Notes under the pieces: model-generated | What the model was told of the DNA's origin: nothing | The model's input: only the letters and a program-made list of their open reading frames with translations | Database searches by the model: none | Source of the DNA: Minisyncoccota bacterium | GTDB lineage: Bacteria; Patescibacteriota; Minisyncoccia; JAHIHE01; JAGLIN01 | Direction of reading: 5' to 3' | Assembly (NCBI GenBank): GCA_041661265.1 | Contig: JBAZUT010000004.1 | Coordinates: forward strand, 63,980 to 127,979 | DNA length: 64,000 nucleotides | Shown here: piece by piece, positions 1 through 64,000 of the stretch | How positions within the stretch are numbered: position 1 is the first letter of the stretch | How the letters are laid out: each line of letters opens with the position of its first letter | Translations under genes and position numbers: made by a program

Positions 1-132
1 AATCAATTAATATGCGGAATGATGGATCGGCATAACCTTATTCGGAACTTGTGGCGGGAGTCGAATAGAATTAAACTGTAGAAAGTGACAAAGGTATTGG
101 AAAGGCGTTATTGCGTTATATCATTAAACTAT

Positions 133-1170
133 ATGGTTACTATAATAATTCCAACTTACAATAGACCTGATCGTTTAAAAAGACTCTTGGGCTATTTCAG
201 TGATTCCGGAATCCATGGTAAGATAATAATTGCGGATTCAAGCACTTCTGAAAATAAAAAGAGAAACAAAGCGATCGTTTCGTCTTATTCTGGAATGGAT
301 ATTTTGTATCTTGATCACTTCGCGCCTGACACTATTGGATGGGTTAAGTGGGGAGAAGCAATCGGCCGATCCAATAGTAAATACACGGTCATTTGCGCAG
401 ATGACGATTTTATTGTCCCGAAATGCATAGATGAGGCTGTGAGCTTCCTTGAAAAAAACTCAGATTTTGTCTTGGCGGATGGGGCTTATGTTTCTTTCGA
501 AGCAGGAAAGGGGGCAGAAGAAAAATCACGATTCTTGTGGCGGCCTATCTATCCTCATAAAACAATTGATTTTTCGGATCCGGCAACCAGGGTTGCTTTT
601 CATTTTGCCAATTATTATCCTACTTTGTTTTCAGTGCATCGTACCTATATTCTCGAAATGATCTTTAAACAAACGGTGAAATATTCTATGGAAAATGGAT
701 ATATGGGAGAGCTTTTTTGTTCAATACTATCTTTGATTTATGGCAAATCGAAAAGTCTTAATAGTCTATATTCAGCCAAAGAATCTATTTCTGATTCATA
801 TAGTAAAGTTCATGAAGATGTTGATGATTTGGTTGATAGGGGCAGCTATGGAGCGCTATATAAGAAATTCAAGCAAGGCTTGGTGATAAATTTATGTAAA
901 GAAGCGAGAATAAGCGAGGAAGAAGCTGGCAAGGTCATTGATGCAGGAATGAATATATATCTTAAGAAATATTATTTTAATTCCGGAGTCAGGATTAAAA
1001 AAATTCTGCGTGAGACAAAGTTACCGTTTGGACTGAATCAAGTATTGAGATCTATTTATGTAAAAATGCTAAAGCACAAACAGCCCAAAGGCTATTCGGA
1101 TGATTTGGCCAATAGCGAAAACTTTAAGAAAATTCATGAGGCAATTATGACATATTTAGATGATAAATGA
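133..1170 (+). CDS. Family 2 glycosyltransferase (GT2).
   Basis: N-terminal IIIPTYNRPDRL motif typical of GT2 and an acidic ADD/DDD region. The longest ORF begins at GTG 85; the ATG at 133 just before the IIPTYN motif is the more likely start. Confidence 0.75.
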   Translation: MVTIIIPTYNRPDRLKRLLGYFSDSGIHGKIIIADSSTSENKKRNKAIVSSYSGMDILYLDHFAPDTIGWVKWGEAIGRSNSKYTVICADDDFIVPKCIDEAVSFLEKNSDFVLADGAYVSFEAGKGAEEKSRFLWRPIYPHKTIDFSDPATRVAFHFANYYPTLFSVHRTYILEMIFKQTVKYSMENGYMGELFCSILSLIYGKSKSLNSLYSAKESISDSYSKVHEDVDDLVDRGSYGALYKKFKQGLVINLCKEARISEEEAGKVIDAGMNIYLKKYYFNSGVRIKKILRETKLPFGLNQVLRSIYVKMLKHKQPKGYSDDLANSENFKKIHEAIMTYLDDK

Positions 1171-1350
1171 GCACGAGCAATATTCGAAAGTGTTCCAAGA
1201 CCTATGGTTGAAAAGTAGAGCATAGTGAATATATTTATTTCAGGTTGGCGCCAGGGGGATGGATTTCTCATTAAAGCTTTTTCTTAATAAAAAAAGTGCT
1301 TTTTCTCTCGAATGAGATAAATAGGCAGTATATAGCTTAATTAAAATTAA

Positions 1351-2121
1351 TTGAAAAATAATATGCAAAAAGATCCAATTGAACAATTTCGAGTTGAAGC
1401 AATTGAAAGAGCGAAATCATATCAAAACAATGAAGAGCTTCAAAGAACTTGGCAAAATTTCCACAAACAGATCGTTAAGGCGAAATATGCTTATAACTTT
1501 TTTTGGCTTGGAGTGCCAATCATCCAAGCACCACAGGACCTTCAGGCGATGCAGGAGATCATTTGGGAGGTCAAGCCGGACTTGATAATTGAAACCGGCA
1601 TAGCATGGGGCGGATCTATCGTGTTTAGCGCTTCTATGCTTGCTATTTTGGAGGCATGCGGCAAGATTGAGCATGGAAAAGTTGTTGGCATTGATACCGA
1701 TATTCGTCCTCATAATAAAAAGGCCATCCTTGCTCATCCTTTGAGCAGTAAAATCACAATGATAGAAGGGTCGAGTACGGATAAGGCAATAGTGCGGCAA
1801 GTCATGGAGATCGCAAAGACCAAGAAGAGGGTTCTGGCTTGTTTGGACAGCAATCATACGCATGATCATGTACTTGGCGAATTAAGAGCATATGCTCCAA
1901 TGATAAGCGTGGGGAGTTATTTTGTCGTTGGGGATACGGGAGTTGAAGATTTGCCTTCTGGGACGACTGATAAAGATCGGCCGTGGGGCAAAGGAAATAA
2001 TCCTAAAACGGCAGTATGGGAATTTTTAAAAGAAAATAAAGATTTTGAGATTGACAAAAGTATTGATTCAAAACTTATAATTACCGGTTCTCCCGATGGA
2101 TATTTAAAGCGAGTTAGATAA
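1351..2121 (+). CDS. CmcI / cephalosporin-hydroxylase-family class I SAM-dependent methyltransferase (sugar O-methyltransferase type).
   Basis: LIIETGIAWGGS glycine-rich SAM-binding stretch, conserved GVDTDIRPHN and CLDSNHTHDHVL motifs typical of CmcI-like methyltransferases in glycan loci. Confidence 0.7.
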   Translation: MKNNMQKDPIEQFRVEAIERAKSYQNNEELQRTWQNFHKQIVKAKYAYNFFWLGVPIIQAPQDLQAMQEIIWEVKPDLIIETGIAWGGSIVFSASMLAILEACGKIEHGKVVGIDTDIRPHNKKAILAHPLSSKITMIEGSSTDKAIVRQVMEIAKTKKRVLACLDSNHTHDHVLGELRAYAPMISVGSYFVVGDTGVEDLPSGTTDKDRPWGKGNNPKTAVWEFLKENKDFEIDKSIDSKLIITGSPDGYLKRVR

Positions 2122-2327
2122 TGTAAAATGAATTTTAAGTTGAATGCAGTAGTATTTATCAAGGGAAAAAGGGTCAAGTCTTAACATTTCACTTTATTGC
2201 ATCGATGTTCGTTTTGAAATTTGTTATACGTTAAGATTTGACTCTGTATGTATTCTGTTTCACAGAAGCTCCGGTGCCAAAATTTTAGACATAAAAAAAG
2301 AGCAGGATACTTTTTTTCCAGCTATGT

Positions 2328-3194
2328 TTAGCGTAGAAGAATAAGAATTATTCCTGCCACTCCGGCTAAGAATCCCAGTTTTTCCGCTTTTGAAAGCGAT
2401 TTTTTTTCTTTGAACAGGAACCATCCGACTATTATCGGTATGGTTGTGACGAGAACGCCTTTTAGCGGGGAGACCAGGCTGATCGGTCCTCCAAGCTGAT
2501 ACGTCCAATATAGCGCGAACAGCGATCCGATTATGGCGAGGCTGAGAGGCAGAACGATCATAAGCGTTTTCTTTGACACTTTCAATGGATTCTGTTTCTC
2601 AAGCATCAGGATCGGTATCGAGCCCAGAAAGGCTCCGCCATACCATGCCATAAGAAATGTCTCACGGTTTACGGTATATGAGAACACTTTCAGCAGGAAA
2701 CTTGCTGTTCCGAAGATCATCACCATTCCGAGCGTATAGAACAGCCATTTCTTGTCCAGAGAGGACTTCTTTCCATTGTCATTCTTCGGCAATCGGAACA
2801 GCCACATAGCCATAAAGCAGAGTCCCGCTCCAAGGATCATCTGGAAGTTCCAGAGGCTGCCTTCTTTCAGAAATATTATCGCCAGAAGAACTGCCCAAAC
2901 TTCCATGAGAGGCAGGAATAAAACGCTTCTGCTCAGGCTGATCTCAAACGCGCGCCATTGGAAATAGTTTCCGAAAGCATTGATGAGGCCGACTATCCCG
3001 ACCCAAATAAGCATCGGACCCGGATCGTTATTTCCGCTGAAAACATACAGAAAGATCGCGATAATGGCGCAGAATAGATATTGATAGAAGATGCCGTTAG
3101 CTTTTTTGGGAGCGCTATCCGTCGCCACCTTGCTCAGGATCACGCTTGCAATGTTTATTACTGCGAGTATTAATAGTGCATATTGCCAGATCAT
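2328..3194 (-). CDS. Polytopic integral membrane protein, about 9-10 TM; tentatively DMT/EamA-like transporter or glycan-associated membrane protein.
   Basis: 288 aa, hydrophobic throughout with regularly spaced TM segments, short loops, no soluble domain. Convergent with the upstream methyltransferase gene. Confidence 0.55.
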   Translation of the reverse strand: MIWQYALLILAVINIASVILSKVATDSAPKKANGIFYQYLFCAIIAIFLYVFSGNNDPGPMLIWVGIVGLINAFGNYFQWRAFEISLSRSVLFLPLMEVWAVLLAIIFLKEGSLWNFQMILGAGLCFMAMWLFRLPKNDNGKKSSLDKKWLFYTLGMVMIFGTASFLLKVFSYTVNRETFLMAWYGGAFLGSIPILMLEKQNPLKVSKKTLMIVLPLSLAIIGSLFALYWTYQLGGPISLVSPLKGVLVTTIPIIVGWFLFKEKKSLSKAEKLGFLAGVAGIILILLR

Positions 3195-3573
3195 ATTTAT
3201 TTCCTCCTTTAATAAAGTAATTTTGTTTTATATACATTCTATATTTTCCAGGGACAGTATTCGGTCGATAATTCAATATTGACCAAGTATTGTCCCCGGA
3301 GACGATGTATGATGCATAATCGGCTTTTAGTATTCTAGCCTATTCCGATATTTATTCAAAGAGCGATCTTTTCGTGGTTTGATCAACAAGCAGTAATAAA
3401 TACTGACTAAGCAGCATAACATATCCGCCATCATTAGTCAATCCAGGAACTGATCTCGGGCGATTTTTGCTTTATTTGAATGTTTTTTTGAGAGGTTATT
3501 TTCTTGCCAAAAACGGTAGATTAATTTAATATTAAAGATGTGATATTTAAGTTATCGATAAAATTTATATAGT

Positions 3574-4686
3574 ATGATGATTCCCTTGTCTCAGCCGGAT
3601 ATCGGCGAGAAGGAGCGAAAGGCCGTGTTGGACGTTTTAAAAACGCCGTGTTTGGCGTTGGGGCCGAAGTTGACAGAGTTTGAAGAAAAATTTTCCCGCT
3701 ATATCGGGACAAAATATGCGGTTGCCGTAAATTCAGGAACCAGCGGATTGCATCTCATCGTACGCGCACTCGGTATCGGGCGCGAGGACGAAGTGATAAC
3801 CTCGCCATTCAGTTTCATAGCTTCGGCAAATTGCATTTTGTTTGAAAATGCGAAACCTGTTTTTGTCGATATTGATCCCGATACTTTGAATATCGATGCC
3901 GGAAAAATTGAAAAAGCGATCACAGACAGAACGAAGGCGATAGTGGCGGTGGATATTTTAGGCCATCCGCTGGATTGGGATCGGGTTACAAAGGTGGCAA
4001 GAAAAAATAAATTAAAGATAATAGAAGACAGTTGTGAAGCTTTTGGCGCCGAATACAGGGGAAGAAAATGCGGAACATTCGGAGAGGCGTCTGTTTTTGC
4101 GTTTTATCCCAATAAACAGATGACGACAGGCGAGGGAGGAATGATCCTGACTGACAGCCGAGAGATAAAAGATCTGTGTTCAAGCATGGCCAATCAGGGA
4201 AGGAAGGTTGAAAACGGGAAATGGCTGGAGCATGTCCGTTTGGGATACAACTATCGCATGTGCGATATCAATGCCGCTTTGGGAATAGCGCAGCTCTCAA
4301 GGATCAATGATATGTTCAAAAAAAGAGACAGGGTCGCAAAGCTTTATGATAAATATCTTGGTGGCGTCGATGGTGTAAGCGTTCCCTATGTCGCTCCGTG
4401 GGCGAAGATCTCATGGTTTGTTTATGTGATCAGGCTTTCTGGTAAATATGTCCGCAAGGACAGGGACAGGATCATGGAAAAATTAAAAGACGCCGGAATA
4501 CAATGCAGTAATTATTTTCAATGCATTCATCTTCAGCCGTTCTATAAAGATCTGTATGGTTATAAACGCGGCGATTTCCCGATCGCGGAAAATATTTCCG
4601 ATCACACGGTTGCTCTGCCTTTTTATAATAACCTGAGCGAAGATAAGATAAAGTACGTGGTCAAATCCCTGAAACGGATCATATAA
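3574..4686 (+). CDS. DegT/DnrJ/EryC1/StrS-family PLP-dependent sugar aminotransferase (PglE/WbpE-like).
   Basis: 370 aa. Motifs LSQPDIGEKERKAV, AVNSGTSGLHL, SFIASAN, EDSCEAFGA and SFYPNKQMTTGEGGM (PLP-lysine region) are characteristic of the family. Confidence 0.88.
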   Translation: MMIPLSQPDIGEKERKAVLDVLKTPCLALGPKLTEFEEKFSRYIGTKYAVAVNSGTSGLHLIVRALGIGREDEVITSPFSFIASANCILFENAKPVFVDIDPDTLNIDAGKIEKAITDRTKAIVAVDILGHPLDWDRVTKVARKNKLKIIEDSCEAFGAEYRGRKCGTFGEASVFAFYPNKQMTTGEGGMILTDSREIKDLCSSMANQGRKVENGKWLEHVRLGYNYRMCDINAALGIAQLSRINDMFKKRDRVAKLYDKYLGGVDGVSVPYVAPWAKISWFVYVIRLSGKYVRKDRDRIMEKLKDAGIQCSNYFQCIHLQPFYKDLYGYKRGDFPIAENISDHTVALPFYNNLSEDKIKYVVKSLKRII

Positions 4687-4722
4687 ACAAGATCAAATAT
4701 TTCAAATAATTATATTAAATCG

Positions 4723-6660
4723 ATGCAGCTGTTGGATCGTTTGGCAAAAAGCGATATATTCAAGAAAACCGCCGGAAAAAGAACAATGTTTTTTTTGATT
4801 TGTGATATAATATTCATAACCTTATCTTTCTATCTGGCATTTATTCTGAGGTTTGACGGGCAGATACCTTCGCAGTATTTTTTTGGAAATATCCAGTCGT
4901 CAATTTTACTTGCGCTCGTTGCCTGCGTTCCGATCTTTTATCTCTCCAAGCTGTACCATTTTTCTTGGTCATATGTCAGTACGCAAGAATTGATCGCACT
5001 TTTGAGAGCGGTATCTCTCGGGTTTTTGGTCATTGGCGCATCGTTGTTTATTTTCAGGGATTATAGCGCGTTTAGCGGATTTCCCCGCTCGGTTCTCGTG
5101 ATCAGCTATTTTTTGGTTTTGTTTTCAACCGGGCTGATCCGTTTTTCGAAAAGAATTTATTTGAATATTGCGAGCGGCAAGGGTGAAGCCAAAAATGGAA
5201 AAAGGACGTTGATCGTGGGGGCCGGAGACGCGGGGGAGCAGATCCTGCGGAGCATTCAAACGGGAAAACAGAGAATGTATCTGCCGATAGGGTTCGTGGA
5301 TGACAACCAGATGAAACAGAAAGTTATAATCCATGGCTTGAAAGTCTTTGGTTTTATCGATAATATAACTGAAATCGCAAAGACTGAGAATATCGAGGAG
5401 ATGATCATTGCGCTTCCATCGGCCGGATCAAAGACCATCAAGAGAGCGGTGGAACTTGGGAGAAAGGCCGGAGTAGGGAATATAAAGATACTTCCGTCGA
5501 TGGCGGAGTTGATCGGTGGAAAAGTTTCGATCGGGAACATCAGGGAAGTTGAAGTGGAGGATCTTTTGGGCCGGGAGCCCGTGTCGGTTGATACTGAAAA
5601 GATCGAAAGATTCATAAAGGATAAAACTGTCCTGATCACAGGCGCGGCAGGTTCGATCGGAAGCGAGCTTTCAAGGCAAGTTGCAAAATTCAGACCCCGG
5701 AAGCTTCTTATTTTGGACCAAGATGAAACGGGCATGTTCTATATAGCGAATGAGCTAAAGGCGAATTTTTCCAATTTACAGATTGTTTCAGTTATTGCGG
5801 ACATCAGAGATCCGAATAAAATAAATGAAGTATTCAAGCAATTCAAGCCGAATATTGTTTTCCATGCGGCCGCCTATAAGCATGTTCCTCTCATGGAAGA
5901 GAATCCCGAAGAAGCGGTGAAGAATAATATTTTTGGCATGAAGACCGTTTCGGAAGCTTCTTTGAAACATGGCGCCGAGAAGTTTGTTCTTATATCGACT
6001 GACAAAGCGATCAATCCCACTTCGGTCATGGGTGCAACCAAGCGGGTTGGAGAAATGATATCGCAAGTTTTGAATCAAAAGGATCACACCAAGTTTGTTT
6101 CGGTGCGATTCGGGAATGTCTTGGGAAGCAGGGGGAGCGTCATTCCCACTTTCAAGGATCAGATAAAGCGGGGTGGACCTGTGAAAGTGACGCATCCGGA
6201 TATGAAAAGATATTTTATGATCACTTCCGAGGCATGTCTTTTGGTCATGCAGGCGGCGGAAATGGGCGGCGGCGGAGAGGTTTTTGTTCTGGATATGGGC
6301 GAGCAGATCAAGATCGTGGATCTTGCAAGGGAAATGATCAAGCTATCCGGCTTTAAGCCCGATGAGGATATGCCGATCGTTTTTACAGGTGTGAGGCCGG
6401 GAGAGAAATTATATGAAGAGATCCTGACTCCAAAAGAGGGTACTGTGGCGACAAAGAACAACAAGATATTCATTGCAAAGCTTGCTGCAACGGATGAACG
6501 AAAACTTAATGATGGGATGGGAAAATTGAAAAACATCATGTATAATTCAAATGGTGCTGAAATTAAGCGAGTTTTGAAGGAATTAGTGCCAAGCTATAGT
6601 GGAGTGTCGAATGTCGAAAGTGGAAAGTCCATAAAGTCAGAAAATAATTCTGGATATTAG
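4723..6660 (+). CDS. Polysaccharide biosynthesis protein CapD / PglF / WbpM-like membrane-anchored UDP-GlcNAc 4,6-dehydratase.
   Basis: 645 aa. Four N-terminal TM segments, Rossmann LITGAAGSIGSEL, YxxxK (AAYKHV) and downstream SDR-extended fold motifs. The 3' end of the CDS lies inside composite repeat copy A. Confidence 0.88.
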   Translation: MQLLDRLAKSDIFKKTAGKRTMFFLICDIIFITLSFYLAFILRFDGQIPSQYFFGNIQSSILLALVACVPIFYLSKLYHFSWSYVSTQELIALLRAVSLGFLVIGASLFIFRDYSAFSGFPRSVLVISYFLVLFSTGLIRFSKRIYLNIASGKGEAKNGKRTLIVGAGDAGEQILRSIQTGKQRMYLPIGFVDDNQMKQKVIIHGLKVFGFIDNITEIAKTENIEEMIIALPSAGSKTIKRAVELGRKAGVGNIKILPSMAELIGGKVSIGNIREVEVEDLLGREPVSVDTEKIERFIKDKTVLITGAAGSIGSELSRQVAKFRPRKLLILDQDETGMFYIANELKANFSNLQIVSVIADIRDPNKINEVFKQFKPNIVFHAAAYKHVPLMEENPEEAVKNNIFGMKTVSEASLKHGAEKFVLISTDKAINPTSVMGATKRVGEMISQVLNQKDHTKFVSVRFGNVLGSRGSVIPTFKDQIKRGGPVKVTHPDMKRYFMITSEACLLVMQAAEMGGGGEVFVLDMGEQIKIVDLAREMIKLSGFKPDEDMPIVFTGVRPGEKLYEEILTPKEGTVATKNNKIFIAKLAATDERKLNDGMGKLKNIMYNSNGAEIKRVLKELVPSYSGVSNVESGKSIKSENNSGY

Positions 6661-6837
6661 ATGCTAATTGCCCTATTGTTATATTGTCCCATTATTGAAT
6701 TGTTCTTTGCTTCAGTGGATCATGCTTTCTCAGAGTACTGACCTCCTTGGGGAGGTACAGAGCTCTCCGAGTTCTTTCGTACGTTGCCTCAGAGGATCCG
6801 ACCTCTTGGGGGAGATACGGACCTCTTAGCAAAGAGG
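6601..6837 (+). repeat. Composite repeat, copy A. A 5' (A)AAGTC/GAAAGT oligomer array is followed by an AT-rich ATTGTT segment and two GC-rich hairpin units of form CAGAG-N-GACCTC-N5-GAGGT-N-CAGAGCTCT.
   Basis: 6601-6766 aligns at about 80% identity with 8140-8286 (copy B); the same architecture recurs at about 11960-12080 and 13596-13750. The second hairpin unit is 6790-6837. The 5' part encodes the last ~20 aa and stop of the CapD-like gene. Confidence 0.7.
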
Positions 6838-6856
6838 GGAATGAATACTATTGCCG

Positions 6857-6884
6857 TTGACAGTATTATATATGGTTGTATAAT
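6857..6884 (+). promoter_or_regulatory. Sigma70-like promoter (TTGACA, 16-nt spacer, TATAAT) upstream of the AAA+ ATPase gene.
   Basis: ttgaca at 6857-6862 and tataat at 6879-6884, about 50 nt upstream of ATG 6936. Confidence 0.5.
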
Positions 6885-6935
6885 TAATATAACAAAAAGA
6901 CGCATAATTGTAATGCAATAATTACACATAGCAAA

Positions 6936-8138
6936 ATGGAGAGTAATTTCAAGAAAAGGCTTATATTAAGCCAAATAGAGAAGCATATTGATCACAAGAA
7001 TGCCATTGTGATCACCGGAATGCGACAAGTCGGCAAAACAACGCTTATGCGGTGTGTTTTTGATAAAATTATCGACAAACCCAAACTTTGGTTCGATTTT
7101 GATAATCCCCTGGATCAAAAAATATTTGAAGATATTGAATATCGGAATATTTATGAAAATCTGAAAAATCAATCGAAAGCAGGGGACGACGAGAGAATTT
7201 TTGTTTTTGTCGATGAAATTCAAAACTTTCCTGAGATCACAAAGGTGATGAAGTTTCTGATAGGTCAGTATGGCGTGAAGTTTTTTGTGACAGGGTCATC
7301 AAACTTTTATCTAAAAAACCTTTTCCCGGAGTCATTAAGCGGGCGAAAATTTCTTTACGAATTGTCCCCCCTGTCATTTCGAGAATATTTATATTTTAAG
7401 GAGAAAATCTCATTTGAGGATGCGGAAAATTGGAATATCGATAAGGCCATTAAATCTTCAAATTTGATCGATTTCAAAAAGCTGGAAGTGGATTACACGG
7501 AATTCATTACGTTTGGAGGGTTTCCTGAAGTTTGCCTCACGAAGGATCTGGCGACAAAGCGAGAAGTTCTAAAAAACATATTTGTGTCTTTTTTCGAAAA
7601 AGATCTGAAAATTATTTCAGACTATAGGGATATCCGTGAACTTCGGGACCTCATTCTTCTTCTTGTCCCGCGGGTCGGTTCAATGCTTGATGTGACGAAA
7701 ATTGCTTCCGAACTGGGCGTAAACAGAGTGAAGATATATGAATACCTCGCTTTTTTGCAAGGCACTTTCTTCATAAAACTTATCCCAAAATATTCAAAGA
7801 GCATCGATCGCACGGTGGCTGGAGGGAGGCGTGTGTATTTTTCTGATACGGGCATTCTTAATTCGATTGGAAGCGTGAATGAAGGGCAGCTTTTTGAGAA
7901 TGCAGTTATCAATCAGCTGGACAGATTCGGAGAAATCCATTTTTATAGGGGAAAAAGCGGGTCGGAAATAGATGCAATATTGGATAAAAAAATTGCTTTT
8001 GAAATTAAAACTAAAGGAACAAAGGAATATTTAAGGGATCTGGAAAAGAGATCCGAAGGAATTGGAATTTCAAACAGTTATTTGGTAAGCAGGGATTATG
8101 CGAATATTCCAAAAACGATCTTTGGGTCGATGCTTTAG
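6936..8138 (+). CDS. AAA+ ATPase of the AAA_14/DUF4143 type (P-loop NTPase with C-terminal DUF4143-like region).
   Basis: Walker A ITGMRQVGKTTL and Walker B VFVDEIQ. 400 aa, the typical length and architecture of the archaeal-ATPase-like DUF4143 family. Unrelated to the flanking glycan genes and bracketed by repeat copies A and B. Confidence 0.8.
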   Translation: MESNFKKRLILSQIEKHIDHKNAIVITGMRQVGKTTLMRCVFDKIIDKPKLWFDFDNPLDQKIFEDIEYRNIYENLKNQSKAGDDERIFVFVDEIQNFPEITKVMKFLIGQYGVKFFVTGSSNFYLKNLFPESLSGRKFLYELSPLSFREYLYFKEKISFEDAENWNIDKAIKSSNLIDFKKLEVDYTEFITFGGFPEVCLTKDLATKREVLKNIFVSFFEKDLKIISDYRDIRELRDLILLLVPRVGSMLDVTKIASELGVNRVKIYEYLAFLQGTFFIKLIPKYSKSIDRTVAGGRRVYFSDTGILNSIGSVNEGQLFENAVINQLDRFGEIHFYRGKSGSEIDAILDKKIAFEIKTKGTKEYLRDLEKRSEGIGISNSYLVSRDYANIPKTIFGSML

Positions 8139-8139
8139 C

Positions 8140-8312
8140 GGAGTGTCGAACGTCGGAAGTAGAAAGTAGAAAGTCTATAAAGTCGGAGAAAGATTCCGAA
8201 TATTAGATACTAATTGTTAGATTGTTCTATTGTTGAATTGTTCACTTTCTCAGAGCACTGACCTCGCGGTCGAGGTGCAGAGCTCTGTGAAAAGGGGTGC
8301 AGACCCCTTGCG
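8140..8312 (+). repeat. Composite repeat, copy B, starting 2 nt after the ATPase stop codon.
   Basis: Direct repeat of 6601-6766 (GTCGAA/AGTAGAAAGT oligomers, ATTGTTGAATTGTTC, CAGAGCACTGACCTCGCGGTCGAGGTGCAGAGCTCT), followed by a second hairpin AAGGGGTGCAGACCCCTT at 8291-8310. Confidence 0.7.
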
Positions 8313-8347
8313 CTAAAGGTTTATATTTACTAAAATAAAACAATCAT

Positions 8348-9274
8348 ATGGAGGAAATCGGGAGAAAAGAGGGTGAGGAGGTTTATTTAATCGATTATGT
8401 AAAAGTGATGGTAAAAAGAAAAAAAGTGATCACGACGGTGGTCTTGAGCGTTGTTGTTTTGGCGACAATCGTCAGTTTGGTCATGAATAGGGTATACAAG
8501 ATCGAATCCGTGATTGAGATCGGTACGGTATCGGTCGGTGCGCCGATAGAGAGCCCGGAACAGGTGTTGCAGGGGATCAAAAGGGATGTCTATGGCGCCA
8601 TGGTCAGGGAAAAGCTTGATATTTCCGAAACGGATTTCCCTAAGATAAAGACAGGGAATACTTCCGGGACGAATTTGATCTCAATGGAAATTAATTCCAA
8701 TAGGGCTGATCAGGCGAAGAGTGTTTTGGATGAGTTGAGCAATCTGATCATAGCCGGTCATCAGGAAAAGACAAAAGACGCAAAAGCACTTCTGGAAAGC
8801 GAGATTGAGTTAAGGAAGAAGGATATTGAAACTGTCGGTAAGGACGTTGAAAGAGTGAAAGCTAAGATCGTTTTTTTGGAGGAAGAAAGAAATAATCTGG
8901 ACGCGAAAGTTGCAGCTTTGCAGAAAGTGCTGGTTTATCGGCAGGATGCAGGAAGTCAGTTCGCCCTTTTTGATACAAAAGAAAAACTGGCATCAAAAAA
9001 ACAGGAAATAGAGAATACTTATATAGAAGTCAATTCCTCGGAGAACAATATAAATGCAATAAATGGGCAGATTAATATACTGGAAAAACAGATCTCTGAT
9101 ATCCGCATGACAAAAGTGGTGAAAGGTCCGGCTGTTTCTGAGAAAATTGTCAGTCCGGATATTGTTTCCAATCTGATTATTGCAGTGATATTCGGGTTAT
9201 TCCTGGGCATATTCCTGGCTTTTGTGATGGAGTGGTGGGAGAAGAACGGCAAAGAAATGAAAAGTGAAAAATGA
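8348..9274 (+). CDS. Wzz-like polysaccharide co-polymerase (chain-length determinant family).
   Basis: 308 aa. N-terminal TM after a charged leader, long coiled-coil central region, C-terminal TM (LIIAVIFGLFLGIFLAFV): PCP-1 topology. Confidence 0.65.
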   Translation: MEEIGRKEGEEVYLIDYVKVMVKRKKVITTVVLSVVVLATIVSLVMNRVYKIESVIEIGTVSVGAPIESPEQVLQGIKRDVYGAMVREKLDISETDFPKIKTGNTSGTNLISMEINSNRADQAKSVLDELSNLIIAGHQEKTKDAKALLESEIELRKKDIETVGKDVERVKAKIVFLEEERNNLDAKVAALQKVLVYRQDAGSQFALFDTKEKLASKKQEIENTYIEVNSSENNINAINGQINILEKQISDIRMTKVVKGPAVSEKIVSPDIVSNLIIAVIFGLFLGIFLAFVMEWWEKNGKEMKSEK

Positions 9275-9297
9275 AAAGTGAAAAATGAAAAGTGAAA
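9256..9297 (+). repeat. Three tandem copies of a 14-bp unit (AATGAAAAGTGAAA) spanning the Wzz stop codon.
   Basis: Perfect tandem copies at 9256-9269, 9270-9283 and 9284-9297. The last codons (EMKSEK) and the stop at 9272-9274 are encoded by the repeat. Confidence 0.85.
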
Positions 9298-9433
9298 AAG
9301 TAAATAGCACAAAGTGAATAGTAAATCGTAAATGGTAAATCGAGTTTATTGGTTGATTGTTGAGAGAAGTTAATAAAAATCAAGCGAAACTGAGCAAGTG
9401 GCATTTCCTAAAACCGAGTTTGGGCCAGATGCG

Positions 9434-9476
9434 CCTAAAGCTTAGTTTTAGGAAAATCCTAAAACTAAGCTTTAGG
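9434..9476. repeat. Perfect 19-bp inverted repeat with a 5-nt loop (CCTAAAGCTTAGTTTTAGG aaaat CCTAAAACTAAGCTTTAGG), copy 1.
   Basis: The identical palindrome (loop ataat) recurs at 48400-48442. It lies 10 nt upstream of the ATG of the O-antigen-ligase-family gene and about 160 nt downstream of wzz. Extra CCTAAAAC half-site at 9410-9417. Confidence 0.85.
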
Positions 9477-9486
9477 AAGCAGGTCT

Positions 9487-11901
9487 ATGAGTAAAAGAAA
9501 GAAAAATAGATATAGACAGGATGATATTGTTAACAATCCCAAAAGGGACTATACGAAATATTATCTCTTTATTATAAAGGCAGGGATCGTCGCTTGTCTT
9601 TTTTTGCCGTTGCTCGTTGTTCATTCCCATATGTTTGCAATGCAGGTAGGAAAGGTTCTAGTGTTCCGGACTATTATTGAAATAATAGCCTTTTTTTATA
9701 TTATTTTGATTATCAAAAAAGAGGAGTATCGTCCGAAATGGGGTTTGTTCGAGCTTTCAATCGCGGCATTTATAATGGTTTATCTATTGACTTCTTTAAC
9801 GGGTGTGAACTTTCTCAGGAGTTTTTGGGGAACAACTGAAAGAATGGGTGGGTTTTTCACAATGCTCCACTTCTGGGCATATTTTATGATCCTGATTAGC
9901 GTGTTTCGAACAAAAAAAGACTGGAAGATACTTTTTTCTGTTTCGATCTTTGTGGCGGTCATTTCGTCAATGTATGCGTTCGGGCAGAGCGCATTTTTTT
10001 GGAGAGATATTCTTCCATGGATAAAATCCGAAAATATCAATATATATACGGAAATAGCCAGATATGTTACGACTGATAATTTTGTCATCATCAATGACTG
10101 GAGAACTTTCGGTATGATCGGGAATGCAGGGCCCTTTGCGGGATATATTATGTTTAATGTCCTTCTGGGGTTGTATGTTATCAGTTCGGCAAGAAGCATT
10201 AAAAATAAATTCAGTGGCATTATCGCACTCTTGTTTCTATTTTCCGCTTTGTCTGGTGCAGGCACGAGAAGTGCATACATCGCAATTCTGGCGGGATTTG
10301 CCGTTTTATCGGTTATAAATGTCATTTTGTCCAAAAAAAAGAAGATGAGGATCGTTTCCGTCTTGTTCATTCTATTATTAATTATTGGAAGCGGAATTGT
10401 TTGGGCTAATAAGAAAGAGGATTGGGTCAAAAATAGTACTATACTTTCGAGGATGGTTAGTATATCTTTTGAAAATAATGAATCCAGGACTATGACGTGG
10501 GAATCATCCTGGAAAGGATTTGCCGATAGGCCCTTATTGGGAGCGGGGCCCGAGAATTATAATGTTGTTTTTAATAAGTATTTCAATCCTCTGCATTTCA
10601 CGGGATATGGTTCGACTTCTTGGTACGACAAGGCTCATAATATATTTCTTGATATTTTGACGACTATGGGAATTGTGGGACTGTTGAGCTATCTTGGCAT
10701 CTTTGCCATAATTTATTGGTTCTTGATCAAAAACAGGAGAAAAGCGCGGGAGAATCTGCCGGCATTTGCGCTGATCGCTTCGCTTCCCGTTGCTTATTTT
10801 GTCCAGAATATGTTCTGGTTCGATGACTTTTCAAGTTATCTGATGCTTTTCATGTTTTTCGCATTCGTGAGCAATTTTTTCAACCATGGACTTGGGTTTG
10901 AATATAGTGCCGAAAAGGGAAAGAAAGTTACGGATTTTATCCGGAGGAAATTATCTCTCAAGGCTTCTGCTGCGGGCGGCGATAGCGGGAATATCATTAT
11001 CGCGGTTGCGGGAATTGTTTTAATTTTTTCCACTTATTCTGCCAATTTCAAAGCTTGGAGATTCCATGATCTGACAACCGTTGCTGTCGGGGCAATCTCG
11101 CTTAATGCAGATGATTCATTTCTGTGGTACAAGGAAGCTATGAAAAATTCGACTTACCTTGGGAGGCAGGAGCTTTATAAGCGTTTTGGAAATTACGCCA
11201 ATGCGAAATATGTGCTTTCTGATCCGGGAGATCGGCGCAAGACGGAAGAATTCCAAGCCAATCTGAAGTTTGCCATATCCGAGATGGAAAATGCGGTAGC
11301 GGAAAACAAAGAAGACGTGCAATTCTATTCGCTTTTGGGTGCGCTCTATAACAAATATTACAGCAATTTCAGGGAGCCGGAATATATAGACAAAGCCGAA
11401 AAGACTTTGCAAAGGGCGGTTGAGCTCAGTCCTGAGCGCGAGACTGTGTATTATGAATATGGCCAGGCTATGGTTTTCAAAAAAGATTACAAGAAAGCAA
11501 TCGAGTTATTTAAGAAGGGGGTTGACCTGAACCCTCCTGTTCCCATCTCGCATTGGTATCTTGGAATGGCTTATCTTAATGCAAAGGAATATGGTTTGGC
11601 GGATTCTGAGATCAGTGAGGCGATCAAGCTGGGGTATGGATATAAAACGATCAAAGATTTGCTCAGTATCACTCCGATCTATATCGAACTCAAGGACTAT
11701 CAAAGACTTGAGAAGATATATCTGGATGTTTTGGAACTTGATCAAAATAATCCTGAAATCTATGTATCTCTGGCGTTGGTCTATAGAGAGCTTGGTGACA
11801 AAACCGGTGCGATCAAGATGGCGGAAAAGGCTATATCTTTGGACGAATCATTCAGGGTTGAAGGGGAGAAATTTATTGATGAATTGGAAGGTGGGAAGTA
11901 G
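9487..11901 (+). CDS. Wzy_C/O-antigen-ligase-family polytopic membrane protein with C-terminal TPR repeats; candidate O-oligosaccharyltransferase (PglL/PilO-type) or O-antigen polymerase/ligase.
   Basis: 804 aa. About 12 TM segments with a large loop carrying the ligase-family signature (GAGTRSAYIAILAG, AHNIFLDILTTMGIVG) and a soluble C-terminal ~300 aa of TPR-like repeats. Confidence 0.75.
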   Translation: MSKRKKNRYRQDDIVNNPKRDYTKYYLFIIKAGIVACLFLPLLVVHSHMFAMQVGKVLVFRTIIEIIAFFYIILIIKKEEYRPKWGLFELSIAAFIMVYLLTSLTGVNFLRSFWGTTERMGGFFTMLHFWAYFMILISVFRTKKDWKILFSVSIFVAVISSMYAFGQSAFFWRDILPWIKSENINIYTEIARYVTTDNFVIINDWRTFGMIGNAGPFAGYIMFNVLLGLYVISSARSIKNKFSGIIALLFLFSALSGAGTRSAYIAILAGFAVLSVINVILSKKKKMRIVSVLFILLLIIGSGIVWANKKEDWVKNSTILSRMVSISFENNESRTMTWESSWKGFADRPLLGAGPENYNVVFNKYFNPLHFTGYGSTSWYDKAHNIFLDILTTMGIVGLLSYLGIFAIIYWFLIKNRRKARENLPAFALIASLPVAYFVQNMFWFDDFSSYLMLFMFFAFVSNFFNHGLGFEYSAEKGKKVTDFIRRKLSLKASAAGGDSGNIIIAVAGIVLIFSTYSANFKAWRFHDLTTVAVGAISLNADDSFLWYKEAMKNSTYLGRQELYKRFGNYANAKYVLSDPGDRRKTEEFQANLKFAISEMENAVAENKEDVQFYSLLGALYNKYYSNFREPEYIDKAEKTLQRAVELSPERETVYYEYGQAMVFKKDYKKAIELFKKGVDLNPPVPISHWYLGMAYLNAKEYGLADSEISEAIKLGYGYKTIKDLLSITPIYIELKDYQRLEKIYLDVLELDQNNPEIYVSLALVYRELGDKTGAIKMAEKAISLDESFRVEGEKFIDELEGGK

Positions 11902-11959
11902 AGAGTGGGTGGCGGTTAGTAGATTGTAAAGGGGGAAATCAATATATCTCCAAGTTCTC

Positions 11960-12080
11960 TAGAGAGGGGAACAAATTGTATATTGTAAATCGTTCCATTG
12001 CTGAGTTGTTATTGGTCAGAGGATCCGACCTCGTTGGCGAGGTGCGGACCTCTTCGTAAGGGAGTGCAGACCTCTTTGCG
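11960..12080 (+). repeat. Composite repeat, copy C (ATTGT-rich segment plus GC hairpin units).
   Basis: AAATTGTATATTGTAAATCGTTCCATTGCTGAGTTGTTATTGG then CAGAGGATCCGACCTCGTTGGCGAGGTGCGGACCTCT (12017-12053) and a degenerate second unit containing GTGCAGACCTCTTTGCG. A weak GAAGTAGAGAGT match extends into the ligase 3' end from about 11895. Confidence 0.6.
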
Positions 12081-12086
12081 ATAATT

Positions 12087-12115
12087 TCCGCCTTTACGGC
12101 GGGTTTATTTTGTGC
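12087..12115 (+). terminator. Candidate intrinsic terminator (CCGCC-tttac-GGCGG followed by a T-rich run).
   Basis: 5-bp GC stem plus gtttatttt, downstream of the ligase-family gene and repeat copy C. Confidence 0.4.
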
Positions 12116-12154
12116 TATAATTAAAATATCTCAGATAAAAGAAAACAAAAATAG

Positions 12155-13132
12155 ATGATCGGAGGCTTCAAAAACACATTTGGTTTTCAAAATTGCAAGG
12201 AATATAACTTGGGACTTTGGCAGTGCCCAACTTTTTTATTTGTCGTAATGGGCATAGTCAACATGTGCGCAATGGTTGGAGTGTATATTCTTGTCAGCAA
12301 CAACTATAATTCTCCGGAAATCATGGTGGGAAGCGTGAGCGGAGTGAGCATGCTGATATTCATACTTGGATCGTCGGTGATTACCGGGGTGGAGCAGATA
12401 GCAAAGGCGAATTATGCCAAGTCGGAATTCGTTTCGATCGCTTCGCACCAGCTCAAGGCGCCTCTTTCCGGCATGAGGTGGGCGACTGACGTGCTCCTCA
12501 GCAAGAAAGTTGGAGAAATAACCGGGAAGCAGGAGGAATATCTGAAGGACATTCAGGAGAATACATCGAGGATGATCAGGCTGGTGAACGATCTTTTGGA
12601 TGTTTCCAGGATAGATTCAGGAAGAATGAATATGAAAACCGAGCAGGTAAGTCTATGTGAGATTATCGAGGGGGTCATAAGAGAACTGGGTTCATTCGCT
12701 CTCGCGAACAATGTCCAGATTATATTCAAGCCGATGTCAAAGGCTTGTCTGATCAATACGAATCCTGTCCGTATCAAGATGGTTATACAGAATTTTATCG
12801 ACAATGCCATAAAGTATACAGGGAACAAGAGGGGTGTTGTCGAGATCATATTGAGAAACGAAGGAAAACAGATCTATTGCGCAGTAAAGGATAATGGAAT
12901 AGGAATTCCGGCCGAGGAAAGAAAGCACATTTTCGACAAATTCTTCCGAGGAAGCGGAATTGCGAAGACACAGACCATCGGGACGGGTCTTGGGCTATAT
13001 ATCGCAAAAGCGGCCATAGAAAGTTCCGGAGGGAAGATTGGATTTGATACGAAAGACGGCAAAGGAACCACATTTTGGTTTACGTATCCGGTGTGCGCGA
13101 AATGCGAGGATATCAAAAATAGTATCAAGTAG
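12155..13132 (+). CDS. Membrane-bound sensor histidine kinase (HisKA plus HATPase_c) with a minimal sensor.
   Basis: H-box SIASHQLKAPLSGMRW, N-box NAIKYT, G-boxes DNGIGIP and GTGLGLYIA; two N-terminal TM segments. The real start may be the internal Met at 12236. Confidence 0.85.
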   Translation: MIGGFKNTFGFQNCKEYNLGLWQCPTFLFVVMGIVNMCAMVGVYILVSNNYNSPEIMVGSVSGVSMLIFILGSSVITGVEQIAKANYAKSEFVSIASHQLKAPLSGMRWATDVLLSKKVGEITGKQEEYLKDIQENTSRMIRLVNDLLDVSRIDSGRMNMKTEQVSLCEIIEGVIRELGSFALANNVQIIFKPMSKACLINTNPVRIKMVIQNFIDNAIKYTGNKRGVVEIILRNEGKQIYCAVKDNGIGIPAEERKHIFDKFFRGSGIAKTQTIGTGLGLYIAKAAIESSGGKIGFDTKDGKGTTFWFTYPVCAKCEDIKNSIK

Positions 13133-13149
13133 CTAGTAGTAAGTATCAT

Positions 13150-13205
13150 GCTTAATACTCTCTACTTAATGCTTAATACTCTCTACTTAATACTTAATAT
13201 TTAAT
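13150..13205 (+). repeat. About 2.6 tandem copies of a 21-bp unit (GCTTAATACTCTCTACTTAAT) between the kinase stop and the regulator start.
   Basis: Two perfect copies at 13150-13170 and 13171-13191 plus a partial ACTTAATATTTAAT. Confidence 0.8.
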
Positions 13206-13209
13206 AAAC

Positions 13210-13590
13210 ATGGCAAAGAATAATAAAAAAATACTTGTAGTTGAAGATGAGGCGACACTTCAGAAAGCGCTCAATGACGTTCTTGTCGGAGAGGGGTTTG
13301 ATGTTGTGAGCGCGCTTGATGGAGAAAAAGGTTTTCAATTGGCAAAGGAGGAAAAGCCCGACATAATATTGCTCGATATAATTCTTCCCAAGATGGATGG
13401 TTTTGAAGTTCTTACCAATCTGAAAGCTACGGAAGAAACAAAAGAAATACCCGTGATAATTCTGACCAATCTCAGCGATCTTGAGAACATCCAGAAAGCT
13501 CTTGATCTTGGGGCGAATACATATCTCGTGAAGGCTGATTTCCATCTTGATGATGTGCTGAAGAAAGTTAAAGCGACGTTGAAGATGTAG
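13210..13590 (+). CDS. Single-domain response regulator (CheY-like receiver, no output domain).
   Basis: 126 aa. Acidic pocket VVEDE, phospho-acceptor in ILLDIILPKMDG, T at IILTNLS, K in TYLVKAD. Confidence 0.88.
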   Translation: MAKNNKKILVVEDEATLQKALNDVLVGEGFDVVSALDGEKGFQLAKEEKPDIILLDIILPKMDGFEVLTNLKATEETKEIPVIILTNLSDLENIQKALDLGANTYLVKADFHLDDVLKKVKATLKM

Positions 13591-13595
13591 GGAGA

Positions 13596-13750
13596 TAGTC
13601 TATCAAGTCAAAAGTCCATAAAGTTAAAAGTCCGTAAAGTCTATAAAGTCAAAAGTCAATCAAGTCGAAATCACTCATTCTTCTTTTTTGAGCAATTCCA
13701 GGCATATCTGTCATTGCGAGCCCTGTACTCGGGGCGCGGCAATCTCTGTG
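13596..13750 (+). repeat. Composite repeat, diverged copy D: AAAGTC/TAAAGT heptamer array followed by a GC-rich hairpin ending CTCTGTG.
   Basis: CAAGTCAAAAGTCCATAAAGTTAAAAGTCCGTAAAGTCTATAAAGTCAAAAGTC... then TGTCATTGCGAGCCCTGTACTCGGGGCGCGGCAATCTCTGTG, comparable to the ...GACCTCGCGGTCGAGGTGCAGAGCTCTGTG end of copy B. Confidence 0.5.
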
Positions 13751-13821
13751 TTTATGATGTAAGAATGATCTGTATTATTTTCTTAGCCGCAGTTTTGCCG
13801 TGTTATTATTAAATGGAATAA

Positions 13822-15615
13822 ATGAAAGTTGACGATCAACAGCTGAAAATATTTCTTATAGACACAAACCTTATTACTAAGGAAGATTTGGAAATTGCTC
13901 TGACCGAATCGAGGGATACGGGGACAAGTCTTGAGGATGTTGTTTTGAAGAAAAATCTGGTAACCGAGGAACAGCTGAACAAGCTCAAGGCTTATATCCT
14001 TGGGATACCTTATGTTGATCTGAAGAAAAGCGAAGTGGATCCGGATATCCTGAAGATCATACCCGAACAGGTCGCAAGGCAATATAATGCTGTTGCATTC
14101 GATAAACAGGGCAACCAACTGAAGGTTGCCATGACCGACCCGAATGATCTGCAATTCTTGGATTTTATAAGCAAAAAAACGAGCTATGAAATAATTCCCT
14201 GTCTGACGGACAGCGAGAGTATCAAAAAAGCGCTGAAACTTTTTCAGAAAAGCCTCAAAGCGGAATTCGGAGCCCTTGTGCAGGAAGTCGGTATCAAAGA
14301 GGGCGCGGAAGGAGAACCGCTGGTCATAAAGGCTGAGGGAGAGGCTGAAGGAGAAGGTATTGACCTGAAGAAGGCGGCGGAAGACCTTCCTGTCGTGAAG
14401 ATCGTAGATACGCTTCTGAAGCATGCGATCTTGCAGGGTGCAAGCGATATTCATATAGAACCTGAGGAGAATGATCTGGTTGTGAGATATAGGATCGACG
14501 GAGTTCTCCACGACGCCATGACGCTTCCCAAGATGGCTTTTGCGGGAATTGCGGCAAGGATAAAAGTCCTTTCGAATTTGAAGATAGACGAACACCGGCT
14601 TCCTCAGGACGGAAGATTTAAAGTTGAAACGAGCGATTACAGGGTGGCGTTCCGTGTTTCCATAATCCCTGTTTTTGACGGAGAGAAAATAGTTATGAGG
14701 CTTCTTGATGAATCGAGCGACAGAGTGCTGACCCTGGAGCAGATGGGTTTCAGAAAAAGAGATTTCGAAGTGGTGAAAAGGGGGGTGGAAAAACCAAATG
14801 GAATGATCCTTGTCGTAGGTCCGACAGGATCCGGAAAAACCACGACTCTGTATACGATCCTTGGAATGTTGAACACGCCGGATGTGAACATCAGCACGCT
14901 TGAGGATCCGATCGAATATAGGATGGCAAGAGTGAATCAATCCCAGATCAACGCCAAGATAAATTTCACTTTCGCGGCAGGCCTCCGGTCGCTACTCCGC
15001 CAGGATCCGGACATTATAATGGTGGGAGAGATCCGAGACAGGGAAACCGCCGAGCTTGCAGTTCATGCGGCCCTTACAGGACATCTCGTCCTTTCAACTC
15101 TCCATACCAGCAGCGCCGCGGGAACGCTTCCCCGGCTCACGGACATGGGAGTTGAATCGTTCATGCTCGCTTCGACCGCGAATATCATAGCATCCCAAAG
15201 GCTTGTGCGAAGAGTATGCCAGGACTGCAAGGGAGAGTTCAATATAGACAATGAGACATATGAAAGCTATTCCAAGTCTTTTGATACGGACCAGATCGCA
15301 GAATTATTAAAAAAGGAAAAGATCGTCAGCGGAAGCTTCAAGAACAACAAGGATCTGTGGCTTAGTATCAAATTTCAGAAGGGCAAGGGGTGCAACAAAT
15401 GCCGAAATGAGGGATATAGGGGAAGGGCCGGAATATATGAAGTTCTGGAAATAACCGAAAAAATAACCAAGCTTATCAATACGAATGCCACAAGCGACGA
15501 CATTGAGAATGAATCCAGAAAAGAAGGAATGACCACAATGATGGAAGACGGGCTGATCAAGGCTGTTATGGGAGTGACGACCATTGAAGAGGTTATGAGG
15601 GTTACGACGGAATAG
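13822..15615 (+). CDS. pilB: Type IV pilus assembly ATPase PilB (GspE family) with an N-terminal GSPII_E_N domain.
   Basis: 597 aa. Walker A GPTGSGKTTT, Asp box, His box, tetra-Cys motif CQDCK...CNKCRNEGYRGR and the N-terminal MshE/GspE-N-like region. Confidence 0.92.
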   Translation: MKVDDQQLKIFLIDTNLITKEDLEIALTESRDTGTSLEDVVLKKNLVTEEQLNKLKAYILGIPYVDLKKSEVDPDILKIIPEQVARQYNAVAFDKQGNQLKVAMTDPNDLQFLDFISKKTSYEIIPCLTDSESIKKALKLFQKSLKAEFGALVQEVGIKEGAEGEPLVIKAEGEAEGEGIDLKKAAEDLPVVKIVDTLLKHAILQGASDIHIEPEENDLVVRYRIDGVLHDAMTLPKMAFAGIAARIKVLSNLKIDEHRLPQDGRFKVETSDYRVAFRVSIIPVFDGEKIVMRLLDESSDRVLTLEQMGFRKRDFEVVKRGVEKPNGMILVVGPTGSGKTTTLYTILGMLNTPDVNISTLEDPIEYRMARVNQSQINAKINFTFAAGLRSLLRQDPDIIMVGEIRDRETAELAVHAALTGHLVLSTLHTSSAAGTLPRLTDMGVESFMLASTANIIASQRLVRRVCQDCKGEFNIDNETYESYSKSFDTDQIAELLKKEKIVSGSFKNNKDLWLSIKFQKGKGCNKCRNEGYRGRAGIYEVLEITEKITKLINTNATSDDIENESRKEGMTTMMEDGLIKAVMGVTTIEEVMRVTTE

Positions 15616-15729
15616 ATAAGCTTATCAGTTTGCAGCTTCTCGGCTATTTGAAGTATGGAGAAGCTCCGAGATGGAATGTTCGGATATATTTTTTATGAGT
15701 TAAACAGCTAAAAAGCTAAGAAGCTAATC

Positions 15730-16944
15730 ATGTCTCTATTATCCTACAAGGCGCGAACGATCAAGGGGGAGACGAAAAGCGGAAAATTGGTCGCAAAAGA
15801 CAAAAACGAACTGGCAAAAATGCTTCGGGCTCAGAATCTGATCCTGGTTTCAGTTGACGAAGAAAATAAGGGAGCCGGCATGCAGATCAAAATGCCTCAC
15901 TTCTTTCGGCGCGTCAAAGCAATGGACAGGATGCTTTTCACGAGGCATCTCGGGATCATGTTGAAGGCCGGACTTTCGTTTTCAAGGGCGCTGACTGTGC
16001 TTTCCGAGCAGACCGGAAATGCATATTTCAAAGAAGTGCTGGAAAAAGTGCAGGATGATGTGCAAAAAGGGAGCCAGCTCGGAGAGAGCCTTGAAAAACA
16101 TCCCAAAGCTTTTGATGAGCTTTTTGTGAACATGATAAAAGTCGGGGAAACCGGAGGCAACCTCGAAGAAGTTTTGGATCTTCTCTATGTTCAGATCAAG
16201 AAGAGCAATGAATTGACCTCAAGAGTGAAGGGCGCCATGATGTATCCGGCCGTGATCATATTCGCGATGTCCGTGGTGGGAGCTCTCATGATGACATTCG
16301 TTCTTCCTTCGATACTTTCGATCTTCCGCGATATGGATGTGCCGCTCCCGCTTCCGACCAAGATATTGATATTCATAAGCGATACCATTCAGAAGCACGG
16401 AGTATTGCTTCTTATCGGAATAATCGCTTTTTTCTCAATATTAATCTCGATTATCAGGACTCCAAGAGGAAAGAAGGGATTTGATTATATATTGCTCCGT
16501 TTGCCGACGATAAAAACGATAATAATGAAAATAAACATGGCCCGTTTCTGCAGGACGCTGAGTTCCATGATCGCCAGCGGTGTTTCGATCGTAAAGGCGC
16601 TTGAGATCGTTTCCAGAATATTGGGCAACACCTATTATAGGGAGGCTGTAGGCAAAGCTTCCGCCAGCGTTCAGAAGGGCACGACATTGAGCGAATTCTT
16701 TACGCAATATCCAAAACTATTCCATCCGATGATGGTTCATATGGTTGAAGTGGGAGAGGAGACAGGTACTCTCGAAGAAACCTTGAAGCAGGTTGCGGAG
16801 TTCTATGAAGAGGATGTAGAGCAGGTTACGGAGAATATGTCGGCTATAATAGAACCGATCCTTATGCTTGTGATAGGTGCCGCGGTCGGAGTTTTCGCGG
16901 TTGCGATCATTCAGCCGATGTATGGAATAATGGGGAAGATGTAG
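15730..16944 (+). CDS. pilC: Type IV pilus inner-membrane platform protein PilC (GspF family).
   Basis: 404 aa. Two T2SF repeats (each with GxxLxxAL, ExG/ETG and a GETGG-like motif) and three TM segments. Confidence 0.9.
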   Translation: MSLLSYKARTIKGETKSGKLVAKDKNELAKMLRAQNLILVSVDEENKGAGMQIKMPHFFRRVKAMDRMLFTRHLGIMLKAGLSFSRALTVLSEQTGNAYFKEVLEKVQDDVQKGSQLGESLEKHPKAFDELFVNMIKVGETGGNLEEVLDLLYVQIKKSNELTSRVKGAMMYPAVIIFAMSVVGALMMTFVLPSILSIFRDMDVPLPLPTKILIFISDTIQKHGVLLLIGIIAFFSILISIIRTPRGKKGFDYILLRLPTIKTIIMKINMARFCRTLSSMIASGVSIVKALEIVSRILGNTYYREAVGKASASVQKGTTLSEFFTQYPKLFHPMMVHMVEVGEETGTLEETLKQVAEFYEEDVEQVTENMSAIIEPILMLVIGAAVGVFAVAIIQPMYGIMGKM

Positions 16945-17049
16945 TGGAATAGTATAAAGTATTCAGTATTAAGTATAAAGCTAAATACTAAATACCAAAT
17001 TTCCAGATCAAGAGATAAAAAATTTAATTATATTTATCGCAATATTATC

Positions 17050-17937
17050 ATGTCTTACAGTTCAGTTAAATATAACCGTGGGTTCACATTGATCGAGTTG
17101 ATGATCACAATTGCGATCTTTTCGATAATTATAGGAGTTATGTTGCAACAGGGACGATCCATGAACACGACAGTGGAACTTGAGAATGCAAGCAGAAATA
17201 TAGATCTCAAAATAAAAACAGCAAAATCGAGGTCTATAGGCGCACTGAACAACACCAGCTATGGCGTGCATTTTGAAGCGTCCAAGGTCGTGATCTTCGA
17301 CGGATCGGGGTTGTATGTGGATGGAGCCGCATCGAACGAGGAGTTTATCTTGCCGACGGGCGTCGAGATTTACAGTATCAGCCTTGCGGGAGGCGGGACC
17401 GGATCGGATATTTTTTTTGAAAGACTTACGGGAAATACGGTTAATTTCGGAAGTGTTGTTCTGAGATCCGTCAGGGACACGACGAGGATGAAGACTATAT
17501 TCATAAATTCCAACGGACAGGACAGTTTTTCTTCTTTCAATATAAGCTCGGGGCCTGCCATAGCGAATGCGAGACACACTCATTTCAATCTAAACTGGGA
17601 TATAGGAAGTTCTTCGCAATTGATCTTGAAGTGGTATGACCTATCCAACAATCTGATACTGACCAAATCGATCAGTACGTCGGCATATTTCAATGCAGAT
17701 AAGTCAAGATTCAACTGGGAAAGTACGATAAGCGAAAGCGGAATAGATCAGACAATAACAATAAACAGCTGGCTGGACGCAAGCAATTATACAGTGCTTG
17801 ATGTCATAAGGCATAACACCGAGGCAGATAAGCTTGAAATATATTTTGATACGGAAAAAATCGCTACATATGCCAATATCGGAGGGGTGATAACCATTAC
17901 ACCCGGATCCAGCGTCATTTCGACAAATGAACTATGA
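17050..17937 (+). CDS. Prepilin-type protein (type IV pilin or minor pilin, class III signal peptide).
   Basis: N-terminal KYNRG|FTLIELMITIAIFSII with G-1 and Glu+5; 295 aa. Confidence 0.85.
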   Translation: MSYSSVKYNRGFTLIELMITIAIFSIIIGVMLQQGRSMNTTVELENASRNIDLKIKTAKSRSIGALNNTSYGVHFEASKVVIFDGSGLYVDGAASNEEFILPTGVEIYSISLAGGGTGSDIFFERLTGNTVNFGSVVLRSVRDTTRMKTIFINSNGQDSFSSFNISSGPAIANARHTHFNLNWDIGSSSQLILKWYDLSNNLILTKSISTSAYFNADKSRFNWESTISESGIDQTITINSWLDASNYTVLDVIRHNTEADKLEIYFDTEKIATYANIGGVITITPGSSVISTNEL

Positions 17938-17957
17938 TCGGAAATAATATCATATAA

Positions 17958-18467
17958 ATGAACAGCAATCAGCCAAATGGATATGGAATTATTGAAATAT
18001 TGGTCGCTTCGACCATAGGAGTGATCTTGTTTTTGAGCGTGAACGGTTTTCTGACCCTGTCGTTGAAAATGGCGATCGATGATATGCATAAGGTGGAAGC
18101 GATGAATCTCGTAAGGGCCACGCTTGAAGAGGCGAGGGCGGCGAGAGATGAGGATCAATCTACGCCCACTGTCGATCCCAAGCTCGGCTGGAATAATATC
18201 TATGCATTGACCCGGGATACGGCATATTATTTTGCGCAAAGCGGCACGGGACCCTATACATGGGGATCTGTTTCGGGTGCTCAGACAGTCGGCAGATATA
18301 CTGTCTGGTTCACGGTTTCGGATGTTACGAGAGCGAGCGATGGCGATATCGTAACCGGGGGGACGCTTGATCCCGGAACCGTAAAAATCACATCATATGT
18401 CAACTGGACATCATCTCGGGGTGCAGAGGAAATAAGTCTTTATGAATATCTTACAGACATAAAATAA
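17958..18467 (+). CDS. Minor pilin-like protein (PilV/PilW-like, non-canonical prepilin N-terminus).
   Basis: N-terminal NG|YGIIEILVASTIGVILFL, with Glu+5 if cleaved after the first Gly. 169 aa, between two pilin genes. Confidence 0.65.
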   Translation: MNSNQPNGYGIIEILVASTIGVILFLSVNGFLTLSLKMAIDDMHKVEAMNLVRATLEEARAARDEDQSTPTVDPKLGWNNIYALTRDTAYYFAQSGTGPYTWGSVSGAQTVGRYTVWFTVSDVTRASDGDIVTGGTLDPGTVKITSYVNWTSSRGAEEISLYEYLTDIK

Positions 18468-18473
18468 ACGATC

Positions 18474-19028
18474 ATGGCCGGAATAAAGGAAAACGATCCA
18501 ACACGAAAAAAAAACAGCTCGGGATTCACGCTTATCGAGATGGTTATTTATGTCGCTCTTTTCGGAATAATCATGGGGATGATATTCAACATGATATTGT
18601 TTGTCTATGGAATGAACAAAAGAATAACTTCCTATTCGAGCGTGACGGCGGACGCGCATTCGGCAATGGAGCGTATTGTATATGAAGTCACGAATTCCAA
18701 ATATTTCTATCTTCCTACCAGTAATTTCACTAATTATAATTATATTGCCGGAAAAAGCGGACAGCTTTCGATCGCAACGGAAAAATATGCCACTGTGGAC
18801 GACAGCATATCGTTCATGGATTTTTATGTTGAAGGCGGGACGCTTTTCTTGAATATGGACGGGTTTGATCCGGTGCCATTGACTTCGAGCAATGTCACAG
18901 TGTTCGATTTTGATCTCGATTATTTCAAAAATGGCCAGCGCGAATCGGTGAGGATCAGCCTCAAGGCGCGATCAGCGTCAGAGCCTACGATCATGATAGA
19001 TCTCATAAATACGGCTACTATAAGATAA
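18474..19028 (+). CDS. Prepilin-type minor pilin.
   Basis: NSSG|[16 protein letters not shown] with Glu+5; 184 aa. Confidence 0.85.
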
Positions 19029-19032
19029 AAAA

Positions 19033-21093
19033 ATGGGTCCGATAAAAATAGAAAACGACAATAGAGGTTATATCGCGCTGATCACGGTCGCTCTCATGAC
19101 GGGACTTATTTTGATCATTGTCATGGCTTTGACGAACATCGTGATCTCCAAAAGAAATATAAGCAAAAATATCGTATTTTCCGCACAATCTTTTTATTCT
19201 GCGGAATCCGGGCTGGAAGACGCTATATATAGGGAAATGACGCCCTATGATTCGCCTTCAGGTACGCTGACCCTGGACGGGGCTTCTATTGATCAGACCA
19301 GAAATTCGAGTGGTGATACGATCACGATCGAGTCTATTTCCGATTTTTCAAACAACACAAGAAAAATGACGGCAAAGCTCAAGGTTGCCGTTACGACAAA
19401 TGTTAAATTTCGCTATGGCGTGCAGGTGGGTGCGGGCGGATTGTTCATGCATCAAGGTTCCACTATCACGGGTAACTTGTATTCTGATGGCTCCGTGGAA
19501 AAGGGAAGCGGAAGCGCAGCCACGATCACCGGAGATGTTTTCGTCGCCACGGGCATAGAGTTGGACGGATCAGCAGGTAATTGGACTGGACAGACAACTG
19601 ACAAGAATTTTGGACTTAAACAACCTCCTAACACAGAAACCACTGATATCGCAATGCGCTATGTTCCCGAATTTCCTCCGGTGGCGATCTCAGGCGGCGG
19701 GGGATCGGGTGCCAAGGCTACTGCAATTGTCAGCGGAGGTGCGATAGCGTCGATTACTATCACCGCAGGCGGTACAGGATACACATCCCCTCCTGTGATA
19801 TCGATCGGCGGCGGATCGGGAGCGGTTTTTTCCGCTCCGACCATAAGCGGAGGTGCTTTGCAAAATGATATTACAGTCAGTGCGGGCGGAAGCGGATATA
19901 GTTCAACCAGCGGAAATTTATCGCAAGTTTCTTTCTATTTGAAAAGGACGAATACCGAACCGACCGACGGAATGATATATGTCACAGAGGATAATGGCAG
20001 CGGTTCTCCCATGACATCAGCGATCTCAGGCGGCAGTACGCAACTTATAGCTGAGAATATCGGTACCAGTTATAGCTGGGTCAGTTACAGCTTTGCCACG
20101 CCGCCGCTCCTGACAGCTGGATCTACTTATTGGATCGTGATAGATGCGCCTTCTTCAAGTTCGGCTACTAAATATTATTCTGTCGGAAGGTCGGCTGCCA
20201 ATTCGGATATTTCCAAATATAGCGCTCCAAATTGGACCAGTCCCTCCTGGACAACTGATACGGGCCAGGGATATGCATATAAAGCGTGGATCGGAGGGAA
20301 TCCGACTCATATTGATGGCATAACTGTGGGCGGAAACGCTAAAGCCAACACGATACTTAATAGTATTATCGCGGGAGACGCTTATTATAAAACGATAGAT
20401 GACGATACTACGGTCCGTGGATCCCAGTGCCTTAATGCATATTGCCATCCTGGCAGCGAGGATCCTCCTTTTGAAGCCTTGCCTGTTTCTGATGGTAATA
20501 TTACCGATTGGAAAGCGGATGCTTTGGCAGGAGGAACTTTTTCCGATGCGGCTCATTGCAATCCATCTGATGGCGCTGTGATTGGTCCGGCGGTTCTGGA
20601 TTGCGACCTTGTAATTTCTACGGGAAATACTGTGACTTTGGGTGGTACGATCTGGGTGAAGGGTAATATCACCTTCGATGGCAATTTGCAGCTGGATGGC
20701 GGATATGGGACGAAGAGCGGGCTTGTAATTGCCGATTCCACAGATCCTGCCAAGGGAATGATAGATGTCAGCGGTTATGTCTGCGGTTCGCAGGGATATA
20801 ATGGTTCAAATTGCGGCACCTCCAATGATACATATATCATGATGCTGTCAACTCATCCGGGAACCGCCGATAATGCAATTTATGGAGGCGCTCATAGCGA
20901 CGCTTCCGTATATTATGCTACCAATGGCAAGGTAACGATCAAAAATCAGGGTGATGTAAAAGAGGTGACCGGCTACATGCTGGAAATATTACAGAATGCC
21001 AACGTTAGCTATCAGACCGGACTCGCTAATGCCGATTTTACTTCCGGTCCCGGTGGAGGGTGGAGCATAAGCGGATGGAACGAAATTGAATAA
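19033..21093 (+). CDS. Large PilX_N-domain pilus-associated protein (candidate tip or minor pilin with C-terminal extension and Gly-rich repeats).
   Basis: N-terminal hydrophobic anchor plus [17 protein letters not shown] (PilX N-terminal-like motif, compare 35359..35778). Internal about 27-aa repeats [23 protein letters not shown] / [23 protein letters not shown]. 686 aa. Confidence 0.7.
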
Positions 21094-21330
21094 TGTGTTA
21101 TAATAATATTGTATCTGTGAGAAGAAATATGTATCAATAGATTATCGAATTGAGCTGAGGGTAAACTATTGTTACATAATTCAAAAATCAAAAAAGTTGA
21201 TTTTAGAGATTTTTAAATTTTGAATTGTAATTTTGAATTTTTAGTTTTGCATCTTTAATTTTCGCCGCAGACCAGCATTGAACCGCTGTATGCTTGATTT
21301 CGTAATGCGATGATAATTACACTAGAATAA

Positions 21331-22401
21331 ATGATCATGTCAATCTTCAACGACAACATAGCGGCTTTTGGAATGGATCTCAGCGACAGATCCGTCAAGG
21401 TGGCCCAGCTTGGCAAAAAGAACGGGAAAGTGCATCTTTTGTCTTTCGCGCGCAAAGATATTCCCAAGGGGTGGATCGAAGATGGGGAAATAAAGAAAGA
21501 GGATGAGGTTATTGACCTCGTCAAGAAGACCATGAGGGAGGCGAAACCGAGATCTATCAGTTCAAAATACGTGGTTTATTCGATTCCCGAAACAAAAGGA
21601 TTTATCAGGGTGATCAAGATTCCAAAGATAGAAGGAGATAATCTGGAGGAGGCTGTGAAATATGAAGCGGAGCAGTTATTTCCGATTGATATCAGCGAGT
21701 CGTATATCGATTGGCAGGTTCTGTCCGGAGAGGATGGTAAGGTCCTTGAGGTGCTGGTTGCCGCGGTTCCGATGAAGCTGGTGGATTCATATTCTTCGAT
21801 GCTGAGAAAAGCGGGTCTGATGCCGATCACTGCAGAGATCGAGTCTATAGCTATTTCCAGAAGCTTGATAAACGACAGACAGTCGGCGAGGCCGATATTG
21901 ATAATCGATCTTGGCAAGGACAGGACAAGCTTCATAATCTATAAGAATCCTACGGTACAATTCACTGCCAGTATTCCGGTATGCGGGAATGAATTCAATA
22001 AAGCCATATCTGAAACGCTGAACATGAGCGATAATGATGCGGAGGTGTTGAAAAGAAAGTGCGGCCTCAGCGCCAAAGGGGAATGCAAAGATCTGTATAG
22101 GGCGATACAGCCGTCTCTTCATGAAATGATCAAATATATAAACAAACTTTCGGATTATTACAAAGAGCATTACAAGGAAGAGTCAGATATCGCCAAAGTG
22201 ATCATATGCGGCGGAGAGGCGAGGATCCTGGGCATAAGTTCTTTTTTGTCGCTCCGGATAAAAAAAGAAGTGGAAAAGGGAAATCCGTGGGTGAATATAG
22301 TCTTATCTTCGGAAAAAGAGATCCCTCCGATCTCCAGGAACGATTCGCTCATTTTTGTTACGGTGTTGGGTCTTGCAATCAGAGGCATAAGCGAATCATA
22401 A
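21331..22401 (+). CDS. pilM: Type IV pilus assembly protein PilM (actin-like ATPase fold).
   Basis: 356 aa. FGMDLSDRSVKVAQL N-terminal acetate/sugar-kinase-like fold, ...IIDLGKDRTSFII..., C-terminal VIICGGEA. Confidence 0.88.
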   Translation: MIMSIFNDNIAAFGMDLSDRSVKVAQLGKKNGKVHLLSFARKDIPKGWIEDGEIKKEDEVIDLVKKTMREAKPRSISSKYVVYSIPETKGFIRVIKIPKIEGDNLEEAVKYEAEQLFPIDISESYIDWQVLSGEDGKVLEVLVAAVPMKLVDSYSSMLRKAGLMPITAEIESIAISRSLINDRQSARPILIIDLGKDRTSFIIYKNPTVQFTASIPVCGNEFNKAISETLNMSDNDAEVLKRKCGLSAKGECKDLYRAIQPSLHEMIKYINKLSDYYKEHYKEESDIAKVIICGGEARILGISSFLSLRIKKEVEKGNPWVNIVLSSEKEIPPISRNDSLIFVTVLGLAIRGISES

Positions 22402-22417
22402 ACATGATAATCGGAAT

Positions 22418-23053
22418 ATGATAAAAATAAATCTTGTATCAAAAGAGGACAAAGAAAGCCTGAAATGGGAGAAGATCAACAGGATCGCTGTTTCGTATGG
22501 CCTGAAAGTTGTTATTATCCAGGCATTTTTTGCAATTTCCTTGGCGGCTACGATGGTATATTTGAATTATGAAAGAGATATGGCGAAGAATCAGCTCACA
22601 ATGATTGAATCGACAAAGGAGACTCTTGAGATCAAGGAGATGGAGGACAGTTTGAAGAAATATGAAAAAAATCTTAAAGTTGTGACAAATATTCATCAGA
22701 ATCATATCAGATGGACTGATGTCATAGATGCGTTCTCTTTTCTTGTTTCAAAAGGTATAAAAATAAGCAGTATCAGGTTCAGGCCGTACGAACAAGAAGT
22801 GGCTGGAATAAGCAATAAGGCGAAAACTAAAGTGGTTGTTGACAAAGGCAGATATATTTTTGAAGTTACAGGCGAGGCTTTGAAAAGGGAAGATCTTGTC
22901 GTGTTTGAAAATCAATTGAACGAAACTAAAGTGTTTAATATTTTAGAAACAGGAGATCCGGCATATAATAAATATGTTAATTCGGAAAATATTGGTTTTA
23001 AGTTCAATTTTGAAGTTGCACGTGAAGATCTTGCTAAAATATCGGGGGAATAA
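22418..23053 (+). CDS. pilN: PilN-like bitopic pilus alignment protein.
   Basis: 211 aa. Short cytoplasmic N-terminus that could bind PilM, single TM, periplasmic coiled coil; directly follows pilM. Confidence 0.7.
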   Translation: MIKINLVSKEDKESLKWEKINRIAVSYGLKVVIIQAFFAISLAATMVYLNYERDMAKNQLTMIESTKETLEIKEMEDSLKKYEKNLKVVTNIHQNHIRWTDVIDAFSFLVSKGIKISSIRFRPYEQEVAGISNKAKTKVVVDKGRYIFEVTGEALKREDLVVFENQLNETKVFNILETGDPAYNKYVNSENIGFKFNFEVAREDLAKISGE

Positions 23054-23060
23054 ATATTTT

Positions 23061-23615
23061 ATGAACAAAAAAAAACAAAAAACATATATCAATATTGCGA
23101 TCCTTATTCTTGTTGCAGGCGGTATGTTCTATTTTATGAGTCAATACCTGTTGGCTTATATCGGAAACATGAGCAATGAGGTGGTTGTTGCGAAAAAGAA
23201 TACTGTGCTGATAACCGAACGGAATAAAAAGATCGATGAGGTCCGGCGCAACTATAATAACATCGAAAAAGAGATCGGTGTGATCTCGGATACTTTTGTG
23301 AAAAAGGATTATCAGAAAGTCGGAGAGATGTTCATGGAGTTGGAAGAAATAGCCCGGATGAATAATATTGTACTTATAAAAAATCCGGCGCAAAAACCTG
23401 AGGAAAAGATGGGAAACAGTATTTCAGCGGCATATTTCACTATGTCCTCGAATGGCGGATTTGACGACATGATGAGGTTCTTGCTTTATCTGGATAATTT
23501 CAGGTATTATATAGATCTGAATAATATTCAAATGTCTGGTACGGGCGAAGATCAAAACGGTATCACCCAGGTGGTAATGAACGCGGAGCTTCAGGTCTAT
23601 CTTGACAGTAAATAG
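23061..23615 (+). CDS. pilO: PilO-like bitopic pilus alignment protein.
   Basis: Start chosen at MNKKKQK (23061) rather than the overlapping 22974 start. Single TM, coiled coil, C-terminal ferredoxin-like region; follows pilN. Confidence 0.7.
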   Translation: MNKKKQKTYINIAILILVAGGMFYFMSQYLLAYIGNMSNEVVVAKKNTVLITERNKKIDEVRRNYNNIEKEIGVISDTFVKKDYQKVGEMFMELEEIARMNNIVLIKNPAQKPEEKMGNSISAAYFTMSSNGGFDDMMRFLLYLDNFRYYIDLNNIQMSGTGEDQNGITQVVMNAELQVYLDSK

Positions 23616-23623
23616 GAACAAAT

Positions 23624-24088
23624 ATGAAAAAAATCGAAATAAATTCGAGAACCTTGAATAAAATGGCGCTTTGGATAGTCGCAAAAAGAGGTGTTTTTTT
23701 GATCGTTTTTTTTGGCGCTCTTTTGATATATAGTTTCGATGTGATCTATAAAAATGCATATATCAAATTGGAATACATCGATTATTCGAATAGCGCGGTT
23801 ATCTTTGATGGAAGGAAAGAAAGCGCTGTGATCACAAAGATCACTGATAGTTTGCGGGAAAAAGATGCCATTATAAACAAAGCTTTAGATAAAGAGTATA
23901 AAGATATTTTCGTATATGAGGTTATTCAGAAAGCGGAGAATTCCGTGCCTCTGGAAACAGAATATAGCACAGAACGCCCTGTTTCCGAGAACGCGGATGG
24001 CTCAGCCGCAGGCGTGGGCGCAGCAGAGGGGGGCAATGCGGGAAGTCCGATAGATCCCGGCATAATAGTGGATGAAACGGTCAAATAG
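23624..24088 (+). CDS. Small bitopic membrane protein at the end of T4P cluster 1 (PilP-like position).
   Basis: 154 aa. N-terminal TM (LIVFFGALLIYSF); C-terminal low-complexity acidic/Gly tail. Family not recognised. Confidence 0.5.
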   Translation: MKKIEINSRTLNKMALWIVAKRGVFLIVFFGALLIYSFDVIYKNAYIKLEYIDYSNSAVIFDGRKESAVITKITDSLREKDAIINKALDKEYKDIFVYEVIQKAENSVPLETEYSTERPVSENADGSAAGVGAAEGGNAGSPIDPGIIVDETVK

Positions 24089-24166
24089 TACGACAGTGCC
24101 ATCCGATCAAATTATCATTGACTTTGAAATGATTTCCTGCTAGCATTCAAAGGAGATTATTTTTAT

Positions 24167-24238
24167 GTCCCCGTAGTTCAATGGATAGAACGGGAGCCTT
24201 CTAAGCTCTAGATGTAGGTTCGATTCCTACCGGGGATA
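24167..24238 (+). tRNA. tRNA-Arg (anticodon TCT).
   Basis: Cloverleaf read directly: acceptor GTCCCCG/CGGGGAT (one G-U pair), D-arm GTTC-aatggata-GAAC, anticodon stem GGAGC/GCTCT with loop cTTCTaa, T-arm GTAGG-ttcgatt-CCTAC, discriminator A; no encoded CCA. Confidence 0.85.
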
Positions 24239-24417
24239 CATAGAAAGTTAAAAATGCAAAGATCAAATATCAAAAATTTGGAATACGGTACATTTCAAAT
24301 GGGAGAAACCTTGACCTGTTTATTTGCCAAGAGGCGGATTTAGCGAGATGAGGAAAACGCGTGTCCGCCCACTGGCGGAGGATTCTTTCGAAAATGGAAG
24401 CATGATGCTGAAAAAAA

Positions 24418-24441
24418 GCGCAAAATTTTGCGGCTTTTTTT
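24418..24441 (+). terminator. Candidate rho-independent terminator (GCGCAAAA/TTTTGCGG hairpin plus T7 run).
   Basis: About 180 nt downstream of tRNA-Arg; short GC stem plus AT extension followed by ttttttt. Confidence 0.45.
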
Positions 24442-24453
24442 GATTTTAGGGAC

Positions 24454-24482
24454 TTGCGATAACGCGTTTTTTGTGGTATAAT
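24454..24482 (+). promoter_or_regulatory. Sigma70-like promoter with extended -10 (TTGCGA, 17-nt spacer, TGgTATAAT).
   Basis: tgtggtataat at 24472-24482, about 28 nt upstream of the preferred ATG (24510) of the HAMP protein gene. Confidence 0.45.
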
Positions 24483-24509
24483 TATCACATAAGCTGCTAT
24501 TCATCAAAG

Positions 24510-26036
24510 ATGGAAGCCCAAAACAAAGAAAAAACCGCAAGGCATCAAAATAAAATAAAATTCAGTTTCGGAAACCTGAAGATCAGAAATAAGATAATTT
24601 TTGGTTTTTTTATTGTATCGATAATATCCGGACTGGCCAATTATTACAGCAATTCTTTCATAGTCAATGAGTTCAGGGCGGTGAACAATACTATGCACAT
24701 GTTTCATAACATATTTGCATTGCAAAAGAAGTTGGAGATAATGGTGGAGGGATATGTTTCGTCGGAAACGAAAGAAAGCATACCGGATTCTGAATTTCAG
24801 GATATATATATGGAAATTGAGAAAGAATTCGGTGATTTTATGTCTTCCGGAGGTTCGTTTCTGAACGAAGACCTGACTGCAAGGTACACGAGTGAAAGCG
24901 CATCTTTCTTTGAAAAAGAATCGGATGTGGTAGAGGTTCATAAGCGGGAGATAGCAGCCAGAATTTCAATGATCCGGCTTCAGGCGGAAGAAAAAGAAAA
25001 AAGATATGTGATCAGGAGATACGTGGAGGATCTGGGTGACGGCGATATGTATACCGCATTTTTGTATTCCGAATACGTAAGTAAGGAAATGTTGTATCAG
25101 TATAAAGATACCGAACATGCAAAGCGATGGATCGAGGCTTTGGATAAAGTGAAAGAAGCCGCAGCTCAGAGGTTGATCGACATACCCGGATTTGATGATT
25201 ATCGTGATATAGCGCTCAAGACCTCGGAAGCGGTCGTGTTGCTTGAATCGATCGCCCGGGAAGAGCAAAAAAAATTAGATGATTTCAGATTTTCCATTGA
25301 AGGCTTGAACGACATACAGGACGAGCTCTCCAAAGAGCTCACAAACCAGAACCTGTCGGAGATCAACACGATCGTACTTATGGGAGTTTTTGTATTTATT
25401 TTCATATTGGTTTTTTTCACCGTGCTATTCGGATATATACTGTCGAGTTTTGTTTCAAGGCCTATCAGGGAACTGTCCGAATTCGCATTGATGGCCGCGA
25501 AAGGTAATTTCAAGCGAAGGATAGGCGTGGATACGCACGATGAGATCGGACAAGTGGCGGAAGCATTCAATTTAATGCTCGATAAGGTTGAAGAGTCAAC
25601 GCAGGTGCTCGAAGTGAAGGTTGATGCGAGAACAAAGCGGCTTGAGGAACTGTCCAGGAATCTTGAAGCTCAAATAGACAGCAAAACCAAAGAATTGAAT
25701 GAAAAAATAAATGAACTGGAAAGGTTTAATGACCTAGCGGTCGGGCGGGAACTCCGTATGATCGAACTTAAAAGGGAAATGGAAATAATAAGGCAGGGAA
25801 AGGGATCGGAAAAGGAAAAAAAGAAAGGTGCGGAAGTTTCAGGCGACAAAATAATGAATTGCTGGGATTTTTGGAAATGCGGGAAAGAAGTTCGTGAAAA
25901 ATGCCCGGCATATACAACGAAATCAGGAAGGGAATGCTGGCTAGTTTCGGCCGGAAAGTGTCCGCGTTCAAAAGAAAGGGGATTTGAGGATTGCAAAGAT
26001 TGCGGATGGTATAAGAAAATAAATAATATCGGTTGA
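24510..26036 (+). CDS. Membrane signal-transduction protein: N-terminal TM, sensor region, TM, HAMP domain, long coiled coil, C-terminal Cys/Trp-rich module (7 Cys); no catalytic output domain.
   Basis: HAMP signature RPIRELSEFALMAAKGNFKRRIGVDTHDEIGQVAEAFNLMLDKV; coiled coil VLEVKVDARTKRLEELSRNLEAQI...; tail CWDFWKCG...C...CWLVSAGKC...CKDCGWY. Start moved to ATG 24510 (the 24471 ORF start lies inside the putative promoter). Confidence 0.75.
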   Translation: MEAQNKEKTARHQNKIKFSFGNLKIRNKIIFGFFIVSIISGLANYYSNSFIVNEFRAVNNTMHMFHNIFALQKKLEIMVEGYVSSETKESIPDSEFQDIYMEIEKEFGDFMSSGGSFLNEDLTARYTSESASFFEKESDVVEVHKREIAARISMIRLQAEEKEKRYVIRRYVEDLGDGDMYTAFLYSEYVSKEMLYQYKDTEHAKRWIEALDKVKEAAAQRLIDIPGFDDYRDIALKTSEAVVLLESIAREEQKKLDDFRFSIEGLNDIQDELSKELTNQNLSEINTIVLMGVFVFIFILVFFTVLFGYILSSFVSRPIRELSEFALMAAKGNFKRRIGVDTHDEIGQVAEAFNLMLDKVEESTQVLEVKVDARTKRLEELSRNLEAQIDSKTKELNEKINELERFNDLAVGRELRMIELKREMEIIRQGKGSEKEKKKGAEVSGDKIMNCWDFWKCGKEVREKCPAYTTKSGRECWLVSAGKCPRSKERGFEDCKDCGWYKKINNIG

Positions 26037-26062
26037 TAAATATTAATTAATAACAAATAAAT

Positions 26063-27241
26063 ATGGGAATAAAAGCTGGAGTCGGGGTCAGTCTGAAGAC
26101 TGATTCAAAACAAGCCGGGATCGAGGCGTGCAATAATGCGTTAAATGGCGCATCTGATCCGGGATTGATGATCGTTTTTTGTTCCGTGAAGCATAATCAG
26201 GAGGAAGTTGTAGCGGGAGTGCGGGAGGTTAGCGGAAAGACTCCTCTTATTGGGTGCAGCAGCGCGGGCGAGATCACGAACGAAGGCGTATATGACGGCA
26301 GTGTTGCGGTTATGGCCATAGAATCCGACCAAATGAAGGTTGTTCTTGCGTCCGGCGGAGAGGTGAAACCGGGAGCCAGGCAAGCCGGAGCCAAACTTGC
26401 GGAAAATCTGAAAAGCCAGTATTTTTTTGACAGCAAATATGTTTTATTTCTCACTGACGTTTTGACCGGGAACGGAGCCGATGTTGTAAGGGGTATGAAA
26501 GACGTTCTCGGAAAAGATTATTTCATTGTCGGAGGAGCCGCAGGAGATGATTTTCTTTTTAAGGAAACGTATCAATATCTTAATGATAAGGTCTTAAGAT
26601 CTTCAGTGGTTGGGGCCGGAATATCGGGGAATACCGCGGTTGGTGTCGGTGTCAGGCATGGATGGTCGCCGATCGGCATTCCAATGAAAGTTACGAAATC
26701 AAAAGGAGCGGTACTCGAAGAATTGGATGGAAAACCGGCGCTTTCAATATATGAAGATTATTTCGGAAAAAAAGCGGAAGAGATCAAGAAAGAACCTTTG
26801 GCCAGGATGGCTATCACATATCCTTTGGGCATGGACGTTGAGGGAAATTCGGAACTTCTGATCAGGGATCCGATCACGGTGGATGAAAAGGGAGCTATAA
26901 CTTGCGCCGCGGAAATACCGCAAGGGTCCGAGATCAGGCTTATGATAGGGAGCAAAGAGGATGCAATAAAAGCCGCAAAAGATGCTGCGATGCAGGCCAA
27001 AGAACAGCTGAAGGGAAAAGAGGCGAAGGCTGTTGTTATTTTTGATTGCATCGCGCGCAAGAAGCTTTTTGGAAAAGATGCTTTTGACGAGATCAAGGCT
27101 ATAAAAAGCGTTTTGGGGGAAAATGTTCCGATATTGGGATTCTATACGTATGGAGAGATCGCTCCTCTCGGAGGAGATGTCTCCAGCTGCAATTCAAGTT
27201 TCCACAATGAAACTTCGGTTATTCTGGCCCTTGGAGAGTAG
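26063..27241 (+). CDS. Stand-alone FIST-domain protein (FIST_N plus FIST_C sensor).
   Basis: 392 aa. Gly-rich segments GCSSAGEI, VGGAAGDDF, GFYTYGEIAP typical of FIST N/C domains; no fused output. Confidence 0.7.
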   Translation: MGIKAGVGVSLKTDSKQAGIEACNNALNGASDPGLMIVFCSVKHNQEEVVAGVREVSGKTPLIGCSSAGEITNEGVYDGSVAVMAIESDQMKVVLASGGEVKPGARQAGAKLAENLKSQYFFDSKYVLFLTDVLTGNGADVVRGMKDVLGKDYFIVGGAAGDDFLFKETYQYLNDKVLRSSVVGAGISGNTAVGVGVRHGWSPIGIPMKVTKSKGAVLEELDGKPALSIYEDYFGKKAEEIKKEPLARMAITYPLGMDVEGNSELLIRDPITVDEKGAITCAAEIPQGSEIRLMIGSKEDAIKAAKDAAMQAKEQLKGKEAKAVVIFDCIARKKLFGKDAFDEIKAIKSVLGENVPILGFYTYGEIAPLGGDVSSCNSSFHNETSVILALGE

Positions 27242-27288
27242 CGACCTTTCCGGCCCCCGGTTTTGTTTGACTAAGTTCATATATTATT

Positions 27289-28701
27289 ATGCCCGAAAAG
27301 TATCTGCAAAAAAAACAATCGGATGAGAAGAATTATGAAAACCTGCTTATTGAAATGGATAAGACGGCTAAGCTTTTGGTCAGGCGCGATCTTGAATTGA
27401 ACAGGGTCAATGCAGAGCTTGATGAAACGATCTATCAGCTCAAAGAAGATGAGAAAAAATTGAAAGAAATGAATGAGGTCTTGGAGATCAGGCTTAATGC
27501 AAGAACGAAGGAGCTGAGGGAAAACATCCTGTCTCTCGACGGCCAGGTAAAAGAAAGGACGAGGAAGCTTGAAAACTCGAAGATCGCGCTTATGAACATA
27601 CTTGAAGATTTCAGGAGGCAAAAAATATTGACGGAAGACGAGCAGAAGAAGAATCTCGCGATCATCAACAATTTCCCGGATGGGCTGCTGATATTCGATA
27701 ATCACAACAAGCTGTCGATCATAAACAAAAAAGCGAAGGAATATCTTGGAATTTCCCAGCTCGATTATATCTATCATGAATCATGGGACGTTGAAAATGT
27801 GCTTGAATTCAAGAGCCTTATGAAAGTGATCGGCAGCGACATAAAGATCGTTTTTAAGGAAGAACTTGATATGGGCCCTGAGCTTATTCTCGAGGTTTCG
27901 GTTCAGGAATATTCGGAGATGAGCATGAGGTATGGAAAATTCGTCATTCTTCACGACATCACAAGGGAAAAAAAGGTCCAGTCGCTGAAAAGCGAATTTG
28001 TTTCAATAGCTGCGCATCAGCTGAGGACCCCGCTTTCCGCCATAAAGTGGACGCTGACCTCGCTTCTGGATGGAGATTTCGGAGCTCTCAGCGATGATCA
28101 GAGAAAATATCTCGGAAAAACCAATTTATCCAACGAAAGGATGATAAATCTGGTTGACGACCTATTGAATCTTTCGAGGATCGAAGAGGGCAGATATATA
28201 TACAAAACGTCCGTTGCTTCCATATATGACCTGCTAAATACGGTCCTGAAAGCGGTTGAACTTAAAGCGAACGAAAAAAAGATCAAATTAAGCACCAGTA
28301 TCGACAAACATCTTCCTGATCTGACGATCGATGAGGAAAAGATAAAACTGGTGATGCAGAATCTGGTCGAAAATGCGATAAACTACAGCCGCCGGGAAAG
28401 TTCCGTAAAGATTGAGGTTACTGATGATATAAATAAGAACGAAGTGATATTTTCCATAAAAGACAGCGGCATAGGGATACCGGAAGACCAAAGAGAAAGG
28501 ATCTTTACGAAATTCTTCAGAGCGGAAAATGCGGTAAGGGCGGAAACCGTAGGGTCGGGACTGGGGCTTTTTATTGATAAAAATATCATTGAAGCCCATA
28601 AAGGGCGAATATGGTTTGAATCGGAATTGGATAAGGGTTCGACGTTCTATTTCACCATACCTTATGCCAAAAAGGATGAGCAGTTTTTCGGTAAATTCTA
28701 G
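27289..28701 (+). CDS. Cytoplasmic sensor histidine kinase (coiled coil, PAS, HisKA, HATPase_c).
   Basis: No TM. Coiled coil VLEIRLNARTKELRENILSL... closely resembles that of the 24510 protein. PAS-like region then H-box SIAAHQLRTPLSAIKW, N-box NAINYS, G-box GSGLGLFI. Confidence 0.88.
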   Translation: MPEKYLQKKQSDEKNYENLLIEMDKTAKLLVRRDLELNRVNAELDETIYQLKEDEKKLKEMNEVLEIRLNARTKELRENILSLDGQVKERTRKLENSKIALMNILEDFRRQKILTEDEQKKNLAIINNFPDGLLIFDNHNKLSIINKKAKEYLGISQLDYIYHESWDVENVLEFKSLMKVIGSDIKIVFKEELDMGPELILEVSVQEYSEMSMRYGKFVILHDITREKKVQSLKSEFVSIAAHQLRTPLSAIKWTLTSLLDGDFGALSDDQRKYLGKTNLSNERMINLVDDLLNLSRIEEGRYIYKTSVASIYDLLNTVLKAVELKANEKKIKLSTSIDKHLPDLTIDEEKIKLVMQNLVENAINYSRRESSVKIEVTDDINKNEVIFSIKDSGIGIPEDQRERIFTKFFRAENAVRAETVGSGLGLFIDKNIIEAHKGRIWFESELDKGSTFYFTIPYAKKDEQFFGKF

Positions 28702-28793
28702 TGATGTTTTTTGGGCATTCTGAGTATAACCGAATTTGTAAGAATAAATTAAAAACTGTATAATATGAATAGTTAACAAATAAGTGCACAAAT

Positions 28794-29174
28794 ATGGCAA
28801 AGAAAATAATGCTTATAGAAGATGAAGAAATATTGTCGGGTCTTCTCAGGCGAAAACTTGAAGAAAATGGATATGAGGTTATAGTCGCATTTGACGGGGA
28901 GGAAGGCATCGAGATAATGAAAAAACAGAGGCCGGACCTGGTATTATTGGATATAGTTATGCCGAAAATGGGAGGATTTGAGGTGATGGAAGAAATGAAC
29001 AAGATACCCGAGTTGAACCTAAAAGATCTCCCTGTCATAATCGTTTCGAATTCAGGCCAGCCCGTGGAGATCGGAAAGGCGCAAGAATTGGGAATAAGGG
29101 ACTATCTGATAAAGACGCAATTCGATCCGCAGGAGGTTGTTGACAAGGTTAAAAAATATTGCCTGAACGAGTAA
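28794..29174 (+). CDS. Single-domain response regulator (CheY-like receiver).
   Basis: 126 aa. IEDEE, LVLLDIVMPKMGG, IIVSNSG, DYLIK. Confidence 0.88.
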   Translation: MAKKIMLIEDEEILSGLLRRKLEENGYEVIVAFDGEEGIEIMKKQRPDLVLLDIVMPKMGGFEVMEEMNKIPELNLKDLPVIIVSNSGQPVEIGKAQELGIRDYLIKTQFDPQEVVDKVKKYCLNE

Positions 29175-29194
29175 TTCACTATTAAAATAAAAAT

Positions 29195-29923
29195 ATGTTT
29201 CTACCGCTAACCGGCATCGTTCATCTTGTGAATTCGGCCATGATCTATATGTGCTATTTAAAGCTTAATAAAACATATAAGGACATGCAAATCAAGGATG
29301 AGGCGCTGAAATATCTGCTGTGGTTCATATTATATGTGGATATATTTCAGATTCTTGTCGGGATTGGCCATTTGCCGATATTGTTCGGTATGACGGATAT
29401 TTTTTATTATACATTCAACTTCGGGTATATCGTCGGGCATATTTTCCTTTATATGGCCGAGGCTTATATAGTTCTGGTGCCGATGTACCTATATTTTTCG
29501 AAAAGCGATTTTGAAAAATACGGCGTGAATTATTCCAGGTTTTTGCTGATATTCGGGGCCATCATAACGATCATTAATGTTATGATGCCCACAAATCCCG
29601 TATTTGATGAAAAGACGGGAGTTACTATTTTCAATGTGCCTTCTTTAGTGGCGAATCTTATTCCGATCATAACGATCATATCGGTTGGATTTTCGGGCAT
29701 ACTTTTTTTGGCGAAATCCGTTAAGCTTCAGGGAAGTGCAAAGGTTAAGGCGATAATCTTGGGAGTTGGGATGATCATGATCGTTATCGGGGGACCTATG
29801 CATGAGACTGCAAAGAACATATTCGAGTATTTTTTGGCCGATTTCCTGATCGTAGTCGCATTTTTCATCGTAATGCTGGGAATTTATTACGAGCAGTTCA
29901 GCTCCAAGGTGCAAAAGAAATAA
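29195..29923 (+). CDS. Polytopic membrane protein (about 6-7 TM), no soluble domain; paralogue-like neighbour of 29968..30708.
   Basis: 242 aa, hydrophobic throughout; embedded between signalling genes. Family not recognised. Confidence 0.5.
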   Translation: MFLPLTGIVHLVNSAMIYMCYLKLNKTYKDMQIKDEALKYLLWFILYVDIFQILVGIGHLPILFGMTDIFYYTFNFGYIVGHIFLYMAEAYIVLVPMYLYFSKSDFEKYGVNYSRFLLIFGAIITIINVMMPTNPVFDEKTGVTIFNVPSLVANLIPIITIISVGFSGILFLAKSVKLQGSAKVKAIILGVGMIMIVIGGPMHETAKNIFEYFLADFLIVVAFFIVMLGIYYEQFSSKVQKK

Positions 29924-29967
29924 TGTATCCGAATATTTCCACGATTAAAATAAGGTAGCAAATATTT

Positions 29968-30708
29968 ATGGTCATACCAATCGAAAGCATTGATAAATTA
30001 ATGGCGTTCTCTGTTGATTTTATATGCGGTATCTGGCTTTATTGCGCTTATGTTAAAAAAGGAAGATCGAATGAGAATTTGAAGAGCTTGTTTATTTTCT
30101 TTGTATTGATGTCGGCATATGAACTATTCGCGGCGGCAGGGATGTTGCTTCTGACGCTTGACGTGGCGGAGGTGTCCGTGCCATTGTATAATGCTTCATA
30201 TGTCATAGCGTATTTACTTTTATTTTTCGCATATGCTGAGTTAATATCCGTTGCATTAAGATTATATTTTGAAACGGCGGAATTAGTCATAAATGTCAGG
30301 AAATATTATCAGGCAATTATCGTGATATTCGGCCTTGTAATAATCATTGTAAGCGCTTTCTATCAGGCAAAGCCGTCATTCGATCAAGAAACTTTTTTGA
30401 TCAGTGCGAACCATGATCCGTTTGTTTATAAAATGATGGTGGCGATGATCCTGATCTCAATGTTTCCGTCTTCGCTTCTTCTTGCGGGAAGATCATTTTT
30501 TGCAAAACAAAATACTAGGGCTTATGTGATCATGGGGGCTGGTGTGGGGCTGTCACTTGTCGGGCAGCTATTAAACAATAACCTGCGGAGTATGGTTTAT
30601 GTGATGATTGCCGATGCGGCGGCAATAATAGGATTGATCATGTTATTCTATGGTGCGAATTTGACCGATGTTTTATGCAAACACCAAGTCAATTTAATTA
30701 AGAAATAA
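29968..30708 (+). CDS. Polytopic membrane protein (about 7 TM), no soluble domain.
   Basis: 246 aa; same size and topology class as the preceding gene. Possible 7TM sensor module (inference). Confidence 0.5.
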   Translation: MVIPIESIDKLMAFSVDFICGIWLYCAYVKKGRSNENLKSLFIFFVLMSAYELFAAAGMLLLTLDVAEVSVPLYNASYVIAYLLLFFAYAELISVALRLYFETAELVINVRKYYQAIIVIFGLVIIIVSAFYQAKPSFDQETFLISANHDPFVYKMMVAMILISMFPSSLLLAGRSFFAKQNTRAYVIMGAGVGLSLVGQLLNNNLRSMVYVMIADAAAIIGLIMLFYGANLTDVLCKHQVNLIKK

Positions 30709-30712
30709 GCAT

Positions 30713-31543
30713 ATGAATGAAAAGGTCTTGATAATCAAGGACAGCGAGGGGTGTTCCGAAAGCCTGAAGACGGGACTGGAAAATGAGAATTATGACGTTA
30801 TTGTGTTTGAGGATGGGGAGGGTGTTATGAAGGTGATCAGAGAATACAAACCCCAATTGATAATCCTGTTCGCGCTTTATAATAAGCTTACGGAATATTA
30901 TATCATAAAGGAGAAGCGGGAAATGCTTGATGAGGAGTCCATACCTCTTATGATAGTTACGAATACGGACAGGGGATCAGAGATCGAGGGTGTTTTTCAT
31001 TTCGGAGCCGTAAATTGTATTTTGAAGGGGGATTTTAATGCCAAAGAGATCGTAAATAATGTTAATGAATATTTTATGAGCCATAATACGGATAAAACTA
31101 TGCCAAAAAACAATATGGAAAATAAAACCATCAAAGAGATCGGCGAAGAAGTTAAAAACAAGGGTCTCAGGGTTCTTTTGGTGGAGGATGACGAGTTTCT
31201 GCGCGATATATGCAAGAGGAAACTGGAAATCGAGGGGTTTAATGTTTCAGTCGCGGTTGATGGAGCTCAGGCCCTGAAAAAAGTTGAAGAGGAGGATCCG
31301 CAGATGATACTTCTTGATGTAATTTTGCCGGGATTGGACGGATTTGAGATATTAAAAGCCGTGAAAGCGAATCCCGCAAGGGCAAAAACTCCCGTGATAA
31401 TGCTGACAAATCTTGGACAGACCAGCGAGGTTGAAAAGGGGCTGAGCCTCGGGGCGGATGAATATATTGTGAAGGCGCATTTTACGATCGGAGAGATAAT
31501 CGAAAAGATTAAAACTGTCATGAAGAGAAAGAACATAAAATAA
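30713..31543 (+). CDS. Tandem-receiver protein: degenerate N-terminal pseudo-receiver plus canonical C-terminal REC domain, no output domain.
   Basis: The second half has VEDDE, ILLDVILPGLDG, LTNLG, YIVK. The first half has receiver-like length and secondary-structure pattern but lacks the conserved acidic pocket and phospho-acceptor context. Confidence 0.75.
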   Translation: MNEKVLIIKDSEGCSESLKTGLENENYDVIVFEDGEGVMKVIREYKPQLIILFALYNKLTEYYIIKEKREMLDEESIPLMIVTNTDRGSEIEGVFHFGAVNCILKGDFNAKEIVNNVNEYFMSHNTDKTMPKNNMENKTIKEIGEEVKNKGLRVLLVEDDEFLRDICKRKLEIEGFNVSVAVDGAQALKKVEEEDPQMILLDVILPGLDGFEILKAVKANPARAKTPVIMLTNLGQTSEVEKGLSLGADEYIVKAHFTIGEIIEKIKTVMKRKNIK

Positions 31544-31570
31544 TAGTTCGAATATAAAAAAAGACAGGGG

Positions 31571-32983
31571 TCAAAATCCCTGTTTTTTTATTATTCCTCT
31601 TGCTGCAATGATGCCCGTAGCGGATGCATTGACTATATCCCTTGATAGACCAGCTCCATCTCCTGCGGCAAAAAGATTATTTATGGATGTCTCCATGTTT
31701 GTGTCGACTATCACTTCCATCGAATAGAACTTAACCTCAGGCGCGTACAGAAGCGTTGAATCTGCGGCCACGCCGGGTATGATCTCGTTCAATATCTCGA
31801 GCCCTTCTTTTATATCGGTTACGATACGATGCGGAAGCGCCATGGAGATATCTCCGGGAGTAACGTCTTTCAGCGTATTTCTTACGTGATTGTCCTCGAT
31901 CCTTTTTGCAGTGCTCCTTCTTCCTTTTTTGAGATCGCCCAGTTTCTGGATTATCGGTTTTTTACCGCCGATAGTATTTGCCAGTTTTGCGATCGAGCGC
32001 GCATATTTCAGAGTATTCTCTATTGGTTCGGTCAGTTCGACGTGGACGAGGAAGGCGAAATTCGTGTTCTCGGAGACCTGATTTGTCATCGAATGGCCGT
32101 TCGTCGCCACAAGGTCGTTGTATTCTTCCTTTACGACAAATCCTTTCTCATTCGTGCAAAAGGTCCTGACGAAGTCGTCGAATGTTTTTGTCCGAATGTG
32201 GAATTTCGGGTCGTGATTTATTTTTGTGATCGGGTCCATGGTCACGGCCTGAACTTCAACCCTGACGCCGACATCCGCAGGGGAATATTTTGCCTTAAGG
32301 GAATGCTTGTTTATGATCTCTTCGGTCCAAGATGCTCCGATCCTTCCCGGTGCAATGATGACATATTTGGACCTTATTCTGATCCTCCTTGCCCTGTTTC
32401 CCGCTGTTTTTTCTTTGATGATGACGCCTTCACAGGTCTTTTTTTTCACAATTATGTCGGCCACGCCCGTGTTGAATTTGAAGATCACGCCTCTTCTCTT
32501 CAAGTCTTCGATGAAATGTTTTATGACGACGGGCGCCTGATCCGAGCCGATATGTCTCTGTTTGATCTCTATGAATTTAGCTCCGAACGACGCGGCTTTG
32601 CGCTTCAGGTCCTCAACTTCTTTTCCTTTCGGAATGAACAGACGGTCCGGCGCGCCATATTTCACAAAGATTGTGTCGACAAGATCCACGAGGGTGTTTG
32701 CGTATATCTCGCTTCCTGTCTGCTTTGCCAGGTCTCCTCCGATATCGGGCCTCAAATTGAGAGTGCCGTCGGAGAATGTACCGCTTCCCCCCGCTCCGCT
32801 CATAATGTTGCAGATGCGGCATTTCGCGCACAGATTGCCGTTGTTTTTCATGATACACTTACGTTCATTTATGTCAGGCCCCATGTCTATGACAAGGACT
32901 CTGCATTTTTCAGCAAGCTCGTTTGCTGCAAAGATGCCTCCCGGGCCCGCACCGACTATTATTACGTCGAATTTATCTTCCAT
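31571..32983 (-). CDS. FAD-dependent oxidoreductase (COG2509-type uncharacterised FAD-dependent dehydrogenase).
   Basis: N-terminal dinucleotide-binding VIIVGAGPGGIFAANEL...VLVIDMG, Cys cluster CAKCRIC, C-terminal FAAGDGAGLSRDI FAD motif; 470 aa. Confidence 0.75.
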   Translation of the reverse strand: MEDKFDVIIVGAGPGGIFAANELAEKCRVLVIDMGPDINERKCIMKNNGNLCAKCRICNIMSGAGGSGTFSDGTLNLRPDIGGDLAKQTGSEIYANTLVDLVDTIFVKYGAPDRLFIPKGKEVEDLKRKAASFGAKFIEIKQRHIGSDQAPVVIKHFIEDLKRRGVIFKFNTGVADIIVKKKTCEGVIIKEKTAGNRARRIRIRSKYVIIAPGRIGASWTEEIINKHSLKAKYSPADVGVRVEVQAVTMDPITKINHDPKFHIRTKTFDDFVRTFCTNEKGFVVKEEYNDLVATNGHSMTNQVSENTNFAFLVHVELTEPIENTLKYARSIAKLANTIGGKKPIIQKLGDLKKGRRSTAKRIEDNHVRNTLKDVTPGDISMALPHRIVTDIKEGLEILNEIIPGVAADSTLLYAPEVKFYSMEVIVDTNMETSINNLFAAGDGAGLSRDIVNASATGIIAARGIIKKQGF

Positions 32984-33105
32984 TTATATTCACCTCGATT
33001 TTTAATGAGCATAATAACCCCACAAAGAGCCATTAGCCGACCTAATTATATATTAATTAAAAAAAAGAGCAAGCATTCAGCCCGCTCCGAAACATGCTAA
33101 AAAGA

Positions 33106-33327
33106 TCAATTGTCATTGCCTGTAGCAAGTGTGTCCTTGATCCTGTCATATCCATTAATGTCGAGGGTAACGCTGTTATTGCCAGCGCCGCTATCGCTGA
33201 TATTGAACACAGAATCGTTCATGTCCACAAGAAATCCGGTTATCAGAACAAAGCTGACGATCGTGATCATAATGATCGAAAGGCTTATGAGCGCGTATAT
33301 GTTATTTTTTATCTTGCTGCTGATCAT
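33106..33327 (-). CDS. Small bitopic membrane protein at the distal end of T4P operon 2.
   Basis: 73 aa with one TM (LISLSIIMITIVSFVLITGFL), co-oriented 10 nt downstream of pilO-2; competing + strand ORFs look less coding-like. Tentative. Confidence 0.35.
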   Translation of the reverse strand: MISSKIKNNIYALISLSIIMITIVSFVLITGFLVDMNDSVFNISDSGAGNNSVTLDINGYDRIKDTLATGNDN

Positions 33328-33336
33328 GTCCGGGCG

Positions 33337-33867
33337 TTACTTTTTTAAAAATATCGAAGCTCCGATCGTCATCAGGTCGGGAGCGGCATCGGTGTCCTGA
33401 GAATTTCTGATCTCGATCCTGTTTATTTTCGTAAGATGTGGAAGCTTGGAAAAACCATCGGTAAACCTAGAAAAGAATTCCTTCTTTCCCGAAAAAATTA
33501 CCGTGAAATTAAGTTTGTTCGTATTCGGGCTGAAAGATTCGGGGTTATTATCGAATTTGATCGTATTGCTTCCCCCAAGCTCGAGGGACAGTTTATCAAT
33601 CCTGTCAATGAGATCATCCATATCGTCTATTCCCGGAAACAGACTTCTTGCTTTTGGAAGGCCATCGCTTACTATCGCATAGTCCTTTTTCAGATTAACA
33701 AAATTGCTTTCCCGTTTATCGAGAGAAATAACCATGTTGCGCCTTTGGGAGATCTGGTTGACCTCTGCGGATATTTTGTCTTTCATTACAAAAAGCGCGA
33801 GCGTGGAGGAAATGGCCGCAATAATGACGAAAGCTGAGATCTTTATGATTGGCTTGGATATCGGCAT
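33337..33867 (-). CDS. pilO: PilO-like pilus alignment protein (cluster 2).
   Basis: 176 aa. N-terminal TM, coiled coil, C-terminal domain; follows the PilM-N gene in the same orientation. Confidence 0.65.
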   Translation of the reverse strand: MPISKPIIKISAFVIIAAISSTLALFVMKDKISAEVNQISQRRNMVISLDKRESNFVNLKKDYAIVSDGLPKARSLFPGIDDMDDLIDRIDKLSLELGGSNTIKFDNNPESFSPNTNKLNFTVIFSGKKEFFSRFTDGFSKLPHLTKINRIEIRNSQDTDAAPDLMTIGASIFLKK

Positions 33868-33870
33868 ATG

Positions 33871-35346
33871 TTATTTTATATACATCGTAAGATTGAAATT
33901 TATGTCGCTTTTTTTCGCAATATCCGATGAAGACAGAGAAGCGTTAAAAAAATCATCAGAAGCGGCTACAGTATTCTTGAAATACTTGTATCCTTCCCTG
34001 GATGATGATATTCCGGATATGTTTATCGTTTTTGCCAGGTCGTTTATGCTGATGTTCGAAAAGGATATTCCGGTCGTTGCGAGCCTGTTTATCTTTCCGA
34101 TCAGTTCGGAGTGATCAGTTTGCGACAGGGATCTGATGCTGCTGATATCGGAAATGTATCCGTTAAACTCTTTTGTGTCAGTTTCCATTTTGAGGTATTC
34201 TGCGGATATCGGGACACTGTTCTTTACATTCAGCTGATTTGTGAGGCCGGCTTCAAGCGATGTTATGAATATAAAGAATGCTATGAATATTGAAACGTAG
34301 AAGACCGATAAGGACGATATAAAGAAAAGTATTGATTTCGAAAAAGATATGGCTTTTTGGGTTTCGTACAGGCTTTCGGTCCCGACAGGGAGAAGGCTTA
34401 TTATGGTGTCGTCGCTTCTGGGTATGAAAGCTCTTGCGGCGGCGCCTGCAACAGGAAGCCAGTCGCTGTTTTCAAGGGATTTGATCTTGATACTCGTTTT
34501 TTCAATGGGGATCTGGATCTTCCCTATCTTTTTGATCAGGGCGTCTGTATTGAAACCCTGGCTGACAATAAGCGCTTTTTCTATGCCGATGGATCCGTTC
34601 TTGCTTTCGAAATACAGAGAGAGTGTGACGATCTTCGCTTTAATTACAGTTTTGAGATCGTTCAGGTTTTTTATGGGTTTTCCAGCTGATGCTTCCCGCC
34701 ATGTTTCAAATTGGCTGAAATAGGGCCGCTTGTTTTGATATATCGTGCTGCTTATGCCCTCGTCCGTGAGATGTATCAGGGCAATAGGGGACTCCGGCAG
34801 ATCAATCACTCTTTCCAGGCTGAGGAAGTATGTTTCGAGCGCGATAAGTTCGAATGAACTCGCCTTCAACGCTTCGATATATGCATCGATCAATGTTTTT
34901 TTTGCCAAAGAAACAAGGACCTGTTTTTTGCCGTTGATCTCGCCGACAATCTCCCAGTCAAAATAGCATGAAGACAGCGGGAATGGAAAGCTGTCGGATG
35001 CGTTCGTGGTGATCGCTTCGAGAAGCTGTTCGCTGTCGAGGATCTTCGGGAATTCCAGGATCTTGCTGTATATCCTGTTGGGCGGGATCGTGACCACTGC
35101 GAAGTTTGAAAGAAGTTTTTTCGGAGCGAACGTTTTTTTCAGCTTCTCCAGCGCCACAACCAGTTTTTTCTTGTCCGTGATCTCTCCTGAGGCGATTATG
35201 CCGTCATCGAGCTCAACCTCGGATCTTCCCTTGATGGAGATATTGCCATAAGCGTCCTGCTGCAAATAAAACATCCTCAGTTTCTCGCTGCTTATATCGA
35301 TCCCTACGATCTTTTCTTTTGGAACAAGGAGTTTTATCAGGTTCAT
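33871..35346 (-). CDS. pilM: PilM-PilN fusion protein (actin-like PilM domain plus TM plus PilN-like periplasmic domain).
   Basis: 491 aa. N-terminal PilM-like fold (IVGIDISSEKLRMFYL, ...IALIHLTDEGISSTI...), central TM (ILFFISSLSVFYVSIFIAFFIF), C-terminal about 130-aa periplasmic region. Confidence 0.75.
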   Translation of the reverse strand: MNLIKLLVPKEKIVGIDISSEKLRMFYLQQDAYGNISIKGRSEVELDDGIIASGEITDKKKLVVALEKLKKTFAPKKLLSNFAVVTIPPNRIYSKILEFPKILDSEQLLEAITTNASDSFPFPLSSCYFDWEIVGEINGKKQVLVSLAKKTLIDAYIEALKASSFELIALETYFLSLERVIDLPESPIALIHLTDEGISSTIYQNKRPYFSQFETWREASAGKPIKNLNDLKTVIKAKIVTLSLYFESKNGSIGIEKALIVSQGFNTDALIKKIGKIQIPIEKTSIKIKSLENSDWLPVAGAAARAFIPRSDDTIISLLPVGTESLYETQKAISFSKSILFFISSLSVFYVSIFIAFFIFITSLEAGLTNQLNVKNSVPISAEYLKMETDTKEFNGYISDISSIRSLSQTDHSELIGKINRLATTGISFSNISINDLAKTINISGISSSREGYKYFKNTVAASDDFFNASLSSSDIAKKSDINFNLTMYIK

Positions 35347-35358
35347 CGTTTTGTTTTG

Positions 35359-35778
35359 TTAGAATATCTCTTTTTTGGATAGCAGCGTCAGTCTGCCGTT
35401 GCTGTCCATATCAAAAGATGCTTGAATTTTTTTTGTGTTATTATCAAAAAGTCCGGTACTGGTTATTATGATCTGATTCGGGGGGGGGGAGCTGTCAAAA
35501 TCAATGGTCGCTGTGCCATTATTCAGCTGCAACGTATAGCCGGTATTATAGTTCTTGTCCCGTGCGACCTTTTCCAGCGCATCTCTTATTCCTGCTTCCG
35601 CGATATAGTAGGCGTTAAGCGCATTTTCGTTGTTCCTGATTATCTCGATCTTATTATAGCTTGCCAAGTTCATTGCCAGTCCGATCGCAAGCAGTGCGGC
35701 AGCAAGTATCAGAACAGTCGGAAGCGCGATTGCTCCCTTATCATGCAATGCGGTTTTGTTTGATATAAATTTGGTCAT
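35359..35778 (-). CDS. PilX_N-domain minor pilin / pseudopilin.
   Basis: 139 aa. N-terminal hydrophobic anchor plus ALNAYYIAEAGIRDALEKV (PilX N-terminal-like). Overlaps the upstream pseudopilin gene by 4 nt. Confidence 0.7.
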   Translation of the reverse strand: MTKFISNKTALHDKGAIALPTVLILAAALLAIGLAMNLASYNKIEIIRNNENALNAYYIAEAGIRDALEKVARDKNYNTGYTLQLNNGTATIDFDSSPPPNQIIITSTGLFDNNTKKIQASFDMDSNGRLTLLSKKEIF

Positions 35779-36356
35779 TTTGGTAAAACAGTTGTCTGGC
35801 TTGTTTGTCGATATACATAATCACGTCTTCCGTTATCATTATAGCTTATATTCAGCTTAATTTGAATAGAGCCGGCTATGTTTTTGAAGGTCGGATCATT
35901 CGGAGGATTTGATGCGGAAAGAGTGACTTTCGAGCTTAGAAGGTCCTGAGGCGTGCAGTCGGGGTCGGGGGTGGCGCAATCGATCTTGCACTCGCCCGAT
36001 GCCAGGCAGTTCGCTCCCAAAACACCCAAAGTTCTTTTGAGCGTTCCGTTTTGCGCATCAAATCGGAGCAGTATCTCGCCTGAATTCGATACGATATCCA
36101 AAATGTCTCCATTCGGATTTATATTGACGGAATCGGCTCCTTCCTGGCCTCTTGTGCCATTAACGATATTCTGCATGGCGAATTGAAGATTTTGCTGGAC
36201 CTCGGTTCTTGCCTCGCTTGATCCGGAGTTGATGGCAAAGATGGAAAAAACATTGGCAATGACCATCATGACTCCCGCCAAAAGCCCCATGTAGATGAGG
36301 AGTTCGAGGAGGGAGAATCCACCGCTATACTTATTTTTTATAGTTTTATCGGACAT
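35775..36356 (-). CDS. Prepilin-type minor pilin.
   Basis: YSGG|FSLLELLIYMGLLAGV with Glu+5; 193 aa. Confidence 0.85.
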   Translation of the reverse strand: MSDKTIKNKYSGGFSLLELLIYMGLLAGVMMVIANVFSIFAINSGSSEARTEVQQNLQFAMQNIVNGTRGQEGADSVNINPNGDILDIVSNSGEILLRFDAQNGTLKRTLGVLGANCLASGECKIDCATPDPDCTPQDLLSSKVTLSASNPPNDPTFKNIAGSIQIKLNISYNDNGRRDYVYRQTSQTTVLPK

Positions 36357-36371
36357 AATACTTATAATTTA

Positions 36372-36410
36372 CAATTCTCAATTTCCAATTTCCAATTTCC
36401 AATTTTCAAT
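36372..36410. repeat. Heptanucleotide tandem repeat (CAATTTC, 5 units, 3 perfect) starting 16 nt upstream of the pseudopilin start codon.
   Basis: caattct caatttc caatttc caatttc caatttt, in the 5' UTR/promoter region of the - strand gene 35775..36356. Confidence 0.85.
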
Positions 36411-36683
36411 GAATATTGATTAATTGAAAATTATTCCAGGAATGTAAAATGAAAAAATCAAAGATAAAAATTATGGTGTTTTTGTCTTCAGGCCAAAAAC
36501 AGATCTGAATCAATAAAGGAACCTCTGAAAAACTCCATTTTGTCATTCCTGTGAAAGCAGGAATCCACTATTTAAGCTAAACTTTATTTTACAAAATGTT
36601 ACATTCTGACTGTTTTTCAGACTTTCCTAAAGTTTGAAATCCGAGTTGTCATTTTCATTTTTTATTTAAAATTTACATTTGTT

Positions 36684-37961
36684 TCAGGGTGCCCAATTCA
36701 CGACAACGCTGTCAACTTGCGGATTGTTCGATCCGCTTATGGCGCAGCTCGGATCCGAGCATAGGATGATCTTGTATCGGAAATATTTTTTGTTGTTGTG
36801 ATCGTCATAGCACTTGATCTCCTGAGGGGCGCCGGATGCGTTCTCGTAGTATGTCGTGTCCAGACATCCCAACCCCTGATCGGGTCCGAGGTATGCCCAA
36901 TTGCCGCTGTCGTCACAGGCAGGAGGATTTGTTTTTCCGTTCGGGCAATTCGATGTTGCGAGCTGGAGTCTGACGCCCCCGCCGTTCAAAAGCCCAATCC
37001 ACATTATCGAATTATATGCGGCGCCTTTTGCGGATCCCGTGTCGAAGGTCGAGGATATCGAGTATCCGGTTATCGGATATGTGCCTTGTTCCGCGTGTTC
37101 GTAAGTCAGATAAAGACGGGCGCTCCAGGAGCTGACCGGTTTATCGGAAGTGAAGTGAAATGTATAATCTTTATTGTTGACGATGTCCATGTCGGATAAG
37201 GCATCATATCTTATCATGAATTTTGTCGTGCTTTGCGGACCAAGATCGATCGCATAAGACTTTTTATAGTTCACTGAAGCGCCCGAATTATAGAGACCTG
37301 CCTGAACCGTGCCGGCACCGGAGCCTTTGAAGACGCCGCCAATCTCGACAATCGCGCTTCTCAAAACGGGATTTGTTTCGGGAGCCGAGATCGAAAAATT
37401 TTTGGTGATCACTCCGTTTGCGGCAGTTTTGCTGTTTTCCTGTCCGACAAAGAATTCCGTTGTCTTGAGAAGAGTGCTTTGAACGCTGTCGTATTCATAG
37501 GTCAGGATCAGTTTTGCGGAAAATATGGAGAAATTACCCCCGGTTGCGCTTCCCGTCAGATTCAGGGTATAGGCAGCGGTTGTATTGAAAATTATGGATG
37601 TTGCATCGTAGTTTATATTGAATTCTTGTGCTTTGGTCGAAAGGTCGATCATATATGTTTTTGGATCAGAAGCTATTCCGCCCTGAAGGTCTGTTGTGAT
37701 GCTCTGAGATCCTGAGGTATTATATGAAATTCCGCTAATCTCGATGTGAGCTGTCTTGATCGTGACTGCATTTTCCGGGATCGTAACACTGAATGCGGAA
37801 GAATAGGGGGTTCCTGCCGTTTGAACGGCATTATCTTGTGCGGCAAAAAAAGTCACTGTCTTGGAAACCGTAAGCGCATTCAGTTTTTTTGAATATGAAA
37901 AAAATAGCGTTGTCAGCGGCAAGATCAAAAACATCAAAATAATTTTATTGCGCTTTTTCAT
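36684..37961 (-). CDS. Secreted protein: two copies of a ~125-aa beta-rich domain of unrecognised family plus a C-terminal 8-Cys domain; adhesin-like.
   Basis: Signal peptide MKKRNKIILMFLILPLTTLFFS. Domain copies end AKLILTYEYD and ARLYLTYEHA and share F[FV]AxQ, TIPE/SAPE, LRSAIVEI/KTAHIEI, YTLNL/YTFHF motifs; C-terminal Cys-rich ~130 aa. Confidence 0.7.
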   Translation of the reverse strand: MKKRNKIILMFLILPLTTLFFSYSKKLNALTVSKTVTFFAAQDNAVQTAGTPYSSAFSVTIPENAVTIKTAHIEISGISYNTSGSQSITTDLQGGIASDPKTYMIDLSTKAQEFNINYDATSIIFNTTAAYTLNLTGSATGGNFSIFSAKLILTYEYDSVQSTLLKTTEFFVGQENSKTAANGVITKNFSISAPETNPVLRSAIVEIGGVFKGSGAGTVQAGLYNSGASVNYKKSYAIDLGPQSTTKFMIRYDALSDMDIVNNKDYTFHFTSDKPVSSWSARLYLTYEHAEQGTYPITGYSISSTFDTGSAKGAAYNSIMWIGLLNGGGVRLQLATSNCPNGKTNPPACDDSGNWAYLGPDQGLGCLDTTYYENASGAPQEIKCYDDHNNKKYFRYKIILCSDPSCAISGSNNPQVDSVVVNWAP

Positions 37962-37970
37962 CTGATCGAA

Positions 37971-40900
37971 TTAGGGGGTGTAGGAATACGTTAAGATCAA
38001 TTTTGCGTTCAGGACATAAGTCGGTGTGGTTGTACCTTTCAGGAACAAGGTATAATTCTTGCTTCCGGCGGGGCCTGAGGTTGTGAGGTCCTGCATATTC
38101 TCCTGTCCGTTGCCCTGAACATTCAATGCGTCAAAAAGGATCGTGAACGGTGTGGGTCCTGAGGAAGAAGACTCGATCGTGAAATTGTCTCCTGCAGGCC
38201 CTGAGGGCTGATTTCCGCGCAGGAATCCCACGTTTATGGTCTGATCGGACGCAGAGGCTCCGGACACGCCATTCAGTTCTATCATTGCGGATCTCAGGGA
38301 TACGGTGTTATTCGGGTTTTCGGGGATGGTAACAGAAAAATTAAATGATCTGGCTGTTTCCACAACAGACCCTTGCTCCTGGGCAATAAACATCTCAACG
38401 GTCTTTATGGGCATGGCGGCTCCGGTGGCGAAAGTGCAGTTTGCAGAAAAGCCTTCGTTTCCAAAAAAGTCTTTCGAACGGGCCCTTAACACATAACCCG
38501 ATCCGGGCGAAAGATTTGAAAGGCTGATCATATGAATTCCGCCTGCTCTGGGATTCGGGATCGCCGGAGAAAAGTTTCCGGGAATGGACCATGTTTCGGC
38601 ATCTGTACCGATCTTATATTCGACTTGAGCTGTGGCGAAATCTTCTTCTCCCGGAGGATTGGCGTCGTTCGTATTCCAATCGATCATAGCGGATGTATCG
38701 GAAATATTCGATGCCGGGCAGACTCCTGCAAGGAGAGGGGGAGTGTTGTCGAGATAGAGGTCCGTGTTTGTCGCCTGAGGCGCGGTTCCGAATTCGGTCC
38801 ATGGGCCGATCTTTCCGGCTGAATTCGTCAGTCTTATATGCCAATGATAATTCCCGTCATTTGCTGCGGTTATACCGCTTACGTTCAGGAAGTCTCTGAT
38901 CATTATTCCGGAATAGGGGAACGATCCCTGAACAAAGAATCCGGAGGTCCGTTCAGGACAATTCGGGAGTATGCACTGAAAGCTTATTCCTATCGGCTGC
39001 ATTTCAAATTCTGGCGTGATCGTTTCCCCCGATGTCTTGTTGGAATCCATATCCAGTCTGAAATACGCCGATGATTGATTCCCGAGCCCTCCTCCTTCCG
39101 CAATGTCCAAGGTCGGGGGTTGGGCAAGATCAGTGTTGGCTGCGAACTGAAAAATGTTTGAGATTGCCGAATTTATGGTTAAGCTGCTGTAGCTTCCCGA
39201 TAGGCCGCTAGAGGGATTAGTTACGACGACAGTCCATGTGCCGACTTTTATTTCTGTAAAATCAAAAGCTCCTCCGTTCAAAAGTGCGGCACTTACTCTT
39301 GTAAAGGGAGTGGAAGGTGTTAGATCGGTTTCTCCTGCCATGGTAAGTTTTATAGTAGGACTTAAGTCAAAATTATTTCCATTTATTGAAATGCCCGACA
39401 GTAGTTCAAAATCAAATCCATTTGCGGGAGAGATTCCTGTAATACTTGGTCCGTTCGGATTTACAGTAAGGCATCCCCCGCAGGTGCTTACAAATCCGTC
39501 CATGTTTGTAAGCTCGAGGTCCCATGCTCCGTCGATGGCGCTGGATAAGTCAAATGTTGCGTACACATTCTGATATGCGGTTGTAACGCCATAGGCAGCT
39601 CCGACATTGTCTCCCTGAATGGAAGTTTGACCCGTTTTCTTCAGCCGGAAAACCGGTCTCGTGTCGGTGGGCATTGTGTCAGAATCGATCCCGAAACCAT
39701 TGAAATGTATGACGACACCTGTCTGTCCGCTTGTAACCGGAGATGAAGAGGAGCTGGTTATGAGCGGAGGGTCAATAGTAAAATTTCCTGCCGGATATTG
39801 ATTACTGGTTTTTGCGTCTGAACGAGTTAGCTGGATTTTGCCGGTCGTGACACCAACTCCCTGCTGTCCGGGAATTCGAACTGTCAGACTAGTTTCACTC
39901 CAACCTCCGATCAGTGCGGCAGAATTATTGATTACAGTCACGCTGCCGGTGCTTGTTCCAAAATGATCGCCGGAGATTACGATATTCGAGCCGATCTGTC
40001 CGTTTGCCGGTGCGGAACTGATATTCGGGTAAATATAAAAATCCAAAGGCGTGCTGTCGGGAGCTCCTGCGCTGACTACTTGCAGGGAAACCAGTCCTCC
40101 GTATGAGGCGAGATTGGCATTAACCGCAAATGTAATGGACGAGTTTGACCAGGCGGTTACATCGGCGTCAGTCACTGTGGCATTGCCACCCACGATAAAT
40201 CTCACGCATCCCGTTCCTGCGCCTCCCGCACAGTTTGCCCTGGAGCCTGCCAGCACCGTCCCAAAATTGGAGCCGGTTATGATGGCGCTATAGCCGCTTC
40301 GCGCTCCATCACCGCCGATCTCATAAGAAACGGAGGTTGCATCCATCACCGCCGCATTGATCGTAATCATGCCTGGAGAATAATCGCTGACATCAGGGTT
40401 GACGCCATCAGTGGCGATCCCATAAATATAATAATTTCCGGGAGTAATCCCTGTCGTGTCCCATGAACAAATGGCGCCGGAACCCTCAGCTTGATTCTGA
40501 CAGGTTGGAATTGCTGTATATCCATTTCCGCTATTGGTATCGCTGTCATAATAGAAATTAACCGTAGCCGCGTCTTCTGCGTCGGAAAGATCATACATGA
40601 TGTTGTATGGATCGCCAACAGCCACAGTGTCACTTGTGCCGTCGGGCTGGATGACAGAAAGTACGGGTGCAGTGTTAGGCTGTTTTTTTATAATAAACAT
40701 TCTGCCTGCGCCGGCCTGCGTGGTACCTGTAGTGGTAATCGTTTTGGCGGTTATGGTCTGGCTCGCGCCGGATGAATTCAATCCGGTTTGCACGACCGCT
40801 CCGGCATCGGTTCCCAAATTAGTATTGGCGGTAGTTCGCACCGCCCAGGTAAGCGAATTTCCCGAAAGCACGGTCTGGCCGGTAATATTTTCAAATCTGC

Positions 40901-41588
40901 CACCAAACACCACGGCCATGTCTCCGTCATTAACTGTGGCTATCGCCGGCGCGGCTATCGGTCCGATATTAAGCGATGATGCCCAGTTGGAAAGAGAGGC
41001 GGTGTAGTTGACGATCGGATTTATTGTATCTGTTCCCCTGTAAGTTTGAATGAATTCAATCACGGTTTCACCGGAATTACCTGCCGTGTGATTGGTGATA
41101 CTTGCCTGAAATGTTCCATCACCAGCTTGCTTCATTCGCCAGCCAACCGCAACCAGACCCCTACTTACCGTTACTGAACTGAAAACGGGAGTAAAGCCTG
41201 CAGGGAGATTTACGGTTTCATTTCCGCCTGTAGCGCGGGAATAGTGGTAGAAAACCAACAGATCGCCGTCTGAGGTGGAAGCGTTCGGAGTTATCGCGCC
41301 CGGTGCGCCTCCATTAGTATAAATTATGTTGGAGTTGCCGATATAACCGGCTGCCGCACGCGCTTCCTGAACTTTTATTCCCTCGGCCAAATTTCTGTAT
41401 GAATTGAATTTATCGACCACATTCTCGTCTTTTGAAATGTGAAAAGCCTTATCGACGATATCGCGCGAAGCGAGATAGGAGTTGATAACTGAATCGATAA
41501 CATAAAAAGGACCGTTGGAAAATGATATTCCCAAGATCGCTGTAAAGATCAGAAAAGATCTGAGGATTTTATTAATTATTTTCTTCAT
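37971..41588 (-). CDS. Giant secreted cell-surface adhesin-like protein (1205 aa) with multiple Ig/FN3-like beta modules; C-terminus is a third copy of the ~125-aa domain.
   Basis: Signal peptide. Gly/Thr/Ser/Ala/Asn-rich beta-strand-like composition with repeated about 90-100-aa modules. C-terminal ...FIAQEQG...TIPENPNNTVSLRSAMIELNG...YTLFLKG...AKLILTYSYTP matches the domain in 36684..37961. Higher local G+C than neighbours. Confidence 0.8.
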   Translation of the reverse strand: MKKIINKILRSFLIFTAILGISFSNGPFYVIDSVINSYLASRDIVDKAFHISKDENVVDKFNSYRNLAEGIKVQEARAAAGYIGNSNIIYTNGGAPGAITPNASTSDGDLLVFYHYSRATGGNETVNLPAGFTPVFSSVTVSRGLVAVGWRMKQAGDGTFQASITNHTAGNSGETVIEFIQTYRGTDTINPIVNYTASLSNWASSLNIGPIAAPAIATVNDGDMAVVFGGRFENITGQTVLSGNSLTWAVRTTANTNLGTDAGAVVQTGLNSSGASQTITAKTITTTGTTQAGAGRMFIIKKQPNTAPVLSVIQPDGTSDTVAVGDPYNIMYDLSDAEDAATVNFYYDSDTNSGNGYTAIPTCQNQAEGSGAICSWDTTGITPGNYYIYGIATDGVNPDVSDYSPGMITINAAVMDATSVSYEIGGDGARSGYSAIITGSNFGTVLAGSRANCAGGAGTGCVRFIVGGNATVTDADVTAWSNSSITFAVNANLASYGGLVSLQVVSAGAPDSTPLDFYIYPNISSAPANGQIGSNIVISGDHFGTSTGSVTVINNSAALIGGWSETSLTVRIPGQQGVGVTTGKIQLTRSDAKTSNQYPAGNFTIDPPLITSSSSSPVTSGQTGVVIHFNGFGIDSDTMPTDTRPVFRLKKTGQTSIQGDNVGAAYGVTTAYQNVYATFDLSSAIDGAWDLELTNMDGFVSTCGGCLTVNPNGPSITGISPANGFDFELLSGISINGNNFDLSPTIKLTMAGETDLTPSTPFTRVSAALLNGGAFDFTEIKVGTWTVVVTNPSSGLSGSYSSLTINSAISNIFQFAANTDLAQPPTLDIAEGGGLGNQSSAYFRLDMDSNKTSGETITPEFEMQPIGISFQCILPNCPERTSGFFVQGSFPYSGIMIRDFLNVSGITAANDGNYHWHIRLTNSAGKIGPWTEFGTAPQATNTDLYLDNTPPLLAGVCPASNISDTSAMIDWNTNDANPPGEEDFATAQVEYKIGTDAETWSIPGNFSPAIPNPRAGGIHMISLSNLSPGSGYVLRARSKDFFGNEGFSANCTFATGAAMPIKTVEMFIAQEQGSVVETARSFNFSVTIPENPNNTVSLRSAMIELNGVSGASASDQTINVGFLRGNQPSGPAGDNFTIESSSSGPTPFTILFDALNVQGNGQENMQDLTTSGPAGSKNYTLFLKGTTTPTYVLNAKLILTYSYTP

Positions 41589-42543
41589 GATAATCTCTTA
41601 TATAGGCGTAAGTTTTTTCTGAAACATCTTCCATTTTTTCCATGGCCATCTTTTCATTGTTGTCTCTTATCATTATGGTCAGCAAGTATGGCCTGTTTTT
41701 AAAATATATCAGTCCGGAATCCAAATAAATTTCTTTTTCCCGATCTATGCCGATTTTATGCGAAAAAATGATATCTTGGGGCAGTGCGCTTTGGATATAA
41801 TCTTTAAACGGCGATTGAGACAGGAAGTTAAGCAGTTTTTGCGAATTCTCGTCGGATAAATAGGAGGAATTATACAGCGTTCTAAAAATAACCGAATATC
41901 TTTTGGCGCTAAGATTGCCGTTCGTAGAGAGAAAACCTTTCAATCCCATGTGCTCATACACATCGTCGATTTCCTCCGTTTCCAAATTCCTAACCAGGAT
42001 AAAGTGTGCCGTGTTGTCAGAATCGGCAAGAGAACGTCTTACGAGTTCTTCTATGGTGAATGTCGATCCGGTAGATTCTTTGTGCAATGATCCGAATTTA
42101 TCATCCCTATCCGAAGACATGAGCACCAGCTTGTTGGTCCATTTCCATTCGCCTTTTTCTATTTTTTTTGCAACGGCCATAGCCGCTGGAACTTTCAGTA
42201 AGCTTGCCGGATAGAATTCGGCGTCTTTGTTTGTTGCGATACTGGCACCTGTCGGCAAATACTCAAAATAGATCGAAACATTCAAATCTTTTTTATATTT
42301 TTCGTCTAAGTATTCGCGGAGCGGCTGTACATTGATTATCAAGTCTTGTTTATCAATTAGTTTCCTGGCGGGATCAAGAAATTCGAATTTTCCGCTCGCA
42401 GACTCTTTCGAAATATTCGTTTCATCCGGCGCATAAACGAAAAATGTCCACAAGTTTGTTATCGTCAAAATCGCCGTCAAAATCCCTAATGCGATTACAG
42501 TTATATTTTTATCATTGTTTTTCTTGTTCCCGATTTCTTTCAT
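41572..42543 (-). CDS. Membrane-anchored class-A beta-lactamase-fold serine hydrolase (penicillin-binding-protein-like).
   Basis: N-terminal TM. SxxK (ASLLK), SDN (DSDNTA) and KxG (HKIG) motifs in the correct order and spacing for class A / PBP-like enzymes. Overlaps the adhesin gene by 17 nt. Confidence 0.65.
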   Translation of the reverse strand: MKEIGNKKNNDKNITVIALGILTAILTITNLWTFFVYAPDETNISKESASGKFEFLDPARKLIDKQDLIINVQPLREYLDEKYKKDLNVSIYFEYLPTGASIATNKDAEFYPASLLKVPAAMAVAKKIEKGEWKWTNKLVLMSSDRDDKFGSLHKESTGSTFTIEELVRRSLADSDNTAHFILVRNLETEEIDDVYEHMGLKGFLSTNGNLSAKRYSVIFRTLYNSSYLSDENSQKLLNFLSQSPFKDYIQSALPQDIIFSHKIGIDREKEIYLDSGLIYFKNRPYLLTIMIRDNNEKMAMEKMEDVSEKTYAYIRDYHEENN

Positions 42544-42558
42544 AAAATATATAATTAA

Positions 42559-43146
42559 CTAAATTTCCGCATTAACCGTATGGCTGCCTTTTGGAAAGAA
42601 GATCGTCCAGATGAATTTTTTAGCTCCAGCATCATAATGCATCGATAGGCTTGTGATCTCAGGATTTTCCGGATAAGTCGAGAAGAATGTTTTTGCGACA
42701 AGCGTAGAATCCACAAATTCTCCTTTCAGTGTCTGAAGAGCTTTCACCGATTCTTTTTCTTCTCCGCCCCGCGATTCTCCGTCTTTAACGACGATCTCAT
42801 AGAGCATGTTCTTCGCCTGTGAATAGAAAACGAATTTCCAGCCATTGGACTTTCCTTCGGCCGTGAACTTTTTGGAAAAAAGGGTGATCTCGGAAAGATA
42901 TGAATCTTCTGACCAGGCCAGGGCATCCTGATCTGCAAGCCGCAGAGCTTCTTTCGCCGTAAGGTCGGCCTGAACTGTTTCTCGTTCGATCAATTTATTG
43001 TCATTTTTTTCAGAAGGAACATCGTTTTGCAGATTGATGGTCTTTGTTCCGGATAGGGGTCCTGGTTTCAGCGTATAGCCAAGCGCAAGACCCGTGAGGA
43101 ATGCGAGGATGATCGCAAGACCTGATAAAGCTTTACCATATTTCAT
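42559..43146 (-). CDS. Membrane-anchored or lipoprotein-like hypothetical protein.
   Basis: 195 aa; N-terminal hydrophobic segment ALSGLAIILAFLTGLALG then a soluble domain. Inside T4P operon 2. Confidence 0.55.
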   Translation of the reverse strand: MKYGKALSGLAIILAFLTGLALGYTLKPGPLSGTKTINLQNDVPSEKNDNKLIERETVQADLTAKEALRLADQDALAWSEDSYLSEITLFSKKFTAEGKSNGWKFVFYSQAKNMLYEIVVKDGESRGGEEKESVKALQTLKGEFVDSTLVAKTFFSTYPENPEITSLSMHYDAGAKKFIWTIFFPKGSHTVNAEI

Positions 43147-43164
43147 ATTCTTTTTATTAGAAGG

Positions 43165-43878
43165 TTATTTAAATTTCAGCGAGCCCGCACCGGTGTCCAG
43201 TTTACCGCTGCCATTATCCAGGTCGCTATAGGAATCCCATCCATTCTCATTTGCGGGGTTATCCAATCCTGCGGTGCAAACGGACAATGCGGCGTTCCAT
43301 GTTCCCGAAAGCGCCTCGCATCCGGCCTGATCGGCGGGAGCGGGGGATCCCCAGCCGTCCTGTTTCATTATCCTGTTCTTCCATCGTGTGACATATTGTT
43401 CCAGAATAGCGTCTTTCCCGTCGGCATAGGATATTACTATCTTTATTTTCTGCGTTGACGGATCTTCGGACCCGGATGATATCGAGATGTTTCCGTTGTC
43501 GCGATTGACGTTGTCGATGATTATCTTTCTCGTATAGACCTTGTTGTTAAGCGTGATATCGCAATCGGACGCGACGTCGGTGAGCAGCCAGGAGGATGCG
43601 TCATTCTTCAAGCAATAAACGAAACTTTCGCCCTTGTTGTTCTTGCTGCCGTTTCCGTCCGGAGGAAGATAAATGCTGTGCCAGGAGCTTTCGCTTATGG
43701 ATTTGACAGCTTCCATGCCTTCTTGGGCGAGCATCAACGCATCAAATCTGCTTTCCGTGAACTTTCCTTCTTTCATGTTCACGAAAAAGAGGTTTGAGAC
43801 CGCGATCACGATAATCGCAACCACCATTATGGCAACGAGCATTTCTATTAAAAGCTGGCCTTTTGAATTTAATTTCAC
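43165..43878 (-). CDS. Prepilin-type minor pilin.
   Basis: NSKG|QLLIEMLVAIMVVAII with Glu+5; 237 aa. Confidence 0.8.
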   Translation of the reverse strand: MKLNSKGQLLIEMLVAIMVVAIIVIAVSNLFFVNMKEGKFTESRFDALMLAQEGMEAVKSISESSWHSIYLPPDGNGSKNNKGESFVYCLKNDASSWLLTDVASDCDITLNNKVYTRKIIIDNVNRDNGNISISSGSEDPSTQKIKIVISYADGKDAILEQYVTRWKNRIMKQDGWGSPAPADQAGCEALSGTWNAALSVCTAGLDNPANENGWDSYSDLDNGSGKLDTGAGSLKFK

Positions 43879-43902
43879 TTTATTTCCTGAATTATCTCTG
43901 AT

Positions 43903-44388
43903 TTAAGGCATGCCGACAAATCCGGAAGTTCTTATGGATATATCTATATACAAGCTGGTATCTGCGAAGTCCTCTATCCTGATAGTGCAGTCGCGCGTTG
44001 TTTCTGCATTGGGCCGCGAGAAAATGATCTCATTACATCCGCCCAAAAGCGAATCGGCATTGATCTTCAGGGTGTTCGGCAGATAATCTTCCTTGACCGT
44101 GGTTTTTGTCGTGCCGTCATCGCTGAACGTCGAGATCTTGCCGCTTGCCGCATCAAATGAAACTCCCCAATTCTTTGCTTCGTTTCCGCTTAGGGCTTTC
44201 GCCTGAGCGCTCCGGAGCAAGCTGATGATTATCCTTGAAGAAGAATCGAGGTCTGCCGATTTTTTATACCCTCCCAGCCAGAGCGAAATTCCGGAAGCAA
44301 AAACAGCAAGGATGGCGATCGATATCAGAAGCTCGATCAGGCTGAAACCATGCTCAGTATCAAGTATCAAGTATTTTGTATTTAGCAT
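43903..44388 (-). CDS. Prepilin-type pilin.
   Basis: DTEHG|FSLIELLISIAILAV with Glu+5; 161 aa. The leader peptide is encoded by a 9-bp tandem repeat (see 44355..44443). Confidence 0.85.
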   Translation of the reverse strand: MLNTKYLILDTEHGFSLIELLISIAILAVFASGISLWLGGYKKSADLDSSSRIIISLLRSAQAKALSGNEAKNWGVSFDAASGKISTFSDDGTTKTTVKEDYLPNTLKINADSLLGGCNEIIFSRPNAETTRDCTIRIEDFADTSLYIDISIRTSGFVGMP

Positions 44389-44443
44389 TAATATATGGAA
44401 TCAAACAGTTAGTATCTAGTATCCAGTATCTGGCATCTAGTAT
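44355..44443. repeat. ATACT(T/A)GAT-type periodic repeats (9-nt period) spanning the 5' UTR and leader-peptide codons of the pilin gene 43903..44388.
   Basis: Within the CDS (- strand sense): atacttgat atacttgat actgag encodes KYLILDTE; upstream (sense) tatactagat gccagatactg gatactagat actaa. Plus-strand coordinates 44355-44374 and 44410-44443. Confidence 0.7.
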
Positions 44444-44487
44444 AAATTCTAATACCATATATCACATACCATATACTATGTACCGAT

Positions 44488-45699
44488 TCATCCCACCGTC
44501 CCGACGATCTGATATATGGGAACGATGATCGAGAACGCGATGCCTCCGACGATCAGCCCCATCACAAGGATGAGCAGAGGTTCTATCAGGGAGATGACAT
44601 TCTTGAGTCCGTTATCAACTTCTTCCTCATAAAAAGCGGCAAGATCTTTCAGGACCGAATCCAGTTTTCCGGTTTTTTCTCCCACTGAAACCATGTTTAT
44701 CACGAGGTAGGGGAAATCCTTCTTTCTTCTTCGCAGTGACATTCCCAGCGATGATCCCTGGCTGATCTCGGTGTTGATCTCCTTGAAGTCGTTGCGATAT
44801 CGGTTGTATCCGAGGACTTCGCTTGATATGTCAATGGCCTTGAGGATGCTGACTCCGCTTGAAAGAAGGATCCCCAATGTCCGCGTGAATCTCGCCAGCA
44901 CTATTTTCCTATAAAGGTCCGAAACGACGGGCGTCCTCAGCATCAGCGATGAACTGAAAAACTGGAATGAAGGCCGGTTCTTGACAAGCATGAATGTTGC
45001 AACGGATGCAATAAGCGCAATTATGATGACAAGGATATTCTTTCCCAGAAAATCGCTGACGCTCATTATGAATTTTGTGCTCCATGGAAGATTCAGGTTG
45101 TTCTGAAAAAAGACCTTGGTCAGCCGGGGGATCACAAGGACCATGAGGATCGTTATGACGCCGAGGGATGCCAGAACAAGGATCGCCGGATATATCATCG
45201 CATTTTTAACCTTCTGCCTCATCTTATAATCCTTTTCGATCTGGATCCCGAGATAATCAAGAGATCTTTCCAAGGTTCCGGACACTTCTCCGGATTCGAG
45301 GATCGCGATGAATACTTTTGAAAAGAAATTCGGATATTTTTTGAAAGTATAGGACAGCGGCTGTCCTTTTTCCAGGTTTGATTTCGCTTCAGTGAGGATC
45401 CTGATGAGGATCTTTTTTCTTGCGTCATTAAGAAGTGTGTCCAGCCCTTCCTTTAGGCTGAGGCCGGCTTTGATTATTATGGAAAGATGTTTCGTGAGCA
45501 TGAGCTTGTCGACTGCAGACGGCGCCGAATGACCAAAAAGCGAAAGCCTTCCCATGGGATTCTGCTTTTCTTTTATGGAGACGACCGTCAGATTCTGACG
45601 GTTGAGATAGCCGAGGGCGATATCCTTGTTCTGAGCCTCTGTCTCCCCGTTGGTTATCTTTCCCTTGCTGTTTACCGCGGTATATATGAATGTGGACAT
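44488..45699 (-). CDS. pilC: Type IV pilus platform protein PilC (GspF family), second copy.
   Basis: 403 aa; two T2SF repeats, three TM; same architecture as 15730..16944. Confidence 0.9.
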   Translation of the reverse strand: MSTFIYTAVNSKGKITNGETEAQNKDIALGYLNRQNLTVVSIKEKQNPMGRLSLFGHSAPSAVDKLMLTKHLSIIIKAGLSLKEGLDTLLNDARKKILIRILTEAKSNLEKGQPLSYTFKKYPNFFSKVFIAILESGEVSGTLERSLDYLGIQIEKDYKMRQKVKNAMIYPAILVLASLGVITILMVLVIPRLTKVFFQNNLNLPWSTKFIMSVSDFLGKNILVIIIALIASVATFMLVKNRPSFQFFSSSLMLRTPVVSDLYRKIVLARFTRTLGILLSSGVSILKAIDISSEVLGYNRYRNDFKEINTEISQGSSLGMSLRRRKKDFPYLVINMVSVGEKTGKLDSVLKDLAAFYEEEVDNGLKNVISLIEPLLILVMGLIVGGIAFSIIVPIYQIVGTVG

Positions 45700-45936
45700 T
45701 GAAGTAAATTCAAAAATAAAAAATCAAAATGTAAAATGACAGATCAAAATGATAAAAGTTTGCATTTAATAACTGATGACCGGGAAACAAACGCCAAACA
45801 AGTTTCAATCACCGAATGAACAAAGTACGAGCATCTGATTATTACTCGCCTGCAGGCAGACAGATATTTTGATGTTTGGATATTTTAAGCTTTGCATTTT
45901 CACTTTGATTTTTGATATTTAAATTTTACATTATCA

Positions 45937-47637
45937 TCACTCCCTTATCACCCTCAATATCTCCGAAATGGTAGTGAGCCCTTTCTGCACTTTCTCAAGT
46001 CCGTCCTCGAACATAGGGACCATGCCTTCTTTTTCCGCGGTATCCCTGATCTCGCTTCCCTGGGCTTTTCTCAGGATCAGCTTTTTTATTTCGCTCGTGA
46101 TGTTCAAGAATTCAAATATGCCGATCCTTCCGCGATACCCGCTTTTTCCGCAGATCTCGCAGCCATTCGCGCTGTATATAGTGTCGAAGGTGCCTATATT
46201 GAACTTGGAGTGCGGATTCTGAGACAGCTGGCTCTTGATGATCTCAAGCGTTTCGGCGTCGATCTTTCCGCTCGAAAGGCATTTGGTGCAGTTCTTCCTG
46301 ACCAGCCTTTGCGCTATGACAAGGTTCAGCGTGGAAGCGAGAAGGAACGGTTCAGCTCCCATGTCGATCATTCGGGGGATCGCAAGAGACGCGCTGTTCG
46401 TGTGGAGGGTTGCAAGGACGAGGTGTCCCGTGAGCGAGGCCTGGATCGCCATATTAAGTGTTTCTTTATCCCTTATCTCTCCGACCATGATGATGTTCGG
46501 GTCCTGGCGGAGGAATGACCGGAGTCCGTCCGCAAAAGTGATGCCGGTCTTTTTGTTGACCTGCGTCTGGTTTATCCTGGCTATGTCGTATTCGATCGGA
46601 TCTTCAATGGTGCAGATGTTGACCTCCTGTTTGTTCAATATGTGCAATATGGAATAAAGAGTGGTTGTTTTTCCGCTTCCGGTGGGGCCTGTCACGAGGA
46701 TCATTCCCTGAGTTTTCATGATGTTCGCATAAAGCGATTCATGGCAGTTCTCGGATAGTCCCAGTTCGGCGAAGCTGACGGGTCCGAGGGATCCTGAAAG
46801 TATCCTGAGCACGGCTTTTTCTCCATGGAATGTCGGCATGATGGAAACTCTGACCGAAATATCCCTGTCTTGAGATCTGAATTTGAACCGGCCGTCCTGG
46901 GGCGCTCTGTGTTCATCGATCTGCAGGTTCGAAAGGATCTTGATCCTTGCGATAAGGGCGGAATGAACGATGGCGGGAAGTTCCGTGATGTCATGCAAAA
47001 TGCCGTCGATCCTGAATCTCACAACGACCTTGTTCGCAAATATCTCAAAGTGGATGTCGGACGCGTTGCCATAGGCCGCATAGTCCAGGATCGTGTCCAT
47101 GATGGAAATGATCGGGATCTCCTGGGCGATCTTTGCGGGATCATCCTGGCTCGTTTTTGCTTTTTCGATGTTGCTTTCGATTATATCATAGAATTCCTTT
47201 CCGATATCGCGCTTGTAGTTTTTCATCGCCTTTTTCAGCTTTTCTTTTCCGGCAATATATATTTTGACCGGCATGCCAGTCGTTATTTTCACATATTCTA
47301 TGGTTTCAAGGTCCAGGGGATCCTGCATGGCAATCTTCAGGAATCCTTTTTCTTCCCCGAATGCGATGAGCTGTTTTTTTTGGGCCATGCTTTCGCTTAT
47401 TCTGGAAAGTACCTTCGAATCGATCTTTTCTTTGGAGGGATCGGCTTCGGGAACATCAAGATATTCCGAAAGAAGTTCGGTGAGATAGTTTTCGGTCAGC
47501 ATGTTGCCGCCGATGAGCACATCCGCTATCGATTCTCCGGACCGGATGGACTCTTCTTTCGCTTTTGCAAAATCGGATCCGTCGATAATTCCGGAATCCA
47601 GGATTATTTTTTCCAATGTTTTTTCGGGGAGAAGCAT
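45937..47637 (-). CDS. pilB: Type IV pilus assembly ATPase PilB (GspE family), second copy.
   Basis: 566 aa; Walker A GPTGSGKTTT, tetra-Cys CTKC...CEICGKSGYRGR, N-terminal GSPII_E_N-like domain. Confidence 0.92.
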   Translation of the reverse strand: MLLPEKTLEKIILDSGIIDGSDFAKAKEESIRSGESIADVLIGGNMLTENYLTELLSEYLDVPEADPSKEKIDSKVLSRISESMAQKKQLIAFGEEKGFLKIAMQDPLDLETIEYVKITTGMPVKIYIAGKEKLKKAMKNYKRDIGKEFYDIIESNIEKAKTSQDDPAKIAQEIPIISIMDTILDYAAYGNASDIHFEIFANKVVVRFRIDGILHDITELPAIVHSALIARIKILSNLQIDEHRAPQDGRFKFRSQDRDISVRVSIMPTFHGEKAVLRILSGSLGPVSFAELGLSENCHESLYANIMKTQGMILVTGPTGSGKTTTLYSILHILNKQEVNICTIEDPIEYDIARINQTQVNKKTGITFADGLRSFLRQDPNIIMVGEIRDKETLNMAIQASLTGHLVLATLHTNSASLAIPRMIDMGAEPFLLASTLNLVIAQRLVRKNCTKCLSSGKIDAETLEIIKSQLSQNPHSKFNIGTFDTIYSANGCEICGKSGYRGRIGIFEFLNITSEIKKLILRKAQGSEIRDTAEKEGMVPMFEDGLEKVQKGLTTISEILRVIRE

Positions 47638-47639
47638 GG

Positions 47640-47735
47640 GCGAAAGTCAAAAGTTAATAGTCCAAAGTCAAAAGTCGTAAGTTTAAAACCAAAAGTCAAA
47701 AGCTTAAAGTCTAAATCAAAATCAAAATTATAGAA
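47640..47735 (+). repeat. (A)AAAGTC / AAAGTT heptamer-type oligomer array between the membrane-protein gene and pilB-2.
   Basis: gcgAAAGTCaAAAGTTaatAGTCcAAAGTCaAAAGTCgtAAGTTtaaaaccAAAAGTCaAAAGCTtAAAGTCtaaatcaaaatcaaaa; same unit as the 5' part of the composite repeat (copies A, B, D). Confidence 0.75.
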
Positions 47736-47738
47736 TCA

Positions 47739-48344
47739 TTATGATACCAGCTTCAGCTTGTCGAGGCCCAGTCTGTCGCCGAAATATAGCGAGAGGGAAA
47801 GGACGGTGATGGCCGCTATGATCATATATGGCGCGATGGGTATGAGCTCTCTTTTTTGAAGTGCGTAATAATTGAAAATTTGCTTTATGACCAGAAGCCC
47901 GAAAACGGCAAAGACATAGATGATAAAATTCGGCCAGCCGGCGATGAGCGCCGTGAGAAAACCCAGATAAACTTCCTTTTCATCCAGGAAGCGTCTGTTC
48001 GAATATTTGCAAAGCAGCATGAGATAGAAAGCCCAGGCGAGAGCTATTGCGACGTCAAGGACATAGGGGAGCCAGAAGCGATATATTGCATAGTTATAGA
48101 AATAGTCGATCGAGCGGAAAGGGGGGAGGATAAATTGGCTCAAGGGATCTTTTTCCCAGACCTGGAATTGGATCGACGTCGAAAAGCACGCGGTCATAAT
48201 AAAAACAGACATCAAAAATAGGATGCCGAATTTAACAAAGCCCGCGCTGACCCTTTTGTTTTTCACATAATCGTATAGCAGCAAAAACATCCATAGGAAG
48301 GATATTGCAAGCTCGGATATTTTTAATGCAGGAAGAATTTGCAC
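47739..48344 (-). CDS. Polytopic membrane protein (about 6 TM) between the major pilin gene and pilB; possible A24-like prepilin peptidase, very tentative.
   Basis: 201 aa; GTG start. Position (pilA, this gene, pilB, pilC) is where pilD often sits and there are Asp residues in predicted membrane segments (YVLDVAIALAW; YFGDRLG), but the canonical A24 motifs are not clearly recognisable. Confidence 0.5.
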   Translation of the reverse strand: MQILPALKISELAISFLWMFLLLYDYVKNKRVSAGFVKFGILFLMSVFIMTACFSTSIQFQVWEKDPLSQFILPPFRSIDYFYNYAIYRFWLPYVLDVAIALAWAFYLMLLCKYSNRRFLDEKEVYLGFLTALIAGWPNFIIYVFAVFGLLVIKQIFNYYALQKRELIPIAPYMIIAAITVLSLSLYFGDRLGLDKLKLVS

Positions 48345-48399
48345 AGTGTTTTGTTTAGAATATTTTTGTGAAGAATTTGTTTTTGTTTTGCTCGGCGAG

Positions 48400-48442
48400 C
48401 CTAAAGCTTAGTTTTAGGATAATCCTAAAACTAAGCTTTAGG
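48400..48442. repeat. Perfect 19-bp inverted repeat with a 5-nt loop (CCTAAAGCTTAGTTTTAGG ataat CCTAAAACTAAGCTTTAGG), copy 2.
   Basis: Identical arms to 9434-9476. Lies between the major pilin gene (about 100 nt downstream of its stop) and the GTG start of 47739..48344 (56 nt upstream). Confidence 0.85.
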
Positions 48443-48500
48443 GCACAAGGCGCTGAAGATTTAATTTGCTTTAAGACCCATCGATCTAGCAGCCATTATG

Positions 48501-48526
48501 GATAGATCGTTTTTTAACGATCTATC
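48501..48526 (-). other. Perfect 9-bp stem-loop (GATAGATCG-ttttttaa-CGATCTATC) 16 nt downstream of the major pilin stop codon; candidate attenuator, terminator or mRNA-stabilising hairpin.
   Basis: Read directly. No clear U-tract on the pilin-sense strand, so the terminator assignment is uncertain. An overlapping second imperfect hairpin (CGATCTA...TAGATCG) lies at 48484-48510. Confidence 0.35.
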
Positions 48527-48541
48527 GAAATGAGTGCTAAC

Positions 48542-49216
48542 TTAGAAATCTGTTCCTCCACCCAAAATTGTCAGACTAGTTCCGGTTTCGTATAAATCCG
48601 GGTTATTGCCGCCGTCCGATACTGCCTTCGCACCGAATTCGGTGCTTTCGAGTTTGGCATCTATCTCATAAGTTAAGCTATCTCCGCAAGCATATCTATA
48701 AACAAGGTCTGAATTGGCCACGCCTGCAGCAGTAACTGTATTGACCGGGTCAACTGGAAAATTCGATATTGGAGAGCCTCCCGCTAGACTGCTTATATTA
48801 ACGGGAATCCATCCATTTCCGGTCGTAAGCCCGATATTTGCTGCGGTTACCTGACCAGCGCCAGCTGTTCCTGTGAAAGTGGTTCCATCCAGTATCATAT
48901 CCGAAATATCGGTGGTATCGCTTGGAACGCTGTAATATATCTTACCACTGGATTCTTCTCCTACCCAGGTTGCTCCCACTTTGCAGGAACCATTGCTTCC
49001 CATGTCCATGGCAGGGGTCGTACTATTTGTAAGATATAGTCCGATGGCTGTTTTAACTGTTGAAAGATCGGTCATCCTTTGAGTGTCCCTGCTTTTCTTC
49101 ATCGTTTCTGCCGGATTTAGCACCAGGATCAGGGCCATAGCCAAGATTGATAGTATTGCAATGACTATCAAAAGTTCCAGAAGCGTAAATCCTTTTAATT
49201 GTTCTTGTTTAGTCAC
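48542..49216 (-). CDS. pilA: Type IV major pilin (PilA-like).
   Basis: EQLKG|FTLLELLIVIAILSILA with Glu+5, conserved pilin alpha1 helix, 224 aa; first gene of operon 2, followed by a strong hairpin. Confidence 0.85.
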   Translation of the reverse strand: MTKQEQLKGFTLLELLIVIAILSILAMALILVLNPAETMKKSRDTQRMTDLSTVKTAIGLYLTNSTTPAMDMGSNGSCKVGATWVGEESSGKIYYSVPSDTTDISDMILDGTTFTGTAGAGQVTAANIGLTTGNGWIPVNISSLAGGSPISNFPVDPVNTVTAAGVANSDLVYRYACGDSLTYEIDAKLESTEFGAKAVSDGGNNPDLYETGTSLTILGGGTDF

Positions 49217-49481
49217 AATTTTTCACCCCCTTTCAAAATTAGTTATTATATGTTAGTTCATTTGATTCATCAATAAAAAGTCCGGCATTGCCAAAATCAC
49301 AAACAACAAACAAAAATCATTTGTGTTTTGGACACTGTAGTTTGTTCATATATTTTCATTTGTGATTTGTTTTTTTGATATTGATTTGAAATTTGCCATT
49401 TGAGCTTTGACGTTAAGGCTTTATTCATCCTATTGTTTCATTCGTCGCAGTAACATTGAGCTTATCGCTATTCTGTCCAAA

Positions 49482-49859
49482 CTATCCGATGTGCTTATTT
49501 ACGAACTCGATTATATTATCCAGAGAATAATCCGCCTTGATGAGATATTCTTTCGCTCCGAGAGAGAGCGCTTTGTCTTTGTCGCTTTGCTGTCCAAGAT
49601 TGGAAAGAATGATGACCGGAATGTTCTTTATTTTTTCATCTTGCGCCATCCTCTTCAGGAATTCAAAACCGTCGATCTTCGGAAGCATCAGGTCCAGAAG
49701 GATCAGCTTGGGCAATTCGCTCTTTGCCTGGTCCAGCCCGGAAACTCCGTCCATAGCCGTGACGACATTGAACCCTTCTTTTGTGAATTTGATGTTGTAG
49801 GCCTTGATCAAAAATTTGTCGTCTTCGACTACCAAGATCTTTTTTCCGTTTTTTGCCAT
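49482..49859 (-). CDS. Single-domain response regulator (CheY-like).
   Basis: 125 aa; VVEDD, ILLDLMLPKIDG, IILSNLG, EYLIK. Tandem paralogue of 49944..50321. Confidence 0.88.
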   Translation of the reverse strand: MAKNGKKILVVEDDKFLIKAYNIKFTKEGFNVVTAMDGVSGLDQAKSELPKLILLDLMLPKIDGFEFLKRMAQDEKIKNIPVIILSNLGQQSDKDKALSLGAKEYLIKADYSLDNIIEFVNKHIG

Positions 49860-49943
49860 GTTTTTTTGCGGTAATGTTTAATTCGTTCTATGCAATCATT
49901 TTTGCCCGGACGACCGTGGTCTTTTTCGGGGAATGGAAGGGGG

Positions 49944-50321
49944 TTATTTGAGGTATTCCTTGATCCTGTCAACAATATCTTCCAGCTTATATTCCGTTTT
50001 GATGAAATATGCCTCTGCACCGAGCGCGAGAGCCCTTTCCTGGTCGCTTTTCTGGCCGAGAACGGAAATGGTCAGAACCGGTATACCCTTGAGCTCATCG
50101 TCCGCTTTGATCTGTTTCAGGAACTCGAATCCATCGACTCTCGGAAGAAGCAGGTCCAGAACGATAAGGTCCGGTTTTTTTTCTTTAGCCATGACCAGCC
50201 CGTCTTCGCCGTTCGCGGAAAGGAGTACATTAAAACCCGCATTCTTTATTTTTATGGAATACGCTTTCGTGAGGTATCTGTCGTCTTCAACTATAAGTAT
50301 AGTCTTTTTTTTCTTTGCCAT
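49944..50321 (-). CDS. Single-domain response regulator (CheY-like).
   Basis: 125 aa; IVEDD, IVLDLLLPRVDG, LTISVLG, AYFIK. Confidence 0.88.
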   Translation of the reverse strand: MAKKKKTILIVEDDRYLTKAYSIKIKNAGFNVLLSANGEDGLVMAKEKKPDLIVLDLLLPRVDGFEFLKQIKADDELKGIPVLTISVLGQKSDQERALALGAEAYFIKTEYKLEDIVDRIKEYLK

Positions 50322-50392
50322 ATGTTTTTGTTGTTACAGGATGATTATAGCACAAAATAAGCGAAATTTGAACAATCTCCGGAGAACTGCGG

Positions 50393-53017
50393 TCAGATCA
50401 GCATTTTTTTGTCATTTTCATCGATCTCGCAGACCATATTTTCGATTGGAATCGTGAAATAGAATGTCGTGCCCTTGTTCTCAACGGATTCGAACCAGAT
50501 CTTCCCGCAGACCATATTTATGATCGATTTCACTATATAGAGGCCCAAGCCAGTTCCATTCGCTTCATATCTGATGGCATTGCTTGCCCGCGCGAACTTT
50601 CTGAAGATCTTCACCTGTTCATCTTCGGGGATGCCTATGCCATTGTCTTTGATCTTAAACAGCACGAAATCTTTGTTATATCTGCTGACCTGAAGCTCGA
50701 TGATCCCTTTTTGCGGAGTATATCTCGATGCGTTGAGCAGGACGCTGCTCAGGACATTCCGGAGGAGGTTCTTGTCGGTGTTTATCTCAAGGTCTTTGTC
50801 GGCGATGCAGTTATATGATATCTTCTGTTTCTTTTCCGTGAAAAAGGGCTTGATCTCTTTCAGAAGTTCGCTTATAGTCTTGCAAAGTTTTATTTTCTCG
50901 ATGTTTATCGCGAGGCGCCGGCTTTCGATCCTGGATACGTTGAGCATTTGGTTCACGAAATTGATCATATTCTTGTTGCTTTCATGTATCTCGCTGACGA
51001 CATCTTTCTGTTCTTTTTTGAGAGCTCCGACATCTCCGTCAAGAAGGATCTCCAGGAACCACTTCATTGCCGAAAGGGGAGTTCTCAGCTGGTGTGAAAC
51101 GATCGAGATGAAATCTGTTCTCATTCTTTCCGCTTCCCTTTTGAACGTCACGTCTTTGAAAATTATGATGCATCCGATAATGACGCCTTTGTAGTTCTTG
51201 ATCGGGGCGGCATTTATGTCGACAAGGACCATTTTTCCTTTTTTATTCAAAATGGCGAGATCGTCCAGCTCCACTTTTTCACCTTTCAAAAGGACCTTGT
51301 CGATAAAATCCTCCTTGGTCTTTTGGGTCTCTTCTTCAATGAACTTGATCTTTTTGCTGAATGTTTCTCCTTCGAATTCATCCACTCCAAGTCCCGTGAT
51401 CTTTTCTGCGACCGGATTGAATGCGATCACTTTTTTCTCTTCGTCGATCGCAAGAACCGCGTCGCCCATGCTGTTGAGAAGCGCTTCGAGCTTGTCTTTC
51501 TCTTCCTGGACGTTGTCGCGCTCTATGTATATGCTTTTTAAAACGCTTTCAAGGTTTTTTCTTGAAAATTCCCGTTCTTCTTCTATCAGTTTCATTTCCG
51601 TTATGTCCTTGAACACAACAATCGCTCCGGTAGAATTTCCGCTTTCGATGGGTGCTATCATGATCTCGACGGGGAAGATCCGTCCTTCTCTTGTTTTGAA
51701 ATAGTATTCATCGTTTAATTTCAGCGAGATGGACCTTCCGGTTTTGAAAACATGCTCGAACGGCCACTTGTCGCTGGGCACCATGTCCATGTTGTGCAAT
51801 ATTTCGAGGGTTTCTTTCAGATTCTTTCCCTGCAGATCTTTTGAAGCGGTTCTGGTTATAAGCGAAGCCGCGGTGTTTGCGAGGAGTATGTTGTATTTCT
51901 CGTCGATCAACAGCAGTCCTTCGCTTATGGAGGAAAGGAGAGTCTTCAGCTGCAGGCTTTCTTTTTTGAGACGGACATTTTTTTCATCTATGCTGTCGAG
52001 CATCTTGTCGAATGTGTCGGAAAGGTATCCCATTTCGTCATTTGATCTTATCCTTGCTCTGACAGACAGATCTCCTCCGAGTATCTTTTTTGAAACATCG
52101 ATCAGGCTCAATATCGGCGCTGTAGTCTTTCTTGAATATATTGCAAGCATTATGCTTCCGAAAAGAAGCAGGAAGAATATGAAGAAGATGGATCCCAGTT
52201 TGAAAACATTATTGCTTTGCCGGACTCTGCTGATCATCGAATCAATATATTCTTTTGTTTTTGCATTCCGTACCCGATTCTCGAGCGACACATTATCTAT
52301 TTTTTCCAGATAATATCCGTAATTGAGGTCAAGATCGATCAATGAATTTTTTTCAATAATGGACCGATCGGCAATTCCCGCATATGTTGCCACAAGCCCC
52401 GAGAACTCATCCGACTCTTCTTTTTTTGAGGCGGCTTCCAGATCTTCGATCAATGCCAGCCACTCGTCCGAATGTTCTTTGTCTTCAAATTGGAAATTAA
52501 ATTCTTTTTCGCTGTAACCCACTTGCGTCAACAGCAGTTCCATATCGGCCGTTAACTTGCTGTATTCTCCGATGCGTCCTTCTCTTGTTTCCTCAAGGTC
52601 GGAAAGGGTGGCGCTGTGTGCCAAGTTCTGTTCGTAACGGGATTTTCTGTTCAAGGAGATCTTCTGTGCAAGGTCGAGATATTGATCTTTGATCTTTTTG
52701 ATGCTTGAAATATAGTCATGCAAATTGGGATCGTTTTGCATAACCTCTATGGCATGGTCAAAATGTGAAGCTGAAAATGTCATTTCGGACCGGAGCGAGT
52801 CGTATTTATCGGGGCTCAACGTCGAATATGAATACGCGACCTTGGAAAAATCTTCCGAGTGAGTTATGATGTCGTCTACCGCTTTTCCGAGGGATGACAT
52901 GTTTTCTATCGAACTCCCCAGTTTTTCAATATAAATGATCGCAAAGCCGGTGCTTATGCAGAGAAAAACCGCATTAGTCAGGAAGAAAAGGAAAAGTTTT
53001 GTTTTGATCTTGAGCAT
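50393..53017 (-). CDS. Large membrane sensor histidine kinase (extracytoplasmic sensor, TM, HAMP, about three PAS domains, HisKA, HATPase_c).
   Basis: 874 aa. N-terminal TM plus a ~250-aa external region, TM IFFIFFLLLFGSIMLAIY, HAMP (ILGGDLSVRARIRSNDEMGYLSDTFDKML), PAS-like blocks, H-box SIVSHQLRTPLSAMKW, N-box NASRYT, G-boxes DNGIGIP and GTGLGLYIV. Confidence 0.9.
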   Translation of the reverse strand: MLKIKTKLFLFFLTNAVFLCISTGFAIIYIEKLGSSIENMSSLGKAVDDIITHSEDFSKVAYSYSTLSPDKYDSLRSEMTFSASHFDHAIEVMQNDPNLHDYISSIKKIKDQYLDLAQKISLNRKSRYEQNLAHSATLSDLEETREGRIGEYSKLTADMELLLTQVGYSEKEFNFQFEDKEHSDEWLALIEDLEAASKKEESDEFSGLVATYAGIADRSIIEKNSLIDLDLNYGYYLEKIDNVSLENRVRNAKTKEYIDSMISRVRQSNNVFKLGSIFFIFFLLLFGSIMLAIYSRKTTAPILSLIDVSKKILGGDLSVRARIRSNDEMGYLSDTFDKMLDSIDEKNVRLKKESLQLKTLLSSISEGLLLIDEKYNILLANTAASLITRTASKDLQGKNLKETLEILHNMDMVPSDKWPFEHVFKTGRSISLKLNDEYYFKTREGRIFPVEIMIAPIESGNSTGAIVVFKDITEMKLIEEEREFSRKNLESVLKSIYIERDNVQEEKDKLEALLNSMGDAVLAIDEEKKVIAFNPVAEKITGLGVDEFEGETFSKKIKFIEEETQKTKEDFIDKVLLKGEKVELDDLAILNKKGKMVLVDINAAPIKNYKGVIIGCIIIFKDVTFKREAERMRTDFISIVSHQLRTPLSAMKWFLEILLDGDVGALKKEQKDVVSEIHESNKNMINFVNQMLNVSRIESRRLAINIEKIKLCKTISELLKEIKPFFTEKKQKISYNCIADKDLEINTDKNLLRNVLSSVLLNASRYTPQKGIIELQVSRYNKDFVLFKIKDNGIGIPEDEQVKIFRKFARASNAIRYEANGTGLGLYIVKSIINMVCGKIWFESVENKGTTFYFTIPIENMVCEIDENDKKMLI

Positions 53018-53022
53018 AATGA

Positions 53023-53898
53023 TTAGAAATTCATGATTTTTTCAACTTCCCTGAAATCGCTATTGCTTGTTTTGATAAACCGGTCGATGTCCATGTTTTC
53101 CAGGACCAGCCTTCCCTCCTCGGAATTGTTCATGGTCAAAAGAAGGTTTTGTATTTTGGCAGCCGTTTGATCGTCTAAATCGACGCTCAGCATAAAAGTG
53201 TTGTTTGGATAAGACCCCCCTTTTTCAATCACATTGATCTTGTCCTGGATGCCGGGATCTTTTTCGATCAAAGCTAGCAGATCCAAGCTTTTCACTGCGC
53301 CGCCGTCGAAATTGCCGGAAATGACCGCATCGACTACGTTTGATGTGGTTTTGAGGAAAGAAGATGCTCTGAAAAAAATATCGGGGTCATGGCCCAATGA
53401 CCTCAGGAGATATGCCGGAAAAAGATATCCGGACGTCATATTTATGTCGACATATGCGAATCTTTTGTTTCTCAGGTCCTCAATGGATTCTATCCCACTG
53501 TCTTTTTTCGCTATGACGTAGGCATCATATGTGGATATTCCGTTCTGTTCACCCCTTGCGACGGGAAAGCCAAGGTTATTCTTTATTATGCGATATCCCA
53601 CGGCGCTTCCGACGAACGCGCTTTTTATCTTGTGATTTTCTATCTGTTCAATAAAAGACCCCGCATCTTTGACTGGTACGACATACCATTGGACGCCGGA
53701 GTATTTATTCAGATAGTCTGCAAAGGCTTGATATTGAGCGATGACTTTATCGTCCGAGGTCAATATTCCCATTGCGACGGTGGAGATCTCCGGTTCGACA
53801 GTCGATATCCTGTTCCGGATGAAAAACACATATAACATTGCGCAAAAAACAAGAAGCAAAGTTATGGCCGACACTATGAAAATGTTTTTTAGTTTCAT
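53023..53898 (-). CDS. Membrane-anchored PhnD/SsuA-like periplasmic-binding-protein-fold protein; candidate co-sensor for the downstream kinase.
   Basis: 291 aa. N-terminal signal anchor, then a type-2 PBP-like fold (…YVVPVKDAGSF…, …AYVDINMTSGYLFPAYLL…, …GNFDGGAV…). 5 nt upstream of and co-oriented with the kinase gene. Confidence 0.65.
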   Translation of the reverse strand: MKLKNIFIVSAITLLLVFCAMLYVFFIRNRISTVEPEISTVAMGILTSDDKVIAQYQAFADYLNKYSGVQWYVVPVKDAGSFIEQIENHKIKSAFVGSAVGYRIIKNNLGFPVARGEQNGISTYDAYVIAKKDSGIESIEDLRNKRFAYVDINMTSGYLFPAYLLRSLGHDPDIFFRASSFLKTTSNVVDAVISGNFDGGAVKSLDLLALIEKDPGIQDKINVIEKGGSYPNNTFMLSVDLDDQTAAKIQNLLLTMNNSEEGRLVLENMDIDRFIKTSNSDFREVEKIMNF

Positions 53899-54138
53899 TA
53901 TTTTTAAATTGATTTGATATTATTATAACATAGAAATGAAAAAAAACGAAATGATACTGATATGCCTTTCGGTCAAAGACATTCTGCCTTGTGCGATATT
54001 GACGATTATGGCATATCCTGGTATCATGACGTGATGTTTACATGCCCCGAAAGCATGTTATATCTGAAATATAACGTATTTTCGGGACAGGTAAATCCGG
54101 GAAAATATTAAGCCCGAATTCTTTGTCCGATTTGAGAG

Positions 54139-55224
54139 GTGATATATATGGAAAGTAAAGAAGAATTGAAAGAGCTATATGCAAGACTGGCGCTCTTTTC
54201 GAATGCATGCGGCACATCGGGAAACGAGACGAGAGTAGGAGAACTTTTGTCTTCAGAACTTCTCAACTTTGCCGGCGATGTAAAAACGGACAGCATGGGG
54301 AATCTCATCGCGACAAAAGCGGGAAACGCTCCAAGGATCATGATCGCCGCCCACATGGACGAGATCGGACTTATGGTGCAGAGCATAGACGCAAGGGGAT
54401 TCATAAGATTCATAAAGACAGGAGGATGGTATGATCCGGTCGTGCTGGCGCAAAGAGTTGTCCTGCACGGTTCGAAGGGAGACGTGATCGGAGTTATCGG
54501 ATCCAAGCCTCCGCATGCCATGCAGGATGATGAAAAGAAAAGAGCTGTGGACGCAAGCAGCATGTTCATCGACATGGGTGCGGGCACAAAAGATGATGTG
54601 CTGAAGTGCGGTATAAACATAGGCACATCCATAACGATCGAACGCGAGCTTTCATATCTTGGCGGCAGCGAGTATTTGGTCACGGGCAAGTGCCTGGATA
54701 ATCGGGTGGGCGTCATCGAGATGATCGAGGTCATGAAAAGGCTCAAAGACACGAATCTGGAAATTTCGGCCGTAGGCACCTGCCAGGAAGAGGTCGGCTG
54801 CAAAGGCGGAGGGGTCAGCGGATTCAGGGTTAACCCCGATCTTGCGATCGTACTTGATACGACTGCAGCAGGCGGAAATCCCGGCATGGGAAGCGCGATC
54901 ACTCCGCTTAAAATAGGCGAAGGTCCTGCGATCGTCATTGCAGACAAAGAAGGCAGGGGATTCATTGCCCCGATGCATATGGTCGAGAGGATAAAAAAGA
55001 TCGCTGAAGAGAACAAAATAAAATATCAGCTCCAGGTGTCATCTTTCGGCACCACGGACGCGTCCGAGATCCAGCTGAGCCAGAGCGGCATTTTGACGGT
55101 TGCCATAAAAAATCCCGCGAGATATATCCATTCTCCGGTGGAAGTTGCGGATCTTAGGGACATGGAAAGCGCAATAAGGCTTGTTGTCGCTCTCATAGGC
55201 GATATCGAGAAAAATGGATTATAA
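54139..55224 (+). CDS. M42-family metallopeptidase (FrvX / glutamyl-aminopeptidase / 'endoglucanase'-like).
   Basis: 361 aa. HMDEIG metal-binding motif, DNRVGV, EEVGCKGG, ...FGTTDAS...; start may be the ATG at 54148. Confidence 0.85.
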   Translation: MIYMESKEELKELYARLALFSNACGTSGNETRVGELLSSELLNFAGDVKTDSMGNLIATKAGNAPRIMIAAHMDEIGLMVQSIDARGFIRFIKTGGWYDPVVLAQRVVLHGSKGDVIGVIGSKPPHAMQDDEKKRAVDASSMFIDMGAGTKDDVLKCGINIGTSITIERELSYLGGSEYLVTGKCLDNRVGVIEMIEVMKRLKDTNLEISAVGTCQEEVGCKGGGVSGFRVNPDLAIVLDTTAAGGNPGMGSAITPLKIGEGPAIVIADKEGRGFIAPMHMVERIKKIAEENKIKYQLQVSSFGTTDASEIQLSQSGILTVAIKNPARYIHSPVEVADLRDMESAIRLVVALIGDIEKNGL

Positions 55225-55230
55225 ACACAC

Positions 55231-55254
55231 AGACTGGAACCCCGGTCTTTTTTT
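55231..55254 (+). terminator. Rho-independent terminator (AGACTGG-aacc-CCGGTCT plus T6).
   Basis: 7-bp stem (one G-U pair), 4-nt loop, tttttt; 7 nt after the peptidase stop codon. Confidence 0.6.
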
Positions 55255-55348
55255 AATGCAAATTATTAACTTTATGGGAAAAATAGTGTAAAATAAATAT
55301 ATGAATTGCGGTTATAAGATGTAAAATAATAATATACTAAATACAAAA

Positions 55349-57628
55349 ATGAAAACAAATTTCGCCTATGAAATTAAAAAAACGGTCTCAAGAAACTTTG
55401 CCGTGTTTTTTTGTTTCGGCGTGCTTGTGCCATTGGCTTCGGCCGATACCGCATTGGCCGCTGTTGCAGTCACCAAGAGGGTGGTCAGCATTGATTCTTG
55501 CGTAGATTCGGATGGCGGCATAGCTTACTACACCAAAGGAACGGTCGATACGGCTGATGCCGGTTCCAGAGGGCACTATATCGATATTTGCTCCGACGGA
55601 AAGAACCAGCTGCATGAATGGTATTGCAAAGGTATGCAGCCTGCGGAAATCACCAAGGATTGTCCGAATGGCTGCCAGGATGGCGCGTGCCGGGACAGCG
55701 GCATCGGTCCGGAATTTTCGCTCGAGATCGGCAAAAGGATATATTCGATCGGCGATGAGGTCATGATCCGGGCCAATTTTCAGGATATCGACCAACAACA
55801 CAGATCTTTTATAAAAGGGGTGGTCGTTGCTCCGGACGGATCGTTCGAAACGTCATATTTCTATAAACAGCATCTGTCCGGCGTCGAGACATCATCTGCG
55901 TTGATCAAGGGTTCGAACCTGGTCAGCGGCAGGTCCGGGAGCGCTTTCAGTTTTGACGGAAACACTTATATAGGAGATCTCCCGGGGTTCGGAAAAAAAG
56001 ACGATGTGACCATTAGCATGTGGTTCAAAACCAAAGTCGGAGGAAAATTCTATGAAGCCGAATATTATAAGGACTCGGGAGACCACTTCGCGCCGAAGTT
56101 CAGCATCAGAAAAGACAACGGGACGGTGGAATATTTCGCTTTTGTAAATAATAACGGAACCAGGAACGACCTTTCCGTTTCGACTGACGGTTCATATGAC
56201 TACCGGGATGATAAATGGCACCTCTTCACGGCTGTTTTCCGCGGCGGCGATTTTCCCAAGGGCGAACTTTATGTCGATGGAAAATTTATCGGAGAGGACG
56301 TTGATACACCAATGTCGAATTTCGACTGGGACGCTCCGGATATGAAGAACGTCAATCTTGGTTATGCCTGCGGATATCATTATAGGAATTGCATCGATTG
56401 GTCGGACGGTTTTGTCGGGGATATCGATCAGGTCCGGGTCTATAAAAGAGCCTTGTCTCAGTCCGAGGCAGGAGCTCTTTATTCGGATATAAACGTGAGC
56501 AAAAAAAACCTGGAAGTTCTCTGGGATTTCGAAAGGACGGAAAAAGAGATCGTGTTCGACAGCAGCGGAAATGGAAATAACGGCGTGTTCCATAACGCAA
56601 GCGAAGTCGGGGGCGAGAACGTGATATATGTGAACGCGATGCAGGAGGGGGTATATAGGATAACGGCAACTGCCGACTATCAGGGAAAGACTGGTAATTC
56701 ATACGCGGAATTTACGGTCGGCATCGCCGCGATAGAAGATTGGGACGTATCGGTCAATTTCGATGTCGCCAATAAAGGATCTTTCTATCCGTTTTCTTCA
56801 GCGACCGGAGTTGTCGGAAACAAGTATTATGCGAAATTAAATGCAACAGATGATCTTTACGATGAATATATCGGAAGAGAAGCCTGCACAAGCAGTTATT
56901 GGGGAGATATTTTTGAGGCGGAGCAAGCCAGGAGAGCAAAGGGATGGTATGCGGAAAGAAAAAGGATGGATAACGGGGACTACAAGATACTTATAAGGGG
57001 CACTGCTCCGGCCGATTGCGGCTATTCGTCTCCCGGGGAATCAAAAGGAGAACTGACAGTGAATCCGTATTCCGACTGGAAAATAAAAGAAGTTGTGAAA
57101 TGCAATGCGCAAGGAAGCAACAAGGGTCAGGAGGTGAAATGCGAGTCGGGCGACGGATATATTGAATTTTCGGCGGGAAGCAATTGCGGAGGATGCTGCG
57201 CGTGCGCCGACAGCGGAAGTCTGGATATAGAGGTGATCCTGGGGAAAAATGGCGGCTCGTCTCCGGTAAAACCGCAAGGATCATGCACCGATACGGACGA
57301 AGGACAGGATGTTTTCAGAAAAGGCGATGTGGTGTATATGGGAAAAACCAATTCCGATCAATGCGTATCGCAGGATACGCTGAAGGAATATTATTGCGAA
57401 AAAGATGGCAGAGGCAAGGCCGCCGATCACGTTTGCGAGAACGGATGCGAGGATGGGGCGTGTATTAAAACAGATGGTGCAAGCGATAACAATGCGAATG
57501 ATGATGCCTTGGCGAAATTTAATGAGGAAATAGAGAATTCCGGCTTGAGCGGTGTGATCGTTGCTGTTTTGGGAGTGGTTCTCAGCATAATCATCATTAT
57601 TGCAGTCGCGCTCAGCAAGAAAATGTAA
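55349..57628 (+). CDS. Cell-surface protein: signal peptide, N-terminal Cys-rich module, LamG/ConA-like lectin domain, Cys-rich segments, C-terminal TM anchor.
   Basis: 759 aa. LamG-like block ...FSFDGNTYIGDLPGFGKKDDVTISMWFKT...WHLFTAVFRGG...GELYVDGKFIGE...DQVRVYKRALS; paired Cys (CxDGAC, CxNGCxDGAC) at both ends; C-terminal hydrophobic VIVAVLGVVLSIIIIIAVAL plus KKM. Confidence 0.8.
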   Translation: MKTNFAYEIKKTVSRNFAVFFCFGVLVPLASADTALAAVAVTKRVVSIDSCVDSDGGIAYYTKGTVDTADAGSRGHYIDICSDGKNQLHEWYCKGMQPAEITKDCPNGCQDGACRDSGIGPEFSLEIGKRIYSIGDEVMIRANFQDIDQQHRSFIKGVVVAPDGSFETSYFYKQHLSGVETSSALIKGSNLVSGRSGSAFSFDGNTYIGDLPGFGKKDDVTISMWFKTKVGGKFYEAEYYKDSGDHFAPKFSIRKDNGTVEYFAFVNNNGTRNDLSVSTDGSYDYRDDKWHLFTAVFRGGDFPKGELYVDGKFIGEDVDTPMSNFDWDAPDMKNVNLGYACGYHYRNCIDWSDGFVGDIDQVRVYKRALSQSEAGALYSDINVSKKNLEVLWDFERTEKEIVFDSSGNGNNGVFHNASEVGGENVIYVNAMQEGVYRITATADYQGKTGNSYAEFTVGIAAIEDWDVSVNFDVANKGSFYPFSSATGVVGNKYYAKLNATDDLYDEYIGREACTSSYWGDIFEAEQARRAKGWYAERKRMDNGDYKILIRGTAPADCGYSSPGESKGELTVNPYSDWKIKEVVKCNAQGSNKGQEVKCESGDGYIEFSAGSNCGGCCACADSGSLDIEVILGKNGGSSPVKPQGSCTDTDEGQDVFRKGDVVYMGKTNSDQCVSQDTLKEYYCEKDGRGKAADHVCENGCEDGACIKTDGASDNNANDDALAKFNEEIENSGLSGVIVAVLGVVLSIIIIIAVALSKKM

Positions 57629-57638
57629 CACATAGGTC

Positions 57639-58418
57639 ATGACTACCAGAAAAATCGTGCGAAATGCCGGCAGGGGAAGAGACGGAGCCTTGCGGCCTGA
57701 ATTTAAAAGCTATATAAAAGCCCAAATACAACTTCCGAGAAATGAGTGGGATGCAGCTTTCGGGAATTATGTAGAGAAAAAAAGACGCGAAGCCGTGGAA
57801 ATGCTAAGCGATGATTCGCCGGAGGTTTTTAACGACAATGCATGCAAAAAGAGATATAATATCTATCTTAAATATCTTTGCGTTACCGGAGGAGACAGAT
57901 ACTTTTCCGGGAAAGATGTCATTGATCTCGGATGCGGCGAAGGAGAATTCATCCTTGAGTGTCTGAAGAGGGGCAAGGTGAAAAGCGCATATGGCCTGGA
58001 CCTCGAAATAAGAAAAGAGCTTTCAGATGGAAAATACGGAAAAAATTTTATCAAGGGGGATTATACAAAAAAGTTGCCGTTTTCGCGCGCGGATATAATA
58101 GTTTCGAATGGAGGAGCCAGCACGCTTTTTTTCGAGAGGGACGGGAAGCGAAAATTTGAAAAGCTGATCAGAAATTGCATCAGGATCCTGAGTGCAAATG
58201 GAGAAATAAGGATCGCCCCGATCAATTGCTGCTATAGTTCGAAAATCAGGCTGGTTGGCATCGATAAGAGCATCAAAAAATTGGCCAATGTATTGAAAAA
58301 ACTTTCAGGGGAAAAGCTTATCGATCACAGTTTTGAACCGATCGATATTCAAGTAAGCGGATGGGAGTTCCGGGATGTTTTTCTTTGGCAGGCCTTGATC
58401 ATCAAAAAACGGTCTTGA
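57639..58418 (+). CDS. Class I SAM-dependent methyltransferase.
   Basis: Motif I VIDLGCGEGEF and the following acidic beta2 (GLDLE); 259 aa. Confidence 0.7.
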   Translation: MTTRKIVRNAGRGRDGALRPEFKSYIKAQIQLPRNEWDAAFGNYVEKKRREAVEMLSDDSPEVFNDNACKKRYNIYLKYLCVTGGDRYFSGKDVIDLGCGEGEFILECLKRGKVKSAYGLDLEIRKELSDGKYGKNFIKGDYTKKLPFSRADIIVSNGGASTLFFERDGKRKFEKLIRNCIRILSANGEIRIAPINCCYSSKIRLVGIDKSIKKLANVLKKLSGEKLIDHSFEPIDIQVSGWEFRDVFLWQALIIKKRS

Positions 58419-58509
58419 CCGGAGGGTAAAATTGGTGTATAATTATAGTATAGAATTTGATATTTAGGATAAAGGGTGAAAGGCCCTTTGTTTTATTTAT
58501 AGCCGGAAA

Positions 58510-59523
58510 ATGCAGACAAAAACACAAACAAAAATGCAAATATGCTCAAAAAACACAATAATTAAGATCGGCGCAATCGTCTCCCTGATTGCCATCTTTA
58601 ATGTCGGCGTTGTCGTCGCTTTTGCTTTTGAAAAACATGAGATCGCCCCCGAGATCATGCTGGAACTTACCAACAGGTCCAGGGAAGCAAACGGGGTACC
58701 GGAACTTAACATGAATACGCAGCTCGTTTCGGCCGCTGAGGCAAAGGCGAATGACATGTTCAAATCTCAATATTTTAACCATGAAAGCCCGAACGGGAAA
58801 ACTCCATGGGAATTCATCAGATCGGCCGGATATGAATATTTATTCGCCGGAGAAAATCTGGCGATGGATTTCGTTTCTGCGGAAGGAGTTCACAAGGCTC
58901 TGATGGATAGCAGCTCGCACAGGGAAAATCTTTTGAATGCGAATTATTCCGATGTAGGTATTGCAGTAAAGAGGGGAATTTTCGATGGAGCGGAGACTGT
59001 TATAGTCGTGGAAGAATTCGGTTCGCCGCTCGCCAGGAAGAATGCCGTTGAATTCCAAAAGGCGGAAGTGCAGGTCGAGACAGACGGGCCGACATCCACG
59101 GAAACAGATAAAGTTCAGGCGCCAACGGCAGTTCGGGTTGTGCCGGAGCAGGACAGCGCCGCGATCAATGATCCTGAGAACGATGATTCCTGCAATTCGG
59201 CAGGCGTTGAACTGGAGGAAGAAAATACACCGGAAGCCGCAGGAAATATACCCATTCGTATATCAGATACGCAATATACATTTTTCAAAGATTTCTATAT
59301 TTGCAGCTCCGATATCGATGATGAAATAGAGAATATCCCGGATGTATATGTCGCGGATATAAAAGGGGAACGGAGCGGAATGATGTCTGCTGAGGGGCCA
59401 TTGAAATATCTCGCAGTCATCGATTCATTCGAAAAAGAGATAATGCTGATACTTCTTTCTTTTGCGGTTTCGATGAATCTTTACTATATCTCGGATGAAG
59501 ATCTTCGGAATGATGACGGATGA
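58510..59523 (+). CDS. Membrane-anchored CAP/SCP/PR-1-domain protein (YkwD-like) with an acidic C-terminal extension.
   Basis: N-terminal signal anchor. CAP motifs ...ELNMNTQLVSAAEAKANDM..., HRENLLNANYSDVGIAV, and the GEN / HxxN pattern; C-terminal ~150-aa acidic low-complexity region. Confidence 0.75.
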   Translation: MQTKTQTKMQICSKNTIIKIGAIVSLIAIFNVGVVVAFAFEKHEIAPEIMLELTNRSREANGVPELNMNTQLVSAAEAKANDMFKSQYFNHESPNGKTPWEFIRSAGYEYLFAGENLAMDFVSAEGVHKALMDSSSHRENLLNANYSDVGIAVKRGIFDGAETVIVVEEFGSPLARKNAVEFQKAEVQVETDGPTSTETDKVQAPTAVRVVPEQDSAAINDPENDDSCNSAGVELEEENTPEAAGNIPIRISDTQYTFFKDFYICSSDIDDEIENIPDVYVADIKGERSGMMSAEGPLKYLAVIDSFEKEIMLILLSFAVSMNLYYISDEDLRNDDG

Positions 59524-59611
59524 TTCCCGGTTCTGTTCATAGAAAGTGCAGCTTAATTCGTATATAAAATAAAATACCCAACTGATGCCGGGTATGTTTT
59601 TATAATGACTA

Positions 59612-59812
59612 TTATGCAACGCTGATCTTTTTAACCGATCCCAACCCGGTGATAATGTAATTTGTCGATATTGATACAGCGATTATTATCCATCCGGATA
59701 ACATGATAAATATCTTCTGGGTCGGCTCATTTCCGCTGAAATATGCAATTGGCGCAACTGCAACCGCATATGATATCAGCACTGCAACTAAGAATACCAT
59801 TGGTCTTTCCAT
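59612..59812 (-). CDS. Small 2-TM membrane protein (hypothetical).
   Basis: 66 aa, two hydrophobic helices; co-oriented downstream of 59947..60570. Could be spurious. Confidence 0.3.
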   Translation of the reverse strand: MERPMVFLVAVLISYAVAVAPIAYFSGNEPTQKIFIMLSGWIIIAVSISTNYIITGLGSVKKISVA

Positions 59813-59946
59813 AATATTTCCTCCGATTCGTATTATAATATATTTATATAATTTGTCAGGTGTTTGGCTTTGTCTATTCTTTGCGGATGGAAGCCTGGAT
59901 TCTTCGGCAAAAAATAAAAAGAGGAAAGTATCTTCGGTCTTTTGAC

Positions 59947-60570
59947 CTATTTTTCTTCCTCTCTGGTTTCAAATTCTTTGTCTCTTGCGATTGACAGCAT
60001 CTTGATTATCAAGAAGAGAGTCGTGCCTCCGCCCAATGTGGTGAATATTACGATCATGGCTTTTCCGAAGTATATATCGGAATATTCTTCATCAAATATT
60101 ATCCCCCTTCCATCTTCCGTTGGCCTTGGATTGGAAAAAAACATTCCGTCTCCAGGTTTTTTCGGTACTGGCGCCAATTCGGTGGAATATAGGTCCCATC
60201 TGGCTGATATATTGTTATATGCCAGCTCGGGTTCATATCCGTACAGCTTGACGCTGTGGTCTTTGATTACGTATCTAACTTTCTCGATCTTTCCTGTCTC
60301 AACTTTATACAGGAACAGTGCGCTGCTGATCGGGCTCTCTATTGTCTCCCGTTCCGTGTCTATCCATGGAAATGGGCGGACACTTACATCATATGATGTA
60401 AGATTTTCCCATCCGGGGTTGATTTTGACAACATTTGATTCTGCCCAGCTTGGTACTGCCATTGTTTCCGGCAGGGTAGTGAACATCAGGTATGAGCCTA
60501 GGCCAATAACTGAGCTCATAAACAACAAAATAATCAATGCTACTTTTTTACTTCTTTTCTTCTCTGACAT
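59947..60570 (-). CDS. Hypothetical membrane protein (N- and C-terminal TM flanking an about 140-aa external domain).
   Basis: 207 aa; KK-rich N-terminus then TM ALIILLFMSSVIGLGSYLMF; C-terminal TM MIVIFTTLGGGTTLFLIIKML. Family not recognised. Confidence 0.5.
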   Translation of the reverse strand: MSEKKRSKKVALIILLFMSSVIGLGSYLMFTTLPETMAVPSWAESNVVKINPGWENLTSYDVSVRPFPWIDTERETIESPISSALFLYKVETGKIEKVRYVIKDHSVKLYGYEPELAYNNISARWDLYSTELAPVPKKPGDGMFFSNPRPTEDGRGIIFDEEYSDIYFGKAMIVIFTTLGGGTTLFLIIKMLSIARDKEFETREEEK

Positions 60571-60965
60571 AATGTGAACCTCCCAGTTCTTGTATCGTCA
60601 CTTTAATAAGTGGCTTCAATTGGCCATTAATACTCAATAACCAGTTAAAGCCACTCAAATCCATGTTATAAAAGGTCATTATTAATCACAATTATATTAT
60701 AGCACAAAAACAGTAAACTGTCAATATGAGCACATATGGAATGTCTGGCAGTCGGAAACCAATATAAGTGTTTTTAAAAGTATTTGAGCGTAAATAGCCG
60801 TATTTGATATGACTATTTGTCCATCCGATAAAATTGACATGGATATCTTTATGCATGGAGGTAAATGAATGCTAAACTTGCATATTTTCGGAATGGATGA
60901 AAATACTGCCGGCGAGGTCAAAAAAACAAGGTTGGTCATCCGATCAAGCACCTTTTTTTATTTGA

Positions 60966-60994
60966 TTGACATGGAAAATTCAATGATATAATAT
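60966..60994 (+). promoter_or_regulatory. Near-consensus sigma70 promoter (TTGACA, then TATAAT at 15-nt or TAATAT at 17-nt spacing) with a strong Shine-Dalgarno (AAAGGAGGTG) 7 nt before the ATG at 61021.
   Basis: ttgaca at 60966-60971 and tataat at 60987-60992. The RBS aaaggaggtg at 61004-61013 is the strongest SD in the window. Confidence 0.5.
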
Positions 60995-61020
60995 GAATCC
61001 AGTAAAAAGGAGGTGCGTCA

Positions 61021-61443
61021 ATGGAAATTGCGAAATCCGGCGGGATCATGCTGTTCATAATAGACAGGATAATTGCCAGAACAAGAGAAAGAAAATGGAT
61101 AAAAAAGAAATGGGTTGAAAAAAAAACACTCGAAGATCTTTTCGACGAACTTGACCGAAAAGGGGTCAGGAATATTTATACGCATGTTGATTTTGATGAA
61201 CCATGGCCGACTTTTGACGGAGATCTGTCTTTGTTCGTCGAGGTCGGATGGATAGAGGTCGAATCCTTTATCGTTCAAGTGTCGTCAAAAGAGACAGGCA
61301 CGGATATTGGCCTGGAAGAAAGGGTATTTATATGTCTGACTGAGAGAGGAAGAAAGGCAATTGAAGGCAGCACTCTTTATTTTCCGGAGCATCAAAAGAT
61401 CATAGAAGAAGTCATAAGCGGCATTGCTTTGAATAAAAATTAG
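61021..61443 (+). CDS. Hypothetical 140-aa soluble protein (family not recognised).
   Basis: ORF with strong promoter/RBS context; mixed charged composition, no TM. Confidence 0.5.
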   Translation: MEIAKSGGIMLFIIDRIIARTRERKWIKKKWVEKKTLEDLFDELDRKGVRNIYTHVDFDEPWPTFDGDLSLFVEVGWIEVESFIVQVSSKETGTDIGLEERVFICLTERGRKAIEGSTLYFPEHQKIIEEVISGIALNKN

Positions 61444-61583
61444 CAATGTCTTTTTTTATCGGGACGCAGGGTCCGTGAGGGATTTCCGAAGAGCGTTTTT
61501 GGCTTGGATCTTTCGGGGCTAAATCCTTTACTTTCCATATATTTCATGCTAGAATATCCTGGTAATTTATATCTTTCATAATA

Positions 61584-63035
61584 ATGGCAGATTCAGAGGT
61601 AGTGCTTCGGTTCGACGAAGTGTCATTCGAATATCAATACAAAAAGCCCCTTTTGGACGAGGCCAGTTTCAGCGTGAGGAACGGTTCGAAAATAACATTG
61701 ATGGGGCAGAACGGGGCGGGCAAGAGCACCATGTTCGGACTCATAACCGGAGCGATCAAACCAAAAAACGGGAGGATCTCAGTTTCAAATGGCGCGACTA
61801 TTGCGACCTCGAAGCAGGTTATGGACAGGGGAGATCTAGCGCTTACGGTTCTGGAATACTTCAAAAAGGCCTATAGGGATGTGCCGTATAATATTCCGGT
61901 AAAGATCAAGGAAGTTCTGGAAGCGGTCAATCTTAATGTTCCTGTTGAAAAGAAAGTCAGCGACCTTTCGGGCGGTCAGCAGGCCAGGTTGCTCCTTGCT
62001 TTTGCGCTTATTCAGAATCCCGACATCCTGCTTCTTGATGAACCGACGAATAATTTGGATGAAGATGGCATTGCCCATCTCATCAATTTTCTGATGATGT
62101 ATGAGAAGACTGTTATTGTCATATCACATGATGCCGATTTCTTGAACTGTTTTACCGACGGCGTTGTCTATCTTGATGTGTTCACTCATAAAACGGAGCA
62201 ATATGTCGGCGATTATTATACCGTGGTGGAAGAGATCAAAAACAGGATCGAGCGCGAGAAAAAGAAGAATGCCCAGCTGGAAAAGAACATAATTGACAGG
62301 AAAGAAAAGGTCAACTTTTTTGCCCATAAGGGAGGCAAGATGAGGCGTCTTGCGAAGAAGCTCAAAGAGGAGGTTACGGAAGACGAGGAGAATATGGTTG
62401 ACGTGAGGCGGGAGGATAAGACGATCAGGAGTTTTTCCATTCCAAGCCAGGATATCGCGGGAAAGATAGTCGAGATAGCGGCGGTGAAAGCCCTGAAGAA
62501 TGGCGAGGAAGTCGAAAAAAAACTGGAGATGGTCCTGCGCAGGGGAACTCATATGCTTGTTTCCGGCCCCAATGGTGTTGGAAAGAGCACATTCCTCCGC
62601 TCGCTCGTGTCCGGCAATTCCCCCGAGCATAAGATCATGGAAGGAGTCCGGGTCGGATATTATAGCCAGGATTTTTCTTCGCTGGATTTCGATCAGACAG
62701 TATATGATTCTCTTTTTGGTGCCATAATCGAAAATGATGTCCAGGAAATGAGGTCCATCGCCGCGGGATTTTTGATCACGGGCGAGCTGATGGGCCACAA
62801 GATCTCCGATCTTTCTGAAGGACAAAAGGGGCTATTGAGCTTCGCGCGCCTGGTTCTGATGAAACCGGGGCTTTTGATCCTGGATGAACCGACGAATCAC
62901 ATCAATTTCAGGCACATTCCGGTAATAGCCAAAGCTATTGATGAATATGACGGAACGATGATCATGGTGAGTCATATGGATGAGTTCGTTCGCGAGATCA
63001 GGATCGATGAAACGCTTGATCTTGGAAAGTTGTAA
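61584..63035 (+). CDS. ABC-F family ATPase (two tandem ABC ATP-binding domains, no TMD; Uup/EttA-like).
   Basis: Walker A GQNGAGKST and GPNGVGKST; ABC signatures LSGGQQARL and LSEGQKGLL; Walker B LLLDEPTNNLD and ILDEPTNHI; linker between the domains. Confidence 0.88.
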   Translation: MADSEVVLRFDEVSFEYQYKKPLLDEASFSVRNGSKITLMGQNGAGKSTMFGLITGAIKPKNGRISVSNGATIATSKQVMDRGDLALTVLEYFKKAYRDVPYNIPVKIKEVLEAVNLNVPVEKKVSDLSGGQQARLLLAFALIQNPDILLLDEPTNNLDEDGIAHLINFLMMYEKTVIVISHDADFLNCFTDGVVYLDVFTHKTEQYVGDYYTVVEEIKNRIEREKKKNAQLEKNIIDRKEKVNFFAHKGGKMRRLAKKLKEEVTEDEENMVDVRREDKTIRSFSIPSQDIAGKIVEIAAVKALKNGEEVEKKLEMVLRRGTHMLVSGPNGVGKSTFLRSLVSGNSPEHKIMEGVRVGYYSQDFSSLDFDQTVYDSLFGAIIENDVQEMRSIAAGFLITGELMGHKISDLSEGQKGLLSFARLVLMKPGLLILDEPTNHINFRHIPVIAKAIDEYDGTMIMVSHMDEFVREIRIDETLDLGKL

Positions 63036-63115
63036 TAATATAAATACGTTTATATATAGAAAATAGCCGTTGTCTAGGACGGATATTTTTATACAAAAAA
63101 ATAGAGCCGATCCAT

Positions 63116-63688
63116 TTATTGAACCGACTCAATTAATTCTTTTTCGCAATTTTTCCGAACTTCAATTATCACTCCTTCGTTGTAGGGCAGCGTAGTGCCA
63201 ATATCTTCGGCGTAAAACGTATGAATATTGTCATCAAATTTGATCGCTATGCTCGATGACGGCTGAAAAATATGCGTGGGGTCATTCGCATTGTCGTTTA
63301 CATTGCCTATGGAATAATTTCCCCATGATCTATCTATATTTTTCAGACAAATGATTACTACGGGATAATCTTTCTCTTGAAAGTCATATACCCGAATACT
63401 TGATATATTATTTTTTGTTTTGGCCGCAGTTTTAACGGGAGCCCTTGTTTTTGCCGGCGTGATGTTTGCCTTAGTCATATTGCCGGTATTTTCATGAATG
63501 ATTCCATTTATGTCTATCGATGTATTATTGTTATGGTTCGAGTCGGTGGAATTATTTCCATTTTTCTCCAAACAGCCCGAGGTTATCAACACTATTATTG
63601 CGAGTATAAAGAACATTTTTAATTTTGTCATAGATCCTCCGTGAAGCCACAAACACTGCTTCAGAACAAATGCCAAAATATCACTCAT
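63116..63688 (-). CDS. Secreted hypothetical protein (signal peptide, Asn/Thr-rich N-terminal region).
   Basis: 190 aa; MTKLKMFFILAIIVLITSGCLE (lipoprotein-like Cys after the hydrophobic core). Family not recognised. Confidence 0.5.
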   Translation of the reverse strand: MSDILAFVLKQCLWLHGGSMTKLKMFFILAIIVLITSGCLEKNGNNSTDSNHNNNTSIDINGIIHENTGNMTKANITPAKTRAPVKTAAKTKNNISSIRVYDFQEKDYPVVIICLKNIDRSWGNYSIGNVNDNANDPTHIFQPSSSIAIKFDDNIHTFYAEDIGTTLPYNEGVIIEVRKNCEKELIESVQ

Positions 63689-64000
63689 GGCATCCGATCT
63701 GAAATAGTGTTTATGTTTTGAGATAAACCGTCATTTGTTTTGATAATTTATATTTTCCAGATCTACAAGATATTTATAGGCTTGGAAAAAATAAGGAAAG
63801 GCAGTTACATTATTTGATTCCTATGATAAGGATATTCATAACTGACTTTCCCTCTGGAAACCAGATAGTGCTGCCGTCTGACTGCCAAAAGGAGCCGACT
63901 TGTTCCGATCCGTTGATCAGAGAGAACCTGAAAATCCTAAAGTCGGCGCTTTGATCCGCCGGGTCCGTCAAGTTGTTCAGCTCTTCCGCGGAGCCATTGA

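Follow-up and report, generated by a model that had tools for sequence, protein, structure and literature searches.

A dispersed palindromic repeat of Patescibacteria, its tight inverted doublets and an associated RAYT-like transposase gene

Results

The window, by which we mean the whole 64,000-nt stretch of DNA analyzed here, holds two 43-bp palindromes, one between the genes for a Wzz-like chain-length determinant and an O-antigen ligase family protein and the other within a type IV pilus operon (Table 1). Copy 1 reads CCTAAAGCTTAGTTTTAGG-AAAAT-CCTAAAACTAAGCTTTAGG, and copy 2 has the arms of copy 1 around the loop ATAAT. The original prediction spoke of an identical perfect 43-bp palindrome at two loci, with 19-bp arms and a 5-nt loop; the 19-nt arms are indeed identical, but the loops differ by 1 nt, and although arms and loop can be read in that way, pairing actually reaches 20-21 bp, over which both copies are 100% complementary, and leaves a loop of 3 or 1 nt. 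Its spacings agree with ours: copy 1 begins 159 nt past the stop of the Wzz-like gene (9274) and ends 10 nt short of the ATG at 9487; copy 2, in minus-strand reading, follows the pilin stop at 48542 by 99 nt and precedes the GTG at 48344 by 55 nt. The absence of a T/U tract 3' of either copy was likewise seen again. The extra half-sites that were said to flank copy 1, on the other hand, come down to one CCTAAAAC alone, at 9407.

Table 1. Features around the two palindromes, in window coordinates
Feature	Position	Strand	Description
Wzz-like chain-length determinant, upstream of copy 1	8348..9274	+	ORF; orthologues labeled PF02706 Wzz
Decayed third unit	9407..9425	.	CCTAAAACCGAGTTTgggc; 3 stem mismatches, no stable fold
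Doublet copy 1	9434..9476	.	inverted 19-nt REP-like units 9434-9452 and 9458-9476; 5-nt spacer AAAAT
Wzy_C (O-antigen ligase family) and TPR membrane protein, downstream of copy 1	9487..11901	+	identical to P0011; MFA6096780.1
201-aa membrane protein, downstream of copy 2	47739..48344	-	no Pfam match; PilB and PilC next
Doublet copy 2	48400..48442	.	spacer between pilin and membrane-protein genes, minus-strand type IV pilus operon; spacer ATAAT
Type IV pilin (N_methyl), upstream of copy 2	48542..49216	-	ORF

Alignment of the flanks shows that homology between the two loci ends sharply at the 43-bp borders; with only these 43 bp matching, no terminal inverted repeats and no target duplication, the body of a larger mobile element was rejected. 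The arm 19-mer was matched in 0 of 100 dinucleotide-preserving shuffles of the window. Two independent Logan assemblies (L147 and L148) contain copy 2 with the same sequence, so it is no assembly artifact. At three or fewer mismatches, the sole site in the 64-kb window besides the two doublet loci is the decayed unit at 9407, which makes copy 1 a trimer composed of a singleton plus a dimer. A third 43-bp doublet with identical arms occurs on another contig of the MAG to which the window belongs ('Ca. Paceibacterota'; L068, positions 380-422). Its neighbors are MFA6097489/90 (locus tags WC788_07730/35), and the end of the upstream ORF, its final three codons plus the stop, falls within the doublet (12-nt overlap). 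Arm positions 7, 10 and 13 are asymmetric, yet they are identical in all three doublets of this MAG.

Copy 1 folds as a 20-bp hairpin on either strand. As RNA, the doublet reaches -33 kcal/mol (z -7 to -9) whichever strand is folded, and as single-stranded DNA -20.2 kcal/mol (z -8.5; copy 1). The AGG of AGGAAG, a candidate Shine-Dalgarno sequence of the ligase gene, sits in the copy-1 stem. In consensus scans, neither window copy had a predicted canonical promoter or terminator beside it; the terminator scan gave nothing at copy 2 and only internal-arm artifacts at copy 1. An intrinsic terminator is not supported, the stem being A+T-rich with T before and A after it on both strands and no U tract.

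The unit that is repeated is half of the 43-mer, a palindrome of 19-25 bp of the form (TTT)CCTAAARC-N3-GYTTTAGG(AAA). Each 19-nt arm is itself near-palindromic (16/19 positions), with a stem of 8 bp, or 11 bp including the T/A feet, and a 3-nt loop; folded as single-stranded DNA, single units give -3.7 to -8.3 kcal/mol (z -5 to -8). A degenerate arm pattern returned 59 loci when one genome per species was searched, and a metagenome scan added 85 more, most of them matched on both strands with an offset of 1 nt, so the palindrome measures at least 21 bp. With the outward flank profile (A at 1.00/0.68/0.50, with T mirrored on the opposite side), the unit grows to about 25 bp. MAGs of Moranbacteria and of other Patescibacteria have flanks arranged in reverse to those of ordinary terminators, tttCCTAAAGCTnAGCTTTAGGaaa, and the motif there is single or paired. 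With a stem-only definition, about 147 unique family-type units were collected, in a sample biased by the exact-match patterns (CTNAG search pattern). Their loops include TAA, TTA, CGA, TCG, TCA, TTC, GAA, CAG and CGG, the excess of TAA and TTA being due to the search pattern used. Tight doublets with spacers of 3-14 nt number 17 unique cases, 12 inverted, 4 direct and 1 tie.

The family is dispersed in the non-coding DNA of many Patescibacteria (Paceibacterota, Moranbacteria and Parcubacteria), and the sequence of the unit is conserved across lineages of GC 0.30-0.53. Units mixing G and A types (G-C/A-T at positions 7 and 13) are fewer than expected, 9 against about 23; this deficit fits a hairpin constraint, and lineage-specific subfamilies would give the same. 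The unit foot carries no 5' GT[AG]G or CGTC tag, and in the flank profile the two sides are symmetric.

Several other identities were considered and set aside. Outside Patescibacteria, matches to the 19-mer fall on the stems of ordinary terminators, flanked by an A run and a T run, or on conserved gene-adjacent sites, and were not counted as family. A scan of the window at Rfam gathering thresholds returned one tRNA only and nothing at the palindromes; permissive Rfam scans yielded only far-sub-threshold matches to eukaryotic miRNA precursors, which are generic hairpins. Viral contigs gave 2 matches, neither of the family type, and a phage origin was discarded. The work on a Patescibacteria LexA motif concerns a different motif, as presented in the part of PMC7739468 that cites it. 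DNA-uptake sequences, parS, matS, Noc-type sites and NrdR/CIRCE boxes are misfits in density, strict intergenic location or sequence. A literature search by sequence string returned only unrelated primer matches.

Units are almost always non-coding, in genomes that are roughly 90% coding. Classifiable spacers with units divide into 41 tandem, 10 convergent and 7 divergent, counts that come from a crude ORF caller and include some non-family terminator matches; family-type sites occur in about five convergent and about five divergent spacers. This split reveals no promoter-side bias. Among 21 calls 'inside ORF' by the same crude caller, three are the in-gene copies within Y1 genes that are described below. 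Distances from unit to start codon range from 2 to >200 nt. There are operon spacers that a unit fills exactly, with about 5 nt separating it from the stop and about 9 nt from the next start; other units stand ahead of a -35 box, and L133 has one unit on each side of what reads as a canonical terminator. In roughly 80 kb of the window's MAG there are 3 doublets, a single decayed unit and, at a Y1 gene, 3 further units, all non-coding except for the in-ORF copy and the 12-nt gene-end overlap. L159 has 7 units in 20.7 kb, including four dispersed ones, among which is an inverted doublet at 4051/4076. Scattering without positional bias, which the original prediction had linked to a purely selfish repeat, is thus essentially what is found, save for the strong non-coding bias. 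The metagenome contigs L150, L158 and L012 end in or beside hairpins.

Doublets have been gained or lost at orthologous spacers. The 201-aa protein has homologues of 62-96% identity, set in a conserved gene order of sensor kinase, two response regulators, pilin, 201-aa protein, PilB and PilC. Of the pilin spacers compared, those of the window lineage and of L150 (66% identity; ATTAT loop as in the window; contig beginning within the palindrome) contain the doublet, and those of L149 (74%), L152 (70%), L153 (68%) and L151 (62%) do not. A different hairpin directly after the pilin stop is kept in all these relatives. In the ligase spacer, the window alone has the doublet among the relatives compared (L154-L157). 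In L156 (63% identity) a single intact unit precedes the orthologous ligase start by 9 nt, and the spacers of L154, L155 and L157 have no unit. If the doublet and the preceding 8 nt are taken away, the decayed unit of the window would stand 10 nt from the ATG, like the unit of L156. This match suggests that the doublet was inserted beside an older unit, and the decayed unit is probably the ancestral unit of the ligase spacer.

The repeat family is associated with genes for a Y1/HUH transposase. Four different Y1 queries were run against the window by tblastn, and none of them found a Y1 gene there. A second repeat family in the window survives only as remnants, its gene having been lost. In two relatives the ligase gene is immediately followed by a PF01797 gene of 201-202 aa, and this gene is flanked by a different palindrome, GTCGAGGTSSGACCTC. 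With the proteins of these two relatives as tblastn queries, Y1 genes were located in four distinct loci that had been fetched by the palindrome alone (L039/L062, L053/L123, L113 and L133); in L123, L062 and L133, one unit precedes the start by 6-13 nt, another lies about 200 nt into the ORF and a third follows the stop by 1-4 nt. A protein search then retrieved 4,260 homologues (E <1e-5). In an independent test on loci picked by protein without recourse to the DNA, P0177 (L158) and P0191 (L159/L160) repeat the three unit positions, with units at 9969, 10201 and 10677 in L158 and at 9969, 10201 and 10676 in L159/L160. The three-hairpin layout comprises six distinct loci, two of them ascertained by protein alone, with L113 and L133 showing it only partly. 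The notion that the flanking units are always inverted was dropped, as it is true for L123 and L133 and false for L158 and L062. The 5' unit at the Y1 gene abuts TATAAT. One Y1 copy was seen per locus, most homologue clusters are confined to 1-2 contigs, and L159 and L160 share their gene neighborhood. Almost every unit is solo, with no gene attached.

P0177 (MFA6096741.1) is encoded on the same 176,150-bp contig as the ligase gene of the window (MFA6096780.1), 39 protein accessions apart, which places a Y1 gene of the window's genome about 30-40 kb beyond the window start. The units flanking it, CCTAAAACTTCGTTTTAGG, differ from the doublet arms at 2/19 positions.

To Pfam PF01797 (Y1_Tnp), all six of the six proteins tested score 28-39 bits against a gathering score of 23. 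The sole relevant NCBIfam match is NF047646, REP-associated tyrosine transposase, at 25-39 bits and below its cutoff of 80; no IS200/IS605 model of NCBIfam was matched by the six Y1 proteins. The HUH motif NPNHYH is found in 107/120 homologues and the Tyr motif SAYVNKN in 79/120, and the HUH and Tyr motif columns are invariant in alignment A2. Some homologues bear the JGI label 'REP element-mobilizing transposase RayT'. Searches of PDB sequences with a single protein and with a profile returned no relative. An AlphaFold2 model of P0177 (pLDDT 79, pTM 0.80) was compared with the PDB by Foldseek, and the top match was 4ER8 chain A (4er8_A), the E. coli RAYT bound to a REP hairpin; the match is modest, with E 5.6e-5, probability 1.00, TM 0.40/0.52 and 14% identity. 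The next-best fold matches are the structures of IS608 and ISDra2 TnpA.

Ahead of the HUH motif the protein has an insertion of about 30 residues, and the internal hairpin falls within it, reading F-L-K-x-x-F-R in the only open frame. FLK and FR are nearly invariant among 120 homologues. The middle residues are mostly LG, LS, LR, PG, RS and PS, the products of C-NNN-G loop codons; VP, GT and SV misfit this template. In the four hairpin-bearing genes the synonymous codons are frozen (CTA x4, TTT x4, AGG x4), whereas other invariant Leu/Arg codons of the same alignment are written with 4-5 different codons. L113 is without a hairpin at the in-gene site, and codons and residues both differ there. 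Together, the frozen codons and the divergence of L113 place the constraint on the hairpin in the DNA rather than on the peptide.

Discussion

Our best reading is that the palindrome belongs to a REP-type repeat, a known kind of element found in a new phylum, and is not the operator of a regulator. We consider it likely that the 43-mers are tight inverted doublets, REPIN/BIME-like, of a REP-like unit tied to a RAYT-like Y1/HUH transposase in a REPtron-like system. A second miniature repeat family was among the options of the original prediction, and it is this one that the data bear out, with the palindrome as a doublet of a dispersed unit linked to the transposase. For comparison with known systems we draw on sections of several published accounts. 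According to these, REP stems are of 5-13 bp, the repeats come as singletons, dimers and trimers with dimer partners 1-5 bp apart, and families go down to tens of units (PMC3733652); a REPtron is a RAYT gene with same-family flanking repeats, a definition that fits here (PMC6006769; also PMC5581495). The REP/BIME/REPIN-RAYT systems of E. coli, Pseudomonas and Stenotrophomonas, as described there (PMC3116915, PMC6006769, PMC3733652; 4ER8), share with the Patescibacteria family an extragenic palindrome with a stem of 8-11 bp, the occurrence of singletons, trimers and inverted dimers that fold as one larger hairpin, a single repeat family flanking a Y1/HUH gene with HUH and Tyr motifs, and gain and loss at orthologous sites.

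There are clear differences as well. The Patescibacteria unit is without the GT[AG]G/CGTC tag and is fully symmetric, with T/A-rich feet, and the dimer spacer is 3-14 nt against the usual 20-100 nt of REP/REPIN systems. The protein is remote from the E. coli RAYT (14% identity to 4ER8) and has the insertion of about 30 aa before HUH. The Patescibacteria gene keeps a copy of the hairpin in frame inside its ORF. The unit sequence is conserved over a wide range of lineages and the hosts have ultra-small genomes, whereas tnpA_REP-like genes are reported to favor larger genomes (PMC6006769). We count the cross-lineage conservation against the REP reading, as a conserved host DNA-binding protein would also fit it. 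Also weighing against this reading are the missing tag, the NCBIfam score far below the cutoff, the modest fold match, the low copy number in the window (two loci in 64 kb), the 2/19 differences between doublet arms and Y1-flanking units, and the inconsistent orientation of those flanking units. A further parallel may be subclass 2.6 of TnpA_Y1 (Quentin et al. 2018, mostly Bacteroidetes), for which the description in the same sections gives atypical, untagged flanking hairpins with copies elsewhere in the genome (PMC6006769). Going by that description, the likeness extends to a RAYT-like gene, to non-canonical flanking structures with extra genomic copies and to short insertions in the core domain, while the phylum differs and an in-ORF hairpin is not mentioned for subclass 2.6 in those sections (PMC6006769).

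Catalysis and mobilization by the Y1 protein, like any effect at the RNA level, are steps that we infer. By analogy with E. coli TnpA_REP and IS608 TnpA, the enzyme would recognize the hairpin on single-stranded DNA and would cut and rejoin near the hairpin foot; units or doublets might thereby be excised, copied or inserted in intergenic DNA. The identity of the arms in three doublets, including the asymmetric positions 7, 10 and 13, suggests that the doublet is most likely copied or homogenized as one unit. An inserted hairpin would be co-transcribed and may change the expression of neighboring genes, possibly as a stabilizing barrier at an mRNA 3' end or as an RNase III-type substrate, and at copy 1 it could occlude the ribosome-binding region of the ligase gene. 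Since the RNA hairpin is very stable, an effect on mRNA stability or processing is a plausible secondary consequence.

The reverse order of importance, in which an intercistronic hairpin was selected as a stabilizer of the upstream mRNA, an RNase III site or a translation gate and the DNA repeat is secondary, is unlikely in our estimation. It would account for the stability of the stem on either strand (-33 kcal/mol, z about -7 to -9), for the location of both window copies within co-oriented, probably co-transcribed gene pairs and for copy 1 stopping 10 nt short of an ATG. However, the same sequence occurs whatever the direction of transcription, in convergent and divergent spacers too, and it is the sequence that is conserved, not structure alone. 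The doublet is patchy, while the other hairpin after the pilin stop is kept in all relatives. No Rfam family rises above noise, and the linkage to the transposase is left unexplained. The excess of G-C/A-T covariation at positions 7 and 13 (9 mixed units against about 23 expected) speaks for an RNA role, but it could arise equally from a DNA hairpin constraint or from lineage-specific subfamilies.

A smaller probability attaches to the possibility that the Y1 gene with its flanking hairpins is an ordinary autonomous IS200/IS605 element, the solo palindromes being PATE/MITE-like derivatives or target sites. The name of the Pfam family, Y1_Tnp or 'Transposase IS200 like', points this way, as do the next-best fold matches to IS608 and ISDra2 TnpA and the subterminal hairpins that form the ends of such elements. 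Indeed, IS200/IS605 elements (IS608, ISDra2) and PATEs resemble the present system in their Y1/HUH chemistry on single-stranded DNA hairpins and in their small non-autonomous hairpin elements. Among NCBIfam models, however, the proteins matched the RAYT model only, and the top fold match is a RAYT. The 5', internal and 3' hairpins are of the same family as the dispersed units, with no distinct left and right ends, and solo units without a gene vastly outnumber the genes. The conserved L159/L160 neighborhood, the single copy per locus and the restriction of most clusters to 1-2 contigs likewise count against an ordinary insertion sequence.

Slightly less probable again, and on our assessment very unlikely, is an operator role, with a conserved dimeric transcription factor binding the palindrome to control surface-structure genes (pilus, glycan ligase). 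The geometry is inviting: the 8-bp half-sites lie 11 bp apart from center to center, one helical turn, and doubled sites would allow cooperative binding. The palindrome is perfect and its sequence conserved in many lineages, several units are found 5-13 nt before starts or just upstream of a -35 box, and the 5' unit of the Y1 gene abuts TATAAT. CIRCE/HrcA operators are similar in being conserved perfect inverted repeats near starts that can act at the DNA and RNA levels. CIRCE, however, has a fixed position, a defined regulon and conserved orthologous promoters, whereas the units are indifferent to context, patchy and linked to a transposase. They occur between convergent genes and right after stops as well as in tandem and divergent spacers, with one overlapping a stop codon, their distances from starts vary widely, and close relatives keep the genes without the doublet in the orthologous spacers; on these grounds the operator option of the original prediction is not supported. 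Moreover, the downstream genes are functionally unrelated, no canonical promoter is predicted beside either window copy, and the Y1 transposase gene is strongly associated with the units. The three doublets are also identical where a symmetric dimer imposes no constraint, at positions 7, 10 and 13, which are complementary between arms. Finally, coincidence, local duplication and misassembly, which the presence of only two loci in the 64-kb window might suggest, are already refuted and have practically no probability left, given the 0/100 shuffles, the third copy on another contig of the MAG, the identical copy 2 in independent assemblies and the hundreds of related units in other genomes.

Within the REP-type reading, the hairpin inside the transposase ORF is an atypical feature. 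We know of no in-frame hairpin within the transposase gene of a classical REPtron. The sections drawn on here of three surveys do not mention an in-ORF hairpin (PMC6006769, PMC5581495, PMC3733652). A tentative proposal, which we regard as possible though doubtful, is that the in-gene hairpin (TTC CTA AAR CNN NGY TTT AGG) is functional and its peptide dispensable, and that a REP-RAYT system is widespread and long-maintained in streamlined Patescibacteria, a clade that by itself yielded 4,260 homologues. If so, the in-gene hairpin might, for instance, serve in self-recognition or autoregulation, or act as a protected master copy that regenerates dispersed units and doublets; this would explain the unusual conservation of the unit across lineages. 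Biochemical work would find concrete substrates in the unit, which is small, symmetric and untagged, and in its in-gene copy.

Hairpins of this family break metagenome assemblies and are open to misannotation as operators or terminators in CPR genomes. In full-text literature searches, we found no paper linking REP, REPIN or RAYT with Patescibacteria, CPR or Parcubacteria, only automated gene labels. REPIN-RAYT studies have reportedly been carried out almost entirely in Proteobacteria. A REPtron-like system in symbiotic Patescibacteria of roughly 1 Mb would extend the phenomenon to strongly streamlined genomes, in which purely selfish DNA should be hard to retain, and it would thus bear on whether RAYTs and REPINs are domesticated and beneficial.

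Hairpin Units Within and Around the RAYT-Like Gene

Units of the REP-like hairpin family lie at the 5′ end of, and also within, the RAYT-like Y1/HUH transposase gene (P0177 in L158, on the same contig as the window). In L158 and its homologue L062, a TATAAT box directly follows the 5′ unit and the ATG comes 6–7 nt later; the hairpin therefore overlaps the likely promoter in both, and their transcripts may have almost no leader. This layout of a hairpin on a promoter is a possible autoregulatory arrangement. L123 differs, with its −10 box upstream of the 5′ unit. A further copy of the unit is found in frame inside the ORF, where it encodes the peptide F-L-K-x-x-F-R, and its synonymous sites are frozen between RAYT-like genes that are ~70–78% identical; the homologue L113 has no hairpin unit at the corresponding site. 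Upstream of the gene, L159 contains ~6 kb without called genes, and the equivalent region of L160 carries a LAGLIDADG homing-endonuclease ORF. The stretch beside the transposase gene may be an intron-containing rRNA operon.

Coordinates of the features described (nt)
Feature	Source	Position
5′ unit, TATAAT and start region of RAYT-like gene	L158	9969-10003
	L062	5427-5464
Hairpin unit inside RAYT-like ORF	L158	10201-10219
	L159	10201-10219
	L123	3883-3901
	L062	5662-5680
Stretch without called genes	L159	4043-10001
LAGLIDADG ORF	L160	320-826
Contig end at or near unit	L150	position 1
	L158	end (10705)
	L012	position 24
Unit near tRNA gene	L104	4220-4315
	L140	4248-4352
	L030	~522-600
19-mer CCTAAAGCTnAGCTTTAGG in terminators	Spirochaetota MAGs L027, L038, L049, L051, L055	
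	Bacteroidota L035, L043, L058	
Tandem repeats	Window	~9256-9343
Post-pilin hairpin (minus-strand transcript)	Window	48501-48526
Second-family palindromes	Window	6792-6805, 12019-12032, 12039-12052
	L154	12242-12376, 13031-13046
	L157	2735-2749, 3414-3428
Ligase/histidine-kinase spacer	Window	11902-12154

Genomic Contexts of the Units

Several metagenome contigs start or stop within, or a few nucleotides from, a unit or doublet, which suggests that the repeats interrupt assembly from short reads. At several loci, units lie 5–11 nt from tRNA genes (tRNA-Trp, tRNA-Arg). The 19-mer CCTAAAGCTnAGCTTTAGG also occurs in unrelated phyla, where ordinary terminator hairpins with A-run/T-run flanks are built around it, and in the spirochaetes it adjoins sequence that reads like a tRNA end. 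These Spirochaetota and Bacteroidota occurrences were rejected as family members; they represent an easy palindrome used convergently.

Upstream of doublet copy 1 in the window, short tandem repeats (AAAAGTGAAAAATG..., followed by GTAAAT-like units) begin where the Wzz-like gene has its last codons and occupy the first part of the spacer. In the spacer of doublet copy 2, a hairpin with an 11-bp stem, GATAGATCGTT-TTTT-AACGATCTATC, lies ~15 nt past the pilin stop codon and is kept in all of the relatives L147, L149, L151, L152, and L153, while the remaining spacer diverges. No T tract follows this hairpin, which is likely a 3′ stabilizer or attenuator of the pilin mRNA.

A Second Palindrome Family

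The window also contains a second family of small palindromes, GAGG(A/T)(T/G)C(C/G)GACCTC or GTCGAGGTSSGACCTC. In L154 and L157, relatives at the ligase locus, palindromes of this family bracket a Y1_Tnp gene that is distinct from P0177 (~30% identity) and has the ligase gene on one side and the histidine-kinase gene on the other. The corresponding spacer of the window holds palindrome remnants only, with the Y1_Tnp gene absent, which suggests loss of the transposase in the window lineage and points to this family and its Y1_Tnp as a second REP-RAYT-like pair.

Follow-up and report, generated by a model that had tools for sequence, protein, structure and literature searches.

From the MAG of an uncultured ultrasmall bacterium of the Patescibacteria/CPR ('Candidatus Paceibacterota'), we analysed a 64-kb stretch of DNA, here called the window, in which two pilus assembly machines are encoded (Table 1). 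The two clusters are convergent and flank a block of signalling genes, and the 9.0 kb (24089-33105) that separates them agrees with the spacing of about 10 kb and the opposite orientation given in a first-pass annotation of this DNA. Each cluster encodes PilB, PilC, PilM, PilN-like and PilO-like proteins, as well as four pilin-like proteins whose genes follow an H/I/J/K-like order in both.

Table 1. Genes and sequence features of the two pilus clusters and the adjoining signalling genes
Feature	Position	Strand	Basis or remark
Histidine kinase	12155-13132	+	HisKA/HATPase_c (Pfam); upstream of pilB1
Single-domain response regulator	13210-13590	+	Response_reg (Pfam); immediately upstream of pilB1
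Cluster 1	13822-24088	+
PilB1, T4aP-type extension ATPase, 597 aa	13822-15615	+	T2SSE 2-370/370, 438 bits; MshEN
PilC1 platform protein, 404 aa	15730-16944	+	Two T2SSF domains; GspF/PilC NCBIfam models
GspH/FimU-like prepilin, 295 aa	17050-17937	+	Glu+5, G|xxxxE motif
PilV/GspI-like prepilin, 169 aa	17958-18467	+	Glu+5, G|xxxxE motif
PilW/GspJ-like prepilin, 184 aa	18474-19028	+	Glu+5, G|xxxxE motif
PilX/GspK-like pilin-like protein, 686 aa	19033-21093	+	Position; hydrophobic N-terminal segment
PilM1	21331-22401	+	PilM_2 1-339/340
PilN-like bitopic protein, 211 aa	22418-23053	+	hhalign vs PilN-like part of cluster 2 fusion
PilO-like bitopic protein, 185 aa	23058-23615	+	hhalign vs PilO2; alternative start possible at 22974
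Small bitopic protein	23624-24088	+	Last gene of cluster 1
Signalling block between clusters	24471-31543	+	Pfam
Cluster 2	33106-49216	-
Terminator-like hairpin	33088-33066	-	Just past 73-aa TM ORF
73-aa TM ORF	33106-33327	-	ORF list
PilO	33337-33867	-	Pfam PilO, 21.6 bits
PilM-TM-PilN-like fusion	33871-35346	-	PilM_2 on residues 15-173
PilX/GspK-like protein, no Glu+5, 139 aa	35359-35778	-	Homology to cluster 1 counterpart
PilW/GspJ-like prepilin, 193 aa	35775-36356	-	Weak N_methyl; Glu+5 motif
Four extracytoplasmic proteins inside minor-pilin set	36684-43146	-	Pfam; N-terminal signal/anchor sequences
PilV/GspI-like prepilin, 237 aa	43165-43878	-	Glu+5 motif
GspH/FimU-like prepilin, 161 aa	43903-44388	-	Glu+5 motif
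PilC2	44488-45699	-	Two T2SSF domains; NCBIfam
PilB2	45937-47637	-	T2SSE and MshEN; NCBIfam
201-aa membrane protein	47739-48344	-	Between pilA and pilB2
PilA-like major pilin candidate, 224 aa	48542-49216	-	N_methyl; GFTLLE
Promoter-like site	49273-49245	-	Precedes pilA
Single-domain response regulators (two)	49944-50321, 49482-49859	-	Pfam; upstream of pilA
HAMP/PAS histidine kinase	50393-53017	-	Pfam; upstream of pilA
Phosphonate-bd-type binding protein	53023-53898	-	Pfam; upstream of pilA

Integrity and assembly genes of the clusters

The first-pass annotation had described two complete type IV pilus (T4P) gene sets, and Pfam domains and ORFs bore out both sets as intact. No frameshift was found in either cluster, all ORFs and their domains are full-length, and both PilBs keep the Walker A, Walker B, His box and CxxC...CxxC motifs. 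Completeness held for the assembly core, but not for PilT or a canonical PilD with its catalytic Asp dyad, which were found neither in the window nor in the 10 kb past its right end. Neither a secretin gene nor com genes were found within the window. Between the clusters, identity is 43% for PilB, 34% for PilC and 26% for PilM, and on sequence grounds we regard the clusters as old, T4aP-like paralogues that were anciently duplicated and have diverged.

The PilN and PilO assigned to cluster 1 in the first pass had no Pfam or NCBIfam match. The PilN-likeness nevertheless stood, as the 211-aa family aligned with the PilN-like part of the fusion protein in cluster 2 at 98% probability (hhalign), whereas the PilO-likeness of the 185-aa family was weak (59% against PilO2). 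The order of PilM1, the PilN-like, PilO-like and small bitopic proteins matches that in the related locus L159, and an orthologue of the cluster 2 fusion, in L157, has a weak Pfam PilN match.

The gene between pilA and pilB2 encodes a 201-aa membrane protein of ~6 helices, one of a large family that has a FlaK/GxGD-protease-like fold but no conserved Asp dyad. Throughout this family the first catalytic Asp is missing and F-x-x-x-[E/D] replaces GxGD; the Pfam A24 model matched 1 of 101 members (E=4e-4). The protein fills the position of PilD in canonical T4aP loci, and it differs from the A24 GxGD prepilin and preflagellin peptidases (PilD, FlaK; PDB 3s0x) in lacking the dyad and also a methyltransferase domain.

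Pilins and embedded extracytoplasmic proteins

A six-frame motif scan identified seven Glu+5 prepilins in the window, and not the eight or more counted in the first pass. Matches to N_methyl were found in two of the three Glu+5 prepilins of cluster 1, together with one weak GspH model match, and in the 161-aa and 237-aa prepilins of cluster 2, to which the GspH and PilV models also match weakly. In searches of related loci, the minor pilins matched ORFs that their counterparts in the other cluster also matched, with the counterparts in the same order across the clusters, and the four-protein order in each is that of the GspH/I/J/K or FimU/PilV/W/X priming complex. The fourth protein of each set had previously been labelled PilX_N, but Pfam PilX_N matched neither, even at E<=10; the 686-aa and 139-aa proteins are PilX/GspK-like only by their position, a hydrophobic N-terminus without Glu+5 and their mutual homology, the 686-aa protein matching the L153 orthologue of the 139-aa protein at 5e-07. 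The 686-aa protein has no Pfam match, its extracellular region is Gly/Ser/Thr-rich (GAST 43.7%), and homologues occur at the same position in four other loci, including L159. It is a candidate tip adhesin.

Cluster 2 does contain embedded adhesin-like genes and a gene for a beta-lactamase-fold protein, as the first-pass annotation had it. The four inserted proteins are a 195-aa anchored protein, a 323-aa class-A beta-lactamase-fold protein with both SxxK and SDN, a TIG/FN3-like surface protein of 1205 aa and a secreted protein of 425 aa, with Beta-lactamase2, TIG and Pur_ac_phosph_N as the Pfam families among them. The C-terminal domain of the 1205-aa protein recurs twice within the 425-aa protein, a module of which is fused to a PilV-like pilin in L157. 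Orthologues of the inserted proteins were found in L152 and L153.

Within the window a PilA-like major pilin is encoded in cluster 2 only, which upholds the first reading. Its GAST content is 41%, hairpins lie downstream of the gene, and L152-L154, L157 and L158 have orthologues in the corresponding place. Cluster 1, lacking a major pilin in the window, might use the same PilA or have an accessory role. Possibly, both machines polymerise PilA into one kind of filament with alternative minor-pilin/tip complexes, the difference between them being one of tip specificity and regulation. The single major-pilin-like gene in 64 kb is consistent with this, as are the exactly four priming-type pilins and no PilA of cluster 1, both here and in L159, and the retention of both clusters on one contig in a relative. 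However, Nanosynbacter lyticus TM7x has the major pilin for its second system at a separate locus (PMC11623550), and absence from a cluster is therefore not absence from the genome. In addition, the PilC identity of just 34% suggests different pilin clients, and many cluster 1 orthologues are on contigs without cluster 2 nearby. We consider a single shared filament unlikely and favour two different filaments.

ATPase type, signalling genes and conservation

Comparison of the PilBs with competence, Tad and T4aP references, a check proposed in the first pass, indicated that both are of T4aP PilB/PilF type and fall into two separate clades. PilB1 scored 583 bits on NCBIfam type_IV_pilB versus 256 on ComGA, and PilB2 scored 538.5 bits on GspE versus 536.1 on PilB models; for both, ComGA (~255 bits) and TadA (~50 bits) were far below T4aP PilB/GspE. 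The closest solved PDB relatives of both are T4aP PilB/PilF, and these scores and structures ruled out a ComGA or Tad type for either ATPase.

The equal scores of PilB2 on the GspE and PilB models, and the secreted proteins encoded and conserved in its operon, would fit a T2SS-like pseudopilus that exports the 1205-aa, 425-aa and beta-lactamase-fold proteins as cargo, and not a long adhesive pilus. Yet GspD, GspL and GspM are absent, with PilM/PilN/PilO in their stead, and T4aP PilB/PilF rank before GspE among the solved relatives of PilB2. The 224-aa size of PilA, its large GAST-rich globular part, its own promoter-like site and the hairpins are as expected for an abundant fibre subunit, and the L157 fusion suggests that the 425-aa module is physically attached to a pilus. 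Such an export role is, in our view, very improbable, and we continue to read cluster 2 as probably encoding a filament of its own.

In a neighbour-joining tree that took in Patescibacteria PilBs, PilB-PilT-linked PilBs and non-CPR outgroups, bootstrap values were 100 for the B1 clade, 100 for a tight B2 clade and 85 for a broad one. B1 and B2 grouped together (bootstrap 99), apart from the PilB-PilT-linked Patescibacteria PilBs and the non-CPR outgroups. Neither pseudogenisation nor near-identity of the clusters, which the first-pass annotation had named as evidence against its proposal, was found. Redundant recent duplicates, or the decay of one cluster, are refuted by the inter-cluster identities, the full-length ORFs, the orthologous operons and the separate clades; a search for supporting evidence found none, and this reading is hardly credible.

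A separate two-component system accompanies each cluster and is retained in orthologous loci. The order of kinase, regulator, PilB1 and PilC1 is kept in four loci, L159 among them, and the synteny of cluster 1 including this pair is kept in many Patescibacteria loci. The block of binding protein, kinase and two regulators before pilA is also present in L152 and L153, and a kinase and regulator precede pilA in L154 and L158. The block between the clusters comprises a HAMP protein, a FIST protein, a histidine kinase, a response regulator, two multi-TM proteins and a double-receiver protein; HAMP and then FIST follow cluster 1 in L159 also. The cluster 2 operon is conserved in orthologous loci at 66–85% PilB identity, its conserved members including PilA, the ~200-aa membrane protein and the 195-aa, giant and 425-aa-type proteins. 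The two-cluster layout is shared with one other MAG, that of a distant relative (GCA_029210775.1), in which both clusters are convergent on one contig, HAMP and FIST follow cluster 1, and the PilBs are 66–69% identical to PilB1 and PilB2.

Roles of the two machines and comparison with known systems

Our preferred explanation, to which we assign a probability of roughly 0.6, is that the two ancient T4aP-like machines would assemble filaments of two kinds, differing at the least in their tips. The machines may respond to different signals and serve different surface or host interactions, as in TM7x. The major pilin polymerised by cluster 1 would have its gene beyond the window or would possibly be the PilA of cluster 2, and PilD and PilT encoded elsewhere in the genome would be needed for prepilin cleavage and any retraction. 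By analogy with TM7x, two distinct filaments are the most likely reading, and the functional distinctness suggested in the first pass is plausible because of the separate clades (bootstrap 100 each), the separate two-component systems, the conserved layout and the TM7x precedent.

The example then offered, a DNA-uptake pilus beside an adhesion pilus, found no direct support. A competence role would most plausibly fall to cluster 1. Both ComEC and T4P occur widely among Patescibacteria and have been proposed to cooperate (PMC6744442; PMC13293708), and in three loci, two of them labelled Moraniibacteriota, recA lies 1.4–5 kb upstream of a PilB1-type orthologue. Against this, neither ATPase is of ComGA type, the window has no com genes, large adhesin-like components are present in both clusters, and the recAX locus of TM7x encodes a pilus that, as a section heading of PMC11623550 puts it, does not contribute to competence. 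A division into competence and adhesion is quite unlikely, and two filaments for different surface or host interactions remain our preferred reading.

Like the canonical diderm T4aP of Pseudomonas and Myxococcus (pilA-pilBCD, pilMNOPQ, fimU-pilVWXY1E), the window encodes PilC, PilM/N/O and a PilB whose N-terminal domain is of MshEN type; its minor pilins come in sets of four that follow an H/I/J/K-like order, its major pilin carries the leader G|FTLxE, and a two-component system adjoins pilA, as does the one that regulates pilA there. Unlike those systems, it has no PilQ, PilP, PilT or PilU, PilM and PilN form a single fusion protein in cluster 2, and the response regulators are single-domain proteins without PilR-type output. 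Large extracellular modules on or among minor pilins recall the modular and tip-adhesin minor pilins (Streptococcus sanguinis PilB, PMC8179133; PilY1-type), whereas the domains found here belong to no Pfam family, save TIG and FN3-like parts, and of the four proteins embedded in cluster 2 three are Sec-type proteins in their own right and not pilins.

The closest parallel is TM7x, in which two functionally distinct pili, T4P-1 and T4P-2, were demonstrated (Grossman et al., PMC11623550; review PMC13293708). TM7x likewise is a member of the Patescibacteria with two PilB/PilC/PilM/PilN/PilO sets and numerous pilins of poor conservation; one of its machinery loci has no major pilin of its own, and its candidate tip adhesins are large minor pilins without a PilD-type signal. 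The lack of a secretin gene, here within the window, also belongs to the shared features. The TM7x loci are dispersed, with PilT and PilD beside PilB1 in locus 1, whereas the clusters here are adjacent, convergent round a signalling block and have neither PilT nor canonical PilD; the accessible text of PMC11623550 holds no description of the cluster 2 architecture. Because the PilB-PilT-linked PilBs fall outside the B1+B2 clade, in a tree without TM7x sequences, the pair described here is probably a different lineage combination from that of TM7x. The arrangement of two T4P adds a further case to what experiments had already established in the related Saccharibacteria.

Gene content of the two pilus clusters

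Both type IV pilus gene sets reported in the first-pass annotation are present as described and free of frameshifts, and the best-supported reading of them, to which we assign a probability of about 0.6, is that they specify two distinct filaments. They are not near-identical duplicates: identity is 43% between the two PilBs, 34% between the PilCs and, over the N-terminal half, 26% between the PilMs. The G+C content of the window is ~42%.

Features of the two pilus clusters and associated loci (window coordinates unless a related locus is named)
Feature	Position	Strand	Remarks
PilB1	13822-15615	+	T2SSE full length, MshEN domain
PilC1	15730-16944	+	two T2SSF domains
Three Glu+5 prepilins, 295, 169 and 184 aa		+	directly after PilC1
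686-aa protein		+	after the three prepilins; hydrophobic N-terminal segment without Glu+5
PilM1	21331-22401	+	full length on PilM_2
Three bitopic proteins, 211, 185 and 154 aa		+	close cluster 1
tRNA-Arg	24167-24239		3' of cluster 1; sole Rfam match
HAMP/FIST/kinase/receiver block	24471-31543	+	between the clusters; includes two multi-TM proteins
PilA-like pilin, 224 aa	48542-49216	-	promoter-like site 49273-49245
Multi-pass membrane protein, 201 aa	47739-48344	-	between PilA and PilB2
PilB2, then PilC2		-	after the 201-aa protein; T2SSE and MshEN, two T2SSF domains
Two prepilins, 161 and 237 aa		-	after PilC2
Anchored protein, 195 aa		-	first of four extracytoplasmic proteins after the two prepilins
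Class-A beta-lactamase-fold protein, 323 aa		-	SxxK and SDN present; embedded in cluster 2
TIG/FN3-like protein, 1205 aa	37971-41588	-	embedded in cluster 2
Secreted protein, 425 aa	36684-37961	-	embedded in cluster 2
193-aa prepilin, then 139-aa PilX-like protein		-	after the 425-aa protein; 139-aa protein without Glu+5
PilM-TM-PilN-like fusion, 491 aa		-	followed by PilO (176 aa) and a 73-aa TM ORF; end of cluster 2
Terminator-like hairpin	33088-33066		beyond the 73-aa TM ORF
44-nt perfect palindrome, 20-bp stem	9433-9476; 48399-48442		near-identical copies 39 kb apart; first just upstream of a Wzy/TPR gene, second downstream of pilA
Short periodic intergenic repeats	13597-13670; 9255-9310; 6610-6642		one, directly upstream of pilB1, with ~8-nt 'AAGTCnAT'-like periodicity; another a 14-nt unit, AAATGAAAAGTGAA, three times in tandem
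759-aa protein	55349-57628	+	close to cluster 2 and its kinase, outside both
recA-like gene	L003 7547-8605; L022 7597-8652; L027 4141-5187		loci with PilB1-type orthologues

Both PilBs have a Pfam T2SSE domain preceded by an N-terminal MshEN domain, as in hexameric PilB-type extension ATPases, and the Walker A/B motifs, Asp box, His box and tetracysteine motif are visible in their alignment. Their top NCBIfam models are those of PilB/GspE, at 583/520 bits for PilB1 and 536/538 bits for PilB2, yet these scores are below the equivalog cut-offs; the nearest relatives of known structure in the PDB are Thermus PilF and Geobacter and Myxococcus PilB, ahead of GspE. Each cluster also encodes a platform protein of the PilC/GspF type, in which two T2SSF domains are recognised, and a clear PilM. 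For the remainder of the alignment subcomplex, PilO2 reaches 21.6 bits against the Pfam PilO model and the orthologue of the cluster 2 PilM-PilN-like fusion in the Colwellbacteria locus L157 has a weak Pfam PilN match. The PilN and PilO annotated in cluster 1 matched no Pfam or NCBIfam model, even at permissive E-values; by hhalign, the 211-aa family is PilN-like, aligning with the PilN-like domain of the fusion family at 98% (E=6e-14), and the likeness of the 185-aa family to PilO2 is weak (59%). The 154-aa and 73-aa proteins encoded after PilO in clusters 1 and 2, considered as possible homologues, share no BLASTP similarity.

The sets had been called complete, a description that applies to the assembly core; the window has neither a PilT, which was also not found in the 10 kb to its right, nor a canonical PilD. 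No Pfam or NCBIfam match to the A24 prepilin peptidase was obtained in the window, and PilD may be encoded elsewhere in the genome. In three other Patescibacteria loci (L011, L017 and L019) a ~355-360-aa ORF with similarity to PilB-like ATPases is located between PilB and PilC, and we read it as a putative PilT. The lack of a secretin (PilQ) domain in the window is expected, as PilQ was reported to be absent from CPR genomes, in which T4P components are enriched and co-localised (PMC6744442).

A six-frame motif scan counted seven Glu+5 prepilins, where at least eight had been annotated, and neither protein labelled PilX_N matches that Pfam family, or finds NCBIfam support for the label, even at permissive E-values. 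In phmmer searches against the ORFs of related loci, the matches of the 295-aa and 161-aa prepilins overlap (both also weakly match the GspH model), as do those of the 169-aa and 237-aa prepilins, which are PilV/GspI-like, and those of the 184-aa and 193-aa prepilins. The 686-aa protein matches the orthologue of the 139-aa protein in the related locus L153. The members of priming complexes are ordered GspH-I-J-K and FimU-PilV-W-X, and GspK-type members lack Glu+5, as do both fourth pilin-like proteins here (686 and 139 aa). The shared matches thus point, by weak homology and position, to one four-member set in that order in each cluster, in which case the pilins of cluster 1 would be of the minor type only. 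As first annotated, the window encodes a single pilin of the major type, the PilA of cluster 2, which has a class III signal peptide (G|F/MxxxE), a GAST content of 41% and two hairpins downstream of its gene; no major pilin for cluster 1 was found within the window. The 44-nt palindrome resembles a repeated element of the hairpin or terminator type.

PilB lineages and conservation in relatives

The placement of the two PilBs in separate, supported clades was obtained with a neighbour-joining tree of 46 PilBs (557 columns, 100 bootstraps). Support was 100 for the PilB1 clade (B1) and, for the PilB2 clade (B2), 100 for a tight and 85 for a broader grouping. B1 and B2 were joined with a support of 99, to the exclusion of the PilBs of Patescibacteria clusters with an adjacent PilT-sized ATPase ORF and of the non-CPR outgroups. 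This topology indicates that the duplication is old and internal to the Patescibacteria, a phylum with at least three PilB lineages. A locus labelled Saccharibacteria is placed in B1.

As matching relied on exact 8-mers, scans of GTDB genomes and metagenome contigs with PilB2 returned mostly orthologues of the PilB1 type, and PilB2 orthologues were obtained via the protein database. Many loci labelled Moraniibacteriota or Patescibacteria, some of them evidently mislabelled, encode PilB1 orthologues of 56-57% identity; the order HK-RR-PilB-PilC ... PilM is found in four (L004, L005, L013 and L025), and in two others (L010 and L020) a homologue of the 686-aa protein comes after three prepilins. 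Several GTDB contigs with Patescibacteria-type PilB clusters (L002, L004, L006, L019, L021-L023 and L025) are titled 'uncultured Bdellovibrionales' or 'uncultured Pseudomonadales', and in some database records PilB orthologues of cluster 1 bear the name 'TadA', which model scores contradict. Both the titles and the name look wrong, the PilB clusters of those contigs nesting among Patescibacteria sequences.

The tight PilB2 clade comprises ~40 protein clusters of 62-86% identity. In L152 (PilB2 85% identical) and L153 (66%) the cluster 2 operon is retained nearly gene for gene: a binding protein, a PAS kinase, two receivers, PilA, the ~200-aa membrane protein, PilB, PilC, two prepilins, the 195-aa protein, the giant protein, a relative of the 425-aa protein, a prepilin, the PilX-like protein, the PilM-N fusion and PilO. 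L154 (65%) keeps the same frame with additional signalling genes, and L157 and L158 (Kerfeldbacteria), of the broader B2 clade, keep PilA, a ~210-aa membrane protein, PilB and PilC. Three 23S_rRNA_IVP (PF05635) genes are interspersed in the B2-type cluster of L158 (7037-12923), where PilC was called as two ORFs of 153 and 243 aa.

A contig of 59.8 kb, JARGGI010000004.1, encodes orthologues of both PilB1 (P0349, 69%) and PilB2 (P0013, 66%), with cluster 1 followed by HAMP and FIST genes at positions 1-16782 and cluster 2 in the opposite orientation at ~21.4-39.2 kb. This shared layout, in the one relative on which the comparison is based, indicates that the convergent two-cluster unit was inherited and is not accidental. 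In that relative (GCA_029210775.1) the pilus supercluster has IS200/IS605-type Y1 transposase genes on its flanks (L159 2782-3387; L153 2902-3435), which are absent from the corresponding places of the window.

Signalling, surface proteins and the 201-aa membrane protein

Each cluster has its own kinase and CheY-like receivers without a DNA-binding output, and the HAMP protein of the further signalling block between them has a Cys-rich C-terminus. HAMP and FIST genes occupy the same place in L159 (15152-16782), from a relative 66-69% identical in PilB. This arrangement fits each machine being under independent, possibly post-translational, control.

All four proteins embedded in cluster 2 have N-terminal signal or anchor sequences. 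A C-terminal domain of ~145 aa in the 1205-aa protein, which belongs to no Pfam family, occurs in two copies in the adjacent 425-aa protein, whose Cys-rich C-terminal module forms the C-terminus of a 728-aa protein in L157 (13435-15621) that has an N-terminus like a PilV-like pilin. This fusion and the shared domain suggest that the modules are displayed on the pilus. A sequence search of the PDB with the 1205-aa and 686-aa proteins gave nothing useful. The 759-aa protein, another candidate surface adhesin, combines a signal peptide and a C-terminal TM anchor with a Laminin_G_3 (ConA-like) domain, and Cys-rich modules are found at both of its ends.

The 201-aa protein encoded in cluster 2 appears PilD-like by eye and is predicted to adopt a GxGD-protease fold matching FlaK (AlphaFold2, 101-sequence alignment, pLDDT 95.8); Foldseek returned nothing significant, the weak top matches being presenilin chains. 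Its family comprises 572 representative clusters at E<=0.001. Position 124 (E 81%, D 18%) is the only acidic one conserved among 141 members and is located 12 residues ahead of a conserved G-W-P, which is also how D...GW is spaced in A24 enzymes such as PilD. The window copy has both putative Asp residues. Close orthologues have G, K, H or S in place of Asp25, and the first catalytic Asp, unconserved even in 66%-identical orthologues, is lacking throughout the family. As this conserved Asp dyad is missing and Pfam A24 matches just one of 101 family members, the protein is not a canonical PilD; it may be either a protease of variant type or a pilin-handling protein without catalytic activity.

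A wider reading, which we consider rather unlikely, would combine these elements. Cluster 2 would represent an uncharacterised, Patescibacteria-specific T4P subtype with a conserved operon of sensor kinase, receiver(s), PilA, GxGD-fold membrane protein, PilB, PilC and a minor-pilin set into which large surface proteins are inserted. The widespread ~200-aa FlaK-fold family, with one invariant Glu/Asp and no Asp dyad, would be a pilin-handling factor of a new type and could act as a non-canonical prepilin protease or as a catalytically dead pilin chaperone or gate. The two convergent clusters and the signalling block that they share would together form a switch from one host-interaction pilus to the other.

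Comparison with known pilus and secretion systems

The reading of two distinct filaments had been illustrated with a competence pilus and an adhesion pilus, an assignment for which we found no support. Both PilBs score ~255 bits on the ComGA model versus 536-583 for PilB/GspE, both PilCs 156-164 bits on ComGB versus 327-344 for GspF, and the 224-aa PilA is not like the short major pilin ComGC; on these model scores and this size, neither cluster is a Com pilus of the ComGA-GG type. A Tad/Flp pilus was likewise rejected, TadA-type models scoring ~50-54 bits for the PilBs. Type II secretion systems share GspE/F-like and pseudopilin-like parts with the clusters, but other required parts are missing, since GspL/M are replaced by PilM/N/O and neither GspD nor GspC is in the window. 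For cluster 2, the modules of the embedded proteins also make an adhesive pilus more probable than an exporter of the T2SS type.

Patescibacteria live as obligate epibionts, and the best candidates for the means by which they find and hold their hosts are type IV pili. To our knowledge, experimental work on T4P in this group has been confined to Saccharibacteria. The present results offer as targets for study a B2-type operon with conserved giant surface proteins and a FlaK-fold family that lacks the catalytic dyad although its genes are where pilD is classically located.

The closest comparison is with TM7x (Nanosynbacter lyticus, Saccharibacteria), for which two distinct T4P with different roles have been demonstrated; as described in that report, locus 1 carries PilT and PilD, and locus 2 carries recAX and lacks a major pilin (PMC11623550; summarised in PMC13293708). 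The recAX of locus 2 is echoed in three loci, two labelled Moraniibacteriota, by a recA-like gene (signature ALKF[YF]...R) that lies 1.4-5 kb upstream of the PilB1-type orthologue. These genes, together with the Saccharibacteria locus in B1, suggest that B1 may correspond to T4P-2 of TM7x and that B2 may be a lineage without prior study. The present locus adds breadth and no new principle: a Paceibacteria lineage, too, appears to keep two old, separately regulated pilus machines side by side.

Follow-up and report, generated by a model that had tools for sequence, protein, structure and literature searches.

FIST proteins bind and control the kinase encoded next to them, as NosP does with NosK (PMC12570481). 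In the NosP/NosK(NahK)/NosR systems, the kinase lacks a sensor domain and is controlled by a stand-alone FIST haem sensor encoded together with it. The canonical sensor-HAMP-S-helix-PAS-HisKA-HATPase kinases (WalK/PhoR-like) carry sensor and kinase in one chain. The S-helix is defined by a central 'ERT' signature in a heptad coiled coil (PMC1592074).

The locus considered here occupies positions 24510–31543 of the window, that is, of the whole analysed stretch of 64,000 nucleotides. It consists of seven ORFs of the same direction with intergenic gaps of 4–92 nt, and a promoter-like site and a terminator with a 14-bp stem enclose all seven genes (Table 1). Every gene and domain listed in the initial annotation was recovered in place. 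The components are mostly of known types, and it is their arrangement that is unusual.

Table 1. Features of the locus (window coordinates)
Feature	Position	Strand	Evidence
Promoter-like site TTGCGA-17-TATAAT, TG upstream	24454..24482	+	Consensus match only, 10/12 positions
Gene 1, membrane sensor, 508 aa, without enzymatic output	24510..26036	+	ORF, profile and hydrophobicity evidence
HAMP domain, aa 311-361	25440..25592	+	Pfam PF00672, 45.2 bits vs cut-off 25, 1.1e-11
Coiled coil on the cytoplasmic side, aa 362-430, with a pair of S-helix 'xRT' repeats ahead of the conserved FNDLAVGRELRMIELK motif	25593..25799	+	
Two-CW domain, aa 449-505, seven Cys: CW..W.C, C, CW, C, C..C	25854..26024	+	NCBIfam NF045718
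Gene 2, stand-alone FIST_N + FIST_C protein, 392 aa, NosP-like architecture	26063..27241	+	Pfam
Gene 3, soluble histidine kinase, 470 aa: N-terminal coil, PAS, HisKA, HATPase_c	27289..28701	+	Pfam/NCBIfam
Kinase N-terminal coiled coil, aa 1-120, no sensor domain upstream	27289..27648	+	
Gene 4, REC-A, single-domain receiver, canonical Asp, Ser, Lys	28794..29174	+	Pfam, CheY alignment
Gene 5, 7TM protein A, 242 aa, N-out/C-in (predicted)	29195..29923	+	AlphaFold2
Gene 6, 7TM protein B, 246 aa, paralogue of A	29968..30708	+	
Gene 7, pseudo-receiver aa 1-~125 fused to canonical REC-B aa 154-266	30713..31543	+	Pfam, CheY alignment
Bidirectional terminator-like hairpin, 14-bp stem, T runs on both sides; closes the operon	31558..31589	.	

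We favour, with a probability of roughly 55%, the reading of the locus as a multi-protein 'split' two-component system, where separate sensors act in trans on a soluble kinase. The architecture (domain content, operon-like layout, conserved adjacency, fused homologues, generic coil) is well supported, and from it we infer the following mechanism. The engine would be the soluble coil-PAS histidine kinase with the receiver-only REC-A and REC-B, and the sensing modules would be separately encoded proteins working on this kinase in trans. The cytoplasmic coil of the membrane sensor, ending with GRELRMIELK, would be coupled physically to the kinase by docking on its N-terminal coil, at a presumed surface. 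The FIST protein may modulate autophosphorylation of the kinase, as NosP does for NosK, in response to putative ligands. The two-CW tail would give the membrane sensor a further, dispensable input, and both 7TM proteins, like the pseudo-receiver, would be lineage-specific additions. The output would come from phosphorylated single-domain receivers via protein-protein interaction, with the type IV pilus machinery encoded nearby as a plausible target.

Gene 1 encodes, in this order, TM1, some 235 aa of extracytoplasmic domain with the 'YQYKD' motif, TM2, HAMP, two S-helix repeats, the 'ELERFNDLAVGRELRMIELK' motif and the two-CW tail. The protein has two hydrophobic segments, at approximately aa 25–47 and 285–315, and its HAMP domain scores above the gathering threshold directly behind TM2. 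The FNDLAVGRELRMIELK motif of the coil is present in 24 of 35 homologues; this end of the sensor coil, 'ELERFNxLAVGRELRMIELK' or, in short, GRELRMIELK, is a previously undescribed motif.

Gene 3 encodes a class I histidine kinase with an intact H-box, 'AAHQLRTP', in the translation and no hydrophobic segment. The HisKA (60.5 bits) and HATPase_c (97.2 bits) domains are above threshold, and the PAS match is weak. The N-terminal 120 aa contain 'LLVRRDLEL', two S-helix repeats and 'ALMNILED'.

The canonical kinases have the same parts in the same order, including the 'ALxNILED' helix. In the window, by contrast, the chain is cut into two genes with the FIST gene between them; each half retains two S-helix repeats, and the sensor half gains GRELRMIELK and the two-CW tail. 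An uncut homologue is P0018, a single protein of 785 aa. Its N-terminal half is similar to the HAMP protein (E 9e-19, covering aa 20–388 of the latter) and its C-terminal half to the kinase (E 1e-66, aa 86–458). Further fused sensor-HAMP-kinase genes are found in five metagenome loci (L042, L044, L045, L047, L069).

The sensor and kinase genes are adjacent in orthologues of 72%, 62% and 38% identity, and the sensor-kinase-REC adjacency is kept in L001, L002, L003, L004/L005 and L038–L041. Two further HAMP-coil-two-CW subfamilies with different sensor domains (L004; L038–L041) also adjoin the kinase; in all, three separate HAMP-coil-Cys-tail subfamilies have genes for a soluble PAS kinase and for REC proteins behind them. 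The same C-terminal coil motif occurs in other output-less sensors, and in five of seven such loci (L010, L011, L012, L073, L075) a kinase and a REC gene lie at most four genes downstream, the kinase being a soluble PAS kinase in four of them and a dCache_3 hybrid in L075. No kinase lies close to the two coil-tail sensors of L009 and L074. Gene order, whose conservation had been proposed as a check, recurs in relatives for sensor, kinase and REC. The conserved core is the kinase with the receiver-only REC-A and REC-B; the lineage-specific genes for FIST, the 7TM proteins and the pseudo-REC fall outside it.

The initial annotation derived the split sensor from the mirrored coils of genes 1 and 3. 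The similarity is real. The coils share 24 of 70 residues (34%, E 8e-6), and both carry a tandem pair of S-helix repeats, identically ordered, with the signatures DARTKRL and DSKTKEL in the sensor and NARTKEL and KERTRKL in the kinase. The resemblance is kept in orthologues, both coils being conserved in six loci; moreover, the kinases of the window family and of L004 have no upstream domain that could feed the S-helix. These observations would suit a dedicated heteromeric coiled coil in which the matching S-helices from the two proteins pair up and carry the signal, but we consider it unlikely. Judging by the signatures, which are of the ERT type (ART/SKT in the sensor, ART/ERT in the kinase; Anantharaman, Balaji and Aravind 2006), the shared coil is a widespread generic S-helix motif. 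The kinase coil matches non-cognate, unrelated sensors at 18–20 of 50 positions versus 15 of 50 for its own neighbour, and cognate pairing is not enriched, as 52 of 720 permutations over the six loci are as good. The gene 1 copy follows HAMP and has no enzymatic domain behind it, whereas the gene 3 copy opens the kinase, with no recognised domain upstream. S-helices usually join two domains inside one polypeptide, and neither copy lies between two signalling domains of its chain. Finally, the kinases of L010, L011 and L038 pair with their sensors while lacking the N-terminal S-helix mirror, hence docking, if any, cannot rest on the S-helix motif. The mirror is a conserved similarity and does not itself support coupling or the split sensor. 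The proposal of one sensor divided between the membrane HAMP protein and the soluble kinase is nevertheless supported by the conserved adjacency and by P0018 and the other fused homologues.

Gene 2 has strong matches to FIST_N (6.5e-53) and FIST_C (1.8e-39). On the NosP equivalog model NF041558 it scores 94.5 bits, far below the cut-off of 450, and a sequence search of the PDB yielded no FIST structure. The layout is nevertheless NosP-like: a stand-alone FIST gene immediately precedes that of the soluble histidine kinase, and REC genes come after. As noted initially, the FIST gene separates the HAMP gene from the kinase gene; a FIST gene beside a kinase gene is the known NosP/NosK arrangement (PMC12570481). 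Unlike the latter, the locus lacks a c-di-GMP-output response regulator, adds the membrane HAMP sensor and the 7TM proteins, and belongs to a group whose more distant orthologous operons lack FIST. The FIST gene adjoins the kinase in the window, L001, L002 and L013, and is absent from L003, L004 and L038. In L038 and L073 the slot is occupied by V4R-like proteins (weak Pfam matches only), and in L012 by proteins without a Pfam match that, judged by eye, are of the same family. At the level of sequence, the co-sensor slot thus appears interchangeable, FIST or V4R-like.

An alternative is that FIST and the kinase are the sole functional pair, as in NosP/NosK, and that the HAMP-two-CW protein is independent or merely shares the operon. 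Control of a kinase by FIST has a precedent, and the two-CW domain is mostly stand-alone and occurs also on MCP, REC and TrmB proteins, so it can work without this kinase. Yet in L003, L004 and L038, which have no FIST, the kinase gene still comes after that of the HAMP-two-CW protein, and the fused homologues tie the sensor-HAMP region to the kinase directly. We regard this alternative as even less likely than the heteromeric coil, and retain the split system with several sensors acting in trans.

The tail of gene 1, taken initially for an unusual seven-Cys module, has no Pfam relative and no PDB match. It is none of the known zinc ribbons, but NCBIfam already has an entry for it, the uncharacterised 'two-CW domain' (NF045718). 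The match (E 3.8e-6, 27.2 bits) is below the curated cut-off of 35, as are those of the orthologous CPR tails (23.8–28 bits). The profile built from the window tail recovers 720 clusters, spread across anaerobic bacteria and archaea, including sequences that pass the cut-off (P0058, 41 bits; P0041, 42; P0110, 51; P0180, 91). In an alignment of 127 sequences, six cysteines (C7, C13, C21, C32, C51, C54) show conservation of 98% or more. With both CW motifs, the same six conserved cysteines and this transitive link to above-cut-off members, the gene 1 tail can be classed as a short, divergent member of the family. The CPR tails differ from it in length, about 57 aa versus the 80 positions of the model, and in being fused to a HAMP sensor, while the two-CW domain usually forms a stand-alone protein of 60–90 aa. 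The model of the tail has pLDDT of 84. A literature search for 'two-CW domain' or 'DVU0259' returned nothing. Most likely, the tail would be a redox-sensitive module that binds a metal or an Fe-S cluster.

It is improbable that the tail itself is the coupling device, docking on the kinase or FIST in a metal- or redox-dependent way: it is the best conserved region of the gene 1 protein (78% mean column identity over nine tails), and signalling proteins of several kinds end in this domain, but L012 lacks it while the orthologous L038 system with the same kinase type has it, it has decayed in L013, and the 47 neighbours of 12 stand-alone two-CW genes include no recurring Pfam family and no recurrent kinase. 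Being optional in related systems, the tail is probably an extra input to the split system.

Genes 5 and 6 had been described as two adjacent output-less 7TM-like proteins, and this is confirmed. The AlphaFold2 model of gene 5 (pLDDT 90.4, pTM 0.87) has seven TM helices in a GPCR-like bundle with a small extracytoplasmic beta-hairpin, and gene 6 is paralogous (22% identity, E 9e-16); 7TM protein B is missing in L001. Asp216 is invariant in the 7TM proteins. The suggested search for a known 7TM sensor family, 7TMR-DISM or another Pfam 7TM family, gave no profile match. Neither gene matches any Pfam family at E up to 0.1 or any NCBIfam model, and at E up to 5 no family is common to more than two of 13 members of this 7TM family. 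Compared to 7TMR-DISM, 7TMR-HD and GPCR-fold proteins, genes 5 and 6 lack a fused output or extracellular domain. The GPCR-fold structural matches have about 8% sequence identity to the window 7TM protein and share the general fold alone.

REC-A is 62–90% identical across related systems, and 62–68% identical between systems whose kinases share 42–52%. D57, T87 and K109 of CheY have aligned counterparts in REC-A and in the C-terminal receiver of gene 7, both of which are expected to be phosphorylatable. The N-terminal domain of gene 7 has Phe at the position of Asp57 and Lys at that of Asp12 in the window, L001 and L002, and so lacks the acceptor, while its orthologue in L003 retains Asp at the D57 position. 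The predicted degenerate-plus-canonical double receiver is thus borne out by the CheY alignment.

Type IV pilus genes adjoin the locus in the window, L001, L002, L010, L011, L073 and L075. Since CPR genomes are small and carry many pilus genes, this adjacency could be coincidental. A literature search returned nothing on CPR two-component systems with pili.

The window comes from a tiny uncultivated bacterium of Candidatus Paceibacterota (CPR). The CPR/Patescibacteria live as episymbionts and have tiny genomes; their type IV pili are probably important in attachment and in the uptake of DNA. To our knowledge, little is known about how they sense the host or the environment. As a tentative and rather doubtful generalisation, Patescibacteria sensor kinases may be assembled from separately encoded plug-in parts: membrane sensors with the docking-coil motif given above, some of them with a Cys6-7 two-CW metal/redox domain; a FIST/V4R-like slot; one conserved soluble kinase; a highly conserved CheY-like receiver controlling type IV pili; and, in this lineage, recruited GPCR-fold 7TM partners. 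If true, a kinase-receiver cassette with interchangeable separate sensors would be a compact way to integrate several inputs. The C-terminal coil motif, the two-CW Cys domain and the small GPCR-like 7TM family offer targets for experiments.

The split of sensor and kinase was also considered as an assembly or frameshift artefact and this was rejected, as a whole FIST gene lies between the halves and the same layout is seen in independent assemblies. The gene 1 orthologues start at the same MEAQNKEK, and hence ATG at 24510 is favoured as its start. The alternative TTG at 24471 was rejected on the same grounds and because the promoter-like site overlaps it. This promoter-like site is situated immediately 5' of gene 1.

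The initial annotation described a signalling island of seven genes, and domain searches bear out both the island and the domain content given for each gene. The HAMP protein encoded first is 100% identical to an NCBI protein labelled 'Candidatus Paceibacterota bacterium', which assigns the window to a CPR bacterium. None of the seven start codons has a visible Shine-Dalgarno-like GGAGG in the 25 nt upstream, and in all seven cases these nucleotides are A/T-rich.

Features of the signalling island, and small soluble proteins between sensor and kinase at comparison loci (positions without a locus name are those of the window)
Feature	Position	Strand	Description
tRNA-Arg(TCT)	24167-24239		separates the signalling operon from the pilus cluster upstream
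Promoter-like site	24454-24482	+	upstream of the seven-ORF region
Seven co-directional ORFs	24510-31543	+	intergenic gaps 4-92 nt
HAMP protein	gene 1		TM-sensor-TM-HAMP and Cys-rich tail (domain searches)
FIST protein	gene 2		FIST_N and FIST_C (domain searches)
Kinase	gene 3		soluble, coil-PAS-HisKA-HATPase (domain searches)
REC-A	gene 4, 28794-29174	+	one REC domain
7TM A, 7TM B	genes 5 and 6		hydrophobic; no family assignment (domain searches)
Double receiver	gene 7		pseudo-REC and REC-B (domain searches)
Hairpin	31558-31589		14-bp stem, closes the seven-ORF region
Small soluble protein	L038 3629-4228		weak Pfam V4R match
Small soluble protein	L073 8043-8519		weak Pfam V4R match
Two small soluble proteins	L012 3334-4563		similar to the L038 protein by eye

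The proposal that the HAMP protein and the kinase form a split sensor is supported by comparison of gene orders and by gene fusions. The order of the HAMP protein with its two-CW tail, kinase and REC is repeated in the orthologous loci L001, L002 and L003 (72%, 62% and 38% identity), and again in two more subfamilies of such HAMP proteins, L004/L005 and L038-L041, whose sensor domains are unrelated. In the 785-aa protein P0018, the N-terminal part aligns with residues 20-388 of the HAMP protein (E 9e-19), followed by an alignment with residues 86-458 of the kinase (34% identity, E 1e-66), and a window-type sensor domain is fused to a kinase core at five further loci (L042, L044, L045, L047, L069). 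Our confidence in regulation of the kinase by the HAMP protein is about 0.55.

The other argument for a split sensor, the mirrored coiled coils, proved generic. The resemblance itself is real: residues 359-427 of the HAMP protein match residues 57-126 of the kinase with 34% identity (E 8e-6), and each protein has two tandem 'LE..V.aRTkeL' repeats. These repeats are the S-helix, which is recognised by 'ERT' in its central heptad (PMC1592074), and the motif is kept in both sensor and kinase at six loci. However, all sensor-kinase pairs from these loci, cognate or not, share 14-21 of 50 positions, and no cognate enrichment was found, the diagonal sum being reached in 52 of 720 permutations. The window kinase coil shares 18-20 of 50 positions with coils from unrelated sensors (P0013, P0015, P0016, P0021), against 15 of 50 with that of its own neighbour. 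Since non-cognate coils match equally well or better, the likeness reflects homology of a widespread module rather than a partner-specific signature, and coupling through a specific S-helix heteromer, as initially suggested, is unlikely.

Residues 401-430 of the HAMP protein (25710-25799) contain a conserved C-terminal motif, ELE(K/R)FNxLAVGRELRMIELKxEI, which has no Pfam match and ends many output-less membrane sensors whose input domains differ widely, including P0014-P0032 and those of L009-L012 and L073-L075. Of the 35 homologues, 24 have the motif. The C-terminal module 'S-helix + ELE(K/R)FNxLAVGRELRMIELK' is common to many sensors of this output-less type, whose inputs are dCache, 4HB, flavodoxin-TM or dCache_3. 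In five of seven inspected loci with such coil-tail sensors, kinase and REC genes lie at most four genes downstream, the kinase being a soluble PAS kinase in L010, L011, L012 and L073 and a dCache_3 hybrid kinase in L075; in L009 and L074 there is no such pair within four genes downstream. The kinases of L010, L011 and L038 lack the N-terminal S-helix but have a common 'ALxN(I/M)LED' helix. If a docking surface exists, the sensor-terminal GRELRMIELK and the N-terminal helix of the kinase would be better candidates than the mirrored S-helices.

The terminal motif is one of three uncharacterised elements of the system, the others being the two-CW domain and the 7TM family. The Cys-rich tail scores 27 bits against the two-CW model (NCBIfam NF045718), whose cut-off is 35. 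A profile built from this tail and its small relatives found 720 clusters among 1.84 billion representative proteins, and several hits (P0058, P0041, P0110, P0180) pass the curated cut-off. Stand-alone proteins of 60-90 aa make up most of the 150 best hits listed, and no recurrent family was found among the neighbours of the stand-alone genes. In the fusions among the matches listed the domain is always C-terminal, following HAMP proteins, MCP signalling domains (in one case accompanied by CZB), REC, REC-PAS or TrmB. Six cysteines are at least 98% conserved and the seventh 58%. Close relatives occur in Paceibacterota, Moranbacteria, Saccharibacteria, Omnitrophota, Anaerolineales, DPANN archaea and Thermoplasmatota. 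The tail is missing in L012, while present in the orthologous L038 system, and in L013, another Paceibacterota genome, its coding region (3960-4160) and the HAMP gene are in different frames, and the region also has an internal stop codon and one Cys replaced by Tyr, so that either the tail is decaying or the assembly is in error. Hence the tail is an optional module. Its cysteine pattern, its position in the cytoplasm and the uncultivated lineages carrying it suggest metal or Fe-S cluster binding and a redox-sensing role.

Among the loci compared, only the window, L001, L002 and L013 encode the FIST protein. Its slot is filled by small V4R-like proteins in L038 and L073, and by two proteins without Pfam matches in L012. 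NosP-type FIST proteins bind to a neighbouring kinase, whose autophosphorylation they modulate (PMC12570481). The window protein has the same architecture and gene context, although its score against the NosP equivalog model is 94.5 bits, with a cut-off of 450. The island as a whole is a two-component system whose auxiliary sensors follow the NosP pattern.

The core common to all systems is the kinase and two receivers. Across the window, L003, L004, L011, L012, L038 and L041, the single-domain receiver that follows the kinase (REC-A in the window) shows 62-68% identity, compared to only 42-52% for the kinase cores, which suggests a strongly constrained downstream partner. REC-A and the C-terminal domain of the double receiver are canonical. 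The N-terminal domain of the latter, aligned with CheY, has Phe in place of Asp57 and Lys in place of Asp12; since the more distant L003 orthologue retains the Asp, the degeneration is recent.

The two 7TM proteins are paralogues. There are two such genes in the window and L002, one in L001, and none in L003, L004 and L038. The family is narrow, comprising orthologues at 68-89% identity and one homologue (42%) in an unrelated context. The structure predicted for 7TM A (pLDDT 90.4, pTM 0.87) comprises seven TM helices, with TM4 and TM5 separated by a small hairpin. Loops 1-2, 3-4 and 5-6 are rich in Lys/Arg, which points to an N-out/C-in orientation.

Upstream of the island lies a type IV pilus set (13822-24088, plus strand: PilB, PilC, pilins, PilM with PilN/O-like genes), and downstream a second set, a PilM/PilO-like pair (33337-35346, minus strand). 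An oxidoreductase gene of the FAD-dependent type (31571-32983, minus strand; domains Pyr_redox_2 and FAD-depend_C) converges on the operon terminator. Both the two-set pilus flank and the oxidoreductase, in the same position, recur in L001 and L002. As pilus genes also adjoin the L010, L011, L073 and L075 systems, a pilus-related output is plausible but unproven. Finally, genes for periplasmic solute-binding proteins directly precede coil-tail HAMP sensors in L038 (Phosphonate-bd, 1448-2569) and L009 (SBP_bac, 4248-5345), hinting at ligand delivery to these sensors by binding proteins.

Follow-up and report, generated by a model that had tools for sequence, protein, structure and literature searches.

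Two adjacent genes in the window (the whole 64,000-nucleotide stretch of DNA analyzed here) encode proteins that share a previously unannotated domain, which we call DOM. It is an all-beta domain of ~130–149 residues that occurs twice in a 425-residue protein, p425, and once, C-terminally, in a 1205-residue protein, p1205. From the way its copies are distributed, DOM looks like a joint between a giant protein and a small adaptor protein. There is, in our judgment, about an even chance that it is the module that couples the two parts, or forms the stalk, of a PilY1-like, pilus-docked adhesin in Patescibacteria, a proposal drawn from sequence comparisons.

A previously unannotated domain with a predicted jelly-roll fold

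The two proteins and their domains are as follows.

36684..37961, minus strand: p425, 425 residues (open reading frame), signal peptide or transmembrane segment, then DOM, DOM, and CYS; the proposed adaptor half
37485..37874, minus strand: DOM copy 1, p425 residues 30–159, with its onset directly past the predicted signal peptide (..KLNA, then LTVSKTV)
37089..37481, minus strand: DOM copy 2, p425 residues 161–291
36687..37082, minus strand: CYS, a six-Cys beta domain, p425 residues 294–425 (from alignment)
37971..41588, minus strand: p1205, 1205 residues (open reading frame), giant secreted or anchored protein, a putative adhesin body with one terminal DOM
38424..38708, minus strand: FN3-like domain (Pfam Pur_ac_phosph_N), immediately preceding DOM copy 3
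37974..38420, minus strand: DOM copy 3, p1205 residues 1057–1205, reaching the C terminus (..AKLILTYSYTP-COOH)

A sequence-only reading of the window had proposed three shared copies across the two proteins, and alignment confirms this: the copies are 29–34% identical, with pairwise BLASTP values of 33% (E = 6e-15), 34% (E = 7e-14), and 29% (E = 2e-9) and Smith-Waterman z scores of 20, 16, and 12 against 300 shuffles. Its motifs fared unevenly. The end motif [AK][KR]L[IY]LTY[ESQ][YH] and TIPE/SAPE are present in all three copies; LRSA..E..G and YTL.L[TK]G are exact in two and degenerate in the remaining one; and F[FIV]AxQ as written fits copy 1 only, the true consensus being KT.EFF.xQ. An exhaustive profile search of 1.84 billion proteins yields 296 DOM cluster representatives at E ≤ 1e-3. 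Neither p425 nor the DOM region of p1205 has a Pfam-A 2025 or NCBIfam 20.0 match above the gathering threshold, 32 DOM copies and 31 full-length homologues return no consistent curated-family match, merely scattered single sub-threshold ones, and DOM has no sequence match in the PDB. DOM is a real family that had gone unannotated, and its initial description as unrecognized stands. The NCBI protein identical to p425 is listed as a hypothetical protein from a Candidatus Paceibacterota metagenome-assembled genome.

The AF2 domain model of copy 3 (pLDDT 84.2, pTM 0.80) has eight strands, and the predicted fold is an eight-stranded jelly-roll beta-sandwich, a fold class that we count as shown by the model. 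Conserved positions sit in strands 1, 3, 6, and 8, with K6, T7, K43, S44, K140, and T144 (numbered within the domain) among the strand residues that are kept, and the loops are variable. With this strand count, and with no Pfam Ig or FN3 match on DOM itself, an Ig-like or FN3 repeat is ruled out. Foldseek against the whole PDB gives topology-level matches only, to tandem or double jelly-rolls (SIDT1/2, PRD1-type capsids, tandem CBM22), with TM ≤ 0.23. The AF2 model of p425 (pLDDT 86.9) comprises an N-terminal helix (residues 2–23) and then three all-beta domains (beta-sandwiches), with no propeller.

The fold neighbors of DOM include many carbohydrate-binding modules (CBMs), and DOM could itself be a lectin- or CBM-like module through which both proteins bind the same ligand, a glycan on the surface of a host or prey or in the cell's own envelope. 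Jelly-roll CBMs, PNGase F domains, and viral single jelly-roll capsid proteins do share the jelly-roll beta-sandwich with DOM, but identity is 5–14%, common motifs and a family-level match are lacking, and DOM shows no evident conserved ligand site when it is set beside them. We regard a lectin-like function as possible, though rather unlikely.

In p425 the DOM copies are followed by the CYS domain. It had been read as containing eight cysteines; it contains six (Cys 339, 349, 366, 384, 401, and 406), of which four (Cys 366, 384, 401, and 406) vary hardly, if at all, among family members. CYS forms the C terminus of the protein in 82 of 83 family members and closes in p425 with a conserved terminal strand, PQVDSVVVNWAP-COOH, the conserved tail being P.V[DN][DE][VI][IV][VI][NS]W[SA]P. 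The body of p1205 has no sequence relative in the PDB, and its only two Pfam matches are TIG (residues 527–596) and the FN3-like Pur_ac_phosph_N (residues 961–1055). No clear signal-peptidase site is seen in its N-terminal hydrophobic segment; if this segment is an uncleaved anchor, a ride on the pilus tip becomes harder to picture.

Both genes lie in a conserved pilus operon

At its start, p1205 shares 17 nt with the gene upstream of it, and p425 begins 9 nt past the p1205 stop. The pilus context first ascribed to both genes holds: N_methyl pilins, PilB (T2SSE), PilC (T2SSF), PilM, and PilO flank them on the same strand.

44488..49216, minus strand: PilC (T2SSF), PilB (T2SSE), a 201-residue membrane protein, and a 224-residue pilin; same order in related loci
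43903..44388, minus strand: pilin161, a minor pilin (N_methyl)
43165..43878, minus strand: pilin237, pilin-like (weak N_methyl match, E = 0.02, under Pfam's cut-off)
42559..43146, minus strand: p195, transmembrane-anchored, no Pfam match, DOM-associated by homologue co-occurrence
41572..42543, minus strand: transmembrane-anchored class-A beta-lactamase-like protein, upstream of the giant (Pfam Beta-lactamase2, E = 7e-36)
35775..36356, minus strand: pilin193, pilin-like, directly downstream of p425 (weak N_methyl match, E = 0.0024, under Pfam's cut-off)
35359..35778, minus strand: p139, small, with an N-terminal hydrophobic helix, putatively pilin-like; always after pilin193; no significant Pfam match
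33337..35346, minus strand: PilM-like fusion protein (491 residues; PilM_2, E = 1e-13) and PilO-like protein (176 residues; PilO, E = 2.6e-4, just under Pfam's cut-off)

The gene order is pilin, membrane protein, PilB, PilC, pilin161, pilin237, (beta-lactamase-like), giant ending in DOM, p195, DOM(x1–2)-CYS, pilin193, p139, PilM, and PilO, and related loci keep it down to about 30% identity. pilin193 is syntenic in most loci, and the beta-lactamase-like gene is kept upstream of the giant in many. The conserved 201-residue membrane protein occupies the position of a prepilin peptidase but has no Pfam match, and we do not call it PilD.

Fusion, fission, and co-occurrence in related loci

For comparison we used 82 Patescibacteria pilus loci that were retrieved with a full-length alignment, which draws in loci through CYS, a sample that is thus biased toward CYS-containing loci and phylogenetically non-independent. 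DOM is present in 34 of the 82 and missing from 48. Among the DOM loci, 31 have enough upstream sequence to be informative, and all 31 combine a giant that ends exactly in DOM with a DOM-CYS gene. In the 48 DOM-less loci, neither the giant nor the CYS partner carries DOM, and CYS is attached directly to a giant or to a minor pilin. Nine of these loci contain, between them, ten CYS-bearing open reading frames of at least 750 residues, each a giant with CYS directly at its end. A p195 homologue, mostly between the giant and the DOM-CYS gene, is encoded in 24 of the 34 DOM loci versus 1 of the 48 DOM-less ones. The impression from its sequence that p195 is PepSY-like is unsupported, six family members being without a Pfam match.

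Two kinds of fusion connect these parts. First, CYS is joined to a pilin237-type minor pilin in six genes from six of the 82 loci; one such CYS-bearing protein, P0050, matches pilin237 with E = 3e-23 over residues 1–209. Because of these fusions in other lineages, we take CYS to be the module that is tied directly to a pilin by its evolution. Second, P0079 (1633 residues) aligns to p1205 residues 398–925 (31%, E = 8e-51) and then runs on as DOM-DOM-DOM-CYS. Since P0079 joins a giant body, three DOMs, and CYS in one chain, the two genes of the window are probably products of a fission inside the DOM array. The point of fission is exact: in the giants DOM finishes within 5 residues of the C terminus, and in p425 the first DOM begins right past an AXA-type signal-peptide end.

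DOM could instead be a passive stalk or spacer with no specific partner, in which case p1205 and p425 would have worked independently since the fission, the former as an adhesin of the envelope, the latter as a small protein at the pilus tip. The repeat-like features of the family are consistent with this: DOM copy number ranges from 1 to about 12, the linkers separating domains are just 1–8 residues, as in rigid repeat arrays, and the partner copies P1 and P2 are often each other's closest relatives, which implies recent duplication or conversion. Together with DOM totals of 2, 3, or 5 per locus, such sister pairs would be expected of a simple expandable stalk repeat too. However, the DOMs of the giants (G-type) and those of the CYS partners (partner-type) fall into largely separate clades, which suggests two maintained paralogous roles, and both types are found together in every informative locus. 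Moreover, the giant's DOM is always its last domain, and, were DOM an inert spacer, a giant cut off from CYS would lack a reason to keep exactly one terminal DOM. A passive spacer thus seems improbable to us. Very improbable is a C-terminal sorting or envelope-anchoring domain, like the T9SS C-terminal domain or SLH, that would attach large proteins not to the pilus but to the cell wall or S-layer: at least 34 long family members have a lone DOM exactly at the C terminus, and the membrane-anchored beta-lactamase-fold protein and p195 are encoded alongside, but DOM is N-terminal or internal and in tandem in the partner protein and in archaeal proteins, lies between body and CYS in the single-chain P0079, and matches no cell-wall-binding family.

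The sequence-only reading had also asked whether DOM is restricted to type IV pilus loci. It is so in every bacterial locus examined, all of them retrieved through CYS, but not in DPANN archaea, where surface proteins carry N-terminal four-copy DOM arrays, without CYS, outside pilus loci. These arrays point to at least one role of DOM that is independent of pilus docking.

A proposed bipartite adhesin joined through paralogous domains

Of the two functions that the sequence-only reading had offered, a docking module fits the fusion, fission, and co-occurrence data better and an adhesin module less well. In the coupling model that we favor, the functional unit would consist of a variable giant body of Ig/FN3-like domains, one to three DOMs, and a CYS domain, encoded inside the minor-pilin operon at the place that PilY1/PilC holds in classical T4aP operons. 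CYS would be the conserved C-terminal module that links the unit to the minor-pilin set, presumably by docking on a pilin. In the window, the unit would have been split by gene fission within the DOM array, leaving a G-type DOM at the end of p1205 and DOM-DOM-CYS in p425. The C-terminal DOM of p1205 may then pack non-covalently on the N-terminal DOM(s) of p425, much as neighboring DOMs in a single chain would, and p425 would serve as an adaptor that brings the giant, whose body is probably adhesive, onto a pilus or pseudopilus complex, perhaps at its tip.

A broader version of this model is tentative, and we hold it to be less probable than not by some distance. DOM might be a self-pairing jelly-roll connector with which ultrasmall episymbionts assemble separately encoded adhesin parts, a heterotypic joint between G-type and partner-type DOMs, possibly assisted by p195, loading interchangeable giant bodies onto a conserved CYS adaptor locked into the pilus tip complex. 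The occurrence of DOM in DPANN archaea might then reflect a common or exchanged host-attachment toolkit.

Comparison with known systems

The closest comparison is with the large tip adhesins PilC/PilY1, in which the extreme C terminus docks on the minor pilin PilK by beta-strand addition (PMC13533445). The resemblance of p1205/p425 to PilY1/PilC of P. aeruginosa, Neisseria, and Myxococcus is one of analogy, not homology. In both cases, a minor-pilin operon encodes large proteins that are not pilins and that have an N-terminal signal-type hydrophobic segment (cleavage in p1205 being only putative); p1205 and p425 lie on one strand between pilin161/pilin237 and pilin193/p139, an arrangement kept in related loci. 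Both systems also have a variable N-terminal body, a conserved C-terminal module, and a conserved extreme C terminus. However, the PilY1/PilC beta-propeller (Pfam Neisseria_PilC) has no match on p1205 or p425, the C-terminal module here is a ~130-residue Cys-containing beta domain, and the unit is split into two polypeptides that would be joined via a new jelly-roll domain. The organism here is a Patescibacterium, assumed to lack an outer membrane.

Other systems offer partial parallels. In TM7x (Nanosynbacter lyticus), the minor pilin PilX1 has a C-terminal jelly-roll-like domain described as "absent from CD-Search" (PMC11623550). By contrast, pilin237 here has no extra domain, the extra domain being on p425 behind two DOMs; we set PilX1 beside CYS and DOM by description only. 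The modular ("bimodular") type IV pilins PilB and PilC of Streptococcus sanguinis (PMC8179133) likewise have a functional module grafted onto a pilin and displayed by the filament, but the covalent graft occurs here in some lineages only, and the window uses separate proteins. Finally, in cohesin–dockerin pairs and T9SS C-terminal domains a terminal module likewise serves to fix large extracellular proteins on a surface or scaffold. This analogy is purely functional: we found no structural or sequence relation to DOM, and the pairing proposed here would bring together two paralogs that share one fold.

Implications

Whatever the mechanism, Pfam and NCBIfam lack both DOM and CYS, and each is defined well enough as a family to be curated there. 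DOM in DPANN archaea, the other episymbiont radiation besides Patescibacteria, is an unexpected tie between two ultrasmall radiations. Cultivated Patescibacteria require type IV pili for their host-bound life, yet little has been described of the pilus cargo that contacts the host. Loci of this type suggest a testable three-part architecture: a pilin-linked CYS, a jelly-roll joint in DOM, and a hypervariable giant body. If this is true, the system would be a natural case of a split adhesin rejoined through paralogous domains, and host-specificity determinants could be found across hundreds of uncultured lineages as whatever precedes the terminal DOM or CYS.

Results

The two adjacent reading frames that share a repeated domain were found with the coordinates, strand and lengths assigned to them in the sequence-only reading. 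For ease of description, we call the repeat (~130–149 aa, an eight-stranded jelly-roll) DOM and the C-terminal Cys-containing β domain of the shorter protein CYS; large upstream proteins are called giants, and the remaining operon proteins are named by length.

36684–37961, minus strand: p425, 425-aa ORF
36687–37082, minus strand: CYS of p425, unannotated family
37971–41588, minus strand: p1205, 1205-aa ORF (the giant)
41572–42543, minus strand: β-lactamase-like protein, TM-anchored, class-A fold (Pfam Beta-lactamase2, E 7e-36)
42559–43146, minus strand: p195, one TM helix plus ~170 aa

BLASTP and a shuffle test confirm three copies of a repeat common to both proteins. Residues 34–157 and 165–285 of p425 each align to p1205 residues 1061–1203 (E 2e-11 and 9e-8, respectively, p425 versus p1205). 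The three excised copies share 33%, 34% and 29% identity, and the copy pairs score 20, 16 and 12 standard deviations over 300 composition-preserving shuffles. Among the motifs quoted for the repeat, the C-terminal motif and IPE/APE occur in all three copies; the others are exact in only one or two and degenerate elsewhere. The domain following the p425 repeats, described as having eight cysteines, has six.

The family is indeed unrecognized in sequence searches of Pfam, NCBIfam and the PDB. Neither p425 nor the repeat matched Pfam or NCBIfam, scans of 32 separate DOM copies and 31 full-length homologues gave scattered sub-threshold matches with no family recurring, and neither the DOM profile nor the whole-protein profile found anything among PDB sequences. 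p425 is 100% identical to a hypothetical protein in a Candidatus Paceibacterota MAG. The 50 homologues detected for it are all labelled “hypothetical protein,” carry no precomputed Pfam domain and, in the few cases where an organism is named, come from Patescibacteria. Confident AlphaFold2 models built on family alignments show an N-terminal helix (residues 2–23) and all-β domains at 31–158, 163–290 and 298–424 for p425 (pLDDT 86.9), and eight strands for the isolated p1205 DOM (pLDDT 84.2, pTM 0.80). DOM is a new sequence family of an already known fold class. Across 88 copies, conserved residues are almost confined to strands 1, 3, 6 and 8, which make up the sheet of the first and last strands, and the loops are variable and gapped. 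This pattern suits conservation of a sheet or packing surface better than it suits a sugar site built from loops, and a sheet-type binding face would also be compatible.

As claimed, p425 and p1205 are co-operonic with pilins. The same-strand type IV pilus operon encodes PilB (T2SSE), PilC (T2SSF), a 224-aa pilin, three N_methyl-type pilin-like proteins (pilin161 alone above the Pfam cut-off), one further small pilin-like protein, and PilM-like and PilO-like proteins. The p1205 start overlaps the upstream gene, a β-lactamase-fold gene inside the minor-pilin operon, by 17 nt, and its stop is 9 nt from the p425 start; together, this overlap and spacing suggest co-translation. The upstream genes are packed tightly or overlap, unlike the 327-bp non-coding gap at 36357–36683 between the p425 stop and the next pilin gene, a possible site for an internal promoter or terminator.

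A scan with the p425 family alignment, taking a single genome from each GTDB species, yielded 80 loci; this bacterial sample was recovered by way of CYS and has phylogenetic structure. These, together with one further locus (L001) and the window, were annotated using the window pilus proteins and the DOM and CYS HMMs as queries. The titles of nearly all 80 name Patescibacteria lineages (Azam-, Falkow-, Yonath-, Wolfe-, Terry-, Nomura-, Colwell-, Lipton- and Harrisonbacteria and “Saccharibacteria”). Six (L010, L012, L015, L020, L029 and L051) have a Patescibacteria-type pilus operon under the titles “uncultured Gammaproteobacteria” or “Ignavibacteriaceae” and are probably mislabelled or mis-binned MAGs. 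The conserved order is pilin, membrane protein, PilB, PilC, pilin161, pilin237, (β-lactamase-like), giant, p195, CYS protein, pilin193, p139, PilM, PilO.

DOM is present in 34 loci, with the DOM–CYS gene intact in 31 and broken by frameshifts in 3. An upstream giant with DOM as its last domain accompanies it in 31/31 DOM loci having enough upstream sequence; in the three loci where no such giant is seen, the contig ends within about 1 kb. In the remaining 48 loci, DOM was found in no ORF. Nine of these loci (L014, L028, L029, L031, L043, L049, L051, L056 and L081) encode ten giants, CYS-bearing ORFs of 750 aa or more that end directly in CYS, and in six loci (L022, L034, L040, L059, L067 and L071) CYS is fused to a pilin237-type minor pilin. 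A called protein of this kind, P0050 (five contigs), matches window pilin237 over residues 1–209 (E 3e-23) and continues into CYS. Most other DOM-less loci encode a ~280–430-aa CYS protein with an unrelated N-terminal part, among them short proteins of ~280–330 aa with the motif “YAWNDVIGWIDF.” CYS is at the protein C terminus in 82 of 83 cases, its terminal strand, P.V[DN][DE][VI][IV][VI][NS]W[SA]P, is kept in all four CYS architectures, and it is an unannotated family in its own right.

Two neighbors recur with these proteins. p195 is present in 24/34 DOM loci versus 1/48 DOM-less loci; its gene usually lies between the giant and DOM–CYS genes, and that of the window is displaced upstream of the β-lactamase-like gene. 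It matched no family in the searches made and may serve the DOM proteins as an assembly factor or a third partner. Twelve DOM loci and nine DOM-less loci, mostly giant-bearing ones, have a β-lactamase-like homologue at the equivalent position; this protein could remodel the cell wall so that the giant can be exported.

The split between giant and partner has a single-chain counterpart. The homologue P0079 (1633 aa) aligns to p1205 residues 398–925 (31% identity, E 8e-51) and, after this body, continues as DOM-DOM-DOM-CYS. The window has the identical part order, divided between the first and second DOM into body-DOM and DOM-DOM-CYS. The cut is clean: p1205 ends two residues past the last DOM strand (..AKLILTYSYTP), and an AXA-type signal-peptide end immediately precedes the first DOM strand of p425 and of its homologues. 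In a neighbor-joining tree of the 88 copies, most giant-borne DOMs form one clade and partner-borne DOMs another, and the pair of copies on a partner protein often group as sisters within one lineage; the window stands apart with L002 and L003 as a divergent group whose copies are all nearer the giant type. Two paralogous roles are therefore maintained, and the copy number of the partner is labile.

An exhaustive HMMER search of 1.84 billion cluster representatives with the DOM profile matched 296 proteins at E ≤ 1e-3 (180 at E ≤ 1e-10). Annotation with purpose-built DOM and CYS HMMs gave four recurrent architectures.

(a) signal peptide, one or two DOMs, CYS
(b) long protein (450–2100 aa), single DOM at the very C terminus
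(c) 3–4 tandem DOMs near the N terminus, then up to ~2800 residues more
(d) one protein with 11–12 DOM copies

Two metagenomic giants, P0138 and P0153, have a DOM right after an N-terminal “NIVDK...NV[VI]DNF” region and a second at the extreme C terminus; this N-terminal motif is common to DOM-type and CYS-type giants.

Proteins of architecture (c) are rich in N-x-S/T sequons, and those with a name or genomic context are archaeal (one labelled Aenigmatarchaeota). Four such loci (L082–L085) have an archaeal RNA polymerase operon, or LSM and ribosomal S8e genes, nearby, and lack T2SSE, T2SSF and PilM genes and CYS within 8–10 kb. Taken as a whole, the family thus extends beyond pilus loci, and the archaeal branch shows that DOM has a role outside pili. 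The 4xDOM gene of L082 (8745–15886, near-identical in L083) lies in a run of unannotated secreted/TM glycoprotein genes beside the RNA polymerase operon. Two neighbors share a similar C-terminal motif (..FWLDVP..AG.YTGN(F/Y)T), and others have Ig-like parts and C-terminal TM anchors; the run may encode another surface structure.

Discussion

The body–DOM(n)–CYS unit takes the place in the operon that belongs to PilY1/PilC. Recent work has shown that the tip complex retains PilC/PilY1 adhesins through their final ~10 residues, which complement a PilK-type minor pilin with an extra strand; where PilY1 is lacking, the pilin itself supplies this strand in cis (PMC13533445). CYS is likewise found in cis (pilin237–CYS) or in trans (giant–CYS and DOM–CYS), at an invariant terminal position, although here the pattern concerns a whole domain without sequence homology. 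On the basis of this likeness, we propose a mechanism in three steps. CYS would connect the unit to the minor-pilin complex. DOM would form the stalk or joint that links the variable body to CYS. In the window, packing of the giant's DOM against those of p425 would put the split unit back together. The physical parts of this scheme are all inferred: that DOMs pair, that CYS docks on a pilin, that the unit lies at the tip and that its body is adhesive.

The main alternative is that DOM is a lectin/CBM-like module. This reading draws support from the fold neighbors of DOM, from its N-terminal arrays in archaeal surface proteins, some of which have a hydrophobic anchor at the C terminus, and from the view of the TM7x PilX1 jelly-roll as a lectin (PMC11623550). 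Sugar binding, however, leaves unexplained both the joint presence or absence of DOM on the two partners and the direct giant–CYS fusions. The variable copy number would also suit a passive spacer, with p1205 and p425 independent, but every giant retains exactly one terminal giant-type DOM whenever its partner has DOM. A C-terminal envelope-sorting domain is compatible with architecture (b), but with that architecture only.

Two other regions of the window are also of note.

13822–24088, plus strand: second type IV pilus-like cluster, separate from the DOM operon
55349–57628, plus strand: 759-aa secreted protein, Laminin_G_3 (concanavalin-like) at residues 214–373

The second cluster encodes PilB (T2SSE, 597 aa), PilC (T2SSF), N_methyl pilins of 295 and 184 aa, a canonical PilM (356 aa), several small ORFs and an unannotated 686-aa protein matching p139 (phmmer E < 1e-5); DOM and CYS are absent from it. 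Two pilus systems per genome are reported in TM7x, a parallel to the two clusters here. Either end of the 759-aa protein has Cys-rich segments, and its C terminus carries a TM anchor; it is a candidate for another surface adhesin, unrelated to DOM.

The proposed way of working, as a pilus-associated adhesin, resembles that of PilY1/PilC, but the system lies outside that family, with neither a propeller nor a Pfam match. The nearest counterpart described is PilX1, a minor pilin of TM7x that carries an unannotated jelly-roll. Our literature search found no description of DOM, CYS or the giants in Patescibacteria pilus operons. The system is built from two domain families missing from current libraries.
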